From an uncultured Candidatus Saccharibacteria bacterium (lineage in GTDB: Bacteria > Patescibacteriota > Minisyncoccia > Minisyncoccales > GWA2-38-27), in the NCBI GenBank assembly GCA_964418955.1, contig CAYQNN010000002.1, forward strand, positions 1 through 32,868: a DNA stretch of 32,868 bases, read 5' to 3'. Positions 1 to 32,868 of this stretch are shown here, in pieces (positions within the stretch are counted from its first letter, which is position 1; each line of letters starts with the position of its first letter). The notes beneath the pieces are model-generated. The model saw only the letters and a list, made by a program, of their open reading frames with translations. It had not been told where the DNA came from and ran no database searches. The translations under genes and the position numbers were made by a program.

Positions 1-1
1 T

Positions 2-751
2 TTATATGCGATTAAACAACCATTGCCTTTTATTATATTATTAATAATTACCATTTTATATCTTGCCTGGTTGATTAAAAAACCTTTCTGGCACAAACCA
101 ATAAAAAGATTCAGAATTTGGCTTACTTCTCATTTTGCTGAATTTGCAATGTTGCTTGCTATTGGAATTTATTGGGCCGTAAGCTTAAAAAGTAATCTTA
201 ATATAGGCGTTCGCCATCTTTTGCCGGTTTTCCCTTTTACAATTTTATTAGTCAGTGCTGTCGCTATAAAATGGCTACGGCCGCCTTTTTCAAAATTAAA
301 AAAGGCCCTTTTGGCTTTTCTTTTACTATGGCAGGCAATTAACGTTTTTTCCATTTATCCTCATTTTCTTGCCTATTTTAACGAGTTAATGGGCGGACCA
401 AGCCAAGCCTATATTTATACTGTAGATTCTAATTTGGACTGGGGCCAAGATTTAAAAAGATTAAACGATTGGGCAGATGGCCAGGGAATTAAAAAAATTT
501 ATCTTGATTACTTCGGAGGCTCTGATACAAAATATTATCTAAAAGAAAAATTTGCCTCTTGGTGGGGAACAAGAGACCCGAAAGAGCTGCCAGAAGGAAG
601 CTACCTTGCTGTTTCGGTAACGCTCTTACAGGGAGGACGAGGAGAACCAGTTCCCGGCTTTACTCAACCCCTTGGTTATTACCGCTGGTTAAATAAATAC
701 GAACCGGTAGCAAAAATCGGCTGCTCAATTTTCGTATATCATATAAATTAA
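2..751 (+). CDS. Glycosyltransferase family 39 / ArnT-PMT-like integral membrane protein, C-terminal part (5' end lies outside the window)
   Basis: The frame is open from nt 2, and the TTG at 23 is only the ORF-track start. Several TM helices are followed by a soluble tail (YTVDSNLDWGQDLKRL...YLDYFGG) typical of lipid-carrier-dependent glycosyltransferases. A hairpin terminator lies downstream. Confidence 0.55.
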   Translation, partial: LYAIKQPLPFIILLIITILYLAWLIKKPFWHKPIKRFRIWLTSHFAEFAMLLAIGIYWAVSLKSNLNIGVRHLLPVFPFTILLVSAVAIKWLRPPFSKLKKALLAFLLLWQAINVFSIYPHFLAYFNELMGGPSQAYIYTVDSNLDWGQDLKRLNDWADGQGIKKIYLDYFGGSDTKYYLKEKFASWWGTRDPKELPEGSYLAVSVTLLQGGRGEPVPGFTQPLGYYRWLNKYEPVAKIGCSIFVYHIN

Positions 752-775
752 GACGGCGACAAACTAAAATAAATT

Positions 776-808
776 AAAAACCCGATTGCTATAATAAATC
801 GGGTTTTT
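776..808. terminator. Bidirectional intrinsic terminator
   Basis: AAAAACCCGATT-gctataata-AATCGGGTTTTT, between convergent genes. Confidence 0.75.
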
Positions 809-814
809 AATTTA

Positions 815-1672
815 TTAGTAAGTCTCTGGGAAAATAAAAATTTTATCAAACCTTAAATCAATATATTTAAGGTTTTTTCGTTTAGCAAGAGTAATGTCCT
901 CTTTTAAGATTGCCTCAAGTTCGGTTATCTGCCAATTTAAATCCTTACTTAAATTAAAATAAATCTCCCAATCTTCTGATGTTTTAACGTTTAATCTATC
1001 TCCGGATATTAGAGCTTCTTTAATTAAAATTTTAAAGTCATTTTTTAATTCTGACTTAATTTTTAGTATCTTCGTCATTTTTCCTTTTTCAACAACCATT
1101 TTTCCTAAAATTAAATTATCCACCCTGTCTGTTTTCTCTATTTTTAAAACTGAATCTTCTTCTGAATTTTCTTTAAAAATTACTCCTTCATTATCAATAG
1201 AAAAACAGCTATTATCTTGCCCGCCCAAGTCCAGCCCTTCCGTAGAAGGGCTGGACTGATTGGCTTGGCAAAAAACGGCAACCCGCTCCCTTTCTTTAAT
1301 ATTGACCAATAAGGTATTAAATAATTTTCTTTTTAATTCCACCTGGAAAATCAGAGGAAAATTTTTCAGAAGACTCTCGTCTGCCTTTCTTAAATCGGCT
1401 AAAAGAATACTTTTTGTATCAAAAAAAATAATTTTTCTGTTGAGATGGTCAAAAATCGTATTCTCAATATCATTTGTGACTATCTTTTCGTTTCCGGAAA
1501 TCTTAATTTCTTTTATTTGCAAGAAAGATGAAAAAACAAGAAAATAAAAAAGCGCTCCGATAACAATTAAAAGCAAAAAAAACAGCCAAAAAAAACGTGA
1601 CTTAAGCGCTAAAAAAATTAATCTCGATTTTTTCTTTCTATTTCGATATAATTTTTTGTATTTATATTTCAC
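815..1672 (-). CDS. ftsQ: Cell division protein FtsQ/DivIB (N-terminal TM anchor plus POTRA domain)
   Basis: 285 aa. Basic N-terminus, one TM helix, then a POTRA-like IKEIKISGNEKIVTNDIENTI...VELKRKLFNTLLVNIKERE. Lies in a peptidoglycan gene neighbourhood. Confidence 0.75.
   Translation of the reverse strand: MKYKYKKLYRNRKKKSRLIFLALKSRFFWLFFLLLIVIGALFYFLVFSSFLQIKEIKISGNEKIVTNDIENTIFDHLNRKIIFFDTKSILLADLRKADESLLKNFPLIFQVELKRKLFNTLLVNIKERERVAVFCQANQSSPSTEGLDLGGQDNSCFSIDNEGVIFKENSEEDSVLKIEKTDRVDNLILGKMVVEKGKMTKILKIKSELKNDFKILIKEALISGDRLNVKTSEDWEIYFNLSKDLNWQITELEAILKEDITLAKRKNLKYIDLRFDKIFIFPETY
1228..1257. repeat. Perfect 13-bp-arm GC-rich palindrome inside ftsQ
   Basis: AGTCCAGCCCTTC-cgta-GAAGGGCTGGACT. 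All 13 pairs checked by hand. Confidence 0.95.
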
Positions 1673-1687
1673 GAATTTTCAAAAGTA

Positions 1688-1716
1688 TTGACAAACTTAA
1701 ATTAATATGCTATATT
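1688..1716 (+). promoter_or_regulatory. sigma70-like promoter, TTGACA-17-TATATT
   Basis: Read directly from the sequence. Lies ~75 nt upstream of the 31-aa ORF. Confidence 0.6.
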
Positions 1717-1790
1717 ATAAACAGTGTAATCCGCAGTTAAAATTCAGGGTTTCTTAGGCCATCTTAACAGCTTTATTGAGGAGAAATATT

Positions 1791-1886
1791 ATGAGCCATA
1801 CGCCAATAGGAAACTATTATCCAGTTGTCGCTATAGTAATCATCTTAGTTTCAGCCGCGGCATTTATAACTATGTTGAACAGCTAA
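1791..1886 (+). CDS. Small hydrophobic peptide, 31 aa (MSHTPIGNYYPVVAIVIILVSAAAFITMLNS)
   Basis: Not in the ORF track because it is under 60 aa. ATG is preceded by GAGGAG at 8-nt spacing. It has its own TTGACA-17-TATATT promoter (1688-1716) and hairpin terminator (1918-1952). One predicted TM helix. Confidence 0.5.
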   Translation: MSHTPIGNYYPVVAIVIILVSAAAFITMLNS

Positions 1887-1917
1887 GAAAAAAGCTAAAC
1901 ATACTGGAAAAAGAATT

Positions 1918-1952
1918 AAAGCCTTGGTTAGTTATCAAACTAAGGCTTTTTT
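1918..1952. terminator. Intrinsic terminator (bulged stem plus T-run)
   Basis: AAAGCCTTGGTTAGTT-atca-AACTAAGGCTTTTTT, between convergent genes. Confidence 0.6.
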
Positions 1953-1962
1953 ATTTAAAGGA

Positions 1963-3057
1963 TTATAATCTGCGCTTGATTCTTCTTAATTTCTCAAAAA
2001 TATATGTTAAATAATAACGAGATGATAAAAGTAAATCTTGCGTTTTGATATATTCTTTTCTATAACCGCCGAATCCCATTTTAAATAAAGATAAACCTGC
2101 CCAGGGATGCTTTGATTCTCTTACATCGGATTTATCTTTAATATTAGGCGCTATCCCCCAAAAATTATATGTTTGGCATCCTCTTCTTTTTGCTTCTTTT
2201 ATCGCTTCCCATTGTAAAAGATAAGAAACCGGAATTTTTCGGTATTTAGATAAAGAAGCTCCTTGATGATAGAAACCAATATTTTGCCAAAAAACAATAA
2301 TTGCCGAAGAAACAATTTCCTCTCTATATTTCCCCAAAAATATCAATATCTGATCATCGGGTAAAAAAGAAGAAAATTCATTTTGAAGATAATTTATGGA
2401 AAAAGGCACAAATTTATGCCGTTCCGCTGTCAGGAAATAAATTTTATTAAATTCTTCCAAATCTTCAATATTCCTGCTTTTTACAATCTCAATATCCGTG
2501 TTTTTTTCTGCCTGTCTTATTAAATATCTGGCAGTTTTTCGCATTCCCATTAAAAGTTCTTCTTCTGATAGTTTAAGATTCAATTCCCAGGTAACTTCGG
2601 GGTGGATATGAATCGGGGCCTTTCTAAAGCCAAGTTTTTTAAAAATGTTTGTATTCTCTTCTTCTCTTTCCCCGCCTGCAACACTTCCCGCTGGAAGTGG
2701 GATGCGGGCTGGCCAAATAGGAGCAATTCTTATAAAACTTACTTTCTCTTTTTTGGCAATTATTTTAAGTTCATCTAATAACGTTCCTAATGCTTGGTTA
2801 TTGTTTCTTGGTGATTGGTTATTGACATTGGGTCCATGAGGAACAAACAAAAAAGTTCCTCTTTTTGCTTTAATTTTAACAACCAAAGCTAAAGCAAAAA
2901 GTTTTTCGCCGTTATATATTCCAAGCCGCCAAATCTTTTCGCCTTCTTTTTTCTGAAACTCGCCCCAGTTCCAAGAATCCAAAAAGGTTTTCTCCCTACA
3001 TCCTAATAAGAAATTTTCCCAAACTTCTTTATTGTTTATTTCTTTTACTTCCATCAT
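1963..3057 (-). CDS. FemAB-family peptidoglycan interpeptide-bridge aminoacyltransferase
   Basis: 364 aa. Family-typical FLFVPHGP, FYHQGASLSKYRKIPVSYLLQWEAIKEAKRRGCQTYNFWGI and a C-terminal FKMGFGG. Confidence 0.8.
   Translation of the reverse strand: MMEVKEINNKEVWENFLLGCREKTFLDSWNWGEFQKKEGEKIWRLGIYNGEKLFALALVVKIKAKRGTFLFVPHGPNVNNQSPRNNNQALGTLLDELKIIAKKEKVSFIRIAPIWPARIPLPAGSVAGGEREEENTNIFKKLGFRKAPIHIHPEVTWELNLKLSEEELLMGMRKTARYLIRQAEKNTDIEIVKSRNIEDLEEFNKIYFLTAERHKFVPFSINYLQNEFSSFLPDDQILIFLGKYREEIVSSAIIVFWQNIGFYHQGASLSKYRKIPVSYLLQWEAIKEAKRRGCQTYNFWGIAPNIKDKSDVRESKHPWAGLSLFKMGFGGYRKEYIKTQDLLLSSRYYLTYIFEKLRRIKRRL
2671..2708. repeat. CCCGC..GCGGG nested palindrome inside the FemAB gene
   Basis: Outer CCCGC (2671-75) pairs with GCGGG (2704-08). 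Inner CACTTCC-cgct-GGAAGTG (2682-2699). Contains CCCGCTGGAAGTGGG. Confidence 0.85.
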
Positions 3058-3059
3058 TT

Positions 3060-4319
3060 TTATTCTAACATATTTAGAAAATCTACTATTTTTTGGGCCT
3101 GCTTTTGAGAGATATTTATATGGGTTGGCAGATTCAAGGTTATTTTAGATAGCTTCTCGGCCTTTGGACAACTGCCCATTTTATATTTTACTTTATCTAT
3201 GTTCGTATCATAAGGAGCGATTGGGGTTGTGTACCAATCCCCTATTAAAAGATTTCTTTCCCATGCCTTTTTAATTATCTGGTGAGCTTTAGGATGTTTT
3301 ATTGTAAAACGCAAAAATATATTTTTTCTCTCTGGGTATTTTTTTGGAAGTTCAAAAGATGATTTTTTCAAATTTTCAGAGTAAAAATCGGCTATTTTTT
3401 TTCGGTGATTATTAAACTTTTCTAATTTTAGAAACTGATTTTTGGCAAGCAAGACCAAAGCGTTTGGCATTCTTCTGGGAAAATAAGACGGTCTTTTGCC
3501 TTGTTTTTCTTTCCAGTGAACCGCCTTAGACAAAATATGAAACCATTGAGATAAAACTAAAATAATCTTACCGATTAAAATTTTATAAGTTGGCAGGATT
3601 AAAAAATTCATTAGAATAGGATGCAACAGTTGTTGTAACGTCCAATAATATGAGGGATAAGCAAGTTTGTCCTGAATTTGGCGAAGTTTTTCGCCAAGCG
3701 AAGGATCGTTAGTTACCGCCATTCCCCCATAGACAGAAGAAATTATTTTGTCCCGGGAAAAACTGAAAAAAGCGGCCTTGCCAAAAGTTCCAACTTTTTG
3801 GCCCTTGCGATTAGCCCCTAAAGAATGGGCGCAATCTTCAATTAGAATCAAGTTATTTTGCCGCGCAATATCCAAAATTTGAGCCATTTCCGCAGGTAAG
3901 CCAAATGTATGCTGAATTATTAACGCTTTGCTCTTAGGCGTTATCTTTTTCCTTAAATCTTCAACATCAATATTAAAATCATCTTCATTACAATCAACAT
4001 AAACGGGTTTCAACCCCGACCATAATATCGGATTAGACGCGGCATTGCAGGTAAATGCCTGAAGTAAAATTTCACCTCCCGACTCCGAATCAAGGGCTCT
4101 CAAAATTGCTATTAGAGAAGAACGGCCGCTATTGAAAGAAAAAGCGTATTTTATTCCAAGATATTCTTTAAATTGATTTTCTAATTCCTTAATCGCCTTC
4201 CCTTTTTTCCACTTCCAGGGCTGAAAGATTAATTTTAAAGTTAACCAAATATCGTCTTTTTGGGTGTTTGGAGATAAAGATATTGTAATTGGCTTAAATG
4301 CTTGACAAAATTTAAACAT
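3060..4319 (-). CDS. DegT/DnrJ/EryC1/StrS-family PLP-dependent aminotransferase
   Basis: 419 aa. FNSGRSSLIAILRAL, IEDCAHSLGA and the PLP-lysine region FSFSRDKIISS. Contains an extra hydrophobic segment (LLHPILMNFLILPTYKILIGKIILVLSQWF). Confidence 0.8.
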   Translation of the reverse strand: MFKFCQAFKPITISLSPNTQKDDIWLTLKLIFQPWKWKKGKAIKELENQFKEYLGIKYAFSFNSGRSSLIAILRALDSESGGEILLQAFTCNAASNPILWSGLKPVYVDCNEDDFNIDVEDLRKKITPKSKALIIQHTFGLPAEMAQILDIARQNNLILIEDCAHSLGANRKGQKVGTFGKAAFFSFSRDKIISSVYGGMAVTNDPSLGEKLRQIQDKLAYPSYYWTLQQLLHPILMNFLILPTYKILIGKIILVLSQWFHILSKAVHWKEKQGKRPSYFPRRMPNALVLLAKNQFLKLEKFNNHRKKIADFYSENLKKSSFELPKKYPERKNIFLRFTIKHPKAHQIIKKAWERNLLIGDWYTTPIAPYDTNIDKVKYKMGSCPKAEKLSKITLNLPTHINISQKQAQKIVDFLNMLE

Positions 4320-4389
4320 ATGCTATGATGTAATTAGTAAAAAAGGAGTAAAATTTGTTCATTCACAATTTAATTGGGAAGGAAAGAAA

Positions 4390-4818
4390 ATGAAAAAAAA
4401 ACTAAATCTCCTTAAAAAATTTGAACATACTGACAAAAACTTTCTAATATTCTTGCTTTTATTAGCGTTTCTTGTTTCAATTATAAGCCTTGTTGCCTAT
4501 ACGCTACGGACCCCTCTACCCAAAAGCGAGAAACTTATTGGCAAAACTCCGACTTACGAAAGCGGGTATCTCATCCGTTATCTGGACAAGCAAGTCGCGA
4601 TAGTTATGATCCGAGTTAACAAAGACGACCCGAAAGAAAAAGCCAATGATCTCTTTATTTCAGCCAAAGCGGCAATCGAGAAATCGGACGTTCTTCGACC
4701 GAAAAAGATAGTTCATACGGTTCCGCTTAAACCGATTGATAGCTCAACAGAAGAAAATATCACGATAGAAAAATTCGTGATTATCGTGCAACCGATTGAA
4801 CCTAACTTTCCCTCCTAA
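4390..4818 (+). CDS. Hypothetical N-terminally membrane-anchored protein
   Basis: 142 aa. GGAAGG Shine-Dalgarno upstream, one TM helix (FLIFLLLLAFLVSIISLVAY), hairpin terminator at 4869-4906. No recognisable domain. Confidence 0.5.
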   Translation: MKKKLNLLKKFEHTDKNFLIFLLLLAFLVSIISLVAYTLRTPLPKSEKLIGKTPTYESGYLIRYLDKQVAIVMIRVNKDDPKEKANDLFISAKAAIEKSDVLRPKKIVHTVPLKPIDSSTEENITIEKFVIIVQPIEPNFPS

Positions 4819-4868
4819 CTCACTTCAAACCTCACCAAGGCCCTCACTCCTCCAAAAGGGCTATCTTT

Positions 4869-4906
4869 AAGCGTCAGATTCTTAAAATGAACTTGACGCT
4901 TTTTTA
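4869..4906 (+). terminator. Intrinsic terminator
   Basis: AAGCGTCA...TGACGCTT followed by TTTT. Confidence 0.55.
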
Positions 4907-6451
4907 TTTTAGTAATTCTATCACTTCTTTTGGCGCTCTGCCCTCTAAAAGAATTACATCTTCTGAACCAGAAAAATCTTTTAATTCAAGATTATTATGT
5001 TCATACCTTGGCGAATCAAGGTTCTGGCGAGCGTTAGCGAGGCAGGTTCTTATTTTCCCTATAATTTCTTTCGGTTTCTCTAAAAGCAAAGCGTTTGGCG
5101 CTTCCTGTTTTATTTCTCTAAAATAATCTTTTGTGGTAATTATCGCCAGGTCGCAAATTTGATTGATTTTTCTGCCAATCTTCCGGTGAATCCCGCTGGA
5201 AGCGGGACCCAATTCAATTAGACAGGGCATTATAATAACTTTTTTTCCTTTATAAAGTTTTAAATAGTCCAAATCAGCAATTACTCCTTGAGGATTTGCC
5301 GAATAAGAAGAATCAATAATGGTAGGACTTTTTCCTGCCTGCCGGCCGGCAGGTTTTTTTAAAAATTTAATTCCTCCCTGCTCCGGTTTAATTTTTAAAC
5401 AAGCTTTGGAAATTTCTTTTAATGTCATCCCTAATTTTTTAGCGTAGCAAGCAGCCAATGAAATGTTTTCAATATTTTGGTTTCCTAATAAGTTTAGTCT
5501 AAAGTGAGCAGAATCCCCATCTCGAGAAATCGCTTTAAAAGAAATAAACTCTTTCTCTATTTTTATATCCTCTGCCCAAACGTCAGGATTTAATATATTT
5601 TCAACAATGGCCTGTATTAAATTGCCGTTACAAAGCTCCTTCTTAATTTTAGTCTTCCTATAAAGCTGAACGCAATATTCATTAACCCCGTTAAAAATTG
5701 CCGTTCCATCTTCGGGCAAATTTTCAATTAATTCGTATTTCCCTGCAATAATGTTTTCTTGGGAACCGAAAGTAGATAAATGCTGTTCATTAATGCCGGT
5801 TAAAATGCCAATTTTCGGCTGGAGCATCTGGCAAACCTCTTTTATTTTTCCTTTCTCATAAGCGCCTACTTCGGCAATAAAAATTTGGTGTTCCGCTGTC
5901 AGCTCGTTCAAAATAGCTCGGGCAATTCCTATTTCAGCATTAATATGTTTTTTTGTTTTTAGGACTTTAAATTTCTGAGATAAAATCGTGGCTAAAAATT
6001 CTTTAGTAGAGGTTTTACCGTAACTGCCGGTAATGCCAACAGCTATCAGGTTTTTAAATTGCTCTCTCTTTTTTCTCGCCCTGTTTAAGGTTCTTTTTAT
6101 TAAAATAATCGCCGGAATTTGAAAAAGCAAAACCAAAAAAGAAAAAATTATTGGAGCAAGAATAAATAAAACTAAAAATAGAAAATAGAACAAAAAATTG
6201 GATAAACTAAAAGAATAAAATAAAATTAATAGTTCGCCCAATACTCCAAAAATTAAAATAATAATGGTCTTTTTGGTCGGTTTTGGATATCTTAAGCCGT
6301 GTAAACTGAAAAATAACTTTCTTAATTTCTGGGTTTCAAAGTGAGCTTTGAATCTGCCCCAGTGATATTCTTTTAATTGCCAAAGCCAAAGCCAAAATAA
6401 AAGGAGTTTTGTAAAAACTAAAAGCCAAATAATTGCGATAAATATCTTCAT
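4904..6451 (-). CDS. murF: UDP-MurNAc-tripeptide--D-Ala-D-Ala ligase (MurF) with a multi-TM N-terminal extension
   Basis: 515 aa. Mur ligase P-loop GITGSYGKTSTKE, then NAEIGIARAIL and AEVGAYEKGKIKEV...GINEQHLSTFGS, which are MurF-like. The first ~125 aa form about 4 TM helices in place of the usual N-terminal domain. Confidence 0.85.
   Translation of the reverse strand: MKIFIAIIWLLVFTKLLLFWLWLWQLKEYHWGRFKAHFETQKLRKLFFSLHGLRYPKPTKKTIIILIFGVLGELLILFYSFSLSNFLFYFLFLVLFILAPIIFSFLVLLFQIPAIILIKRTLNRARKKREQFKNLIAVGITGSYGKTSTKEFLATILSQKFKVLKTKKHINAEIGIARAILNELTAEHQIFIAEVGAYEKGKIKEVCQMLQPKIGILTGINEQHLSTFGSQENIIAGKYELIENLPEDGTAIFNGVNEYCVQLYRKTKIKKELCNGNLIQAIVENILNPDVWAEDIKIEKEFISFKAISRDGDSAHFRLNLLGNQNIENISLAACYAKKLGMTLKEISKACLKIKPEQGGIKFLKKPAGRQAGKSPTIIDSSYSANPQGVIADLDYLKLYKGKKVIIMPCLIELGPASSGIHRKIGRKINQICDLAIITTKDYFREIKQEAPNALLLEKPKEIIGKIRTCLANARQNLDSPRYEHNNLELKDFSGSEDVILLEGRAPKEVIELLK
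5191..5205. repeat. CCCGCTGGAAGCGGG mini-palindrome inside murF
   Basis: Exact 15-mer, also present at 27266-27280. Confidence 0.9.
5339..5352. repeat. Perfect 14-nt palindrome CTGCCGGCCGGCAG inside murF
   Basis: Flanked by T-runs. Encodes KKPAGRQAGK. Confidence 0.85.
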
Positions 6452-7239
6452 TGCAAAAATTTAATTATTATCTCCGATAATTTTCCCGGTGCCTCTAAAT
6501 GGGGGCTATGACCCACTCCCGTCAAAACTTCTAATTTTGAATCTTTGATATTCGCCTTAAAGATAGAAGCGTACTTCAAGGGAATTAATTTATCATTTTT
6601 CCCCCAGGCAAGTAAGGTTTCTATATTAATTCTCGAAAGCAAAGGAAGTAAATCTTCTTTTAATATTTTTTTGAACATCTCCCTCATTATTCCCTTTGTT
6701 TTAACATAATCAGCGCGGCGCAAAAAAAGATAAAACATATTTCTAACAGCGTCTTTAAATACCCGTAAAGGTTTTAAAGAAAAAACAGCATCGCCGAAGC
6801 TTGCTATCAAAAGAGCCATTCTCCTTTTTAGGTTTGGCTTTATTCTAAGACCGGCCGGAGAGCACAAAACTAACTTCTTAATTTTATCCGGATATCTCGC
6901 TGCTAATTTTATCGCTACTCTTCCCCCAAAAGAATGAGCTAAAACAGAAAAATTTTCCAAATTCAAAAAATTAATAAATTCAACCAGCCAAGCTAAATAA
7001 TCATCAAGCCGCCATATTTTTAGAGGGGTCTTGCTTTTCCCGAATCCTGGAAAATCGGGACAAATAACTTTAAATCCATTCTTGGATAAAATTTCCTGAA
7101 CTTTTATCCAAGAATCAGACGAACTGCCCCAGCCATGTAAAATCAAGACCTGCCCGCTGGCAGGCAGAGAGGTCTTTTCATCTTCAATAATTTTGTAGTT
7201 AGTTTCTAAGCCCCTGATAAGAATTTTTTGTTCCGTCAT
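6448..7239 (-). CDS. Alpha/beta-fold hydrolase
   Basis: 263 aa. LILHGWGSS, nucleophile elbow AHSFGG and a C-terminal GHSPHLE. There is a 4-nt ATGA overlap with the murF start. Confidence 0.8.
   Translation of the reverse strand: MTEQKILIRGLETNYKIIEDEKTSLPASGQVLILHGWGSSSDSWIKVQEILSKNGFKVICPDFPGFGKSKTPLKIWRLDDYLAWLVEFINFLNLENFSVLAHSFGGRVAIKLAARYPDKIKKLVLCSPAGLRIKPNLKRRMALLIASFGDAVFSLKPLRVFKDAVRNMFYLFLRRADYVKTKGIMREMFKKILKEDLLPLLSRINIETLLAWGKNDKLIPLKYASIFKANIKDSKLEVLTGVGHSPHLEAPGKLSEIIIKFLQ
7145..7176. repeat. Nested GC-rich inverted repeats inside the hydrolase gene
   Basis: AAGACCT...AGGTCTT, and CCTGCC-cgct-GGCAGG. Contains CCCGCTGG. Confidence 0.8.
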
Positions 7240-7248
7240 TAGTTTATT

Positions 7249-7300
7249 AGAGACCCGACCTCTATTTAAGCTTCGCAGTTTTTTTAGAGGTCGGGTCTCT
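7249..7300. repeat. Perfect 16-bp-arm inverted repeat in the serS-hydrolase intergenic region
   Basis: AGAGACCCGACCTCTA-N20-TAGAGGTCGGGTCTCT. No U-run follows on the transcribed strand. Confidence 0.95.
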
Positions 7301-7309
7301 CTTTCAATC

Positions 7310-8575
7310 TTACTTTATTTCTTTAAATCCAGTGTATTTTTGCAAAACTTCTGGAACTTTTATACTTCCGTCTTTTTGCTGATAATTTTCAATAATCGCA
7401 ATCAGAGTTCTACCTATGGCGAAAGCGGTTCCGTTTAAAGTATGAACAAAATTTAATTTTCCTTTTTTGTTCCGATATCTCGTGTTTAGTCTTCTTGCCT
7501 GAAAATCGGTACAATTTGAAACAGAATGAGTTTCCCGATAACGTTTTTGGGAAGGCAGCCAGGTCTCTATATCGTATTTTGCGGCAGCAGGCCTAGCCAG
7601 ATCTCCAACGCAGGTATTAACTACCCTGTAGGGCAATTTTAGAGATTGCATTAATTCTTCTTCTGTCTTTAATAAAAATTTATGTTCTTTAACTGATTCC
7701 TCGGATCGGCAGAAACTAAGCATTTCTAATTTATCAAATTGATGAACTCTTAATATTCCCCTGGTATCTTTTCCATAACTGCCGGCTTCTTCTCTGAAAC
7801 AGGTTGAGAAAGAGATATATCGCTTGGGCAGTTCTTTTTCTTGGAATATCTCATCTTGATGCATCGGCACTACTGACTGTTCAGATGTCCCAACCAAAAA
7901 CAAATTATCTTTTTTAAAAAAATATCTTTCCGCTAAATCTTCTTTTGTGTCAATATATCCCATTCCTTTCATTATCTCCGATTTTATTAAAACGGGAGGA
8001 ATAACAGGAATAAAGCCCTTTTTAATCAATTTTTCAAAAACAAAATTAACTAAAGCGAATTCAATTAGAACTGCTTCGTTTTTCAAATAACCAAAACGGC
8101 TCCCCGAAACCTTGGCTGCCCTTTTTACGTCAATCAAATCAAGATTTTCGGCAATTTCCAAATAATCTTTCTGTTTAAAACCGAATTTTATTTTCTTCCC
8201 GACTTGTCGCACAATAACATTATCTTTTTCTTCTTTGCCGGCCGGCACATCGTCAAAAGATAAGTTTGGAATTTGATACATTAATTCTTGAAACTTTCCT
8301 TCAATGTCTTTCAGATTTTTTTCCAGCTTATCTCCCTTTTTATCAATTTTCCGCATCCCTAAAATAATTTTCTGTTTCTCTTTTTTGTTTTTAGCTATAG
8401 CGATTTTCTTGCTGGCATCATTTTTTTCAGCTCTTATTCTCTCTATTTTTTGCAGATTTTCTCTCTTTTCTTTATCCACTTTTAAAAGCTTGTCAATATC
8501 AACTTTGACCTGTCTTTTTTTACAGGCCTCTTTTACTTTTTTTGGATTTTCCCTAATGAATTTTACATCTAACAT
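7310..8575 (-). CDS. serS: Seryl-tRNA synthetase
   Basis: 421 aa. N-terminal coiled-coil arm, then class II motifs FREEAGSYGKDTRGILRVHQF and LNGTAFAIGRTLIAIIENYQ. Confidence 0.95.
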   Translation of the reverse strand: MLDVKFIRENPKKVKEACKKRQVKVDIDKLLKVDKEKRENLQKIERIRAEKNDASKKIAIAKNKKEKQKIILGMRKIDKKGDKLEKNLKDIEGKFQELMYQIPNLSFDDVPAGKEEKDNVIVRQVGKKIKFGFKQKDYLEIAENLDLIDVKRAAKVSGSRFGYLKNEAVLIEFALVNFVFEKLIKKGFIPVIPPVLIKSEIMKGMGYIDTKEDLAERYFFKKDNLFLVGTSEQSVVPMHQDEIFQEKELPKRYISFSTCFREEAGSYGKDTRGILRVHQFDKLEMLSFCRSEESVKEHKFLLKTEEELMQSLKLPYRVVNTCVGDLARPAAAKYDIETWLPSQKRYRETHSVSNCTDFQARRLNTRYRNKKGKLNFVHTLNGTAFAIGRTLIAIIENYQQKDGSIKVPEVLQKYTGFKEIK

Positions 8576-8592
8576 ATTAAAAATTAAAAATC

Positions 8593-10053
8593 TTATTTTT
8601 TAGGTTTCATTGTGGGAAATAAAATAACCTCTCGCAAGCTGTGAGAATCGGTTAACAATGCCGTTAAACGGTCAATACCCATGCCAAAGCCGGCGGCCGG
8701 AGGCATACCGTATTCCAATGCCTCAATAAAATCTTCATCCATTCTTTGGGCTTCTTCAAAGCCCTGTTTAAATATCTTTTCCTGCTCTTTAAATCTTCTT
8801 CTTTGCTCAATTGGATTATTAAGCTCGGAAAATGCTTTAACTAATTCCATACCAACGCTTACCAACTGAAAACTGGCAGATTTTTTAGGATTTTTATCAA
8901 AAGGTTTGGCCAAAGGAAACATTCCTGCCGGATAATTTATAATAAATATCGGCTGTAAAATTTTCGGACGGCAGCACTTCTTGTAAATTTCGTCGGCAAT
9001 ATTATTTTTATCTCCCTCCGCTTTTACGCCCATCTTTTTTGCTTTTTTCCGAAGGGCTTCTATGTGTATTTCGTCTAAATCAATTTTTGTGTATTTTCTG
9101 AAAAGTTGGTTAAATTCAATCCGCGGCCAAGGAGTTTTAAAGCTAATCTTTTTCCCTTCATATTCTATTTCCAGTTTTCCAAACAAATTTTTCAGCAAAA
9201 CCGAAAACATTTTTTCTGCAAATTTCATTAAATCCTTGTAATCGGCATAAGCCCAGTAAAATTCCAGCATAGTAAAATCAGGATTATGAGCCCTGTCCAC
9301 TCCTTCATTTCTAAAACACTTTCCGATTTCATACACCTTTTCAAATCCGCCAACTAAAAGCCGTTTTAAATAAAGTTCCGGCGAAATTCTTAAATATAAA
9401 TCAACATCAAGCGCGTTTAAATGGGTTTTAAACGGCTTGGCTTTCGCGCCTCCGTAAATTGGCTGTAAAATAGGCGTTTCTACCTCTAAAAACTCTTCAC
9501 TCTCCAAAAATTTTCTGATTTCTTTAATAACTTTTGAACGCAGTTCAAATTTCTTTTTAACTTCCGGGTTAAAAATTAAATCTAAATATCTTTTCCTGTA
9601 TCTTCCCTCCACATCTTTTAGGCCGTGCCATTTTTCCGGCAGAGGAAGTAAAGATTTAGCTAAAATTTTATAATCTGCTATTTCCAATGTTTTTTCTCCT
9701 TTTTTTGTTTTGAATAAAATTCCTCTGATTTCAATAAAATCTCCGATATCAAAATTATCCAAGAAAAACTGATATCCTTTTTCTCCCAGCCGGTCTTTTT
9801 TGAATAAAACCTGAATTTGGCCTGTTCCGTCTTTAACATCACAAAAAGCAAGCCCTCCATGCTGCCTTAAGGATATTATTCTGCCAGCCAGAATTATTTC
9901 CTTTTTTGCCCTTGCCAATTTGTTAAAATCTTTAATGGTTTGAGCGCAACTATGAGTTCTTTTTGTCTGTTCGGGATAAGCCAAAAGTCCGGCGTTTTCA
10001 ATCGCCTTAAGTTTTTTGACCCGATTTTTTCTTATTTCATCTATTGTCGCCAT
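8593..10053 (-). CDS. lysS: Lysyl-tRNA synthetase, class II
   Basis: 486 aa. OB-fold N-terminus, CFRNEGVDRAHNPDFTMLEFY, GMPPAAGFGMGIDRL. Confidence 0.95.
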   Translation of the reverse strand: MATIDEIRKNRVKKLKAIENAGLLAYPEQTKRTHSCAQTIKDFNKLARAKKEIILAGRIISLRQHGGLAFCDVKDGTGQIQVLFKKDRLGEKGYQFFLDNFDIGDFIEIRGILFKTKKGEKTLEIADYKILAKSLLPLPEKWHGLKDVEGRYRKRYLDLIFNPEVKKKFELRSKVIKEIRKFLESEEFLEVETPILQPIYGGAKAKPFKTHLNALDVDLYLRISPELYLKRLLVGGFEKVYEIGKCFRNEGVDRAHNPDFTMLEFYWAYADYKDLMKFAEKMFSVLLKNLFGKLEIEYEGKKISFKTPWPRIEFNQLFRKYTKIDLDEIHIEALRKKAKKMGVKAEGDKNNIADEIYKKCCRPKILQPIFIINYPAGMFPLAKPFDKNPKKSASFQLVSVGMELVKAFSELNNPIEQRRRFKEQEKIFKQGFEEAQRMDEDFIEALEYGMPPAAGFGMGIDRLTALLTDSHSLREVILFPTMKPKK

Positions 10054-10092
10054 TGTATTAGTTTAACTTATTTTTTATCTTGGGTCAAAACC

Positions 10093-10122
10093 AAAAAACG
10101 GCTCCGCTCAGCGGAGCCGTTT
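10093..10122 (-). terminator. Intrinsic terminator
   Basis: 12-bp stem AAACGGCTCCGC/GCGGAGCCGTTT with a T-run on the minus strand. Confidence 0.8.
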
Positions 10123-10132
10123 CCTTTAATAC

Positions 10133-10903
10133 CTAATCAATAAATTTAAAAGTAGAAATAATTTTTTCAATAATTTCAAGTCTCTCTTTTCTAACCTTCT
10201 CATAATCTTTCTCGTCTTTCGTGCCGTAACCAGTAGTGTAACTTATCTCAAAAAGATGTTTTGAATTCTGAATATATATTGATATTTGATCGTCGTAGTC
10301 TTCTTCATTGCCAAATCGAAGTCTTTTTGCATAACCAATTGTACTATCCAAATTAATTTTTGAATAATCGGCAAAAGACAGATTAATAAGTTTTTTATAA
10401 TAATCAGGGTCACTTTTATATATATCAATCTCGTTTTTCACATATTTTTCTAGATCTTCTACTGGTTCAACAGAAACTAAAAAGCTTATTCCTGCTTTTC
10501 CATCAAGCCAAGCGCCTGGAGTCCATTTACCAGTCGTAGATCCAATGAATCCTTCCAACGCTGGGAAATCGCTACCGAGAGTTACATTTGTGCCACCCAC
10601 CGGAGAAAATTTACTAAAATTTGCCGCAATTGGAATAGAGTTAATGGTTTCAGGATACTTTATCTCGTACCCATACTCCTCGTTTCTATAAACATTCCAA
10701 TCAGCGGTTTCGGATTTTGGCGTTTCTGTTTCTTCCGGCGTTTCTGTCTTTGGTAAATTAGCAGAAGGGATGTTTATTTCTCCTTGTTTAGGCAACCAAA
10801 CATACTGATAAGAAAGAAAGACAACAGCGCCAACAATGGCTACCAAGATTACAACTATAATCCCGAATGAAGATGAAATGCCTTTTTGATTTTGATTATT
10901 CAT
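10133..10903 (-). CDS. Hypothetical N-terminally anchored extracytoplasmic protein
   Basis: 256 aa. One TM helix, a T/E/P-rich linker, then WNVYRNEEYGYEIKYP. Has its own promoter (10947-10975) and terminator (10093-10122). Confidence 0.6.
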   Translation of the reverse strand: MNNQNQKGISSSFGIIVVILVAIVGAVVFLSYQYVWLPKQGEINIPSANLPKTETPEETETPKSETADWNVYRNEEYGYEIKYPETINSIPIAANFSKFSPVGGTNVTLGSDFPALEGFIGSTTGKWTPGAWLDGKAGISFLVSVEPVEDLEKYVKNEIDIYKSDPDYYKKLINLSFADYSKINLDSTIGYAKRLRFGNEEDYDDQISIYIQNSKHLFEISYTTGYGTKDEKDYEKVRKERLEIIEKIISTFKFID

Positions 10904-10946
10904 AGTTTGAAAAAAAATTAATTTATTAACTCTTAACCTTTAATAT

Positions 10947-10975
10947 ATTTTACCTTCCCTTGAAAGTTCTGTCAA
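10947..10975 (-). promoter_or_regulatory. sigma70-like promoter, TTGACA-17-TAAAAT
   Basis: Minus-strand reading. Upstream of CDS 10133..10903. Confidence 0.55.
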
Positions 10976-10976
10976 T

Positions 10977-11012
10977 AAAAAAAAGCGTTTTAGTTTTAAA
11001 CTAAAACGCTTT
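10977..11012 (-). terminator. Intrinsic terminator of the PEP-CTERM gene
   Basis: 14-bp perfect stem AAAGCGTTTTAGTT/AACTAAAACGCTTT with a T-run on the minus strand. Confidence 0.8.
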
Positions 11013-11030
11013 AGACAATTTTCTTGCCCA

Positions 11031-11696
11031 CTATCCTTCTAGGCGGTTTTTCCCCCGGCGAAGCAAGGTAACAACCCCCAAACCAAGCAAACATATTGTT
11101 GCCGGTTCCGGCGCCGTCTGAATGAAGGGAGTACCTATTATTTGAGCTTCAGCCAAGGTATCGGCAATGAAATGACCGGTAATGTAGTAATCAGCCGACC
11201 ATCTGGTTAGATTCTGCCAGGAATCTTGGTTTTCGTGGTAGAAAAAATTTGCAGAGTCAATACTTGCCGGCGAGACGCCATAACTGGCATAAACCCCGAA
11301 AACTGCTTCCTCTCTTTGAGAATAAGACGTTCCCAGGTAGCTAGATAGATTTATATTTGAAAAATCAATATTGCTACTCTGATTTTTCTCAAAACCATCC
11401 GGCAATTCGCCATCGCCAAGATACCAGCCACTAACATGCAGGCTGGCATTCCACTTACTGGGGTCTTCAGAATAAGCATAGAAATTCCAACTAGCCCATC
11501 CCGGAATACAATTTTCCACTTCTATGTTTAAGAATGCCCAGGCAGAATCCCCGTTTTGCTGAGAGCTATAGTTTGACCAAAGACCAGGCAAATTAAAACT
11601 CCCAGAGGAACCTTCCATGGATCCCATAGCGGCAAAAACGCTGCTTCCCAGCAAACATACCGCTCCAATTACTAACGCAACTATTAACTTTTTCAT
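11031..11696 (-). CDS. PEP-CTERM sorting-domain secreted protein
   Basis: 221 aa. Signal peptide MKKLIVALVIGAVCLLGSSVFA. The C-terminus APEPATICLLGLGVVTLLRRGKNR matches PEP motif, TM helix and basic tail. G+C is much higher than in neighbours (hand counts 30/60 and 32/60 on two lines). Confidence 0.75.
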   Translation of the reverse strand: MKKLIVALVIGAVCLLGSSVFAAMGSMEGSSGSFNLPGLWSNYSSQQNGDSAWAFLNIEVENCIPGWASWNFYAYSEDPSKWNASLHVSGWYLGDGELPDGFEKNQSSNIDFSNINLSSYLGTSYSQREEAVFGVYASYGVSPASIDSANFFYHENQDSWQNLTRWSADYYITGHFIADTLAEAQIIGTPFIQTAPEPATICLLGLGVVTLLRRGKNRLEG

Positions 11697-11871
11697 TTTC
11701 CTTCCTTTCTTTTCTTGTTCGGTTAATTAATACAATCCTTTTATTCCGCGCTATGCGAAACAAAACAACCAATACCGTCAATTCCTTCCGGCGGAGACCT
11801 TTCCATAACGCTATCCTTTCCATTTAAAAACCAATAAAATTTTTAAAAAGCAACTTACTCTAATTTGTTGC
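11697..11871 (-). promoter_or_regulatory. Long GGA-dense 5' leader of the PEP-CTERM gene (candidate CsrA-binding leader)
   Basis: Nine GGA triplets on the transcribed strand. As TCC on the plus strand they start at 11699, 11703, 11736, 11745, 11783, 11787, 11802, 11814 and 11819. Two of them lie in the Shine-Dalgarno region AAAGGAAGGAAAATG. Confidence 0.45.
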
Positions 11872-11899
11872 ATCATAGCATATTAATATATTTTGTCAA
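11872..11899 (-). promoter_or_regulatory. sigma70-like promoter, TTGACA-16-TATGAT, for the PEP-CTERM gene
   Basis: Minus-strand reading. The -35 element overlaps the capA stop codon. Confidence 0.6.
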
Positions 11900-12909
11900 G
11901 AGCTTGGCGCTTGGGGTTGAAAAAAATCAGAAATTTCTATTTTTTTAGAGCTTATCTCTTTCATTTTTTTGTCCTCAATAATTACCTTAAGCAACAATCC
12001 TTCCATCGTTTCTTCGGAAAAACCCTGGTCAAAAACAAAATTTCCTAAACTATAAGCAATCCAGCCATCTTTATATTTCTCTATCGGTTGAATAACATGG
12101 GGATGGTGGCCTATTACTAAATCAGCGCCGGAATTGATTGCTAAATGGGCGAAATACTTTTGTTCCTCGTTCGGCTGTCTTTGATACTCTTCGCCCCAAT
12201 GGAATGAAACTATTACCAAATCACTTTTTTCTTTTGCTTTTTTGATATCGTCTTCTATCCTTTCGTCTAACCAGCCAATTCCAGACCGGGTTTCCGTTGC
12301 CTGCCAGTATTCTGAACCCTTATTGGCATAACCAAGAAAAGTAATTTTTGTATCTTTAATTTCTTCGGTTATTCCCGCCCTAATCTCTTTCTCGTTAAAT
12401 CCTCCGCCAACATAATTAATCCCGACTTCTTTCAATCTTTTAAAATTATCTTCCATCGCTTCTCTGCTATAATCAAAAATGTGGTTATTGGCAACCGAAA
12501 CAATATCAAAGCCGGCATAAGTTAACCCATCTATTGCTTCCGGTTTTGCCCGAAAAGAATAAATACTTCCAACCTTTACGCCTTTGTCGGAAATTACACT
12601 TTCCAAATTACCAAATAAAATATCTGCCTTTTTTAAATAATCGGCAATTTTTAAAAAGGGGAATTTAAAGTCGTTATTTCCTTCTTTTTCAATCTCATAT
12701 TCTACTCCCCTATCAAGCATAATATCTCCGACGGCAAAAATAATAATTTTTGAATCTTCCGCTCTTTTGGCGCTTATTAACCCTAACGAGGCGGTCTCTT
12801 TTTCTTTTTTTGAAAAATTTATCCGGTAGGGAAAAGTAAAATTCAGAGCAACAAATCCAAGCCATCCAATTAAAGCAATAATTAAGATTAGATAAAAAAA
12901 TCGCTTCAT
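11896..12909 (-). CDS. CapA-family (PGA_cap metallophosphoesterase-like) protein
   Basis: 337 aa. N-terminal TM helix, GDIMLDRGV, GNLESV, SVANNHIFDY, IGHHPHVIQP. Confidence 0.8.
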   Translation of the reverse strand: MKRFFYLILIIALIGWLGFVALNFTFPYRINFSKKEKETASLGLISAKRAEDSKIIIFAVGDIMLDRGVEYEIEKEGNNDFKFPFLKIADYLKKADILFGNLESVISDKGVKVGSIYSFRAKPEAIDGLTYAGFDIVSVANNHIFDYSREAMEDNFKRLKEVGINYVGGGFNEKEIRAGITEEIKDTKITFLGYANKGSEYWQATETRSGIGWLDERIEDDIKKAKEKSDLVIVSFHWGEEYQRQPNEEQKYFAHLAINSGADLVIGHHPHVIQPIEKYKDGWIAYSLGNFVFDQGFSEETMEGLLLKVIIEDKKMKEISSKKIEISDFFQPQAPSS

Positions 12910-12958
12910 ATAAAGATTTAAGCGAAAAAAATATCAAGCTAACAGTCCGCAAAAGGAC

Positions 12959-14077
12959 TCATTGGCTCAAATATTCAACGATATATTGAGCAACTATTTT
13001 AGCTGCCCGGGGGCGGGCGTTTTCTTTTGCTATCTGTCCCATTTCTTTTAATTTTTCGGGATGAGAAAATAACTGCTTCATTTTTTCTAAAAGAAAATGA
13101 GGCCTAAAATTTGCTTCTTCCATTACCAAGGCAGCTCCATTTTCGGCGAAAACATAAGCGTTTTTCACTTGATGATTTTGAGCGGCATTTTTTAAGGGAA
13201 CCAAAATACTTGGTTTGCCAGCCGCGGCAATTTCAAAAATAGCTCCTGCGCCTGCTCTGCTAATAATTAAATCAGCTGCCTTTAAAGCTACTGCTAATTC
13301 TACTTCATTTAAAAATGAAAAAGGATGGTAATATTTTTCTAAATCTTTAGTTATCATAACTTTGGCTTCTTTCTTTACTTGTTCAAAATTTTTTCTGCCC
13401 GTTTGATGAATTACTTCAAAGTTTTTCAAAAAATCTGATAAAATTGACAGCAATTCATCGTTTATCCTCTGAGATCCTTGAGAACCCCCTAAAATTAAGA
13501 CCACTGGCTTTTCTCCTGTTAGTTTAAGTATTTTTTTAGGGTCTTCTTCAGAGCCGGATAAAATATCTTCCCTTAAGGGATTACCGACAGAAATCATTTT
13601 TTTTGCCGAAAAATAACTGGTTTTTTCAACCGGAAAGGCGGTAAAAACCTCCAAGGCAAACTTGCTTGCAAATTTATTGGCTAAGCCGGGAGAAACATCT
13701 GACTCATGGATAAAAACCGGGACTAGCAACATCCAGCCAACAGCTACTACCGGCATTGAACCGTAACCGCCTTTACTAAAAATAATATCGGGCGAAATAA
13801 CAAAAACATAATAAAATGCTTGAAAAAAACTTAAGGGAAATTTAAAAATAAGGTCGATAATATTCCGAAAGGAAAAATATCTTCTGATCTTTCCGGCGGA
13901 AATAGTTTTTACTTCTACCCCTTCCTCGGAAAGCAAGTCTTTAGCAAATTTATCTTCTGGTCCAACGTAAAAAAACTGAAAATCACCATAGGGATTGTTT
14001 TTCTTTATTTCTCTGACAACGGCAATTATTGGGAAAATGTGTCCGGCAGTACCGCCGCCGGCAAATAATATTTTCAT
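12959..14077 (-). CDS. murG: Undecaprenyl-PP-MurNAc-pentapeptide GlcNAc transferase (MurG)
   Basis: 372 aa. GGGTAGHIFP, ISRAGAGAIFEIAAAGKPSILVP. Confidence 0.95.
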   Translation of the reverse strand: MKILFAGGGTAGHIFPIIAVVREIKKNNPYGDFQFFYVGPEDKFAKDLLSEEGVEVKTISAGKIRRYFSFRNIIDLIFKFPLSFFQAFYYVFVISPDIIFSKGGYGSMPVVAVGWMLLVPVFIHESDVSPGLANKFASKFALEVFTAFPVEKTSYFSAKKMISVGNPLREDILSGSEEDPKKILKLTGEKPVVLILGGSQGSQRINDELLSILSDFLKNFEVIHQTGRKNFEQVKKEAKVMITKDLEKYYHPFSFLNEVELAVALKAADLIISRAGAGAIFEIAAAGKPSILVPLKNAAQNHQVKNAYVFAENGAALVMEEANFRPHFLLEKMKQLFSHPEKLKEMGQIAKENARPRAAKIVAQYIVEYLSQ

Positions 14078-14124
14078 ATTAGTTATGAGAATTGGTTATT
14101 TAACCAAAAACTAATTTCATTTTA

Positions 14125-15237
14125 TCATCTTTTCTTAGATTTAGAAATATTCAACAATATTCCTATACCTATTAGTTCAACAGCTATGTGCGAACCGCCA
14201 TAACTAATAAAAGGCAAGGGAATACCGGTAATGGGCAAAATTTCTGTCATAGCGCTGATATTAATAAATGCCTGAAGGCAAATCCAGGAAGTTAAACCAA
14301 TAGCGAATAATTGAGAAAATTTATTATCAGCGCTTCTTGCAATTTTTATTCCTCGCCAAAGAAACGCCAGATAAAAAAAGATTAAAACTAAAGAACCGGC
14401 TAATCCTAACTCCTCGGCAATGACAGTAAAAATTGAATCTGATATCGGCTGAGGCACATATAAGGCCTGATTTGACGCTCCAAGACCCAAACCGAAAATT
14501 CCTCCAGAGCCAATAGCAATTTTTGCCTTTTCTATTTGATACCCTATTCCTAATGGATCTCGAATTAGCCCTAAAAGCACAAAAATTCTTTTTATCCGAT
14601 AAGAAGAAATAATCGTAAAGACGGAAAAAATACTTAAGCCAATTAAAAATATTAAAATATTATGCCAAATTGACGTTCCGGAAGAAAAATATATTAGAAA
14701 GGCAACTACGGCAATTACTAATAGTGTGCTTAAATCTGATTGAAAATATAAAAGAACAATAATAATACCTAAAATTATTAAGAAAGGGATCAAAGTTAGC
14801 TTCCATTCTTTTTTCCTTTTTCCCCCCAATGTTTTATTTGCCAATAAAGCCGAAAGATAAATAATAAAGGCGAGTTTTAAAAGTTCTGACGGCTGGAAAG
14901 TAAATTGTCCGAAGTTTATCCAGCGGGAAGCGCCGCCAGAAGAAATTTTAAGTCCGGGTATAAAAATCAAACTCATTAAAATTAAGCTTACCAAGATAAA
15001 TATCCAAGACCATTTTTTTATAAAAGATAAGGGTATTTTAAAAACGATAAACCCTAAAACTCCTCCCAGAAGGAGTCCATAAATTAGTTGATGAAAAAGA
15101 TAATGAGTGGTATTTCCGAACTGCTGTTGGGAAATAACGGCAGAAATTCCTGCTGAAACCAAAAGTCCCAAAATCAATAAAACCGCTACTATAATAATTA
15201 AAAAATAATCAGGATGATTGGTTTTTTCTTTAGTCAT
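14125..15237 (-). CDS. ftsW: SEDS-family peptidoglycan glycosyltransferase FtsW/RodA
   Basis: 370 aa polytopic membrane protein. QPSELLK, AEELGL, PLPFISYGGS. Lies between murD and murG. Confidence 0.9.
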   Translation of the reverse strand: MTKEKTNHPDYFLIIIVAVLLILGLLVSAGISAVISQQQFGNTTHYLFHQLIYGLLLGGVLGFIVFKIPLSFIKKWSWIFILVSLILMSLIFIPGLKISSGGASRWINFGQFTFQPSELLKLAFIIYLSALLANKTLGGKRKKEWKLTLIPFLIILGIIIVLLYFQSDLSTLLVIAVVAFLIYFSSGTSIWHNILIFLIGLSIFSVFTIISSYRIKRIFVLLGLIRDPLGIGYQIEKAKIAIGSGGIFGLGLGASNQALYVPQPISDSIFTVIAEELGLAGSLVLIFFYLAFLWRGIKIARSADNKFSQLFAIGLTSWICLQAFINISAMTEILPITGIPLPFISYGGSHIAVELIGIGILLNISKSKKR

Positions 15238-15242
15238 AGGGC

Positions 15243-16544
15243 TTAGGGTGTGGGATTTGAACCCTTTGCCGATTTAATAAATTGTTTTCCCCTATCAAAT
15301 TCATTTTTGAATAAATTAAAACTGGCCGCTCCGGGAGAAAGTAAAATAATATCGCCCTTTTTGGCTTGTTTTGACGCTTTTTTTACCGCTTCTTTCATTG
15401 AATTTACGAGAAAAACAGAGACCCGTTCTCTGTCAACTGACAGAGAACGGGTCTCTGACATTTTTTTCAATCTTTTTTTAATTTTATTTGTAGCTGTGCC
15501 CGGCAGAAGAATAAGAGAGCTTATCTCTTTTTGGATTTCTTTTGCTAAGCTTTTATAATTTAGTTTTTTATCCTGACCACCGGCAATGAGAATAATTTTC
15601 GATTTAGGAAATTTTTCCCTGAAAGCAGCTATCGCTAATATTGCCGACTGAGGCGTGGTAGCAGTAGTATCATTGATGTATCTTATTCCTCTCTTCATAG
15701 CAATCAGCTCCTGCCTGTTGGAAACGCCCTTAAAATTAGAAAGAACTTTTTTAATATTTTTTTTAGAAACTTTGAAAATTTTAGCCACAGCAATGGCAGC
15801 TGAATTATTAGAACCTTTAAAAAAATGAACCCTTGAATGACCTTTTAAGACAAGCTTTCTTACCTCAAGGTCATTATAATTTAAAACTAAAATATCATTT
15901 TTTTTCTGGTATTTAAAAATTGGTTCTTTTGCTTTAATATAATCTTTAAAATTTTTATATCTGTCCAAATGGTCAGGGAAAAGATTGGTAATAACCGCCA
16001 CCTGCGGACTTTTCTTCAAATCCTCCAATTCAAAACTGGAAAGTTCTAAAACAACCCTACTTTTTTTATTCACTTTTGGCAGGATTTCCAAGGGTGAAAC
16101 TCCAATATTGCCGGCTAAAACAGTGTTTGGATACTTAGTTTTTAAAAATAAATAGATAAGAGTAGCAACGGTTGATTTGCCCTTGGTGCCGGTAATCCCA
16201 ATAATCGGAGCTTTGCATAAATCAAAAAAAATATCTATATCGGTTTTTATAGGAATTTCATGTTTTCTAGCAAATTTAAGATAAGGGGAGTTTTGAGGTA
16301 CAGCCGGATTTTTAATAATTAAGTCTGTATTGATAAAATCTTCCTTTCTGTGCTTACCCAATACAAATTTTATGGGAAAACCTTTAAGTTTTTGGAGAGA
16401 TTCTTTCAATTGGCTTTTAGTTTTTAAATCCGTTACAAGAGGTTTAGCTCCTTGTTGACAAAAAAATTTGGCTGTTCCTACTCCTCCGCCGTGTAATCCT
16501 AATCCTATTATGGTTACCTTTTTACCATTAAATATTTTTTTCAT
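15243..16544 (-). CDS. murD: UDP-MurNAc-L-Ala--D-Glu ligase (MurD)
   Basis: 433 aa. N-terminal GLGLHGGG Rossmann-like region, GITGTKGKSTV, C-terminal LLSPGAASFNLFKNEFDRGKQF. Confidence 0.9.
   Translation of the reverse strand: MKKIFNGKKVTIIGLGLHGGGVGTAKFFCQQGAKPLVTDLKTKSQLKESLQKLKGFPIKFVLGKHRKEDFINTDLIIKNPAVPQNSPYLKFARKHEIPIKTDIDIFFDLCKAPIIGITGTKGKSTVATLIYLFLKTKYPNTVLAGNIGVSPLEILPKVNKKSRVVLELSSFELEDLKKSPQVAVITNLFPDHLDRYKNFKDYIKAKEPIFKYQKKNDILVLNYNDLEVRKLVLKGHSRVHFFKGSNNSAAIAVAKIFKVSKKNIKKVLSNFKGVSNRQELIAMKRGIRYINDTTATTPQSAILAIAAFREKFPKSKIILIAGGQDKKLNYKSLAKEIQKEISSLILLPGTATNKIKKRLKKMSETRSLSVDRERVSVFLVNSMKEAVKKASKQAKKGDIILLSPGAASFNLFKNEFDRGKQFIKSAKGSNPTP
15416..15457. repeat. 42-nt palindrome (20-bp perfect arms) inside murD
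   Basis: CAGAGACCCGTTCTCTGTCA-ac-TGACAGAGAACGGGTCTCTG. Confidence 0.95.
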
Positions 16545-16558
16545 ATTATCGTCTAATT

Positions 16559-16576
16559 AAATGTCGCACAATAAAA
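16559..16576. repeat. 18-nt exact repeat AAATGTCGCACAATAAAA, copy 1
   Basis: Identical to 32405-32422. Both copies abut a hairpin. Confidence 0.8.
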
Positions 16577-16607
16577 ACCTTTCGTCCCGCTTCTAGCGGG
16601 AAACCTT
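16575..16607. repeat. Intergenic CCCGC-TTCTA-GCGGG hairpin flanked by a 7-nt direct repeat AAACCTT
   Basis: AAACCTT-tcgtCCCGCttctaGCGGG-AAACCTT. The loop orientation is opposite to the genic copies. Confidence 0.7.
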
Positions 16608-16672
16608 GATTTAGTTCACAGCGAGTTCGCCACGAGCTGCTAAGGTATAGATATACAATCTTGAATTAAAAA

Positions 16673-17494
16673 TTAAAAAGGGTCTTTTATTTTTATCTTA
16701 ATCTCCTTTCGGAAACAAAGCCGGCTTATTTTTTTTAGATTATACGGTTCGTCGCTGAAAAAAAATTGGTGATTTCTCCCTTTTTTAATTTGAGCAGCTA
16801 TTTGAGGACTGTTCTCTAAAAATAACTTAAGTTCTTTCGCCAAATTTTCCGCTGGGTTAATGATTTTGATACCAGCCCCCGCCACTTTTCTTATCTCTTT
16901 TTCCAATAAAGGATAATGAGTGCAAGCTAAAATTAAAGTATCTATTTTTTTTAATTTTAAGGGCATTAAATACTCCTTAATTATTTCTCTTGTTATCTTA
17001 TTATTTATCCATCCTTCCTCCGCTAACGGCACAAGCAAAGAACAGGGCTTTGAATAAATTTTTAAAGAAGGGTCTATTTTTAATAGTTTATTTTTGTAAG
17101 CATTGCTTTTAATAGTGCCCGGTGTTCCTATTATCCCGATTTTTTTGTTTTTTGTTGATGCCAAAACCTCTTTTATAGCTGGCGCTATCACTTCAAAAAT
17201 CGGTGTTCCTCTTCCCCCTAGGGCAGATCTGCCTTTGGCGGAAAATTGTTTTTTCAGAGAATCTGAAGCCCAAGCGGAAGAAGTATGGCAAGCAACAATA
17301 ACAATCTTGGCTCCTTTTTTAATAAGCCATTTGGTAATTTTTGCCGAATATCTTCTCACAAAACCAGCTCCTTTCGTCCCATAAGGAAGCCTGGCCGTAT
17401 CTCCAAAATAAATTATTTGATATTGCGGCAGATATTTGAAAATTTCTTTTACAACAGTTAATCCGCCGATACCAGAGTCAAAAATTCCTATCAT
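16673..17494 (-). CDS. murI: Glutamate racemase
   Basis: 273 aa. IGIFDSGIGGLTV, VIVACHTSS, ILACTHYPLL. Confidence 0.9.
   Translation of the reverse strand: MIGIFDSGIGGLTVVKEIFKYLPQYQIIYFGDTARLPYGTKGAGFVRRYSAKITKWLIKKGAKIVIVACHTSSAWASDSLKKQFSAKGRSALGGRGTPIFEVIAPAIKEVLASTKNKKIGIIGTPGTIKSNAYKNKLLKIDPSLKIYSKPCSLLVPLAEEGWINNKITREIIKEYLMPLKLKKIDTLILACTHYPLLEKEIRKVAGAGIKIINPAENLAKELKLFLENSPQIAAQIKKGRNHQFFFSDEPYNLKKISRLCFRKEIKIKIKDPF
17222..17233. repeat. 12-nt perfect palindrome GGCAGATCTGCC inside murI
   Basis: Lies within the GC-rich segment that encodes SAKGRSALGGRG. Confidence 0.8.
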
Positions 17495-17535
17495 ACTTTA
17501 AGTATATCAAAATCGCTGACTAAATCAAAATAATT

Positions 17536-17573
17536 AACTCTCTAAAATTCACTATCGTGAATTTTAGAGAGTT
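17536..17573. repeat. Perfect 17-bp-arm palindrome, core CTCTAAAATTCAC-N4-GTGAATTTTAGAG
   Basis: Located in the divergent intergenic region between murI and CDS 17708. Confidence 0.95.
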
Positions 17574-17600
17574 GACAAGTTCAAGAATAAGTTTTAAAGT
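17572..17600 (+). promoter_or_regulatory. Possible promoter, TTGACA-17-TAAAGT
   Basis: The -35 element abuts the right arm of the palindrome at 17536-17573. The -10 element is weak. Confidence 0.35.
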
Positions 17601-17707
17601 CTTAATAGTAATCATTTTTGGTTCTTTAAAAAATGAGTTAACCTTGGCATGTAAGCATTGCCAAAACAAAATCTGTCCCTTTAAAAAGAAAAGAGAAAGG
17701 CATAAAA

Positions 17708-18358
17708 ATGGATGCAAAAAAAACACGCAGGCAAAGACGCGCTAAAAGCGCTAAGAGGAAGGAGCCAAAGACCAGATTAAATATATTTTGGCATCGGCAA
17801 AGGAAAAATTTTAGTATAAAAAATCTGGTTTGGATTGTCAAAACAATAGAATATCTCCCGCTGGAAAAAAGAGCGTTAAGAGAATTTCTAAGTAGGACTA
17901 ATCTCACGTTTGATAATTTCTACCGCATGCTTGGCGCAGCTAAAAAGATATTTGAAAAAGACAATAAGATAGAAAAGGAATTCTGGGAAAAATGTCTTAC
18001 AATATGTACTCCTGATAATTTAGTCGAACTAACTGAAATGGGAGAATCAAACGCCACAAAAGAGCTTTTTCGTAGAATTGAAACCGGGTCTATAGGCAAT
18101 AGCAAGGCCAAGCAAGTATTAATAAGACTTTTTGAAAAAATAACCAACGAGAAAACAAGAATGGCTCTCTGGAAAAAAATCAAAAGGCTTGATTTAAATG
18201 AAGAAGAGTTAAAATATATCCTTGATTTACCGAGCATGTACGCTCTGCATAAAATAGTATCGCAAGCGCAAAAACTTCTCAGGCAAATAGCTAAAGGAAA
18301 TCAAGGAAGAAATATAAAAAAACTGGAAGAGCTTGTCGAAGAATTAAAAAAGGAATAA
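17708..18358 (+). CDS. Hypothetical all-helical protein with a highly basic N-terminus
   Basis: 216 aa. ATG is preceded by AGAAAGG. The only plus-strand gene between murI and mraY. Shared hairpin terminator at 18364-18405. No recognisable domain. Confidence 0.55.
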   Translation: MDAKKTRRQRRAKSAKRKEPKTRLNIFWHRQRKNFSIKNLVWIVKTIEYLPLEKRALREFLSRTNLTFDNFYRMLGAAKKIFEKDNKIEKEFWEKCLTICTPDNLVELTEMGESNATKELFRRIETGSIGNSKAKQVLIRLFEKITNEKTRMALWKKIKRLDLNEEELKYILDLPSMYALHKIVSQAQKLLRQIAKGNQGRNIKKLEELVEELKKE

Positions 18359-18363
18359 CCAAA

Positions 18364-18405
18364 AAAGGAGCAAGAATAAACTTTAAAAAAAATTCGAGCT
18401 CCTTT
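18364..18405. terminator. Possible bidirectional terminator
   Basis: AAAGGAGC...GCTCCTTT, 8-bp stem, long 26-nt loop, between convergent genes. Confidence 0.45.
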
Positions 18406-18429
18406 TATTTTTGAGAATATAATATTCTG

Positions 18430-19488
18430 TTAGCCAAGTAATCTAATTGCCACTCCAATTATTGCCGCCACGATGCCAATTATCCAAAATCGCATTGTAA
18501 TTTTATAATGAGGCCAGCCCTTGGCTTCAAAGTGATGGTGAATAGGAGCAGCTAAAAAAAGTTTTTTACGGCAAATTTTTCGGGAAAGAAGCTGAAGAAT
18601 TACCGAACCGGATTCAATTACCAGTAAAAAACCGATTACTGGTAAAACCAAAACAGAATCGGTTAAAAAGGCAACTACGGTTAAAGCGGAGCAAAGACCC
18701 ATTATGCCTGTTTCTCCCATATAAAACCTGGCCGGAGGAATATTGAACCAAAGAAAAGCTAAAATTGCCCCGGTAACTACTACGCAAAAGGCGGCTATAT
18801 TAATTTGTCCGTTGAATAAAGCAATAGCGCCGAAAGCGGCAAAAATTACAGCAAATGCGCCACCGGCTAAACCGTCTAAACCATCAATTACTCCTCCGCT
18901 ATAGGTTGCGAGCATCACTAAAATAAAAAAAGGAATATACCAAACGCCCATAAAAAAATCTCCATTACTGGGAATATGCAGAGCGCTATATCCTAATTTA
19001 TAATAAAACCACCAACCGCCGATTAGTCCAATTAAGGCAACTAAAAATAATCTATATCGTAACCGTAAACCGCCGCCGATATATTTTCCCTTACCCGAGA
19101 CCTGCAAAATATCATCTGCTATTCCCACTAAAGACGCAGAAATTAAGGCAAAAAGCGGCAGCCAGGTCTGGGATCTACTTAAAAAATTTAATTCTTGAAA
19201 CCAGTAAATATTTGTTTTAGAAAGAAAAAAGAAAAAAAACGCCAAAAATAAAGTAGTTCCCCAGATAAGCAATCCGCCAAATCTCGGAACATTGGCTTCC
19301 CCTTGACTATGGAACTTCTGAAAATAAACAAGGTTTTCGCCATCTATTGATTTTGTTCTGATTTCCTTCCGCCAAAGCTTATGTTTATATAAAAAATGAG
19401 TAAGAAGCGGCGTCAACCAAAAAGCCAAAATAAAACTAAGCGCTCCCAAAGTAAAAATTTTAATAACATCTATAGTAATTTCGTTCAT
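18430..19488 (-). CDS. mraY: Phospho-MurNAc-pentapeptide translocase (MraY)
   Basis: 352 aa polytopic protein. GIADDILQV, VIDGLDGLAGG, APIHHHFE. Confidence 0.95.
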   Translation of the reverse strand: MNEITIDVIKIFTLGALSFILAFWLTPLLTHFLYKHKLWRKEIRTKSIDGENLVYFQKFHSQGEANVPRFGGLLIWGTTLFLAFFFFFLSKTNIYWFQELNFLSRSQTWLPLFALISASLVGIADDILQVSGKGKYIGGGLRLRYRLFLVALIGLIGGWWFYYKLGYSALHIPSNGDFFMGVWYIPFFILVMLATYSGGVIDGLDGLAGGAFAVIFAAFGAIALFNGQINIAAFCVVVTGAILAFLWFNIPPARFYMGETGIMGLCSALTVVAFLTDSVLVLPVIGFLLVIESGSVILQLLSRKICRKKLFLAAPIHHHFEAKGWPHYKITMRFWIIGIVAAIIGVAIRLLG

Positions 19489-19601
19489 TGTCTTATTATT
19501 GCAGCTTACGCTGCATAATTACGGCATTCGGTTGGAGAAGAAAAATGAATTTTTCTTCTCCTCCCTCATTTGTAATTATAGTACTTTCTTCTTTTTTATT
19601 C

Positions 19602-19639
19602 AAAAAAAAAGGCGTAGAGTTTTTTATTTCTTCTACGCC
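19602..19639 (-). terminator. Intrinsic terminator of accB
   Basis: GGCGTAGA/TCTACGCC stem that includes the stop codon, with a 9-nt T-run on the minus strand. Confidence 0.7.
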
Positions 19640-20076
19640 TGTTCGGGTTTTACTTTAAAAAGCGGCTGGCCATACTCAATTGCTTCGCCATTTTCAGCAA
19701 GTATCTCCACAATCTGACCTGTGACTTCTGCGTTAATTTGGTTCATTACCTTCATCGCCTCTATTATACATACTGTAATTTCCGGCGTAACGTTTGAACC
19801 TATTTCAACATAAGGATCAGAATCCGGGCCCGGCGATGCATAAAATGTTCCTGGGAACGGTGACTTTATAACCTCCAAACCTTCATCGGGACTGCTGCTT
19901 TCAAGAAATTGCCCAATCCCTGGATTAGGAAGCGCGTTTGTCTGAGCGCCTGCGCGCTTCAAAAGAACTTTATCGTTACCATGGATTATTTCAATCTCTA
20001 CCAGATTATGGGTCTCCATTAACGCAATAAACTCTTTTATCTTTTGAAAATCAAAATTTTTATTTTCTTGTCCCAT
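19633..20076 (-). CDS. accB: Biotin carboxyl carrier protein (AccB-like), orphan
   Basis: 147 aa. AccB-type N-terminus (IKEFIALMETHNLVEIEI) and a biotinyl domain with CIIEAMKVMNQI. Own promoter (20133-20160), GAAGGAG Shine-Dalgarno and own terminator. One sampled line is 29/60 G+C. Confidence 0.85.
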   Translation of the reverse strand: MGQENKNFDFQKIKEFIALMETHNLVEIEIIHGNDKVLLKRAGAQTNALPNPGIGQFLESSSPDEGLEVIKSPFPGTFYASPGPDSDPYVEIGSNVTPEITVCIIEAMKVMNQINAEVTGQIVEILAENGEAIEYGQPLFKVKPEQA

Positions 20077-20132
20077 TACTACTCCTTCAAATCTACAGAC
20101 TTTTTATACTTTAAAAAGAACTATGATTTTAA

Positions 20133-20160
20133 ATATTACTATATTCTCTAAAAATGTCAA
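20133..20160 (-). promoter_or_regulatory. sigma70-like promoter, TTGACA-16-TAATAT, for accB
   Basis: Minus-strand reading. Confidence 0.6.
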
Positions 20161-20176
20161 GCAAAAACTAAAAATT

Positions 20177-21163
20177 TTAATTCTCGTTTAAGGCGTCTAT
20201 TATTTTTTGCATCTCCCCAAAACGGTCATTTGTTCCTAAAACAACATTAACAAAATAACCATCCCTTTTGGGTTCTTTCATAATTATAAGAAGACAGCCG
20301 GATGCTGCCGGCGCCCAGCCAGTTTTTCCACCAATAATTTCCGGCACTTTTTCTAAAAGTTTATTTGTATTCTCGGGGATAAAATGATGAAACGCGCCAT
20401 TCGGCCTTAAAACACTATAGGATTGATTGTCGGTAACTTCAAAAATTTGGGGATATCTTTCTAATATATATTTAGCAAGTTTTACTAAATCTCGGGCAGT
20501 AGAATAGTTTATCGATTTAGTTGGGTCGTCTGGTTCAAGTCCTGTCGGATTAAAAAAACGGGTGCTATCAAGCCCCAAATTTTCAGCGTTAATGTTCATC
20601 AAGCCAACAAATCCTTCCTCGCCAATCGGCTCGGTTAAAGCGAAAGCAGCATCGTTATCTGATTCAATCAGCATCATATAAAGTAAGTTTTCAACTGACA
20701 TTTTTTCTCCTTCTTTTAAACTGCCCCACTTGGAATTGCCTTCCTGTTCAACCGCCTCTTTGCTTATTGTTATAATTTGGGAAAAATTATAAGTTTGTTT
20801 AAGGTCAAAAACCACCAAAGCTGTCATTAACTTGGATATAGAAGCAATGGGAAGAAATTTTTCTGAGTTCTGTTCAAACAAAATCTCTTCATTTCCTTTG
20901 TTATCAATCTCGGCTGAAATTGCCGCTCTGGCATTAATCTTTAAGTTTTTAAAATTTTCTGCCCGTAGTTTTTTTTGTTTTAAATTTTTTAATTGTTTAT
21001 CAAGAAACTGCTGGTTAATTTGAGCGCTAAGCATCCTGGGATTAGTGGTTATTTCTTGTAAAAAACAAAAATTTTCAACATCTTTTGCCAAGATATTCAT
21101 CCCCCACCAAAAGGGCAGACCTAAAATAATAGAAACCAACAAAATTATTATTCTTCTTGTCAT
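20177..21163 (-). CDS. D-alanyl-D-alanine carboxypeptidase (S11 serine peptidase / low-MW PBP)
   Basis: 328 aa. N-terminal TM helix, SxxK (ASISKLMT), SxN (ESDND), KTG (GGKTGW). Confidence 0.85.
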   Translation of the reverse strand: MTRRIIILLVSIILGLPFWWGMNILAKDVENFCFLQEITTNPRMLSAQINQQFLDKQLKNLKQKKLRAENFKNLKINARAAISAEIDNKGNEEILFEQNSEKFLPIASISKLMTALVVFDLKQTYNFSQIITISKEAVEQEGNSKWGSLKEGEKMSVENLLYMMLIESDNDAAFALTEPIGEEGFVGLMNINAENLGLDSTRFFNPTGLEPDDPTKSINYSTARDLVKLAKYILERYPQIFEVTDNQSYSVLRPNGAFHHFIPENTNKLLEKVPEIIGGKTGWAPAASGCLLIIMKEPKRDGYFVNVVLGTNDRFGEMQKIIDALNEN

Positions 21164-21167
21164 GGGA

Positions 21168-22589
21168 TTATTTTCTCTTTCTTGTTTCCTCTAATTTAAT
21201 TCTTAATTCCTTTAATTGTTCTTCTGTAACTTCCGAAGGGCTATCCATCATTAAGTCTCTGCTGTCTCCTGTCTTGGGAAAGGCAATAACCTCGCGGATA
21301 TTCGGTTCGTTGAACAAAATAGCTAAAAATCTATCAAGACCGGGAGCAATTCCGCCATGGGGAGGAACGCCATATTTAAACGCTTCTAATAAATGACCGA
21401 ATTTTTGGCGGATTTCTGCTTTTTTATGGCCCATTACTTCAAAAACCGCTTCTAAAATTTCGGGCTTATAAGACCTCAAGCTTCCTCCGCCGATTTCATA
21501 GCCGTTTAGGACAAAATCGTATTGATAAGCTAAAATTTTATCCGGCTCTTTTTTGATTTTTTTTAGATTTTCAGTCTGGGGTCGGGTAAATGGATGATGA
21601 ACAGCAGTCCATTTTTTTTCTTGCTTGCTCCACTCAAACATTGGAAAATCAACAATAAAGGCAAAAGCTAACTCGTCTGGGTTATTTTTATTTTTTCTTA
21701 AATCTGGCTTATCTGTATTATATTTTTCCATTACTCTTTTATAGGAAATTCTGGGAAAAGGAATTTTTTGAATTTTCTTTTCCGGGAATAATTTTTTAAC
21801 TAAAGCTATATAAAGCTGTTCTGTTAAATCTAAAATTTCTTTTTGGTCCACAAACGACATTTCCAAATCTAATTGGGTAAATTCTGCCTGCCTGTCAGCC
21901 CGGGGGTCTTCATCCCGGAAACAGCGCGCAATCTGAAAGTATTTTTCAATGCCAGCCACTTGTAATAACTGCTTATATTGCTGGGGCGATTGGGGCAAGG
22001 CGTAAAATTTTCCCGGCTCTAATCTTGAAGGAACTATAAAATCTCTGGCGCCTTCCGGTGTTGATTTAGTTAAAATCGGGGTCTCTATTTCAACAAAATC
22101 TTCTTTCTGAAGAAAACCTCGCATAAACTTAATAACTCTCGCCCGCTCTATCAAGTTCTTCTTCATTCTCTCTCTTCTCAAATCCAAATAGCGATATTTC
22201 ATTCTCTTTTCTTCGTTTATTTCGTAGCCATCGCCTTCAATAGAAAAAGGCAAGGTTTTTGCTTTAGATAAAATTTCTAATTCTTCTATCGAAATTTCAA
22301 TACCACCTGTTTCAATTTTGGGATTTACCATCCTGGGAGGTCTTTTTGAAACTTTACCTACTGCCTCTATCACCCACTCCGGTCGAAGTTCTTTCGTCAA
22401 TTCGTAAGCTTTCTCATTTTTAGGGACGCAAACCAATTGTAAAATCCCGCTTCTATCCCGAAGGTCAATAAAAATAATTTTCCCGTGCGACCTGATAGAA
22501 TCAACCCATCCGGAAACTTTAATATTTTTACCAAGATATTTGATTGTTTTTATATTGAGAATCCTGTCCATTAAATCTATTATATACAT
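21168..22589 (-). CDS. aspS: Aspartyl-tRNA synthetase, bacterial-type motifs but short (no GAD insertion domain)
   Basis: 473 aa. FRDEDPRADRQAEFTQLDLEMSF, DKPDLR followed directly by FIVDFPMFEW, GVPPHGGIAPGLDR. An alternative start is Met7 (22571). Confidence 0.95.
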   Translation of the reverse strand: MYIIDLMDRILNIKTIKYLGKNIKVSGWVDSIRSHGKIIFIDLRDRSGILQLVCVPKNEKAYELTKELRPEWVIEAVGKVSKRPPRMVNPKIETGGIEISIEELEILSKAKTLPFSIEGDGYEINEEKRMKYRYLDLRRERMKKNLIERARVIKFMRGFLQKEDFVEIETPILTKSTPEGARDFIVPSRLEPGKFYALPQSPQQYKQLLQVAGIEKYFQIARCFRDEDPRADRQAEFTQLDLEMSFVDQKEILDLTEQLYIALVKKLFPEKKIQKIPFPRISYKRVMEKYNTDKPDLRKNKNNPDELAFAFIVDFPMFEWSKQEKKWTAVHHPFTRPQTENLKKIKKEPDKILAYQYDFVLNGYEIGGGSLRSYKPEILEAVFEVMGHKKAEIRQKFGHLLEAFKYGVPPHGGIAPGLDRFLAILFNEPNIREVIAFPKTGDSRDLMMDSPSEVTEEQLKELRIKLEETRKRK

Positions 22590-22780
22590 ATTTTTACTAT
22601 TTGAAAATACCTCTAATTTATCTGTGTTATTGACAAGACATTAAGGGAATGATAAGCTATTTTTTACAGTTGGGGAAAACTGTTTTTTATTTCTAGCTCT
22701 TTAAAAAAAGAACGCAAGCGAAAAAAAGCAAAATCTTAACAGAAACCGTCGTAGGAAAGAAAACAAAAACCTAACAACCA

Positions 22781-22809
22781 AAAGCGCGGGGATAACCTCC
22801 GCGCTTTTT
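22781..22809 (+). terminator. Orphan intrinsic terminator-like hairpin
   Basis: AAAGCGCGG-ggataacct-CCGCGCTTTTT. No ORF lies upstream. Confidence 0.55.
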
Positions 22810-22881
22810 AATTAAAATATAACAAGGATATTGTTTATTAATAAAAGTGTGCAAGGTAGAACCTTGATGTTTCATTAACCC

Positions 22882-22909
22882 TTGACAAGCTCTTTTGCTT
22901 TTCTATAAT
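22882..22909 (+). promoter_or_regulatory. sigma70-like promoter, TTGACA-16-TATAAT, with no ORF downstream
   Basis: Consensus hexamers. The next ~140 nt lack a credible start codon and end in terminator 23007-23056. Confidence 0.6.
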
Positions 22910-22915
22910 CAATAT

Positions 22916-23056
22916 AATAGAGAATGTAATTGTTCTTGTCGTAGCTCATTAAATTAAATTTATAAGGAGATCTATTTAAAAAAAGCTTTTCAATACCCTC
23001 CTCCGAAGCCAGATTCTAATTCCTTGATGTAGGGGAATAAAAGAATCTGGCTTTTT
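22916..23056 (+). ncRNA. Candidate ~140-nt small RNA (promoter-to-terminator unit without an ORF)
   Basis: Bounded by the consensus promoter at 22882-22909 and the terminator at 23007-23056. The only ATG is followed immediately by TAA. Contains AAGGAG and CCUCCUCC segments and a GGGGA-containing terminal hairpin. Confidence 0.35.
23007..23056 (+). terminator. Intrinsic terminator of an ORF-less transcript
   Basis: 11-bp stem AGCCAGATTCT/AGAATCTGGCT followed by TTTTT. Confidence 0.65.
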
Positions 23057-23067
23057 AATTTTCTGGC

Positions 23068-23096
23068 TTGACAATATCTTTAAATTTATATAAAAT
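23068..23096 (+). promoter_or_regulatory. sigma70-like promoter, TTGACA-17-TAAAAT
   Basis: Upstream of CDS 23154..23438. Confidence 0.6.
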
Positions 23097-23153
23097 AAGA
23101 AATTGTTGGTCTTTAATAATAGAATAGAGGAAATAAATTTTGGAGGATTATCT

Positions 23154-23438
23154 ATGGACGGTTCAAAATTTAATAATTGCAATGGAGAAGTATTTTTCGG
23201 AGCAGTAACTAAAAGCTGCGCAGTCATTGTGGGCAGGAGTAAAAGGACCGTAAGAGAGCAGCTTGCTAAACGAGGCGTTGCAAAACCTAACGTTGCTATG
23301 TTTAAATGTCAGCAAAGCGGTAACGATGCTCTAAAGAAAAAATTGCTAAACAGGCCAAGATTTAAACTAACATCCCACCATCATTTAGTTTTAACGAAAG
23401 CCGGTCTCAGCTTCATTTTACAAAATGAAGCAAGCTAA
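23154..23438 (+). CDS. Hypothetical small protein, possible HTH-like segment
   Basis: 94 aa from the ATG at 23154, which has GGAGGA 7 nt upstream. The ORF-track TTG start at 23103 would sit at the predicted transcription start of promoter 23068-23096. The segment AVIVGRSKRTVREQLAKRG resembles a helix-turn-helix, but only weakly. Confidence 0.5.
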   Translation: MDGSKFNNCNGEVFFGAVTKSCAVIVGRSKRTVREQLAKRGVAKPNVAMFKCQQSGNDALKKKLLNRPRFKLTSHHHLVLTKAGLSFILQNEAS

Positions 23439-23479
23439 TCCCCAAATAAATAACGGAATTTTTAAAGAAAGGTGCAAAA

Positions 23480-23662
23480 ATGGAAAATGGAAGTTCAAAA
23501 AAAGGACGCACGACTGGAAAAAATAAGGACAGACCAAAAAAATCGCGCTTGAAATTCCCAACTGAAAATCCAACAATACCAATTAGAAAATGCCCAACTG
23601 TCTTCGGACCTCAAGAAGACCCACAGGGGAATTTAGTAAACTTATTCATGGGAAGGCATTGA
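23480..23662 (+). CDS. Hypothetical small, very basic protein
   Basis: 60 aa. AAAGGTG upstream. K/R-rich N-terminus. No recognisable domain. Confidence 0.4.
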   Translation: MENGSSKKGRTTGKNKDRPKKSRLKFPTENPTIPIRKCPTVFGPQEDPQGNLVNLFMGRH

Positions 23663-23746
23663 TAAAAAAAGTAGATATACCAAAGTTCTTTAGGAAAATC
23701 GGCTTTAGCCATCAAATCAAATTTAAATTCTGAAAGGAGACAAAAA

Positions 23747-24154
23747 ATGAGAAAGAACGTATTAATTTTGGTAATGGTTGTTTTGATTAGTGGAATCTGG
23801 CTTCTGGGAGGATGTGAAAGCGATACTCAAACCGGGGCTCTTCTCGGAACCGGCATCGGAGCTGGCGTTGGCGCTTTAGCGGGCGGCGATACCGAATCTA
23901 CTTTAATTGGCGGAGCAATAGGCGGCGCAGCCGGTTATATGCTTGGCAATGAAGGAGATAAAAAATCTGCAACGACTGACAGGGAAACGATACGGCAAGA
24001 AATGAATGTTATCACCAAAAACGTTACTTGCAACAATGGCTCAATTATTCAAGTAAGATTGGCAAGGGACGGCGTTGGATACAGGGGCCCAAGAGGCGAA
24101 TATTATTCAACACTACCGACCGAAGATCAGTTAAGGCCGGTTTACGGGTTTTAA
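23747..24154 (+). CDS. Lipoprotein with a glycine-zipper domain
   Basis: 135 aa. AAAGGAG Shine-Dalgarno. Signal peptide with lipobox LLGG-C. Glycine zipper GALLGTGIGAGVGALAGG...IGGAIGGAAGYMLG. Terminator at 24176-24217. Confidence 0.75.
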   Translation: MRKNVLILVMVVLISGIWLLGGCESDTQTGALLGTGIGAGVGALAGGDTESTLIGGAIGGAAGYMLGNEGDKKSATTDRETIRQEMNVITKNVTCNNGSIIQVRLARDGVGYRGPRGEYYSTLPTEDQLRPVYGF

Positions 24155-24175
24155 CTACTCTCCAAAAAACAATCA

Positions 24176-24217
24176 GAGGCGCGGAAGATTATTTAAAATC
24201 AACCGCGCTCTTTTTTT
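24176..24217 (+). terminator. Intrinsic terminator
   Basis: GAGGCGCGG...CCGCGCTC followed by TTTTTTT, after the lipoprotein gene. Confidence 0.65.
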
Positions 24218-24229
24218 GGAGCTCTTTGT

Positions 24230-24287
24230 GACTTGCCCTGAGCTTGCCGAAGGAGCCTGCCCTGAGCGAGCGAAGCGAGCCGAAGGG
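24230..24287. repeat. 58-nt GC-rich repeat, intergenic copy
   Basis: 50/58 identical, without gaps, to 25603-25660. Confidence 0.9.
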
Positions 24288-24315
24288 TTGACAAAATCTA
24301 TAAATTTGCTACAAT
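24288..24315 (+). promoter_or_regulatory. sigma70-like promoter, TTGACA-16-TACAAT, for csrA
   Basis: The -35 element directly abuts the end of the 58-nt GC-rich repeat. Followed by a ~125-nt structured leader. Confidence 0.6.
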
Positions 24316-24445
24316 AAAGATAGTAAATCTATATAATTGCTTCGCTCGGCTGAAATGAAAATAAACTTTCATTTCTTCCTCACTTGCAATTATCAAAATT
24401 AGCTTTTTAACAATCAGCATAATTTAATTTGAAAGGAGTCTTAAA

Positions 24446-24631
24446 GTGTTGGTACTAAGCAGACAAAAAGATGAATCTATTATAATCGGCGATGATATAA
24501 GGGTTATGGTCGTCGATGTCAGGGGCGATAGGGTCCGTTTAGGAATTACCGCTCCGAGAGGCGTTCCTGTCCACCGAGAAGAAGTTTACGAAGCGATCCA
24601 AAGGGAAAAAAAAGAAAAACAAATTGAATAG
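24446..24631 (+). CDS. csrA: Carbon storage regulator CsrA/RsmA (GTG start)
   Basis: 61 aa. MLVLSRQKDESIIIGDDIRVMVVDVRGDRVRLGITAPRGVPVHREEVY is a full-length CsrA signature. AAAGGAG Shine-Dalgarno. Promoter at 24288-24315. Confidence 0.9.
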   Translation: MLVLSRQKDESIIIGDDIRVMVVDVRGDRVRLGITAPRGVPVHREEVYEAIQREKKEKQIE

Positions 24632-24645
24632 AAAGGAATCTTGCC

Positions 24646-24984
24646 ATGAATACCTCTAATTTGCTGAAAAAAAACAGAGGGCTGGAAAGGCAAATAGAAA
24701 AACTTATAGATTTAATCCAAGATCTTTTCAATGAAAATTCTCGCAGATCCGATCAAATCGAAGATTTATTGATAGAAAAAATTGGAATAAGAAATATGAT
24801 TATTGATATATATTTTTTATTACTCCACGAAACCGAAGAAAATAACTTTCTGGAAATTAACCCAAAAAATTTGACTGATATCCTTAACGACATCCGCGTT
24901 TTGATAAAAGTTCTCTTACTCCAGCAAGAAAGTTTGGAAAGAGAAAATTATGCCCTTCGGGACATAATCAAAGGAAAAAAATAA
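24646..24984 (+). CDS. Hypothetical coiled-coil protein immediately downstream of csrA
   Basis: 112 aa. AAAGGAA Shine-Dalgarno 14 nt after the csrA stop. Heptad-like helical sequence. Strong terminator at 24987-25017. Confidence 0.6.
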   Translation: MNTSNLLKKNRGLERQIEKLIDLIQDLFNENSRRSDQIEDLLIEKIGIRNMIIDIYFLLLHETEENNFLEINPKNLTDILNDIRVLIKVLLLQQESLERENYALRDIIKGKK

Positions 24985-24986
24985 TC

Positions 24987-25017
24987 AAAACGCTCGTCTC
25001 CTGACGAGCGTTTTTTT
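24987..25017 (+). terminator. Intrinsic terminator
   Basis: AAAACGCTCGTC-tcct-GACGAGCGTTTTTTT. Confidence 0.85.
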
Positions 25018-25038
25018 ATTCATATTCTATCAAATCAA

Positions 25039-25176
25039 CTAAACTGTCGGACCTCCTGGCGCCGTTGGAGGTGGAGGAGTTGATCCCCCGTCTTTCTTCT
25101 TTGAACCTTTGCTTATATAATAAATTACTATTCCTACCACTACCACTGCTATTATTATCCAAATAATTGTTGACAT
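25039..25176 (-). CDS. Possible small membrane protein, 45 aa (MSTIIWIIIAVVVVGIVIYYISKGSKKKDGGSTPPPPTAPGGPTV)
   Basis: Hand-translated and not in the ORF track. One TM helix plus a Pro/Gly tail. No clear Shine-Dalgarno. A possible TTGACA lies upstream near 25283-25288 on the minus strand. Confidence 0.3.
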   Translation of the reverse strand: MSTIIWIIIAVVVVGIVIYYISKGSKKKDGGSTPPPPTAPGGPTV

Positions 25177-25358
25177 AATTCAAAATTATTTATTTTTATT
25201 TTTTCGACCTTGTTTTTTTATGACCCATTGAAACAATTTACATTAATAATTGTTTCTTAATTTATTTTCCTCTCTTTATTTATTTATGTCAAGCAAGCCT
25301 GTGGAAAAGTCCGAGAAAGTGAAGTCCCCGACCCCTGCGCTATATACATTAATTAGAA

Positions 25359-26747
25359 TTAAAATTTCGCTCTCCATTGCTCGCTCAGGTTATAAATATC
25401 CCCGGCGCCCATAATAATTACTACCTCCCCTCCCTGCAAATTCCTCTTTAGATAATTTTTTACTCTTCCTTCTGGCAAATAGATCGCTTGGGGTTTGTTG
25501 AGCTTCTTAATTAATTTTTCTGAGCTAACTTTCTTCTTTATTCCTCCTTTTTCCCTGCCGGCTACGTCATAAATATCAGTGATTATTAATTTATCTATTT
25601 GGGACTTGCTATGAGTTTGCCGAAGGAGCTTGCCCTGAGAGAGCGGAGTGAGTCGAAGGGCTTTGGAAAAAACATTAATAAAATCATTAAATAAATAAAA
25701 AGTTCTTTGGTATTGGTGGGGCTGAAAAATACACCAAATTTTCTTTTTTGGGAAGTATTCCCTTGCCGCTTCCAGGGTGGCTTTAATCTCGGTTGGATGG
25801 TGAGCGTAATCTGAAATAATAGTAATTTTCTTATTGCTAATTATTCCTTTCTCTATTTCAAAGCGCCGCCAAGCGCCTTTGTATTGAGATAACGCTTTAA
25901 ATGAAACTTTGTCTGAAACTTTCAAAGCCCGAGCCACTGTTAAAGCGGCTAAAGCATTATAGACATTATGTTCTCCTGGTATTTTTAGAATTTTTTTTAA
26001 TCTTTCTGCTTCTTTCTGTTTTATTGAAAACTCTCTAATTGAAAATTTATTAAATCCCGCTGGAAGCGGAAGGAAATTGGAAATTTTTTTGATATTTCTA
26101 TCATCTCTATTCGCTATCAACACTCCGTCTTCTGGAAGATGCTCTATATATTCTTTAAAAGTTTTTAAAATATGCTTCAAATTCTTGTAATAATCAAGAT
26201 GTTCTCTTTCAATGTTGGTTAAAACTATAATCTTGGGCCAATAATTTAAAAAAGATGCCTGCCATTCATCTGCCTCAATAACTAAATACTCGCTCTTCCC
26301 TATTCTAAAATTAGTCTGGCCAAATTCTTTTAACTTGGTGCCGATAATTACTGTTGGGTCAAGCCCTGCTTTTATCAAAATAGAAGCTGCCATTGCGCAG
26401 GTTGTGCTTTTTCCGTGGGTGCCGGAAATTGCAATGGTAAAATATTTTTTTGTTAATCCTCCCAACGCTTCGGGATAGCTTTGGATTTTAATGCCCAACT
26501 TTTTCGCTTTCTTAATTTCCGGATTATCTGGCTGAACCGCCGGACTATAAATTACTAAATCAGCGTCATCTGACAGGTTTTTAGCCAAATGCCGCGCAAT
26601 AAAAATTTTGGCTCCTGATTTTTTCAGGAAATCGGTAATTTCCGAAGACGCTAAATCAGAACCGCTAACCCGATGCCTTTTTGCTAAATAATACTGGGCA
26701 AGGGCAGATACACCTATCCCGCCGATGCCAACAAAATGTATTCTCAT
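25359..26747 (-). CDS. murC: UDP-MurNAc--L-alanine ligase (MurC)
   Basis: 462 aa. FVGIGGIGVSALAQYYL..VSGSD, ISGTHGKSTT, DYAHHPTEI. Confidence 0.95.
   Translation of the reverse strand: MRIHFVGIGGIGVSALAQYYLAKRHRVSGSDLASSEITDFLKKSGAKIFIARHLAKNLSDDADLVIYSPAVQPDNPEIKKAKKLGIKIQSYPEALGGLTKKYFTIAISGTHGKSTTCAMAASILIKAGLDPTVIIGTKLKEFGQTNFRIGKSEYLVIEADEWQASFLNYWPKIIVLTNIEREHLDYYKNLKHILKTFKEYIEHLPEDGVLIANRDDRNIKKISNFLPLPAGFNKFSIREFSIKQKEAERLKKILKIPGEHNVYNALAALTVARALKVSDKVSFKALSQYKGAWRRFEIEKGIISNKKITIISDYAHHPTEIKATLEAAREYFPKKKIWCIFQPHQYQRTFYLFNDFINVFSKALRLTPLSQGKLLRQTHSKSQIDKLIITDIYDVAGREKGGIKKKVSSEKLIKKLNKPQAIYLPEGRVKNYLKRNLQGGEVVIIMGAGDIYNLSEQWRAKF
25603..25660. repeat. 58-nt GC-rich repeat, copy inside murC (in-frame)
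   Basis: Encodes ALRLTPLSQGKLLRQTHSKS on the minus strand. Confidence 0.9.
26056..26069. repeat. CCCGCTGGAAGCGG mini-palindrome inside murC
   Basis: Read as LPLPAG, a different frame from the murF and thpR copies. Confidence 0.85.
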
Positions 26748-27385
26748 TTTTCAGATTCTAAATTATGAGATTCTAAGATTGTATATTCTGGCCCCCTCTT
26801 TTTTAAGATGCTTTCCATCGCTTCAATTGAATTAGCCGAGAAGCTCAGATTAATATTTTCATTAACAACCGGCCTTTCTTCCGGTTCAATTCGTTTCCAC
26901 TCCCACTGCTTAATTCTTCCCAAAGTGATATGAGGAGAAAATGTTCTATTTTCAGCAGAAAAACTGGCATTTGCCGAATCAGACAAGGATTTATCTAAAT
27001 TATCTTTTAAAGAAGCGAATTCTTTTGATTTTTCCCCTATCGCCCAAATCATCTTGGGCGGTCTTTTATCAAGAGTTTGCCCCGCCCGAGGCAAAGGTCC
27101 ATAACAAATCTTAATTAAATTAACTAAAAATGGCGGCTGCTTAGACGCTACCTTTTTAACAATATTACAGATATCCAAAAGTTCGTCATTATTAACATAC
27201 CCAATAAAATCCAGCGTAATATGAATATTTCTTATTTTCGTCCATCTAATCGGCCCCATATCAGCCCCGCTGGAAGCGGGACGTTGCAGAGTAAATAATT
27301 CTTCAATCTTTTTCTGATATTCAGCCAATTTTTTCTTTATATCTTCCGGTAGATTTATAGCGACAAAAATACGATGTCTTTGCAT
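26744..27385 (-). CDS. thpR: RNA 2',3'-cyclic phosphodiesterase (2H family, LigT/ThpR)
   Basis: 213 aa. Two HxTx motifs (NIHITLDF and SPHITLGR). ATGA overlap with the murC start. Confidence 0.85.
   Translation of the reverse strand: MQRHRIFVAINLPEDIKKKLAEYQKKIEELFTLQRPASSGADMGPIRWTKIRNIHITLDFIGYVNNDELLDICNIVKKVASKQPPFLVNLIKICYGPLPRAGQTLDKRPPKMIWAIGEKSKEFASLKDNLDKSLSDSANASFSAENRTFSPHITLGRIKQWEWKRIEPEERPVVNENINLSFSANSIEAMESILKKRGPEYTILESHNLESEK
27266..27280. repeat. CCCGCTGGAAGCGGG mini-palindrome inside thpR
   Basis: Exact 15-mer. Read as RPASSG. Confidence 0.9.
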
Positions 27386-27439
27386 AATAATTTATTTTAC
27401 TAAAATAAGTAAAATCTGGCAACAATCGTAATATGATAT

Positions 27440-27489
27440 AATTATACCCCTCTAAAATTCACGACCGTGAATTTTAGAGGGGTATAATT
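27440..27489. repeat. Perfect 23-bp-arm palindrome with the same core, CTCTAAAATTCAC-N4-GTGAATTTTAGAG
   Basis: Located in the divergent intergenic region between thpR and amrS. The outer arms read GGGGTATAAT outward on both strands. Confidence 0.95.
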
Positions 27490-27527
27490 TTTTCTTTAGA
27501 AAAATTAAAAATAATGGTAAAATTATA

Positions 27528-28445
27528 ATGATGAAAGAAGCGTATCTTTACAAAAAATTAAAAAACCCCGAAGGAAAGCCCTCGGCTTTCTACGGGGCAA
27601 GTAAAAAAGTTCTATGCCAAAATTGCAGCCATTACTGTGTTTTAAATCCAGGGTAAACTGGAATATGCGGCGTTAGAAAAAATATTGATGGTAAATTATA
27701 TTCTTTGGTTTACGGAAAAGCTTGTGCTCTAAATATTGACCCAATTGAAAAAAAGCCTTTTTACCATTTCCTGCCTGGTTCTTATTCTCTGTCAATAGCC
27801 ACTGTTGGCTGTAATTTTTTTTGTTATTCCTGCCAAAATTGGCAAATTTCTCAGGGTCCAAAAATTTCCAAAGAAATCGTGGGAGACCCCATCTCCCCCG
27901 CTGAAATCGTGGAAACTGCCATTAAAAATAATTTGCTTTCTATTTCATATACCTATACCGAACCAACGATTTTTTTAGAGTATGCTTTAGATATAATGAA
28001 ACTGGCTAAAAAGTCCGGCTTGAAAAACCTTTGGGTGACTAATGGTTTTATGTCAGAAGAAGCGTTTGATTTAGTCTCACCCTACTTAGACGCCGCTAAT
28101 GTTGATTTAAAAAGTTTTTCCGACAAATTTTATCAAAAATACTGCGGCGGGAAATTACAACCTATTCTTAATACCTTGAAAAGAATGAAAGCAAAAAAAA
28201 TCTGGATAGAAATAACAACTTTGGTTATTCCAACTTTAAATGACTCGGAAGAAAATTTTAAAAAAACCGCTAAATTTATAAAAGAAGAATTGGGGGCAGA
28301 AACTCCCTGGCACATTTCAAAATTTTTCGGTCCAATTTCTTGGAAATTCCAAAACATCCCTGATACGCCAACCGAAACACTTAAAATGGCCGAGAAAATC
28401 GGCAGAAAGATTGGTTTAAAAAACATTCATCTTGGAAATATATGA
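27528..28445 (+). CDS. amrS: AmmeMemoRadiSam-system radical SAM enzyme, interrupted by an in-frame TAA at 27654-27656 (the uninterrupted ORF is 27705..28445)
   Basis: The upstream 42 codons are in the same frame and encode the family's N-terminal Cys cluster (CQNCSHYC..ICGVR). Downstream are DPIEKKPFYHF and CX3CX2C (GCNFFCYSCQNW). Confidence 0.85.
27566..27597. repeat. GC-rich imperfect palindrome inside the 5' end of amrS
   Basis: CCCCG-aa-GGAAAGCC-ctc-GGCTTTCT-a-CGGGG. Encodes PEGKPSAFYG. Confidence 0.75.
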
Positions 28446-28588
28446 CCCCGTAGAGAAATTTCGACTGGATTTTTTCTTCAAAAAAAATCAAAAACAATAC
28501 GGGATAAAACAACAAATCTAAGCTTATTAAAATTACAAAGAATCTCGATATATTAAATTTTTATTATTGTCGAAATTCTTCTACGGGG
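28446..28588. repeat. 143-bp intergenic unit bounded by 20-bp terminal inverted repeats (MITE-like element or long-range RNA stem)
   Basis: CCCCGTAGAGAAATTTCGAC ... GTCGAAATTCTTCTACGGGG. 18 Watson-Crick pairs plus 1 G-T out of 20. It fills exactly the gap between the amrS stop and the next ATG. Confidence 0.7.
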
Positions 28589-28589
28589 T

Positions 28590-29237
28590 ATGATAAAATT
28601 CGCTTGTTTTTCGCCCCATCCTCCTCTCTTGCTTCCGAACGTAGGTTCAGAAGAAGACAAAAGAAAAGTAAAGAAAACAATTGAAAGTTTAGAGGAGCTG
28701 GGTAAATCCTTAAACGAGACAAGTCCAGACGGCATAGTCATTTCTTCTCCTCACCCCGACTGGGGATTTAATGTGCCGCTCCACTTTTTAGCTCCGGATT
28801 TTAAAGGAGAGATAAAAACTTTCTTAACGGGGATTGAATCACCGATATCTCATTTTGAGAAAGGAAAAGAATTTTATTTAAAAATTAAAAATTTAAAATC
28901 AAAAATTGCCCTCGTAGCCAGTGGGGATTTATCCCACTGCTTGAAGGAAGATGGTCCTTATGGTTTTAATCCCGATGGTCCTAAATTTGATAAAGCTCTA
29001 ATAGAATTTTTAAAGAAAAAAGATATTGAAAATTTTTTTAAATTAGACGAAATGTACCCGGAAGCAGGAGAATGCGGCTTGCGTTCTTTTTCTTTCCTTT
29101 TGGGCATTCTGGAAAGTGCCAATATTAACTGGCAACCAGAAATTTTATCTTACGAAGGTCCTTTCGGGGTTGGCTATTTGGCAGCAAACCTTACCCTATT
29201 AAATAGCGCTGGAAGCAATTTAACGGGTAAAAATTAA
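28590..29237 (+). CDS. Memo/LigB-superfamily protein (AmmeMemoRadiSam protein B-like, short form)
   Basis: 215 aa. FSPHPP, SSPHP, SGDLSH, AGECG. Sits between the radical SAM and AMMECR1 genes. Confidence 0.7.
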   Translation: MIKFACFSPHPPLLLPNVGSEEDKRKVKKTIESLEELGKSLNETSPDGIVISSPHPDWGFNVPLHFLAPDFKGEIKTFLTGIESPISHFEKGKEFYLKIKNLKSKIALVASGDLSHCLKEDGPYGFNPDGPKFDKALIEFLKKKDIENFFKLDEMYPEAGECGLRSFSFLLGILESANINWQPEILSYEGPFGVGYLAANLTLLNSAGSNLTGKN

Positions 29238-29238
29238 A

Positions 29239-29553
29239 ATGAAATTTATTATAAAAAACACGTCAAGAGAAAATCCAATAAATTTACTGAGAAAAGTTAG
29301 TTATTATTTTCAAGGAGAAAAAAATTCCGAGCTTTCTTTCGTTAGACAGATAGAAAGAAGCGGTTATCCCAGATTCCATCTTTATATCAAAGCTAATGAA
29401 AATAATGAATTAACGTTTAACTTGCATCTTGACCAAAAAAGGCCGGTTTATAAAACTGCTCATGACCATGCGGCGGAATACGAAGGCAAGGTAATAGAAA
29501 CCGAAGCAGAAAGAATTAAAGACCTCTTAGCAAAAGGTCTAAACAAATTTTAG
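29239..29553 (+). CDS. Hypothetical protein inserted in the AmmeMemoRadiSam locus
   Basis: 104 aa. Starts 1 nt after the upstream stop. His-rich motifs RFHLYIK, NLHLDQKRP, HDHAAEYEG. No domain recognised. Confidence 0.6.
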   Translation: MKFIIKNTSRENPINLLRKVSYYFQGEKNSELSFVRQIERSGYPRFHLYIKANENNELTFNLHLDQKRPVYKTAHDHAAEYEGKVIETEAERIKDLLAKGLNKF

Positions 29554-29559
29554 AATAAT

Positions 29560-30168
29560 ATGTCCTTATATATTTCTCTCGCCAAAAAGGCGGTGGAAGA
29601 TTATATTGAAGAAGAAAAGATTATTCCGCCGCCGGAAAATTTACCAAAAGCTCTTTTAGTTAAAAAAGCAGGCATTTTTGTAACAATTGAAAAAAATGGA
29701 GAACTAAAGGGATGCATAGGAACTTATCTGCCGACCAAAGAAAATATTGCTAAAGAAATTATTTATAATGCCATTGCCGCCGCCACTGAAGATTATCGCT
29801 TCGGTTCAATCCGAAAAGAAGAACTCCCTGAACTTTCCTATACTGTTTATATTTTAAATAAACCTGAATTAATTAAAAATGTTGAAGACCCGGCAAAATT
29901 TTCTGAAGAAAAACTTAGACAGGCGGGATTAGACCCTAAAAAATATGGCATAATAGTAAAAACAGCGCCCATTTCAGGGCCGGAAACCGATGTTATCTTC
30001 AACGGCCATACTCCTCTAAAATCAGGACTCTTGCTTCCGGACTTAGAGGGTGTGGATACGGCCGAACAACAGATTTCCATCGCCTGCCAAAAAGGAGATA
30101 TTAATCCGACAATAGAAAAAATTATAATTTATAAATTTACCGTAGAAAAATTTACAGAAAATGACTAA
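29560..30168 (+). CDS. amrA: AMMECR1-domain protein (AmmeMemoRadiSam system protein A)
   Basis: 202 aa. GIFVTIEKNGELKGCIGTY and ATEDYRF are AMMECR1 hallmarks. Confidence 0.9.
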   Translation: MSLYISLAKKAVEDYIEEEKIIPPPENLPKALLVKKAGIFVTIEKNGELKGCIGTYLPTKENIAKEIIYNAIAAATEDYRFGSIRKEELPELSYTVYILNKPELIKNVEDPAKFSEEKLRQAGLDPKKYGIIVKTAPISGPETDVIFNGHTPLKSGLLLPDLEGVDTAEQQISIACQKGDINPTIEKIIIYKFTVEKFTEND

Positions 30169-30829
30169 CCAAAAAATTGCTAAAATATTTTATGAAATAG
30201 CTGACCTTTTGGAAATAAAGGGAATCAATTTTAAACCAAGGGCTTACCGCAGGGCAGCAAAATCTTTAGAAAATTTAGAGAAAGATATTTCTTTTATTAA
30301 AAAAGAAAAAGGAATCAAGGGAATTAAAGAAATATCCAGCATTGGGAAAAGTATTGCTGATAAAATAGAAGAATATCTAAAAAAAGGAAAAATTAAGTAT
30401 TATGAAAAATTAAAAGAAGAAACTGCTATCCGCCAGATAATCACTCATTTTTTTAAAACTAAAGGAGTTTCATTGGCCGAACTTAAAAAGAGCGCTAAAA
30501 AAAGCAAAATAGTTTACTCAAGATTTACCAAACCGGCTAAACAGCTTTTAGAGCTGGCCGGTTCTATTGAAAAAGCAAAGAAAGCAATTGATAAAGTCGC
30601 TGAATGGGCAAAATCAAGAGATTTGGATTATGCCATAGAAACGGTTTTTAAAAAATGGTTAGAATTAGACAAATTAAAGCCAAAAGAAATAGTAAAAAAA
30701 CCATTTTACAGAAAAAATCCGATGGTTTGGTCGGAAACAAAAAGAAAATGGTATGTAATTGACGATGGCGGCGAATGGTTAGAATTTGCCGGAAAAGAAT
30801 CTGATATTGAGTGGCGAATAGCAAAATAG
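30161..30829 (+). CDS. Helix-hairpin-helix protein resembling only the N-terminal (8-kDa/HhH) part of family X DNA polymerases, with an unknown C-terminal half
   Basis: 222 aa. NQKIAKIFYEIADLLEIKGINFKPRAYRRAAKSLE...SSIGKSIADKIEEYLKKGKI matches the PolX N-terminus. No polymerase or PHP motifs are seen. 8-nt overlap with amrA. Confidence 0.6.
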   Translation: MTNQKIAKIFYEIADLLEIKGINFKPRAYRRAAKSLENLEKDISFIKKEKGIKGIKEISSIGKSIADKIEEYLKKGKIKYYEKLKEETAIRQIITHFFKTKGVSLAELKKSAKKSKIVYSRFTKPAKQLLELAGSIEKAKKAIDKVAEWAKSRDLDYAIETVFKKWLELDKLKPKEIVKKPFYRKNPMVWSETKRKWYVIDDGGEWLEFAGKESDIEWRIAK

Positions 30830-30839
30830 AAAAACATTT

Positions 30840-31811
30840 ATGGAAAAGCTAAAAATTATCTTTCTCGGCACTCCAAAATTTGGAGCGACTATTTTAAAAG
30901 GGCTTATCGAAAATAACTATAAGCCAGTTTTGGTTATTACCGCTCCAGATAAACCCGTTGGCAGAAAGCAAGTTCTAACTCCTCCGCCAGTAAAAACCAT
31001 TGCGGAAAAACATAAAATTTCAGTTGAGCAGCCGCCAAAAATTAGAAATTGGAAAGCAGCCCTCCAGGAAGTCCGCCCGAAGGCGTCCAGAGAAATTGGA
31101 AATTTAAAACCAGACTTGGGGATCGTTGCGGCATATGGCCAGATAATACCACAAAATATATTAACTATCCCCAAATATGGTTTTTTAAATGTTCATCCTT
31201 CTCTTTTGCCAAAATATCGAGGGGCCAGTCCAATCCAAGCCGCTATTTTGAACGGAGACGAGAAAACTGGCCTAACTATAATTTTAATGGATGAAAAAAT
31301 GGATCATGGGAAAATAGTTTCCAGTTCTCAATTTCTAATTTCCGATAAAAAAATTACTTGCCCAGAACTCTCTCAAAAATTAGCCGAGTTGGGAGCTAAT
31401 CTCCTTAAAGAAACGATCCCGAAATGGGTAAAAGGTGAGATTAAGCCAAAAGCCCAAAATGAAAAAAATGCTACTTACACGAAAATTATTAAAAAAGAGG
31501 ATGGTAAAATTGACTGGTCAAAACCAGCCGAAGAAATTGAAAGGCAAATCAGAGCTTTTACTCCCTGGCCGGGGAGCTTTACTTTTTGGCAAAAACCTGC
31601 CCGCAATGCCTCCGGCATAGCCGTTGCAAGCGGGAATGATAAAACTTTTAGAGTAAAAATATTGGAAGCTGATGTCTTAAAAAACAAAATTCCCTCAAAG
31701 ATTTGCTTTAAATGCGGAAAAGATTACTTAATGATTAAAAAACTTCAGCCGGAAGGTAAAAAACCTGTGACGGCCGAAGATTTTTTAAGAGGATACCATG
31801 AATTATTCTGA
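30840..31811 (+). CDS. fmt: Methionyl-tRNA formyltransferase
   Basis: 323 aa. IFLGTPKF, VAAYGQIIP, NVHPSLLPKYRGASPIQ, TPWPG. Confidence 0.95.
   Translation: MEKLKIIFLGTPKFGATILKGLIENNYKPVLVITAPDKPVGRKQVLTPPPVKTIAEKHKISVEQPPKIRNWKAALQEVRPKASREIGNLKPDLGIVAAYGQIIPQNILTIPKYGFLNVHPSLLPKYRGASPIQAAILNGDEKTGLTIILMDEKMDHGKIVSSSQFLISDKKITCPELSQKLAELGANLLKETIPKWVKGEIKPKAQNEKNATYTKIIKKEDGKIDWSKPAEEIERQIRAFTPWPGSFTFWQKPARNASGIAVASGNDKTFRVKILEADVLKNKIPSKICFKCGKDYLMIKKLQPEGKKPVTAEDFLRGYHELF
31600..31634. repeat. CCCGC..GCGGG nested palindrome inside fmt
   Basis: CCCGC-a-ATGCC-tcc-GGCAT-agccgttgcaa-GCGGG. Encodes ARNASGIAVASG. Confidence 0.75.
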
Positions 31812-32367
31812 GTTAAAAAAAGGAGGGCTAATTATTATTAATAATCAGCCCCACGAAATAATTGAAACTTCTTCAATGTTCAAAGGAAGAGGCCATTCTG
31901 TTTTACAAGCAAAACTAAAAAACCTAATAACGGGAAACATAATTTCCAAGACCTTTCATCCATCAGATATTTTTGAAGAAGCCGAACTTTCAATAATAAA
32001 AGCTAAATTTCTTTATTCCCACCGGGATAAATTTTTCTTTTGCCAAGAAAATAATCCTCAAAATAGATTTGATCTGACTAAAGAACAAATTGGAGCTATT
32101 GCTAAGCTTCTAAAACCAAATCAAATTATTAAAGGAATGATTTTCAAGAATAAAATAATCAATATTTTATTGCCAATTAAAATCCAATTAAAAGTAGCTC
32201 AAGCTCCCCCAGGGATTAAAGGAGACAGAGCCCAAGGAGGAAACAAAATTGTTATTTTAGAAACCGGAAGCGAAATGAATGTTCCCTTATTTATCAAAGA
32301 AGGAGATATTATTGAAATCAACACAGAGAAAGAAGAATACGTTCGCCGAATTGAAAAAAAGATATAG
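31798..32367 (+). CDS. efp: Elongation factor P
   Basis: 189 aa. LKKGGLIIINNQPHEII, loop FKGRGHSVLQAKLKNLITG, PPGIKGDRAQGGNK. 14-nt overlap with fmt. Confidence 0.9.
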   Translation: MNYSELKKGGLIIINNQPHEIIETSSMFKGRGHSVLQAKLKNLITGNIISKTFHPSDIFEEAELSIIKAKFLYSHRDKFFFCQENNPQNRFDLTKEQIGAIAKLLKPNQIIKGMIFKNKIINILLPIKIQLKVAQAPPGIKGDRAQGGNKIVILETGSEMNVPLFIKEGDIIEINTEKEEYVRRIEKKI

Positions 32368-32404
32368 TTATTTTTAAAGGATAAATATATCTCGCAAAAA
32401 AAAG

Positions 32405-32422
32405 AAATGTCGCACAATAAAA
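32405..32422. repeat. 18-nt exact repeat AAATGTCGCACAATAAAA, copy 2
   Basis: Identical to 16559-16576. Overlaps the left arm of terminator 32419-32447. Confidence 0.8.
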
Positions 32423-32447
32423 CACGGATAATTAATAGCCGTGTTTT
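32419..32447. terminator. Bidirectional intrinsic terminator
   Basis: AAAACACGG-ataattaatag-CCGTGTTTT, between efp and the convergent metallopeptidase gene. Confidence 0.7.
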
Positions 32448-32823
32448 ACTTTTCTCTTTTTCTTTTTTCTGCCCGCCTTACTTCTTCTTCGTTTAAGCCG
32501 AAATGATGGGCAATTTCATGCCAAACCGTATTTTTTACAATTCTTTTGATATCATTTTCAGAACGGGCAACTCGTTCAATCACTTTTTTAAAAATAGTTA
32601 TTTTGTCAGGCAAAACCTGACCATAACTACCTCTTTTCGTCTGAGGAACGCCTTCATATAAACCAAAAAGCGAAAAACCTTTCTTAATTTTAACTTTTCT
32701 CAACTGGAAAAAAGTCGGTTCGTTTTCAATACAAATCTCTACATTCTCCAATTTTTTTAAAAACTTTGCCGGAATTGCTTTAATTCCCTCATTGACAAGT
32801 TCTCCAAATTTCTCTGTATTCAT
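32446..32823 (-). CDS. Small metallopeptidase-family protein (HExxHHxG, DUF1025-like)
   Basis: 125 aa. WHEIAHHFG zinc-binding motif. Confidence 0.7.
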   Translation of the reverse strand: MNTEKFGELVNEGIKAIPAKFLKKLENVEICIENEPTFFQLRKVKIKKGFSLFGLYEGVPQTKRGSYGQVLPDKITIFKKVIERVARSENDIKRIVKNTVWHEIAHHFGLNEEEVRRAEKRKREK

Positions 32824-32868
32824 ATTTAGATTTTACCCCTATCTTTATAAAAAGACCACCCATTGTAT

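Follow-up and report, generated by a model that had tools for sequence, protein, structure and literature searches.

The window, meaning the whole 32,868-nt stretch of DNA analysed here (33 kb of the host genome on one contig, which is the scope of the motif counts below), belongs to a 35%-GC Parcubacteria genome of the Candidate Phyla Radiation (CPR), whose relatives also carry intragenic GC-rich mini-palindromes. Its genes include those for FemAB, Mur ligases, an alpha/beta hydrolase, LigT/ThpR and a formyltransferase, identities proposed in an earlier note on this DNA and confirmed by Pfam. The focal element is a 17-nt perfect hairpin, T-CCCGCT, a 3-nt loop and AGCGGG-A, with a stem of 6-7 bp, and the 15-mer CCCGCTGGAAGCGGG is its core. 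Copies of this hairpin and related palindromes lie at the following positions:

1228..1257, minus strand: ftsQ, 30-nt perfect hairpin (13-bp stem) in a 16-aa insertion (context feature)
2671..2712, minus strand: femAB, 14-aa in-frame GC-rich insertion (PARIPLPAGSVAGG) with nested arms
5191..5207, minus strand: murF, exact 17-nt hairpin TCCCGCT-TCC-AGCGGGA, encoding PASSG, aa 416-420
5333..5353, minus strand: murF, palindromic 7-aa in-frame insertion PAGRQAG (CCTGCCGGCCGGCAGG), of a second local family CCTGCC..GGCAGG
7142..7176, minus strand: hydrolase, hairpin insertion of +7 aa, aa 23-29 (..TSLPASGQ..)
15416..15457, minus strand: murD, 42-nt perfect palindrome, a 13-aa in-frame insertion (context feature, illustrating palindrome evolution)
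16585..16601, no strand assigned: murI-murD spacer, intergenic copy with loop TCT/AGA, opposite to that of the genic copies
24222-24287: second, intergenic copy of the 66-nt repeat of murC
25595..25660, minus strand: murC, 66-nt GC-rich repeat (..LRLTPLSQGKLLRQTHSKS..), copy lying in frame (context feature)
26055..26081, minus strand: murC, one-mismatch copy TCCGCT-TCC-AGCGGGA in the 9-aa in-frame insertion SNFLPLPAG
27265..27281, minus strand: thpR (LigT-like 2',5' RNA ligase family), exact 15-mer copy, encoding PASSG, aa 36-40
31596..31634, plus strand: fmt, 13-aa in-frame insertion (PARNASGIAVASG) of the hairpin family CCTGCCCGCAATGC...GCGWTGCAGGCGGG

A word search located CCCGCTGG at 2687, 5192, 7153, 17857, 26056 and 27266 on the plus strand and at 14920 on the minus strand, seven sites against 0.28 +/- 0.51 expected from dinucleotide shuffles of the window, none of 100 of which reached seven. 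The five plus-strand sites listed in the earlier note are all present, with 5191 corrected to 5192; those at 17857 and 14920 had been overlooked. The 14920 word was rejected as a family member, as it encodes the conserved S-R-W motif of FtsW (TCC CGC TGG), and the 17857 word is a half-site of uncertain family status. A degenerate copy previously placed at 29205 fell outside the set with at most three mismatches and is indistinguishable from chance.

A mismatch search reproduced the reported 15-mer copies, exact in murF (5192-5206) and thpR (27266-27280) and with one mismatch in femAB (2687), murC (26056) and, in reverse orientation, between genes (16586, the inverted-loop copy), giving five at no more than one mismatch. 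The 15-mer family as a whole numbers 11 in the window against 0.22 expected, and CCCGC-N3-32-GCGGG has 6 matches against 0.23 in shuffles, both expanded versions described earlier (2671-2708 and 31600-31634) among them. The over-representation that the earlier note estimated for the 8-mer is real, and the 15-mer and the CCCGC..GCGGG pattern are over-represented too. Coding sequences contain 23 GC-rich hairpins, compared with 8.4 +/- 2.7 after synonymous-codon shuffling, and 15 with a stem of at least 6, compared with 3.8 +/- 1.9; in neither case was any of 200 shuffles as high. Since synonymous-codon shuffles fall short of the observed count by about 3-4-fold, the excess resides in the DNA and not in the proteins.

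Four of the five focal copies are intragenic and one lies between genes. The translations bear out the two-frame reading made earlier: PASSG in murF and thpR and LPASG in the hydrolase, (L)PLPAG in murC and femAB. The same 15 nt, made of rare GC-rich codons, thus occurs in two frames and once outside genes, which argues, as the earlier note did, for a DNA-level entity and not a protein motif. With a stem of 6-7 bp and a 3-nt loop, only the three loop bases carry orientation. Orientation is split 4:1, which is not significant (p = 0.375), in contrast to the uniform orientation described earlier; relative to the mRNA, loop orientation is identical in all four genic copies. Neither a target-site duplication nor a conserved tag is evident at the copies, and the tetranucleotide CGTC lies 5' of only two of the five.

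The MurF hairpin is a same-length replacement of five codons for ancestral K-A-S-K-E. In alignments, the columns of PASSG are filled by KASKE in about 75 relatives and by DSSWQ in Acinetobacter MurF (4qdi), and the 15 nt differ by 9 base changes with length unchanged. The earlier note had taken this exact copy for an extra-loop insertion and had named homologous residues in the same columns as evidence against that view; such residues are what the relatives and 4qdi contain. We know of no transposition mechanism that yields a 15-nt replacement with 9 changes and no change in length. The same hairpin occupies the same codons in L001, L002 and L124 and is missing in L126, L125, L003, L211, L213 and about 70 others; the occupied lineages include non-sisters, and the L124 copy has the loop of the intergenic copy at 16585..16601. 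Around the element, murF is mosaic in L002/L125, with informative sites divided 213:39 on the 5' side and 42:50 on the 3' side (Fisher p = 3e-12; 4e-8 without the element bin). The nearby PAGRQAG insertion corresponds to a 7-residue gap in PDB 4qdi. In the MurF model, pLDDT falls below 50 at 369-372, and the inserted murF segments are low-confidence loops, in line with the expectation that insertions sit in loops.

In thpR, the copy lies inside a length-variable (hypervariable) loop, and the corresponding position in the L207 orthologue reads CCCGCC-AG-GGCGGG, which implies remodelling of the apex on an older hairpin base; the idea of a fresh insertion fails here. The murC copy occupies a hypervariable linker, and its 9 residues are missing from the closest orthologues, L210, L209 and L207. 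In femAB, outer CCCGC..GCGGG arms surround an inner 7-bp hairpin (2682-2699) with the one-mismatch copy CCCACTTCCAGCGGG; L126 has an orthologous insertion with a shared 3' end (GTTGCAGGCGGG) and a different interior, and the 14 residues are missing from L211 and L003. The intergenic copy was not terminator-like in a consensus scan, and the murI-murD spacer that holds it is 128 nt long in the window versus 2 nt in L211. The hydrolase hairpin has arms CTGCC/GGCAG and outer arms AAGAC/GTCTT, with half of the focal motif, CCAGCGGG, in its loop. Its L211 orthologue has the loop ACTACC, a same-length rewrite; the insertion is missing in L213, L003 and L002, and in L175 another palindrome has been inserted at a distance of 1-2 codons. 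Older hairpins with a remodelled apex are seen in three comparisons: thpR against L207, femAB against L126 and the hydrolase against L211. The earlier view of Rickettsia-palindromic-element (RPE)-like selfish insertions, each in an extra loop, is broadly right for murC (+9 aa), femAB (+14), the hydrolase (+7) and fmt (+13), which are lineage-specific, in frame and polymorphic for presence, but not for the MurF replacement or the remodelled thpR copy.

Many lineage-specific insertions are perfect palindromes, and hairpins are kept at orthologous sites across lineages with about 65-75% protein identity. In the murD palindrome, 20 of 20 pairs are kept in three lineages, with four double changes, no single change and no G-T pairs, and its centre is inverted in L211. 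Members of the fmt hairpin family recur in other lineages, namely in L126 femAB, L152 and L168/L169, with frame and sense unchanged. The 66-nt repeat is another repeat family inserted in frame. Other lineages have ORF hairpin families of their own, as in L175 and in the cross-lineage 'PARNA' family, whose copies are all sense and in one frame (about 0.008 by chance among open frames). No further focal copy with up to two mismatches was found in 0.95 Mb of MurF-linked relatives, and none in the close syntenic loci L211, L212, L213 and L207. In related Parcubacteria, of which about 1 Mb was covered, the family is confined to one orthologous MurF site, and on these comparisons it is private to the host lineage.

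Several explanations compete for these observations. Convergence by chance, composition or protein sequence, in which Pro/Ala/Gly-rich loops need GC-rich codons, fits many GC-rich islands in the window that encode conserved G/A/P motifs (GTxGKS, FAGGGTAGH), the 14920 word included. It is scarcely credible as a general account, since the observed counts were never reached in either kind of shuffle, and for the five core copies the identical rare-codon 15-mers in two frames and between genes effectively refute it. A strand-polar signal of the Chi or KOPS type was also suggested earlier; it would serve recombination or segregation and be oriented with replication. Six of the seven CCCGCTGG words are on the plus strand in a region of uniformly negative GC skew, and the AGCGG and GAAGCGG within the word resemble the Chi sites of Bacillus and Staphylococcus. 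The arms are self-complementary, however, so that each full copy has AGCGGG on both of its strands; the words show no significant strand bias (p = 0.125), one word among the seven encodes a conserved protein motif, and polar signals have no need of hairpins or insertions and are not known to form them. We regard this reading as very improbable.

A signal of the uptake-sequence type (DUS of Neisseria, USS of Pasteurellaceae) would act by molecular drive: DNA bearing TCCCGCTGGA or the hairpin would be preferentially taken up or recombined, incoming fragments would replace resident alleles, and the word would accumulate at tolerant coding positions. Such sequences resemble the focal family in being lineage-specific words at tolerant coding positions in several frames, arising by substitution rather than insertion, spreading by recombination and, in Neisseria, often forming inverted pairs. 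Competence machinery is common in CPR bacteria. The same-length changes in MurF and the hydrolase loop, the shared MurF codons in non-sister lineages with their mosaic flank, the privacy of the word and the half-sites without a partner arm at 7153 and 17857 all agree with this account. It nevertheless remains unlikely. Known uptake sequences occur about once per kb, and the density in the window is some 5-fold lower, at about 0.15-0.2 per kb; the copies are nearly all tight perfect hairpins, and two are insertions and not substitutions; no competence genes were found within the window; and a single word does not suffice where unique perfect palindromes (murD, ftsQ) and unrelated families in relatives behave alike. 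Selected mRNA hairpins, serving processing or stability in the long dcw operon or translational pausing at domain linkers, would explain the single sense-strand loop orientation, the persistence of thpR and murD hairpins at orthologous sites with compensatory changes, and the sense and frame of the 'PARNA' copies. Peptide selection can also give a frame and sense bias, however, and there is no Rfam match. Sense and antisense folds of ten elements are equally stable, and every pair in the stems is Watson-Crick, G-U pairs and one-sided changes being absent, a pattern unusual for selected RNA helices. Palindrome centres flip between close relatives, and the same sites are empty in close relatives with the same operon. 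We consider this explanation unlikely as well.

The reading we prefer, and consider about evenly balanced between right and wrong, is that these are non-coding palindromic repeats of the REP/RPE kind, tolerated in loops, their symmetry templated arm to arm, and spread by short templated conversion or by a hairpin-specific transposase. The focal hairpin is one lineage-private family in a larger population of GC-rich mini-palindromes. Their entry into genes takes the form of in-frame insertions or of short patches that leave the length unchanged, in loops that vary in length and are structurally tolerant; peptides such as PASSG, PLPAG and PAGRQAG are by-products of it. As the sequences diverge, their palindromic symmetry is actively maintained: a change in one arm is always matched in the other, and centres flip. 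This symmetry could come from arm-to-arm templated correction on DNA, through an intrastrand hairpin or template switching, rather than from selection on RNA. The apex of one CCCGC..GCGGG hairpin may be imposed on further GC-rich hairpins or on sites of partial similarity, which would make the family uniform. GC-rich arms would supply microhomology for short-patch templated conversion, which is proposed to act between unlinked loci. The MurF copy itself may have moved between related genomes by homologous recombination. An alternative motor, somewhat less likely than enzyme-independent templating, would be a hairpin-specific single-strand transposase of the Y1/RAYT type encoded elsewhere in the genome; a possible motor of this type is present in the relative L003, a RAYT-like Y1 transposase accompanied by hairpin repeats of its own. 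Persistence of hairpins at orthologous sites across lineages could equally mean selection for function.

Intragenic REPs and RPEs are documented (PMC3733652). REPs (repetitive extragenic palindromes) include intragenic GTAG- and CGTC-tagged ones and have RAYT transposases; some lie wholly inside ORFs, adding residues to housekeeping proteins such as tRNA synthetases and repair enzymes, and REPs of related species can occupy about the same gene site (Di Nocera et al. 2013, PMC3733652). Like REPs, the focal hairpins are short GC-rich repeats that form lineage-specific families, and a relative of the host has a RAYT-like gene that comes with hairpin repeats of its own. The focal family differs in its unit of 15-17 nt with a 6-7 bp stem (REPs, 20-40 nt and 8 bp or more), a length below that of all described REPs and MITEs; in its mainly intragenic copies, whereas REPs are mostly extragenic; in lacking both a consistent GTAG/CGTC tag and, within the window, a RAYT; in including a same-length replacement; and in its CPR host, a group outside that survey (PMC3733652). 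Like RPEs, the palindromes lie in frame in essential genes that are unrelated to one another, within a genome that is small and AT-rich, with a tolerated peptide variably present among relatives. RPEs are, however, about 100-150 bp long, against 15-42 nt here, their families are genus-wide and not confined to one lineage, and they have no sequence similarity to the focal family.

Yeast mitochondrial GC clusters are also short GC-rich palindromic elements in a very AT-rich genome, some inside genes, although they measure about 30-40 bp and are mostly intergenic. Like the focal hairpins, they are regarded as mobile or recombinogenic, with no known dedicated transposase; the organellar, eukaryotic setting differs, and homology with the focal hairpins is not implied. 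HIP1, the highly iterated palindrome (GCGATCGC) of cyanobacteria, is likewise short, GC-rich and enriched within genes, where it is kept as DNA whatever the reading frame, but it is a true, loopless 8-bp palindrome, found about once per kb and phylum-wide, that produces no insertions, whereas the focal hairpins are looped, lineage-private and in some cases insertions. Near-identical copies of the 17-base hairpin, and many other small palindromes, thus stand in frame in cell-wall and housekeeping genes of a CPR bacterium. In behaviour they resemble selfish repeat DNA in miniature, akin to REPs and RPEs but smaller, and neither a protein motif nor a signal confined to one DNA strand.

The GC-rich 8-mer CCCGCTGG occurs seven times in the window against 0.28 expected, and the spaced pattern CCCGC-N3-32-GCGGG six times against 0.23 in shuffles. 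All five plus-strand sites of the 8-mer listed in the earlier note are present, with 5191 to be read as 5192, but two further sites had been missed, at 17857 on the plus strand and 14920 on the minus strand. The 15-mer CCCGC-TGGAA-GCGGG was confirmed as exact at 5192 and 27266 and as one mismatch away at 2687, 26056 and, reversed, 16586. A more apt description of the focal unit is a perfect hairpin of 17 nt, T-CCCGCT / 3 nt / AGCGGG-A, with a 6-7 bp stem, and its orientation is therefore carried by the three loop bases only. Translation bore out the two reading frames proposed for the 15-mer, which give PASSG in murF and thpR and PLPAG in murC and femAB. The word at 17857 is a half-site whose membership of the focal family is uncertain, that at 14920 is no member but encodes the conserved S-R-W motif of FtsW, and a degenerate copy proposed at 29205 was not significant.

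The window (32,868 bp, 35% G+C, a whole contig) includes a cell-wall and division gene cluster of dcw type, interspersed with aminoacyl-tRNA synthetase genes, and its closest protein relatives are Patescibacteria/Parcubacteria, Nealsonbacteria-like by source naming. A scan of the whole window with Rfam covariance models at gathering thresholds gave 0 matches, and a tRNA/tmRNA gene scan of the window found none. The genes and the GC-rich elements are as follows.

Genes and GC-rich elements of the window and, where a locus of a related bacterium is named by its L number, of that locus
Genes, minus strand: ftsQ, femAB, degT, murF, alpha/beta hydrolase, serS, lysS, murG, ftsW, murD, murI, mraY, PBP, aspS, murC, thpR
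Genes, plus strand: a radical-SAM gene, fmt, efp, others
1228-1257, in ftsQ: GC-rich hairpin insertion; 30-nt perfect hairpin, 13-bp stem, DNA fold -16.7 kcal/mol, z = -6.2, within a 16-aa GC-rich insertion relative to L003
15416-15457, in murD: GC-rich hairpin insertion
murF (PAGRQAG), hydrolase, murC, femAB and fmt (13-aa insertion): further GC-rich hairpin insertions
24222-24287 (intergenic) and 25595-25660 (in-frame in murC): 66-nt GC-rich repeat, the two copies 85% identical
31596-31634 in the window, L126 3688, L152 4648, L168 4582, L169 6810: 'PARNA' hairpin

GC-rich hairpins in the coding sequences of the window exceed synonymous-codon shuffling about three- to four-fold (23 against 8.4, and 15 against 3.8; 0 of 200 shuffles came up to the observed number), the focal family being just one of numerous GC-rich mini-palindromes. 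About half of the window-specific insertions of at least 7 aa relative to orthologues have 54-81% G+C against a background of 35%, and most of these are hairpins; an 11-aa insertion in fmt is GC-rich and folds weakly. The intergenic copy of the 66-nt repeat lies directly 5' of a TTGACA...TACAAT promoter-like site, while the repeat adds about 19-22 residues to murC at a site where many relatives have other insertions, of LRRxQGKP type. The related locus L175 has a family of its own, a 20-nt perfect palindrome GCCTGCCTGCGCAGGCAGGC found three times in ORFs (8150, 9286 and 11913; peptide LPAQAG), once at most two codons from the site of the window's hydrolase insertion. The 'PARNA' hairpin CCTGCCCGCAATGC...TGCAGGCGGG (also written CCTGCCCGCAATGC...GCGWTGCAGGCGGG; about 36-40 nt; peptide PARNAS..AGG) is found in four different genes, spread over four lineages. 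Every copy is read in one and the same frame and sense though five of the six frames are open, and the pattern had 0 matches in viral contigs.

Two long AT-rich perfect palindromes, at 17536-17573 and 27440-27489 (17- and 23-bp stems), have a common core, CTCTAAAATTCAC..GTGAATTTTAGAG. The latter lies in a divergent spacer where gene orientation changes from minus to plus, at the minimum of cumulative GC skew (~27-29 kb), and may be a shared operator or mark the vicinity of a replication origin. Among the relatives, mraY of L207 (18640-18720) carries a 78-nt GC-rich in-frame insertion that is in neither the window nor L209, and its inner hairpin lies between copies of a 12-nt direct repeat, CCAGCCTCGCTG, possibly a target duplication or the mark of a nested insertion.

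The proposal that each copy sits in an extra loop holds for murC, femAB, the hydrolase and fmt, which have insertions, but not for the PASSG copy of MurF; the thpR copy lies in a variable loop that many homologues lack. In-frame segments without counterpart in the named orthologues amount to 9 aa in murC, 14 in femAB, 7 in the hydrolase, 13 in fmt and 7 in murF. The murC segment, which contains the hairpin, belongs to a hypervariable linker and is missing from the three closest orthologues. That of femAB is missing in L211 and L003, and the orthologous insertion of L126 shares its 3' end with a different interior; the focal hairpin thus took over the interior of a femAB hairpin that is older and larger. 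The hydrolase hairpin is common to the window and L211, and its loop, ACTACC in L211, is rewritten in the window only to one containing CCAGCGGG. At the same place in thpR, the closest orthologue, L207, has CCCGCC-AG-GGCGGG, in which the hairpin base is shared, one inner pair has changed with compensation and the loop is another. Since the same insertions recur in independent assemblies of different samples (L211/L212, L213/L214, L207/L208 and L168/L169), an assembly artefact was rejected.

The intergenic copy lies in the murI-murD spacer (16545-16672), whose 128 nt in the window compare with 38 nt in L213 and 2 nt in L211. In L211, MurD is instead extended by 12 aa at its N-terminus, and that extension contains another GC-rich hairpin (CTGCCCAAGGCGGGGCA). 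The intergenic copy was also considered as an intrinsic terminator and rejected: a consensus scan found no terminator-like site. A T-run begins 7 nt past the stem.

The exact copy in MurF is a same-length replacement rather than the insertion it had been taken for. Here CCC GCT TCC AGC GGG stands codon for codon for AAR GCN TCA AAR GAA, and the ungapped counterpart of PASSG is KASKE in about 75 relatives and DSSWQ in the MurF of Acinetobacter (4qdi). An AlphaFold prediction for MurF has a mean pLDDT of 84.6, and its low-confidence stretches, 369-372 and 474-492, coincide with the two inserted segments. The MurF of this clade (gene at 4904-6451) has, in addition, an N-terminal extension of ~125 residues (1-125), hydrophobic and predicted to be all-helical, and Pfam/PDB matches start near residue 127-140. 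The extension stands where the usual N-terminal domain would be, and these features suggest that the protein is membrane-anchored.

Distribution was assessed in 80 MurF-linked metagenome loci and several syntenic contigs of close relatives, ~1 Mb in total. Apart from the MurF site, this set contained no other match to the 15-mer at up to two mismatches, and CCCGCTGG was not found in the close syntenic relatives. At the MurF site the sister locus L001 has the identical 15 nt, L002 has CTA GCT TCC AGC GGG, and L124 has CCC GCT TCT AGC GGG, which has the loop variant seen in the window's intergenic copy; the nearest relatives of these carriers, L126, L125 and L211, retain the ancestral codons. 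A neighbour-joining tree had suggested three independent acquisitions, a claim weakened by the 3' third of murF in L002/L125, where informative sites for the pair (213:39 in the 5' part against 42:50 in the 3' part, p = 3e-12; 4e-8 without the bin holding the element) show a mosaic between this pair and the window lineage. Homologous recombination can therefore explain at least the L002 copy, which may have been gained in this way. The murF genes of L002 and L125 are 87% identical overall, and the sister signal is gone in the last ~500 nt, where L002 agrees equally often with the window lineage and with L125, a pattern that indicates recombination within murF between Parcubacteria lineages. 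An exact 15-mer scan of public genome contigs gave at least 120 matches, which were single, chance-like and in GC-rich genomes, with only L105 below 45% GC among the matches listed; a 17-mer scan of viral contigs gave 11 single matches, consistent with chance, the contigs having 40-62% GC.

The murD element, a 42-nt perfect palindrome forming a 13-aa in-frame insertion, has counterparts in L211 (2207-2266) and L213 (11070-11129) and is perfect in all three. All 20 pairs are kept, four having changed on both sides and none on one side, with no G-T pair. The 4-nt centre is AGTT in L211 and AACT, its reverse complement, in the window. The whole palindrome has flipped, much as the loop is inverted in the focal family's intergenic copy. 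Protein alignments revealed palindrome-type peptides at this site in further lineages (proteins P0400, P0413, P0422 and P0436), as well as a short 'TETRVS' form. Across ten elements, sense and antisense fold energies showed no asymmetry, and an RNA-specific structure is not supported because the two strands fold equally well. Strict Watson-Crick symmetry, centre flipping and this lack of strand asymmetry point to palindromes probably shaped by DNA-level arm-to-arm templating (concerted evolution) rather than by RNA-helix selection.

Repetitive extragenic palindromes (REPs) are imperfect palindromes of ~20-40 nt, high in copy number and mainly extragenic, whereas the core unit here is shorter, perfect, and intragenic in four of five copies within the 32.9-kb contig; the REP size range is reached only by expanded versions of 39-42 nt (2671-2712 and 31596-31634). 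REPs have a conserved unpaired tetranucleotide, GTAG or CGTC, at one end; here CGTC precedes the hairpin at 27266 and 16586 (two of five), the other copies having GGTC, CTTC and CATC, and GTAG does not occur. Rickettsia palindromic elements (RPEs) are ~100-150 bp long against 15-42 nt here, but the elements resemble them in being inserted in-frame into unrelated ORFs and missing in orthologues, the exact MurF copy excepted. Intragenic REPs and RPEs are documented, with REPs in tRNA-synthetase and repair genes and at about the same recB site in two Xanthomonas species (PMC3733652). Compared with these, the present elements are much shorter, are mostly intragenic in the window, have no consistent GTAG/CGTC tag, include one same-length replacement and belong to a CPR host. 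A literature search for palindromic or in-frame repeats in CPR genes found no relevant report.

In REP systems the repeats flank the gene of a cognate RAYT (Y1 transposase). No transposase gene was found in the window. The syntenic relative L003 has a gene for a RAYT-like (REP-associated) Y1_Tnp transposase at 9574-10293, between degT and femAB, which scored 38 bits against NCBIfam REP_Tyr_transpos, under the cutoff of 80. Its ORF contains a 12-bp-stem hairpin (GCTAGCGGAGAT-ACG-ATCTCCGCTAGC), with an inverted-loop second copy just past the stop codon; this hairpin differs from the focal family. A tblastn search with this transposase against the related loci (~0.98 Mb) returned the self-match only. 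An arm of the murD palindrome (15-mer, two mismatches) just upstream of the L003 transposase was dropped, as ~1-2 such matches are expected by chance.

We consider the chances about even that the elements are REP/RPE-like non-coding palindromic repeats, the most likely of the readings, in view of the identity at the DNA level, restriction to the lineage, presence/absence polymorphism, position in loops, remodelled older hairpins and retained symmetry shown here. The family would have become homogenised as short templated patches, with the GC-rich arms serving as microhomology, copied the apex of a hairpin to partly similar sites or to further CCCGC..GCGGG hairpins, and recombination would have carried the MurF copy from genome to genome. 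The alternative motor would be a Y1/RAYT transposase. An uptake-type signal spread through recombination would accommodate the same-length replacements and the mosaic flank. However, uptake sequences (DUS/USS), for which the competence machinery has a preference, occur about once per kb, mostly singly and in both orientations, whereas the 5-7 copies of the window amount to ~0.15-0.2 per kb over 32.9 kb and are mostly paired as hairpins; this low density and hairpin form, together with the insertions and the unique palindromes, make such a signal unlikely, and no competence genes were found in the window. Selection for mRNA hairpins seems to us similarly doubtful: sense bias and persistence at orthologous sites agree with it, but strict Watson-Crick symmetry, centre flipping and absent strand asymmetry do not.

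The strand-polar signal suggested in the earlier note did not hold up. Chi and KOPS sites are non-palindromic and skewed in orientation with replication, while the focal word lies on both strands because the arms are self-complementary, and its 6:1 strand split (p = 0.125) includes the conserved SRW codon run as one of the seven; we regard a polar signal as very improbable, and chance or protein-level convergence as close to negligible. A broader and rather long-shot reading is that CPR/Parcubacteria host a so far undescribed enzyme- or replication-driven 'palindrome-writing' process. Such a process would create GC-rich hairpins in essential genes, hold their symmetry by arm-to-arm conversion and centre flip-flop, copy them by short templated patches from one hairpin to another and as far as orthologous sites in other lineages, and continuously remodel surface loops. 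The 15-mer would then be the lineage's current 'template', and its family might equally serve as a tag for recombination or uptake.

The genomes of CPR bacteria are tiny, densely packed with genes and assumed to be repeat-poor. In-frame GC-rich palindromes in the cell-wall and translation genes murC, murD, murF, femAB, ftsQ and fmt would mean that part of CPR protein length variation is repeat DNA, not adaptation, with consequences for annotation, marker-gene alignments and phylogenies, and structure prediction. Where genes leave almost no room between them, selfish hairpin DNA would survive only in tolerant protein loops, and these genomes would therefore be a natural screen for loop tolerance. 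Perfectly compensated, centre-flipped and site-recurrent palindromes would also offer a tractable case for the upkeep and copying of small palindromes, with template switching, gene conversion and Y1 transposase as candidate processes to study in organisms with minimal repair systems.

Follow-up and report, generated by a model that had tools for sequence, protein, structure and literature searches.

A translated inverted doublet in the murD gene of a CPR bacterium, probably a REP/REPIN-family element

The murD locus and the anatomy of its palindrome

The window analysed in the present study is a stretch of 32,868 nucleotides (GC ~35%) from an uncultured Candidatus Saccharibacteria bacterium (GCA_964418955.1, CAYQNN010000002.1:1-32868), in which no tRNA or tmRNA genes were found. 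The element of interest lies within murD, encoding UDP-N-acetylmuramoylalanine--D-glutamate ligase, which was assigned by Pfam, by a match to 3lk7 and by the predicted structure (Table 1). The ORF carries MurD-like_N, Mur_ligase_M and Mur_ligase_C, all over the Pfam cut-offs. Among solved structures, the best match is MurD of Streptococcus agalactiae (3lk7, E 9e-59); the names of the homologues indicate a CPR/Patescibacteria organism, and the closest named ones belong to Candidatus Nealsonbacteria.

Table 1 Positions of the features in the window
Feature	Position	Strand	Description
murD, host gene	15243..16544	-	433-aa ORF
Whole palindrome	15416..15457		REPIN-type; REP-like unit as an inverted doublet; minus-strand translation gives MurD residues 363-376
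Left arm	15416-15435	+ (reading)	CAGAGACCCGTTCTCTGTCA
Right arm	15438-15457	+ (reading)	TGACAGAGAACGGGTCTCTG
REP-like unit 1	15416..15432		CAGAGACCCGTTCTCTG; quasi-palindrome, 7/8 internal pairs; also in dispersed copies
Spacer	15433..15440		TCA-AC-TGA, 8 nt, palindromic
REP-like unit 2	15441..15457		CAGAGAACGGGTCTCTG; reverse complement of unit 1
TTTTT	15411..15415	-	follows the stem immediately on the coding strand, within the V-F-L codons; makes the mRNA-strand hairpin terminator-like
T7 run	15461..15467	+	read on the mRNA strand as A7 ahead of the stem (lysine codons); makes the other strand terminator-like too, as in dispersed copies
Second family copy	7249..7300		AGAGACCCGACCTCTA, 20 nt, TAGAGGTCGGGTCTCT; within a ~70-nt block (about 7240-7309) exactly at the serS/hydrolase junction

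A sequence-only reading of the window had singled out a 42-nt palindrome of exactly 14 codons between KKRLKKM and VFLVNSMKEA, and this description was confirmed from the sequence. The palindrome (20+2+20 nt) has 20/20 complementary pairs around the 2-nt loop AC, and its coding (minus) strand specifies the peptide SETRSLSVDRERVS with no stop in the frame used. None of 100 dinucleotide-preserving shuffles contained the arm, which is unique to this site in the window, and by our own estimate the chance of a 20-bp perfect stem with a loop of at most 10 nt in 32.9 kb at 35% GC is ~2e-6.

A single arm is itself almost self-complementary (CAGAGAC-C-C-GTTCTCTG, 7/8 positions paired), and the GGT variant of the 17-nt unit is a perfect 7-bp palindrome. 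In all the long forms of the element (the window, L001, L003, L005 and L006), unit 2 has at its centre the reverse complement of the central bases of unit 1, which makes the doublet an inverted and not a tandem one. The 17-nt quasi-palindromic unit, of which the murD palindrome contains two in inverted orientation, has the consensus CAGAGACCCGnnCTCTG. Both the composition of the element from a smaller palindrome and the transposase-associated repeat family to be described below had been missed by the sequence-only reading.

The hairpin is predicted to fold with -39.7 kcal/mol as RNA (z -8.4) and with -23.2 kcal/mol as DNA (z -9.7). The pattern of stem and T-run scores as terminator-like on both strands, the mRNA strand presenting a 19-pair stem followed by TTTTTCT; unlike terminators at the 3' ends of transcription units, this hairpin lies within the ORF, ~170 nt upstream of the murD stop. 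Its stability and its likeness to a terminator would both suit a functional hairpin kept for its action in the mRNA or DNA of the dcw operon, whether as a translation-sensitive internal terminator or attenuator, as an RNase processing site setting the murD:ftsW ratio, or as a ribosome pause site. We consider such a function quite improbable as the explanation of the element; in the window and in four further loci with family copies, Rfam at gathering thresholds gave no match at it, and further evidence on both sides comes from the relatives considered below.

The original proposal placed the insert in the C-terminal domain of MurD, which the structural data bear out. In an AlphaFold2 model of the window MurD built from 46 homologues (mean pLDDT 90.4, pTM 0.88), residues 363-376 lead from the end of helix 350-365 via coil to strand 376-379, with block pLDDT values of 66 and 79 over the insert and values below 50 for residues 369-371, and 3lk7 has a gap at the position of the palindrome. 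Nowhere does the alignment of 120 homologues with 57-80% identity vary more than in this helix-to-strand loop, where most of them carry nothing (e.g. RNF-KIYSV). Most orthologues of ~70% identity are without the insert, in keeping with the earlier view of a palindromic element situated in an essential gene with the reading frame preserved. The net gain in length against empty-loop relatives is 9-13 residues, not 14, because the palindrome also replaces a few ancestral loop codons. On the best reading of the model, the palindrome is tolerated in murD and only lengthens a floppy surface loop, and the insert is presumably neutral with respect to function.

An adapter or vector origin of the palindrome (Nextera mosaic end, SMRTbell and BsaI cassettes) was rejected, with no match extending beyond 6-7 nt.

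Forms of the loop in relatives and exchange of murD alleles

The loop was read in the DNA of ~90 murD relatives, and the forms belonging to the same series as the window palindrome (series A) are collected in Table 2. Homologous residues encoded by non-palindromic DNA, which would have counted against the sequence-only reading, were encountered only as evidently decayed copies (L007, L009).

Table 2 Series A forms at the murD loop (WIN, the window)
Carrier	Arms and centre	Stem and loop
WIN	CAGAGACCCGTTCTCTGTCA gt TGACAGAGAACGGGTCTCTG	stem 20, loop 2
L001, L042	arms as in WIN, central 2 nt flipped to ac (GT/AC on the coding strand)	stem 20, loop 2
L003, L004	CAGATGCCCGACCTCTGTCAG / CTGACAGAGGTCGGGCATCTG	stem 21, loop 0
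L005	ACAGAGACCCGGTCTCTG ttagctgg CAGAGACCGGGTCTCTGT	stem 18, loop 8
L006, L063	CCGAGGTCCGACCTCGGGAA gt TTCCCGAGGTCGGACCTCGG	stem 20, loop 2
L008	ACAGAGACCC / GGGTCTCTGT, peptide TETRVS	short; stem 10, loop 0
L010	GAGACCC / GGGTCTC	short; stem 7, loop 0
L007/L055, L009/L056	decayed copies	

Independent assemblies from NCBI, JGI, ENA and Logan, with at least eight independent contigs from different samples and assemblers, have the same palindrome or a co-varying one at these codons. MDA or assembly errors can yield perfect palindromes, and the window is a metagenomic contig; nevertheless, this recurrence, together with complementarity that ends after 20 nt and a frame that stays intact, makes a fold-back chimera of assembly or amplification a practically negligible explanation, and the assembly artefact which the sequence-only reading had thought might undo its claim was not encountered.

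Among the six 42-nt versions (the window, L001, L003, L005, L006 and L007), nine of the 20 pairs have changes in both partners, and the proportion of paired cells is 96.7%, against 28-43% in slid controls. Four of five co-variation measures were reached by none of 500 shuffles, and the fifth (further pair types) by nine of them. All stem pairs are Watson-Crick, with no G:T, in the window, L001, L003 and L006. The both-sided changes that preserve the stem would agree with a functional hairpin. At the same time, most close relatives are without the palindrome, including the near-identical L077 and L058, L007 and L009 have it in decayed form, and in L008 and L010 only 7-10 bp of it are left, all of which argues against such a function.

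Other palindromes were found in murD of further relatives. Series B (AAAGGAACTCGGTTCCTTT), an unrelated palindrome, occupies the same loop in other lineages. Its short form, AAAGGAAC-TCG-GTTCCTTT (KELGSF), equals non-palindromic relatives in length, and its long form, carried by L012, L049, L064, L074 and L095, is an exact inverted doublet, AAAGGAACTCGGTTCCTT tttt AAGGAACCGAGTTCCTTT, with stems of 18-19 bp; outside murD, no series B copy was found in the 970 kb searched. Family C (the CCCCGTTAGAG element), again unrelated, is 59 nt long (tttaCCCCGTTAGAGrTT, ~30 nt, AAyCTCTAACGGGGttta) and shows TTTA on both sides; with a 4-nt repeat it adds 63 nt, i.e. 21 aa (FTPLEV.KTKKKHKA.KPLTG). It lies in frame at at least four different murD positions and occurs elsewhere in the loci as well. 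Another in-frame inverted doublet, of 45 nt, is located near the N-terminus of L072 MurD. In-frame hairpin inserts are thus common in this clade, and three unrelated palindromic or hairpin families (A, B and C) use the same MurD loop in different lineages. This sharing of one loop is a further point on the side of a functional hairpin.

The short and doubled forms also bear on an origin of the palindrome in situ, in which a short loop palindrome would have been lengthened by inverted duplication through intrastrand template switching in replication, with arm-to-arm templated correction keeping it perfect; in that case, either the likeness to dispersed REPs would be secondary or hairpins of the murD type would arise everywhere by the same process. 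Hairpins are known to be created by template switching (bioRxiv 10.1101/2023.04.19.537475). Series B provides a series from singlet to inverted doublet at the very same loop and, in the 970 kb, only at murD; the series A singlets L008 (10+0) and L010 (7+0) hardly differ in length from empty loops; the doublet of L072 stands at another murD site; and stems made up wholly of Watson-Crick pairs suit DNA copying better than selection at the RNA level. We nevertheless regard the in-situ origin as unlikely, its main weakness being that the murD arms match over 17-20 nt a dispersed family which flanks a Y1 transposase gene and is inserted elsewhere in the window. The nn variants at murD (TT, AC and GT) are, moreover, those of the dispersed copies.

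Comparison of near-identical murD genes with and without the palindrome revealed replaced patches of roughly 80-180 nt. Filled L006 and empty L077 are 96.4% identical over the gene and differ by one replaced patch of ~80 nt, with five synonymous differences in the KKEL codons and an unlike downstream strand (VFFVK vs LHLAG); filled L003 and empty L058 are ~95% identical outside the patch and 48-70% identical within it. The palindrome-bearing allele is accordingly spread by homologous recombination, being exchanged between related lineages. The window and L001 murD genes are 78% identical overall, 88-97% identical over 150 nt around the palindrome, and identical at 40/40 arm bases. This arm identity between genes 22% diverged could also reflect selection for function, which would favour a functional hairpin and speak against a REP origin; however, this local conservation is accounted for by a recently shared recombination patch of ~150 nt.

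In a neighbour-joining tree, the family A, series B and empty states were intermingled, because murD is a recombination mosaic, and gain and loss were not polarised by it. The sequence-only reading had suggested looking for the empty site in related genomes: empty murD loops do exist in relatives, but the near-isogenic filled/empty pairs show recombination patches and no clean insertion, and no target-site signature was definable at murD.

Dispersed copies and a RAYT-like transposase gene

The search for other copies, likewise suggested at the outset, was successful. Two family copies are visible in the 33 kb of the window, the second being a long-spacer subtype between serS and a hydrolase gene (Table 1). 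These two genes overlap by ATGA in L001, L003, L009 and L011, which represent the empty site. The empty junction of L001 reads ...GAAATTAAAAAATGACGG... and the filled one of the window ...GAAATAAAG[TAAGATTGAAAGAG-doublet-AATAAACTA]ATGACGG..., the flanks being otherwise near-identical. Compared at this level, the window copy and L001 form a clean filled/empty pair, which is evidence that the family moves; no target-site duplication was definable, either here (7240-7309) or at murD. In another MAG (L028), the long-spacer subtype likewise occurs, there at a non-orthologous site.

One genome per GTDB species was scanned with the pattern AGAGACCCGnnCTCT-N(0-30)-AGAGnnCGGGTCTCT, which yielded 29 loci, against ~0.004 estimated by chance. 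One CPR MAG (CAZYWT01) holds at least 11 exact-pattern copies on eight contigs, and more with mismatches; their typical form is aaaaaaaccAGAGACCCGACCTCTGGCAaattTGCCAGAGGTCGGGTCTCTggtttttt, and they lie mostly just outside ORFs, sometimes as partial tandem arrays. Since the MurD of this MAG is only ~45% identical to that of the window, the family extends across CPR lineages distant from each other, and the unit recurs across phyla (CPR, Chloroflexota and Planctomycetota). L015, L025 and L040 also contain the full 20-nt arm of the murD copy (..CTCTGTCA). Dispersed copies are mostly intergenic, flanked by A-runs and T-runs and terminator-like, and those examined apart from murD lie outside ORFs. 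An apparent intragenic singlet in L025 (2476) proved to be a chance match with two mismatches inside a ParA/Fer4 gene. No match to the family pattern was found in viral contigs, so phages are no evident vector.

In another CPR genome (L037), unit arrays at 3773-3840 and 4576-4643 bracket an ORF of 246 aa (3820-4560) between the enolase and phosphoglycerate mutase genes. The product contains the HUH motif MPNHIHLL and matches Pfam Y1_Tnp with 36.9 bits (cut-off 23). Its best NCBIfam match is 'REP-associated tyrosine transposase' (REP_Tyr_transpos; E 5e-13), with 49.1 bits under a curated cut-off of 80, for which reason we call the protein RAYT-like and not a certified RAYT. It has 758 homologues at E <= 1e-5, many of them on very short contigs; most matches are unnamed, and all six with taxon names are CPR (Parcubacteria, Staskawiczbacteria, Patescibacteria). 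The gene of the Staskawiczbacteria homologue (L123) is preceded by GCGGAGTCC-C-GGACTCCGC and followed by CGGAGTCC-G-GGACTCCG, flanks which share the design of AGAGACC-C-GGTCTCT / AGAGACC-G-GGTCTCT. Going by this arrangement, the RAYT-like Y1/HUH transposase is presumed to be the mobilising enzyme of the family. A tblastn search with the protein against the window and all 125 loci matched only its own locus, and hence no such gene in the window or in the murD loci; the genome from which the window derives would nonetheless be expected to encode the transposase.

Probable origin of the murD copy and comparison with known systems

Taken as a whole, the data make it probable that murD carries an element of the REP/REPIN family as a translated passenger, analogous to the palindromic elements of Rickettsia. 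Family copies are normally intergenic and look like bidirectional intrinsic terminators, and they would be mobilised by one Y1/HUH (IS200-like, RAYT-type) transposase gene, which is flanked by copies in at least one CPR genome. One copy would have landed in the hypervariable surface loop of MurD, presumably placed there by transposition rather than by templated conversion, and it may have survived because its length is a multiple of three, its frame is free of stops and its Ser/Arg/Glu-rich peptide merely lengthens a coil. The palindrome-bearing allele would later have moved between related lineages as a short patch of homologous recombination, while the arms stayed exactly complementary as their sequence changed. 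Points against this origin are the small number of family copies in the 33 kb (two), the negative search for the transposase gene in the window and the murD loci, and the recombination patches by which filled and empty murD genes differ.

REPINs are REP doublets in inverted orientation, which form hairpins with frequent compensatory changes and have an alternative 'clover' fold (PMC3116915). The present family resembles REP/REPIN-RAYT systems in its short palindromic units (17 nt here, with REPs being imperfect palindromes of ~15-40 nt) inverted around a spacer, in the possibility of one long hairpin or two small ones, in compensatory changes that keep the hairpin, in copies dispersed through a genome, as observed in CAZYWT01, in arrays flanking a single Y1 transposase gene, as observed in other CPR genomes (L037, with a sister sequence in L123), and in clusters formed by insertion beside existing copies. 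It differs in that the murD copy lies within an essential gene, where it is translated, and so breaks the rule by which REPs are extragenic by definition, in that the murD doublet is very compact (42 nt with an 8-nt spacer), in that no tag of the GTAG/CGTC type is evident, and in that the RAYT association is seen only in other genomes, with a protein below the NCBIfam curated cut-off. The hosts here are CPR/Patescibacteria, which are unmentioned in the REPIN/REP literature found by our search.

Rickettsia palindromic elements (RPEs) lie in frame in unrelated housekeeping genes, free of stops and with peptides compatible with the host fold; they are ~100-150 bp long, restricted to Rickettsiales and have no known transposase (PMC10969869). 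The murD element is like them in being in frame and stop-free within a protein-coding gene. It is unlike them in its 42 nt, in its CPR host and in the mostly intergenic position of its family, and it is probably unrelated to RPEs in sequence.

Paired uptake sequences of Neisseria are terminator-like dispersed repeats. SPRITE of pneumococcus is of the same kind (PMC10969869). Like these, the family described here has a GC-rich stem between an A-run and a T-run, with one stem sequence repeated at many gene 3' ends; the murD copy differs by lying within a reading frame, and termination is here predicted from sequence. In the AT-rich DNA of yeast mitochondria, there are mobile GC-cluster palindromes, one of them in frame in var1. 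These share with the murD element a GC-rich palindrome of ~40-50 nt in an AT-rich genome, strain polymorphism and tolerance in frame, whereas kingdom and sequence are different and no Y1 transposase is involved. Compared with a MITE, defined by terminal inverted repeats and a target-site duplication, the whole murD element is an inverted repeat, with no duplication definable.

Literature searches for the exact sequences of the element returned nothing relevant, and those on palindromic insertions in CPR found no earlier description. What is new is the assignment of the palindrome, as a doublet of the REPIN type, to a RAYT-associated family of CPR, its spread by recombination and the reuse of one MurD loop by three hairpin families. 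The standard example of palindromic repeats that have become part of proteins has been Rickettsia. Here, a transposase-associated REP doublet is apparently translated within an essential peptidoglycan gene of a CPR (ultra-small) bacterium. If the phenomenon is general, it would offer a concrete mechanism by which the many hitherto unexplained insertions in core proteins of CPR arise, widen the host range of RAYT/REPIN systems, and supply filled, singlet and empty alleles from nature in which the effect of a very stable hairpin on the transcription and translation of an essential gene could be tested.

A much wider proposal can be formulated, although in its entirety we hold it to be doubtful. 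It states that hairpin repeat families (RAYT-associated, the 59-nt family C and local inverted doublets) are a main source of in-frame length variation of core proteins in these CPR, that loops like that of MurD are recurrent landing pads, that the alleles are spread by recombination, and that the murD hairpin is retained as a translation-sensitive terminator or pause site in the cell-division operon.

Finally, the sequence-only reading had attributed an antisense ORF on the + strand (15250..15558) to the palindrome. This ORF does read TETRSLSTDRERVS across the palindrome, mirroring its 14 codons, but the palindrome did not hold up as the cause of the ORF. Stop-free antisense stretches through the site measure 38-103 aa in carriers of the long palindrome and 19-240 aa, with a median of 67, in non-carriers; as they are just as long without it, no more than 42 nt of the 309-nt antisense ORF are explained by the palindrome. 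As a practical warning, such palindromes break assemblies and give mirror-image antisense ORFs.

Other palindromic elements in murD

The C-terminal-domain loop of MurD that carries the 42-nt in-frame palindrome (series A) is also occupied, in other lineages, by a different palindrome, series B, which has the structure AAAGGAAC-TCG-GTTCCTTT and encodes the peptide KELGSF. Its short form arose with no change in length; in the long one the sequence is duplicated exactly, in inverted orientation. No copy of series B was seen outside murD in the 970 kb scanned, and this confinement to murD suggests that it originated by template switching in situ.

The 59-nt MITE-like element (CCCCGTTAGAGrTT..AAyCTCTAACGGGG), with TTTA on either side in most cases, amounts to an addition of 63 nt that encodes 21 aa (FTPLEV.KTKKKHKA.KPLTG). 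It lies in frame at four or more distinct murD positions across lineages, including the loop of the 42-nt palindrome; further copies were found elsewhere in the fetched loci. Additionally, a 45-nt doublet in the murD of another fetched locus, GGATAGGCCCGGCCTATCC cagtcta GGATAGGCCGGGCCTATCC, encodes the peptide MDRPGLSQSRIGRA.

Palindromic and related features (L numbers denote fetched loci)
Feature	Position	Location and remarks
Series B, long form	L012 1483-1522; L049 1581-1620; L064; L074; L095	MurD loop
Series B, short form	L069; L075; L071	MurD loop
59-nt MITE-like element	L051 3688/6731/7130; L059 3186; L012 306; L053 4577; L089 861/3303/7253; others	
In-frame inverted doublet, third	L072 4798-4842	near MurD N-terminus; single lineage
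In-frame murI insert with decayed palindrome	window 17212-17243	minus strand; murI 16673-17494; from comparison with relatives
Loci with cross-phylum unit copies	L013, L016, L018, L019, L023, L024, L026, L027, L029, L031, L033-L035, L038, L040, L041	
Long AT-rich palindromes (two)	window 27435-27494; 17536-17573	divergent intergenic regions
GC-rich palindrome, 13-bp stem	window 1228-1257	inside ORF 815..1672, minus strand
Conserved terminator-like palindrome	window 10096-10122; L003 13610-13647; L084 10531-10567	

The murI insert and the mosaic structure of murD

A 10-aa in-frame insert in murI, which reads SAKGRSALGG in the window and SARGESARSG in its relative L001, is absent in four relatives. 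The window DNA of this insert is a decayed palindrome centred on GGCAGA|TCTGCC, with 18-nt arms that are 83% complementary; the gene next to murD appears to hold a second hairpin insert here, an older one.

Identity profiles showed the murD genes of the window and of L001, L042, L003, L058, L006, and L077 to be fine-scale mosaics, in which identity shifts abruptly, from roughly 70% to 100% and back, over blocks of 100-200 nt. Such blockwise jumps indicate that homologous recombination is frequent among related CPR populations.

The REP-like unit in other phyla and the RAYT-like gene contigs

Chloroflexota MAGs and two Fuerstiella (Planctomycetota) MAGs each contained several copies of a 33-nt doublet of the murD-palindrome unit, AGAGACCCGGTCTCT nnn AGAGACCGGGTCTCT, and a 39-nt doublet occurred in one MAG labelled Gammaproteobacteria. 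The repeat sequence is conserved across phyla, and no transposase gene was found in the 8-kb loci with these doublets. Most contigs carrying the RAYT-like gene among the homologue search matches were just 1-3 kb long, which fits the breaking of short-read assemblies by the flanking repeat arrays.

Other palindromes of the window

The two AT-rich palindromes, with stems of 24-29 and 17 bp, have CTCTAAAATTCAC / GTGAATTTTAGAG in common; they could represent operators or a further family of repeats. The GC-rich palindrome, AGTCCAGCCCTTC cgta GAAGGGCTGGACT, is exactly 30 nt long. The terminator-like palindrome (AAACGGCTCCGC../..GCGGAGCCGTTT) is located in the gap between window ORFs 8593..10053 and 10133..10903, its L003 counterpart lies immediately downstream of murG, and the conserved palindrome is probably an ordinary orthologous terminator.

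Follow-up and report, generated by a model that had tools for sequence, protein, structure and literature searches.

How does the same short stretch of GC-rich DNA come to lie both between two genes and, in frame, within an essential gene of the same genome? The question arises in the window analyzed here, 32.9 kb of a metagenome-derived contig from an AT-rich candidate-phyla-radiation (CPR) genome, in which an initial annotation had noted one intergenic copy of a 58-nt repeat (copy A) and a second copy inside murC (copy B), and had likened the pair to Rickettsia palindromic elements.

Two copies of a short repeat and their surroundings

Copies A and B match without gaps and in the same orientation at 50 of 58 positions, a count that we obtained again on recomputation. 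A repeat search lengthens the pair to 66 nt (24222-24287 and 25595-25660, 85%), and in a blastn self-comparison of the window the two align over 63 nt (85.7%) with 69.9 bits, compared with 29.5-41.1 bits for the best non-self match in 25 dinucleotide-preserving shuffles. The features of the region are as follows.

24176..24217, plus strand: terminator-like hairpin (stem at about 24178-24209) with a T-run ending at 24217; belongs to the glycine-zipper gene upstream and lies 5' of copy A
24222..24229, plus strand: 8-nt left flank of copy A, CTCTTTGT
24230..24287, plus strand: copy A, intergenic, two tandem units
24230-24253, plus strand: copy A unit 1, GACTTGCCCTGAGCTTGCCGAAGG, with the canonical TTG loop
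24254-24287, plus strand: copy A unit 2, AGCCTGCCCTGAGCGAGCGAAGCGAGCCGAAGGG, of the '+9' loop subfamily
24288..24315, plus strand: csrA promoter-like site, TTGACA (24288-24293), 16 nt and TACAAT, 11 of 12 matches, with a TG
24446..24631, plus strand: csrA, downstream of copy A (Pfam CsrA, E = 6e-26)
25359..26747, minus strand: murC (UDP-N-acetylmuramate--L-alanine ligase), 462 aa, three Mur-ligase Pfam domains, reading frame intact
25602..25658, minus strand: net murC insertion, 57 nt or 19 codons, residues 364-382, LRLTPLSQGKLLRQTHSKS
25603..25660, plus strand: copy B, a two-unit array as in copy A, with murC on the opposite strand

The shared sequence thus spans 58-66 nt and is built from a unit of 24 nt. 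Unit 1 of copy A is an exact match to a pan-bacterial 19-mer, GCCCTGAGCTTGCCGAAGG, and copy B carries decayed versions of both units; seven of the eight differences between the copies are G or C in A and A or T in B. The left flank of copy A agrees at 6 of 8 positions with that of copy B, CTATTTGG, which consists of native murC codons (Q/P-I-D); the agreement may be coincidental, may stem from a preferred target, or may be left over from copying of one locus to the other. A profile of 131 family members finds copies A and B as the only two loci in the window; the GC-rich fragments at 5024-5046, 27569 and 31077, which had been put forward as relatives, are not found by this search and do not belong to the family. 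The window also contains another repeat, a lineage-specific hairpin, which lies in frame within four genes, murC among them.

As originally described, copy A is intergenic and its 3' end coincides exactly with the start of the -35 box of the predicted csrA promoter; on its other side lies the terminator. The TTGACA...TACAAT site is kept in L001, L002, L004 and L129 whether or not the element is present, so the element is not the source of this promoter, and comparison among these relatives indicates that the promoter-like site is native and outside the element. The terminator hairpin likewise precedes the element in L129 and a near-empty site in L001. Since copy A follows the terminator and precedes the promoter, it is not part of the csrA transcript. 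The same csrA-upstream position holds one repeat unit in L129, a distant relative, so copy A cannot be shown to be recent; the corresponding site of L001 carries a possible remnant of the element, AACCCTGACC.

Copy B is a different matter, in that it is translated. MurC reads ..VFSKA LRLTPLSQGKLLRQTHSKS QIDK.. at this point, in the C-terminal domain between the helix at 353-364 and the strand at 386-389. Residues 363-382 are unpaired in phmmer alignments with the PDB MurC chains 9ir5 and 6cau, whose residues on either side are contiguous, and the closest homologue, that of L001, reads VFSKA-P-IDR, from which the net gain comes to 19 codons (57 nt). Of the 120 closest homologues, 82 lack the insert, that of L001 among them. 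MurC alleles lacking it therefore exist, neither the PDB chains nor the homologue alignments run through it, and the suspicion that MurC contains extra residues was correct. On these alignments, copy B is a genuine net insertion of 19 codons. In an AlphaFold2 model of the protein (mean pLDDT 87.5), values fall below 50 at residues 369-379 and 229-232 only, and the insert is modelled as a low-confidence, presumably exposed loop. We dropped an intein or a translational bypass as descriptions of the insert, which is 19 residues long, stop-free and devoid of catalytic motifs.

A family of 24-nt units in many phyla, phages and CPR genes

The repeat unit of about 24 nt can be written AGCCT-GCCCTGAGC-loop-CGAAGG, with the core GCCCTGAGC-loop-CGAAGGG. 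Members are recognized by the 19-mer GCCCTGAGCTTGYCGAAGG, or by CCCTGAGC and CGAAGG with a variant loop between them, as the window copies are, and join head to tail through ..CGAAGG-AGCCT-GCCCTGAGC..; the junction in the window, CGAAGGAGCCTGCCCTGAGC, is identical in L087. Tandem 24-nt arrays occur in L092, with at least six consecutive units, and in L084, L087, L045 and L221. The 131 copies read give ccgttc or agcct as consensus flanks, and conservation extends beyond the pattern searched for. We found no name for this family, and define it here from its sequence as the pan-bacterial GCCCTGAGC-loop-CGAAGGG family.

A weak stem of 4-5 bp (CCCT/AGGG) encloses the variable loop, and one stem position changes in concert from C-G to T-A, the right-hand base being A in 15 of 36 copies with a left-hand T and in 7 of 310 with a left-hand C. 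Five of the six reading frames of the element are stop-free. The DNA of copies A and B, on both strands, folds at -3.2 to -6.5 kcal/mol (z +0.5 to +2.2, 200 shuffles), no better than shuffled sequence; the element is not palindromic, and a palindrome or hairpin as its main feature is ruled out. Its two ends, GACTTGCC... and ...CCGAAGGG, are not related by inversion, and the repeat search reported no inverted-repeat pair at the locus. Rfam covariance models gave no gathering-score match in the window or in 17 repeat-bearing loci, and at E <= 5 the region gave nothing relevant. By eye, the core was also considered as hammerhead-like or as similar to a tRNA T-loop, and both readings were dropped because the defining nucleotides are missing.

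The exact 19-mer occurs in at least 120 stretches of genome contigs from more than 20 bacterial phyla, isolate genomes included, and in 108 viral contigs, including in a phage structural module. In Sphingobium megaplasmids it is found at as many as 14 places per plasmid, none of them annotated. The '+9' unit, as in unit 2 of copy A, recurs in L129, L058 and the viral contigs L313 and L314, and its 27-mer is identical between L129 (GC 35%) and L313 (GC 68%). In viral contig L224, two inverted copies enclose an interval that might have been a composite transposon; the interval is filled by phage structural genes, and this reading was rejected. Phage GenBank records gave only chance-level matches of 20-22 nt to a 74-nt form of copy A. 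Neither the core DNA nor its encoded peptides (LRQAQGK, FDKLRANG, STSSGQA, LSLSKG, VRPELVEG) were found in literature full text, and searches on CPR repeats and MITEs returned only general MITE and REP papers.

Within CPR genes the element is read in at least three frames. The copy in PolX reads ALRQAQGKPGG, those in an RNase-J-like protein, DJ-1, leucyl aminopeptidase and AspRS read PS[TA]SSGQ, and that in a glycosyltransferase reads ALSLPKG. The leucyl aminopeptidase insert corresponds to a 9-residue gap relative to PDB 8pz0, and an AmmeMemoRadiSam protein B has HSASSGQAW where its orthologues have SGINW. Among low-GC genomes, intragenic copies are almost exclusively those of CPR, and non-CPR copies are intergenic in 27 of 32 cases. 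Because the core also turns up across many phyla and within further CPR genes, copies A and B are not a private local duplication, and the original proposal that one repeat occupies both noncoding DNA and an essential ORF can be widened.

A murC hot spot and the origin of the inserts

Comparison of MurC homologues shows how variable this site is. At the copy B site, 38 of the 120 homologues have 2 to 19 additional residues, with codon position and frame identical throughout, and one metagenome murC locus has an addition of 24 residues there. On a neighbour-joining tree the insert requires at least 19 parsimony changes, in which gains and losses are not distinguished. Two pairs of closely related alleles point to recent events. 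P0037 and P0045 (94.8% DNA identity) are distinguished by one clean unit of 24 nt, with GCCCT/GCCCC at its borders, and L137 and L139 (96.7% identity) by a 27-nt insert, made up of an inverted 24-nt unit and 3 further nucleotides, that sits within a resident unit and is flanked by CGAAG. The 4-5-nt direct repeats at these filled and empty junctions are partly intrinsic to the unit itself. A second insertion site within MurC is found in L158. As judged from the aligned alleles, the murC loop after the VFSxA helix is a hot spot used repeatedly in this lineage, and whole units have been gained or lost between near-identical murC alleles.

We consider it probable, from these comparisons, that copies A and B belong to a selfish repeat compatible with coding sequence, whose units are gained, nest within one another, are lost and erode toward A+T, and for which we infer a mobilising step. 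The element would be selfish, non-autonomous DNA whose units join new sites, preferentially into or beside resident units at CGAAG or GCCC microhomologies; insertion beside or within a resident unit would give rise to tandem or nested arrays, and units could also be lost. In gene-dense, AT-rich CPR genomes most landings would be intragenic, and the surviving copies would be those that keep the frame (24 nt is 8 codons; in copy B, 24 + 33 = 57 nt is 19 codons), are stop-free and are placed in permissive surface loops. The permissive site here would be the loop after the VFSxA helix in the C-terminal domain of MurC, where the insert would be translated as a disordered loop and then erode toward A+T, as in copy B. 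For the copying step we favor, as a guess, a mechanism that acts in trans and is directed by a hairpin, by a single strand or by microhomology, to which we add ectopic gene conversion between resident copies. Such conversion would explain why the same composite of unit 1 and unit 2 (+9) is found at both loci of the window.

Several observations count against a selfish repeat. The window has two loci in 32.9 kb, and the 794 kb of related genomes contain about 16 members of the family at roughly five separate positions. The element shows neither terminal inverted repeats nor a clear target-site duplication, its folding energy is not significant, and the window encodes no transposase, reverse transcriptase or integrase. 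The csrA-upstream site is shared with L129. Use of a single MurC codon position and frame would also fit one old insertion that was later lost many times and remodelled locally.

This last point leads to an alternative that we regard as unlikely though worth weighing, in which the MurC loop and the csrA spacer each received one ancient insertion, in an ancestor of this clade, after which vertical descent, slippage, microhomology deletion and gene conversion produced the present variety with no mobility today. Such a history would account for the one codon position and frame of all 38 inserts, for the single clade formed by decayed inserts of the LKKTGTKA type (P0059, P0099, P0021, P0061) and for the csrA-upstream unit shared with L129, with its possible remnant in L001; the low copy number suits it, and the short direct repeats bordering the indels (GCCC, CGAAG) would favour slippage. 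It does not readily explain the same family in other genes and frames of other CPR classes, the second MurC site in L158, or exact 19- to 27-mers common to unrelated phyla and viruses. Furthermore, the nested unit of L137 is inverted and is no duplicate of its neighbour, and some inserts, those of L152 and L191, are near-canonical in lineages whose flanks have diverged by 30-35%.

The abundance of the family in many co-occurring phyla and phages suggests another route, which we consider improbable: CPR cells might import environmental or host DNA and integrate short fragments by microhomology. If the repeat were simply the most abundant GC-rich fragment available, no dedicated mobilising enzyme would be needed, and both the 4-5-nt microhomology at the junctions and the near restriction of low-GC intragenic copies to CPR would fit. 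However, patching should yield random fragment lengths, whereas the inserts are quantised at one 24-nt unit with constant ends, and resident units are themselves the targets of new ones.

A selected function seems very unlikely, whether as an adaptive peptide loop of MurC or as a regulatory pair, for example with read-through RNA from copy A antisense to murC mRNA, or with the element as a protein-binding site linking csrA and murC. The plus strand of copy A is complementary to murC mRNA over 58 nt (86%), copy A abuts the -35 box in two lineages, and stem positions covary. These features must be set against the reading of the same DNA in different frames by different proteins, the lack of the insert in most MurC orthologues including the closest, its predicted disorder, the erosion of copy B toward A+T and the position of copy A outside the csrA transcript. 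An assembly chimera or local duplication error that made the second copy, for which the metagenomic origin of the contig is the sole argument, can be practically dismissed, given that the insert keeps the murC frame, that related inserts occupy the same codon in independent NCBI, ENA and JGI assemblies, and that copies A and B disagree at 8 of their 58 positions.

Returning to the coding-compatible selfish repeat, a broader claim can be put forward tentatively, as one that we would not yet back at even odds: that these units represent an undescribed class of such DNA, stop-free, built on 24 nt and kept nearly letter for letter in more than 20 phyla and their phages, which is currently active in CPR/Patescibacteria, where it enters and leaves essential genes at permissive loops, nests in its own copies, and makes and removes disordered segments. 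Selfish DNA inside protein genes, so far documented chiefly in Rickettsia and a small number of other genera, would then extend to CPR, by way of an element much smaller and far more widely distributed than the earlier examples. It would offer a concrete, testable source for many lineage-specific loop insertions of CPR proteins, and current activity would mean that disordered protein segments are continually made and removed in genomes that rank among the most streamlined known. The natural pairs of filled and empty alleles, at 95-97% DNA identity, allow the chemistry of insertion or excision to be read. In practical terms, such inserts add to the variation in protein length and can lead the annotation, alignment and phylogeny of marker genes astray in metagenome-assembled genomes. 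How a sequence of 19 to 27 nt stays identical across phyla and phages is a question that the family now raises.

Comparison with known mobile and repeated elements

The closest parallel in behavior is with the Rickettsia palindromic elements (RPEs) said to have been described by Ogata et al. in 2000. RPEs are 100-150 bp long, strongly palindromic and restricted to Rickettsia. The initial likening to them thus holds for behavior and fails for structure: both are interspersed, lie between genes and in frame in housekeeping genes, are tolerated through a length that is a multiple of three, a lack of stop codons and landing in surface loops, and later decay; the window element, in contrast, is not palindromic, has a unit of 24 nt rather than 100-150 nt (58 nt in all), no significant fold and a low copy number per genome. 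RPEs are also mentioned in PMC1779305 and PMC10969869. The core of the present family spans more than 20 phyla and phages, and host phylum and base composition differ as well.

REP/REPIN elements, reportedly the subject of work by Bertels and Rainey in 2011, share with the window element GC-rich units of 20-40 nt and a tendency to cluster; REPs lack a target-site duplication, and the window element shows no clear one. The small imperfect hairpin of REPs has a possible counterpart in the weak CCCT/AGGG stem, which shows the concerted C-G to T-A change but no significant folding energy; proteobacterial members of our family even form inverted doublets, ccgttcGCCCTGAGCTTGTCGAAGGgc...gcttcgacaagctcagcccgaacgg. 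REPs are mobilised by RAYT (Y1/HUH) transposases and have a conserved GTAG or CGTC head (PMC3733652). The window family lacks either head, and we found no RAYT/Y1 transposase gene in the 32.9-kb window. Unlike REPs, which by definition lie outside genes and whose sequences are particular to a species, CPR units are mostly intragenic, and they are single or tandem, not inverted.

Bacterial MITEs within genes include the QMITEs of Coxiella (PMC5896051) and the enterobacterial RU/ERIC elements (PMC2759123; reviewed in PMC10969869). These too are small, non-autonomous repeats able to extend or interrupt ORFs and to add peptide segments, but MITEs are 50-500 bp long and have terminal inverted repeats, which the window element lacks, and target-site duplications, of which it shows no clear example.

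Outside bacteria, the mobile GC clusters of yeast mitochondrial DNA are palindromic, use a TAG-type target and have in-frame copies in var1. They resemble the present family as short GC-rich elements of a very AT-rich genome that show presence/absence polymorphism, in-frame copies and nested or adjacent insertion, and differ from it in the domain of life, in their palindromic form and TAG-type target, and in having no sequence similarity to it. Finally, Borg elements reportedly contain in-frame tandem nucleotide repeats (attributed to Schoelmerich et al. in 2023), which, like the units here, have lengths divisible by three, encode disordered protein segments and also lie between genes. Borg arrays, however, are perfect, locally generated and unique to their locus, whereas the family to which copies A and B belong is dispersed across loci and phyla.

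A composite repeat in murC and in intergenic DNA

Two GC-rich segments of the window (G+C 35%) closely resemble each other. The initial annotation had matched them at 50 of 58 positions in direct orientation, and that alignment not only holds but lengthens to 63-66 nt at ~86%.

24230-24287: copy A, intergenic, before csrA
25603-25660: copy B, within murC (25359-26747, minus strand), translated from the opposite strand as LRLTPLSQGKLLRQTHSKS

The pair is the top non-self alignment in the window at 69.9 bits, compared with top scores of 29.5-41.1 bits in 25 dinucleotide-preserving shuffles, and is by a wide margin its strongest repeat. Seven of the eight differences are G/C in copy A and A/T in copy B, so that copy B is the more eroded of the two. 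Each copy consists of two units arranged head-to-tail:

Unit 1: GACTT-GCCCTGAGC-TTG-CCGAAGG
Unit 2 (+9 unit): AGCCT-GCCCTGAGC-GAGCGAAGCGAG-CCGAAGG, with a loop 9 nt longer

The array is free of stops in five of six reading frames (TCPELAEG.., LALSLPKE.., PFGSLR.., PSARFARSGQAPSASSGQV and LRLASLAQGRLLRQAQGK). A palindrome was rejected for both copies, since neither strand of either one folds more stably than shuffles (z +0.5 to +2.2). In 353 instances of CCTGAGY-loop-YGAAGG from all collected loci, a sample biased because loci were picked for having the canonical core, the bases flanking the motif pair in 94%, versus 89.0 ± 0.5% with partners shuffled. With T on the left, A stands on the right in 15 of 36 instances, and with C on the left in 7 of 310; this concerted change supports a small hairpin in the family, with stem CCCT/AGGG and loop GAGC...CGA.

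The proposal that copy B is an insertion in MurC proved correct. In phmmer alignments to solved structures (9ir5, 6cau), nothing aligns with residues 363-382, and the residues flanking the gap are adjacent in the chain. At this site P0002 (locus L001), the closest homologue, has uninterrupted TCC AAA GCA / CCA ATA GAC, and the net gain in the window is therefore 19 codons. In an AlphaFold2 model of MurC (38 homologues; mean pLDDT 87.5), helix 353-364 precedes the insert and strand 386-389 follows it, and pLDDT falls below 50 in just two stretches, 369-379 within the insert and 229-232. The nearest proteins to this MurC are labelled Candidatus Nealsonbacteria or Patescibacteria.

Of the 120 closest MurC homologues, 38 carry an insert at the identical codon and in the identical frame, and the remaining 82 lack one. 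On a neighbour-joining tree built with the insert columns left out, insert presence changes at least 19 times (shuffled labels: mean 32.5, minimum 23). The commonest adds eight residues (LRQAQGKP type), others add 2, 4, 6, 13, 17 or 19, and the metagenome locus L158 has an insert of 24. The DNA of the +8 insert is a unit of the family (e.g. GCC CTT CGA CAG GCT CAG GGT AAA CCC in L152), and longer inserts are units that nest further units or a small hairpin (L133/L137, L158); L158 has a second unit (VRQAQGK) in a different MurC loop. A separate recurrent insert, YPPKFSxxKxRRA, occurs at two positions in MurC proteins of different lineages (P0108, P0109, P0064), which suggests a further mobile in-frame element.

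Two pairs of close relatives, which differ at the species or strain level, differ here by unit-sized lengths. The murC genes of P0037 and P0045 (94.8% identical DNA) show a clean 24-nt indel at the insert site (..GAAGCCCT/TCGACCAGCTCAGGGCAAGCCCCA/AATTGAT.. versus ..GAAGCCCC/AATTGAT..). L137 and L139 (96.7% identical) differ by 27 nt within a resident unit, the extra DNA being an inverted 24-nt unit (AGTTCGGCTGAGGCTCACCCGAAG) plus 3 nt, between two CGAAG repeats. These near-identical alleles indicate that unit-sized change, whether gain or loss, occurs among very close relatives and targets resident units. The loci of P0037 and P0045 (L315/L316) also differ in frame by a 12-nt tandem duplication and by an AT-rich palindrome of 33 nt, TTTACCGAGCACATAAAAATTTATGTGCTGCGG (IYRAHKNLCAAV), that P0074 has as well.

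Distribution across genes, bacteria and viruses

A scan for the 19-mer GCCCTGAGCTTGYCGAAGG covered 185,579 species, each represented by one genome, and matched at least 120 stretches; our own estimate of the chance expectation, for uniform base composition, is of the order of ten in 596 Gb. Conservation of these loci reaches into flanks outside the searched pattern. The matches listed include cultured isolates and cover Actinomycetota, Alpha-, Beta-, Gamma- and Delta-proteobacteria, NC10, Acidobacteriota, Armatimonadota, Chloroflexota, Cyanobacteriota, Bacteroidota, Ignavibacteria, Calditrichaceae, Lentisphaerales, Opitutaceae, Sedimentisphaerales, Chlamydiota, Gemmatimonadales, Campylobacterota, Thermodesulfobacteriota, Eremiobacterota and Dormiibacterota, with Saccharibacteria, Peribacteria and the 'Patescibacteria group' from the candidate phyla radiation (CPR). 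The 19-mer is also found in 108 IMG/VR viral contigs, in some between phage structural genes, and as many as 14 times in Sphingobium megaplasmids, with no annotation covering the copies. No Rfam family matches the repeat, and a search of the accessible literature on the core and the encoded peptides found no publication covering it.

Two flavours can be distinguished: inverted doublets, ccgttcGCCCTGAGCTTGTCGAAGGgc ... gcttcgacaagctcagcccgaacgg, chiefly in proteobacteria, and agcctGCCCTGAGCTTGcCGAAGGg units, often in 24-nt tandem arrays (at least six units in L092; also L084, L087 and L045). The unit junction of the window, CGAAGGAGCCTGCCCTGAGC, is identical in L087, a Thermodesulfobacteriota contig. 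The +9 unit forms a separate subfamily; L129, a window relative (GC ~35%), and the viral contig L313 (GC 68%) share its 27-mer, CCCTGAGCGAGCGAAGCGAGTCGAAGG, without a difference, and variants occur in one Acidobacteriaceae genome and a second viral contig.

Among the low-GC matches listed, 27 of 32 lie outside long ORFs, and three of the other five come from CPR genomes. Host protein names for the intragenic copies were read from the sequence, the aminopeptidase alone having been searched (PDB).

Intragenic copies in CPR genes (host protein; group; unit peptide)
PolX/PHP polymerase; Saccharibacteria; ALRQAQGKPGG
RNase-J-like metallo-beta-lactamase; Saccharibacteria; PSTSSGQ
Leucyl aminopeptidase; Saccharibacteria; PSTSSGQ
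AspRS; Saccharibacteria; PSTSSGQ
DJ-1/PfpI protein; Peribacteria; PSASSGQ
Glycosyltransferase; 'Patescibacteria group'; ALSLPKG

Aligned with PDB 8pz0, the aminopeptidase shows its insert as a gap of 9 residues, directly before the conserved VLVGKGxTFDTGG motif. In AmmeMemoRadiSam protein B of window relatives, four loci read ..LEA HSASSGQA W.. and the other 17, the window included, ..LEA SGIN W... Three reading frames of the repeat DNA are thus translated in CPR genes (a fourth, PELVEG, is seen in two possibly spurious ORFs), which marks the repeat as a DNA-level element and not a protein module.

A different GC-rich hairpin, CCCGCTGGAAGCGGGA, has five copies in the window at no more than one mismatch, and nine, against 0.1 expected, at no more than three:

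2687-2702, 5192-5207, 16585-16600, 26056-26071 and 27266-27281: hairpin CCCGCTGGAAGCGGGA

The copies have only a 16-17-nt hairpin in common, and 760 kb of related genomes are nearly devoid of it. Four of the five lie inside ORFs, in two frames, read as PLPAG in a FemAB-family gene and murC and as PASSG in a Mur-ligase gene and LigT. The murC copy coincides with the other low-confidence loop of the AlphaFold2 model (residues 229-232), and the LigT stretch is missing from the L004 orthologue. With the main family, these in-frame copies imply that GC-rich mini-elements of two or more kinds have colonised the lineage in frame. The divergent LigT/radical-SAM spacer holds a near-perfect 60-nt palindrome (27435-27494; 29-nt arms, 93% complementary), with a related half-copy ~10 kb away at 17520-17569; it may serve as an operator or as a bidirectional terminator, or belong to a further repeat family.

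Copy A and the csrA upstream region

Copy A comes after a glycine-zipper gene and its terminator-like hairpin and, as initially annotated, ends directly before the csrA -35 box, at 24287.

24288-24315: promoter-like site 5' of csrA, TTGACA-16-TACAAT, with TG and 11/12 matches

In L129 (MurC P0018 lineage), a single +9 unit occupies the position of copy A, after a matching terminator hairpin and before TTGAC, and the murC site is empty; its MurC is 66-69% identical to that of the window by BLAST/tblastn and 74% in the homologue alignment. L001, the closest relative of the window, has only AACCCTGACC between terminator and -35 box, which may be an empty site or, since it contains CCCTGA, a deletion remnant. 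Because the promoter is conserved in the loci compared (L001, L129), the element is ruled out as its source.

Both window copies are composites of unit 1 and the +9 unit, whereas relatives have one unit or the other. We infer copying of the composite from one of the two loci to the other, or from a third copy into both; the probable route is gene conversion with a resident unit as anchor. The left flanks of the copies match at 6 of 8 positions, those of copy B being native murC codons; this may be a trace of such copying, or chance.

Several other features were noted around csrA. Its 5' leader (~24316-24400) exceeds those of L001, L002 and L004 by ~70 nt, and the extra DNA contains a hairpin, GAAATGAAA...TTTCATTTC. 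Also within this extra DNA, GCTTCGCTCG (24339-24348) is a 10-nt inverted match to CGAGCGAAGC in copy A (24267-24276), so that an inverted pair brackets the promoter. In L129 (5270-5425, minus strand), an insert of ~150 nt, MITE-like in appearance and flanked by duplicated GGGTTGAC and inverted CCCTCACA / TGTGAGGG, separates the repeat unit from the csrA promoter. Over 45 nt, the csrA promoter region (24283-24327) shares 73% identity with a second promoter-like stretch, TTGACAAAATTTAAACATATGCTATGAT, at 4297-4341. Directly 3' of csrA is a 112-aa ORF (24646-24984) with no Pfam match, and L001 and L004 have 46-aa genes near csrA.

Origin and relation to known repeats

A selfish short repeat, with selection acting as the filter, fits the data. 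Copies would last in genes only where they keep the frame, are stop-free and lie in loops, and intragenic copies would afterwards erode or be deleted. Copy number is low, with ~16 in 794 kb of relatives, where block-shuffled sequence matched 0-4 times per run (20 runs). The window encodes no transposase, and the element lacks terminal inverted repeats and shows no clear-cut target duplication.

One ancient insertion in MurC followed by many losses would account for inserts that are strictly alike in position and frame. We rank this explanation second, however, because other sites, genes and frames are also occupied, an inverted unit is nested within a resident one, some lineages with diverged flanks have near-canonical inserts, and exact sequences are common to several phyla and viruses.

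The initial comparison with Rickettsia palindromic elements (RPEs) stands for behaviour and fails for the palindrome and for size. As an intragenic small repeat, the element also behaves like Coxiella MITEs and enterobacterial RU elements; its ends exclude it from MITEs by their defining test, and classical REPs differ in their GTAG/CGTC head and extragenic location. We file the element under a known kind, the 'coding-compatible interspersed repeat'. In its GC-in-AT setting and its nesting, it resembles the GC clusters of yeast mitochondria.
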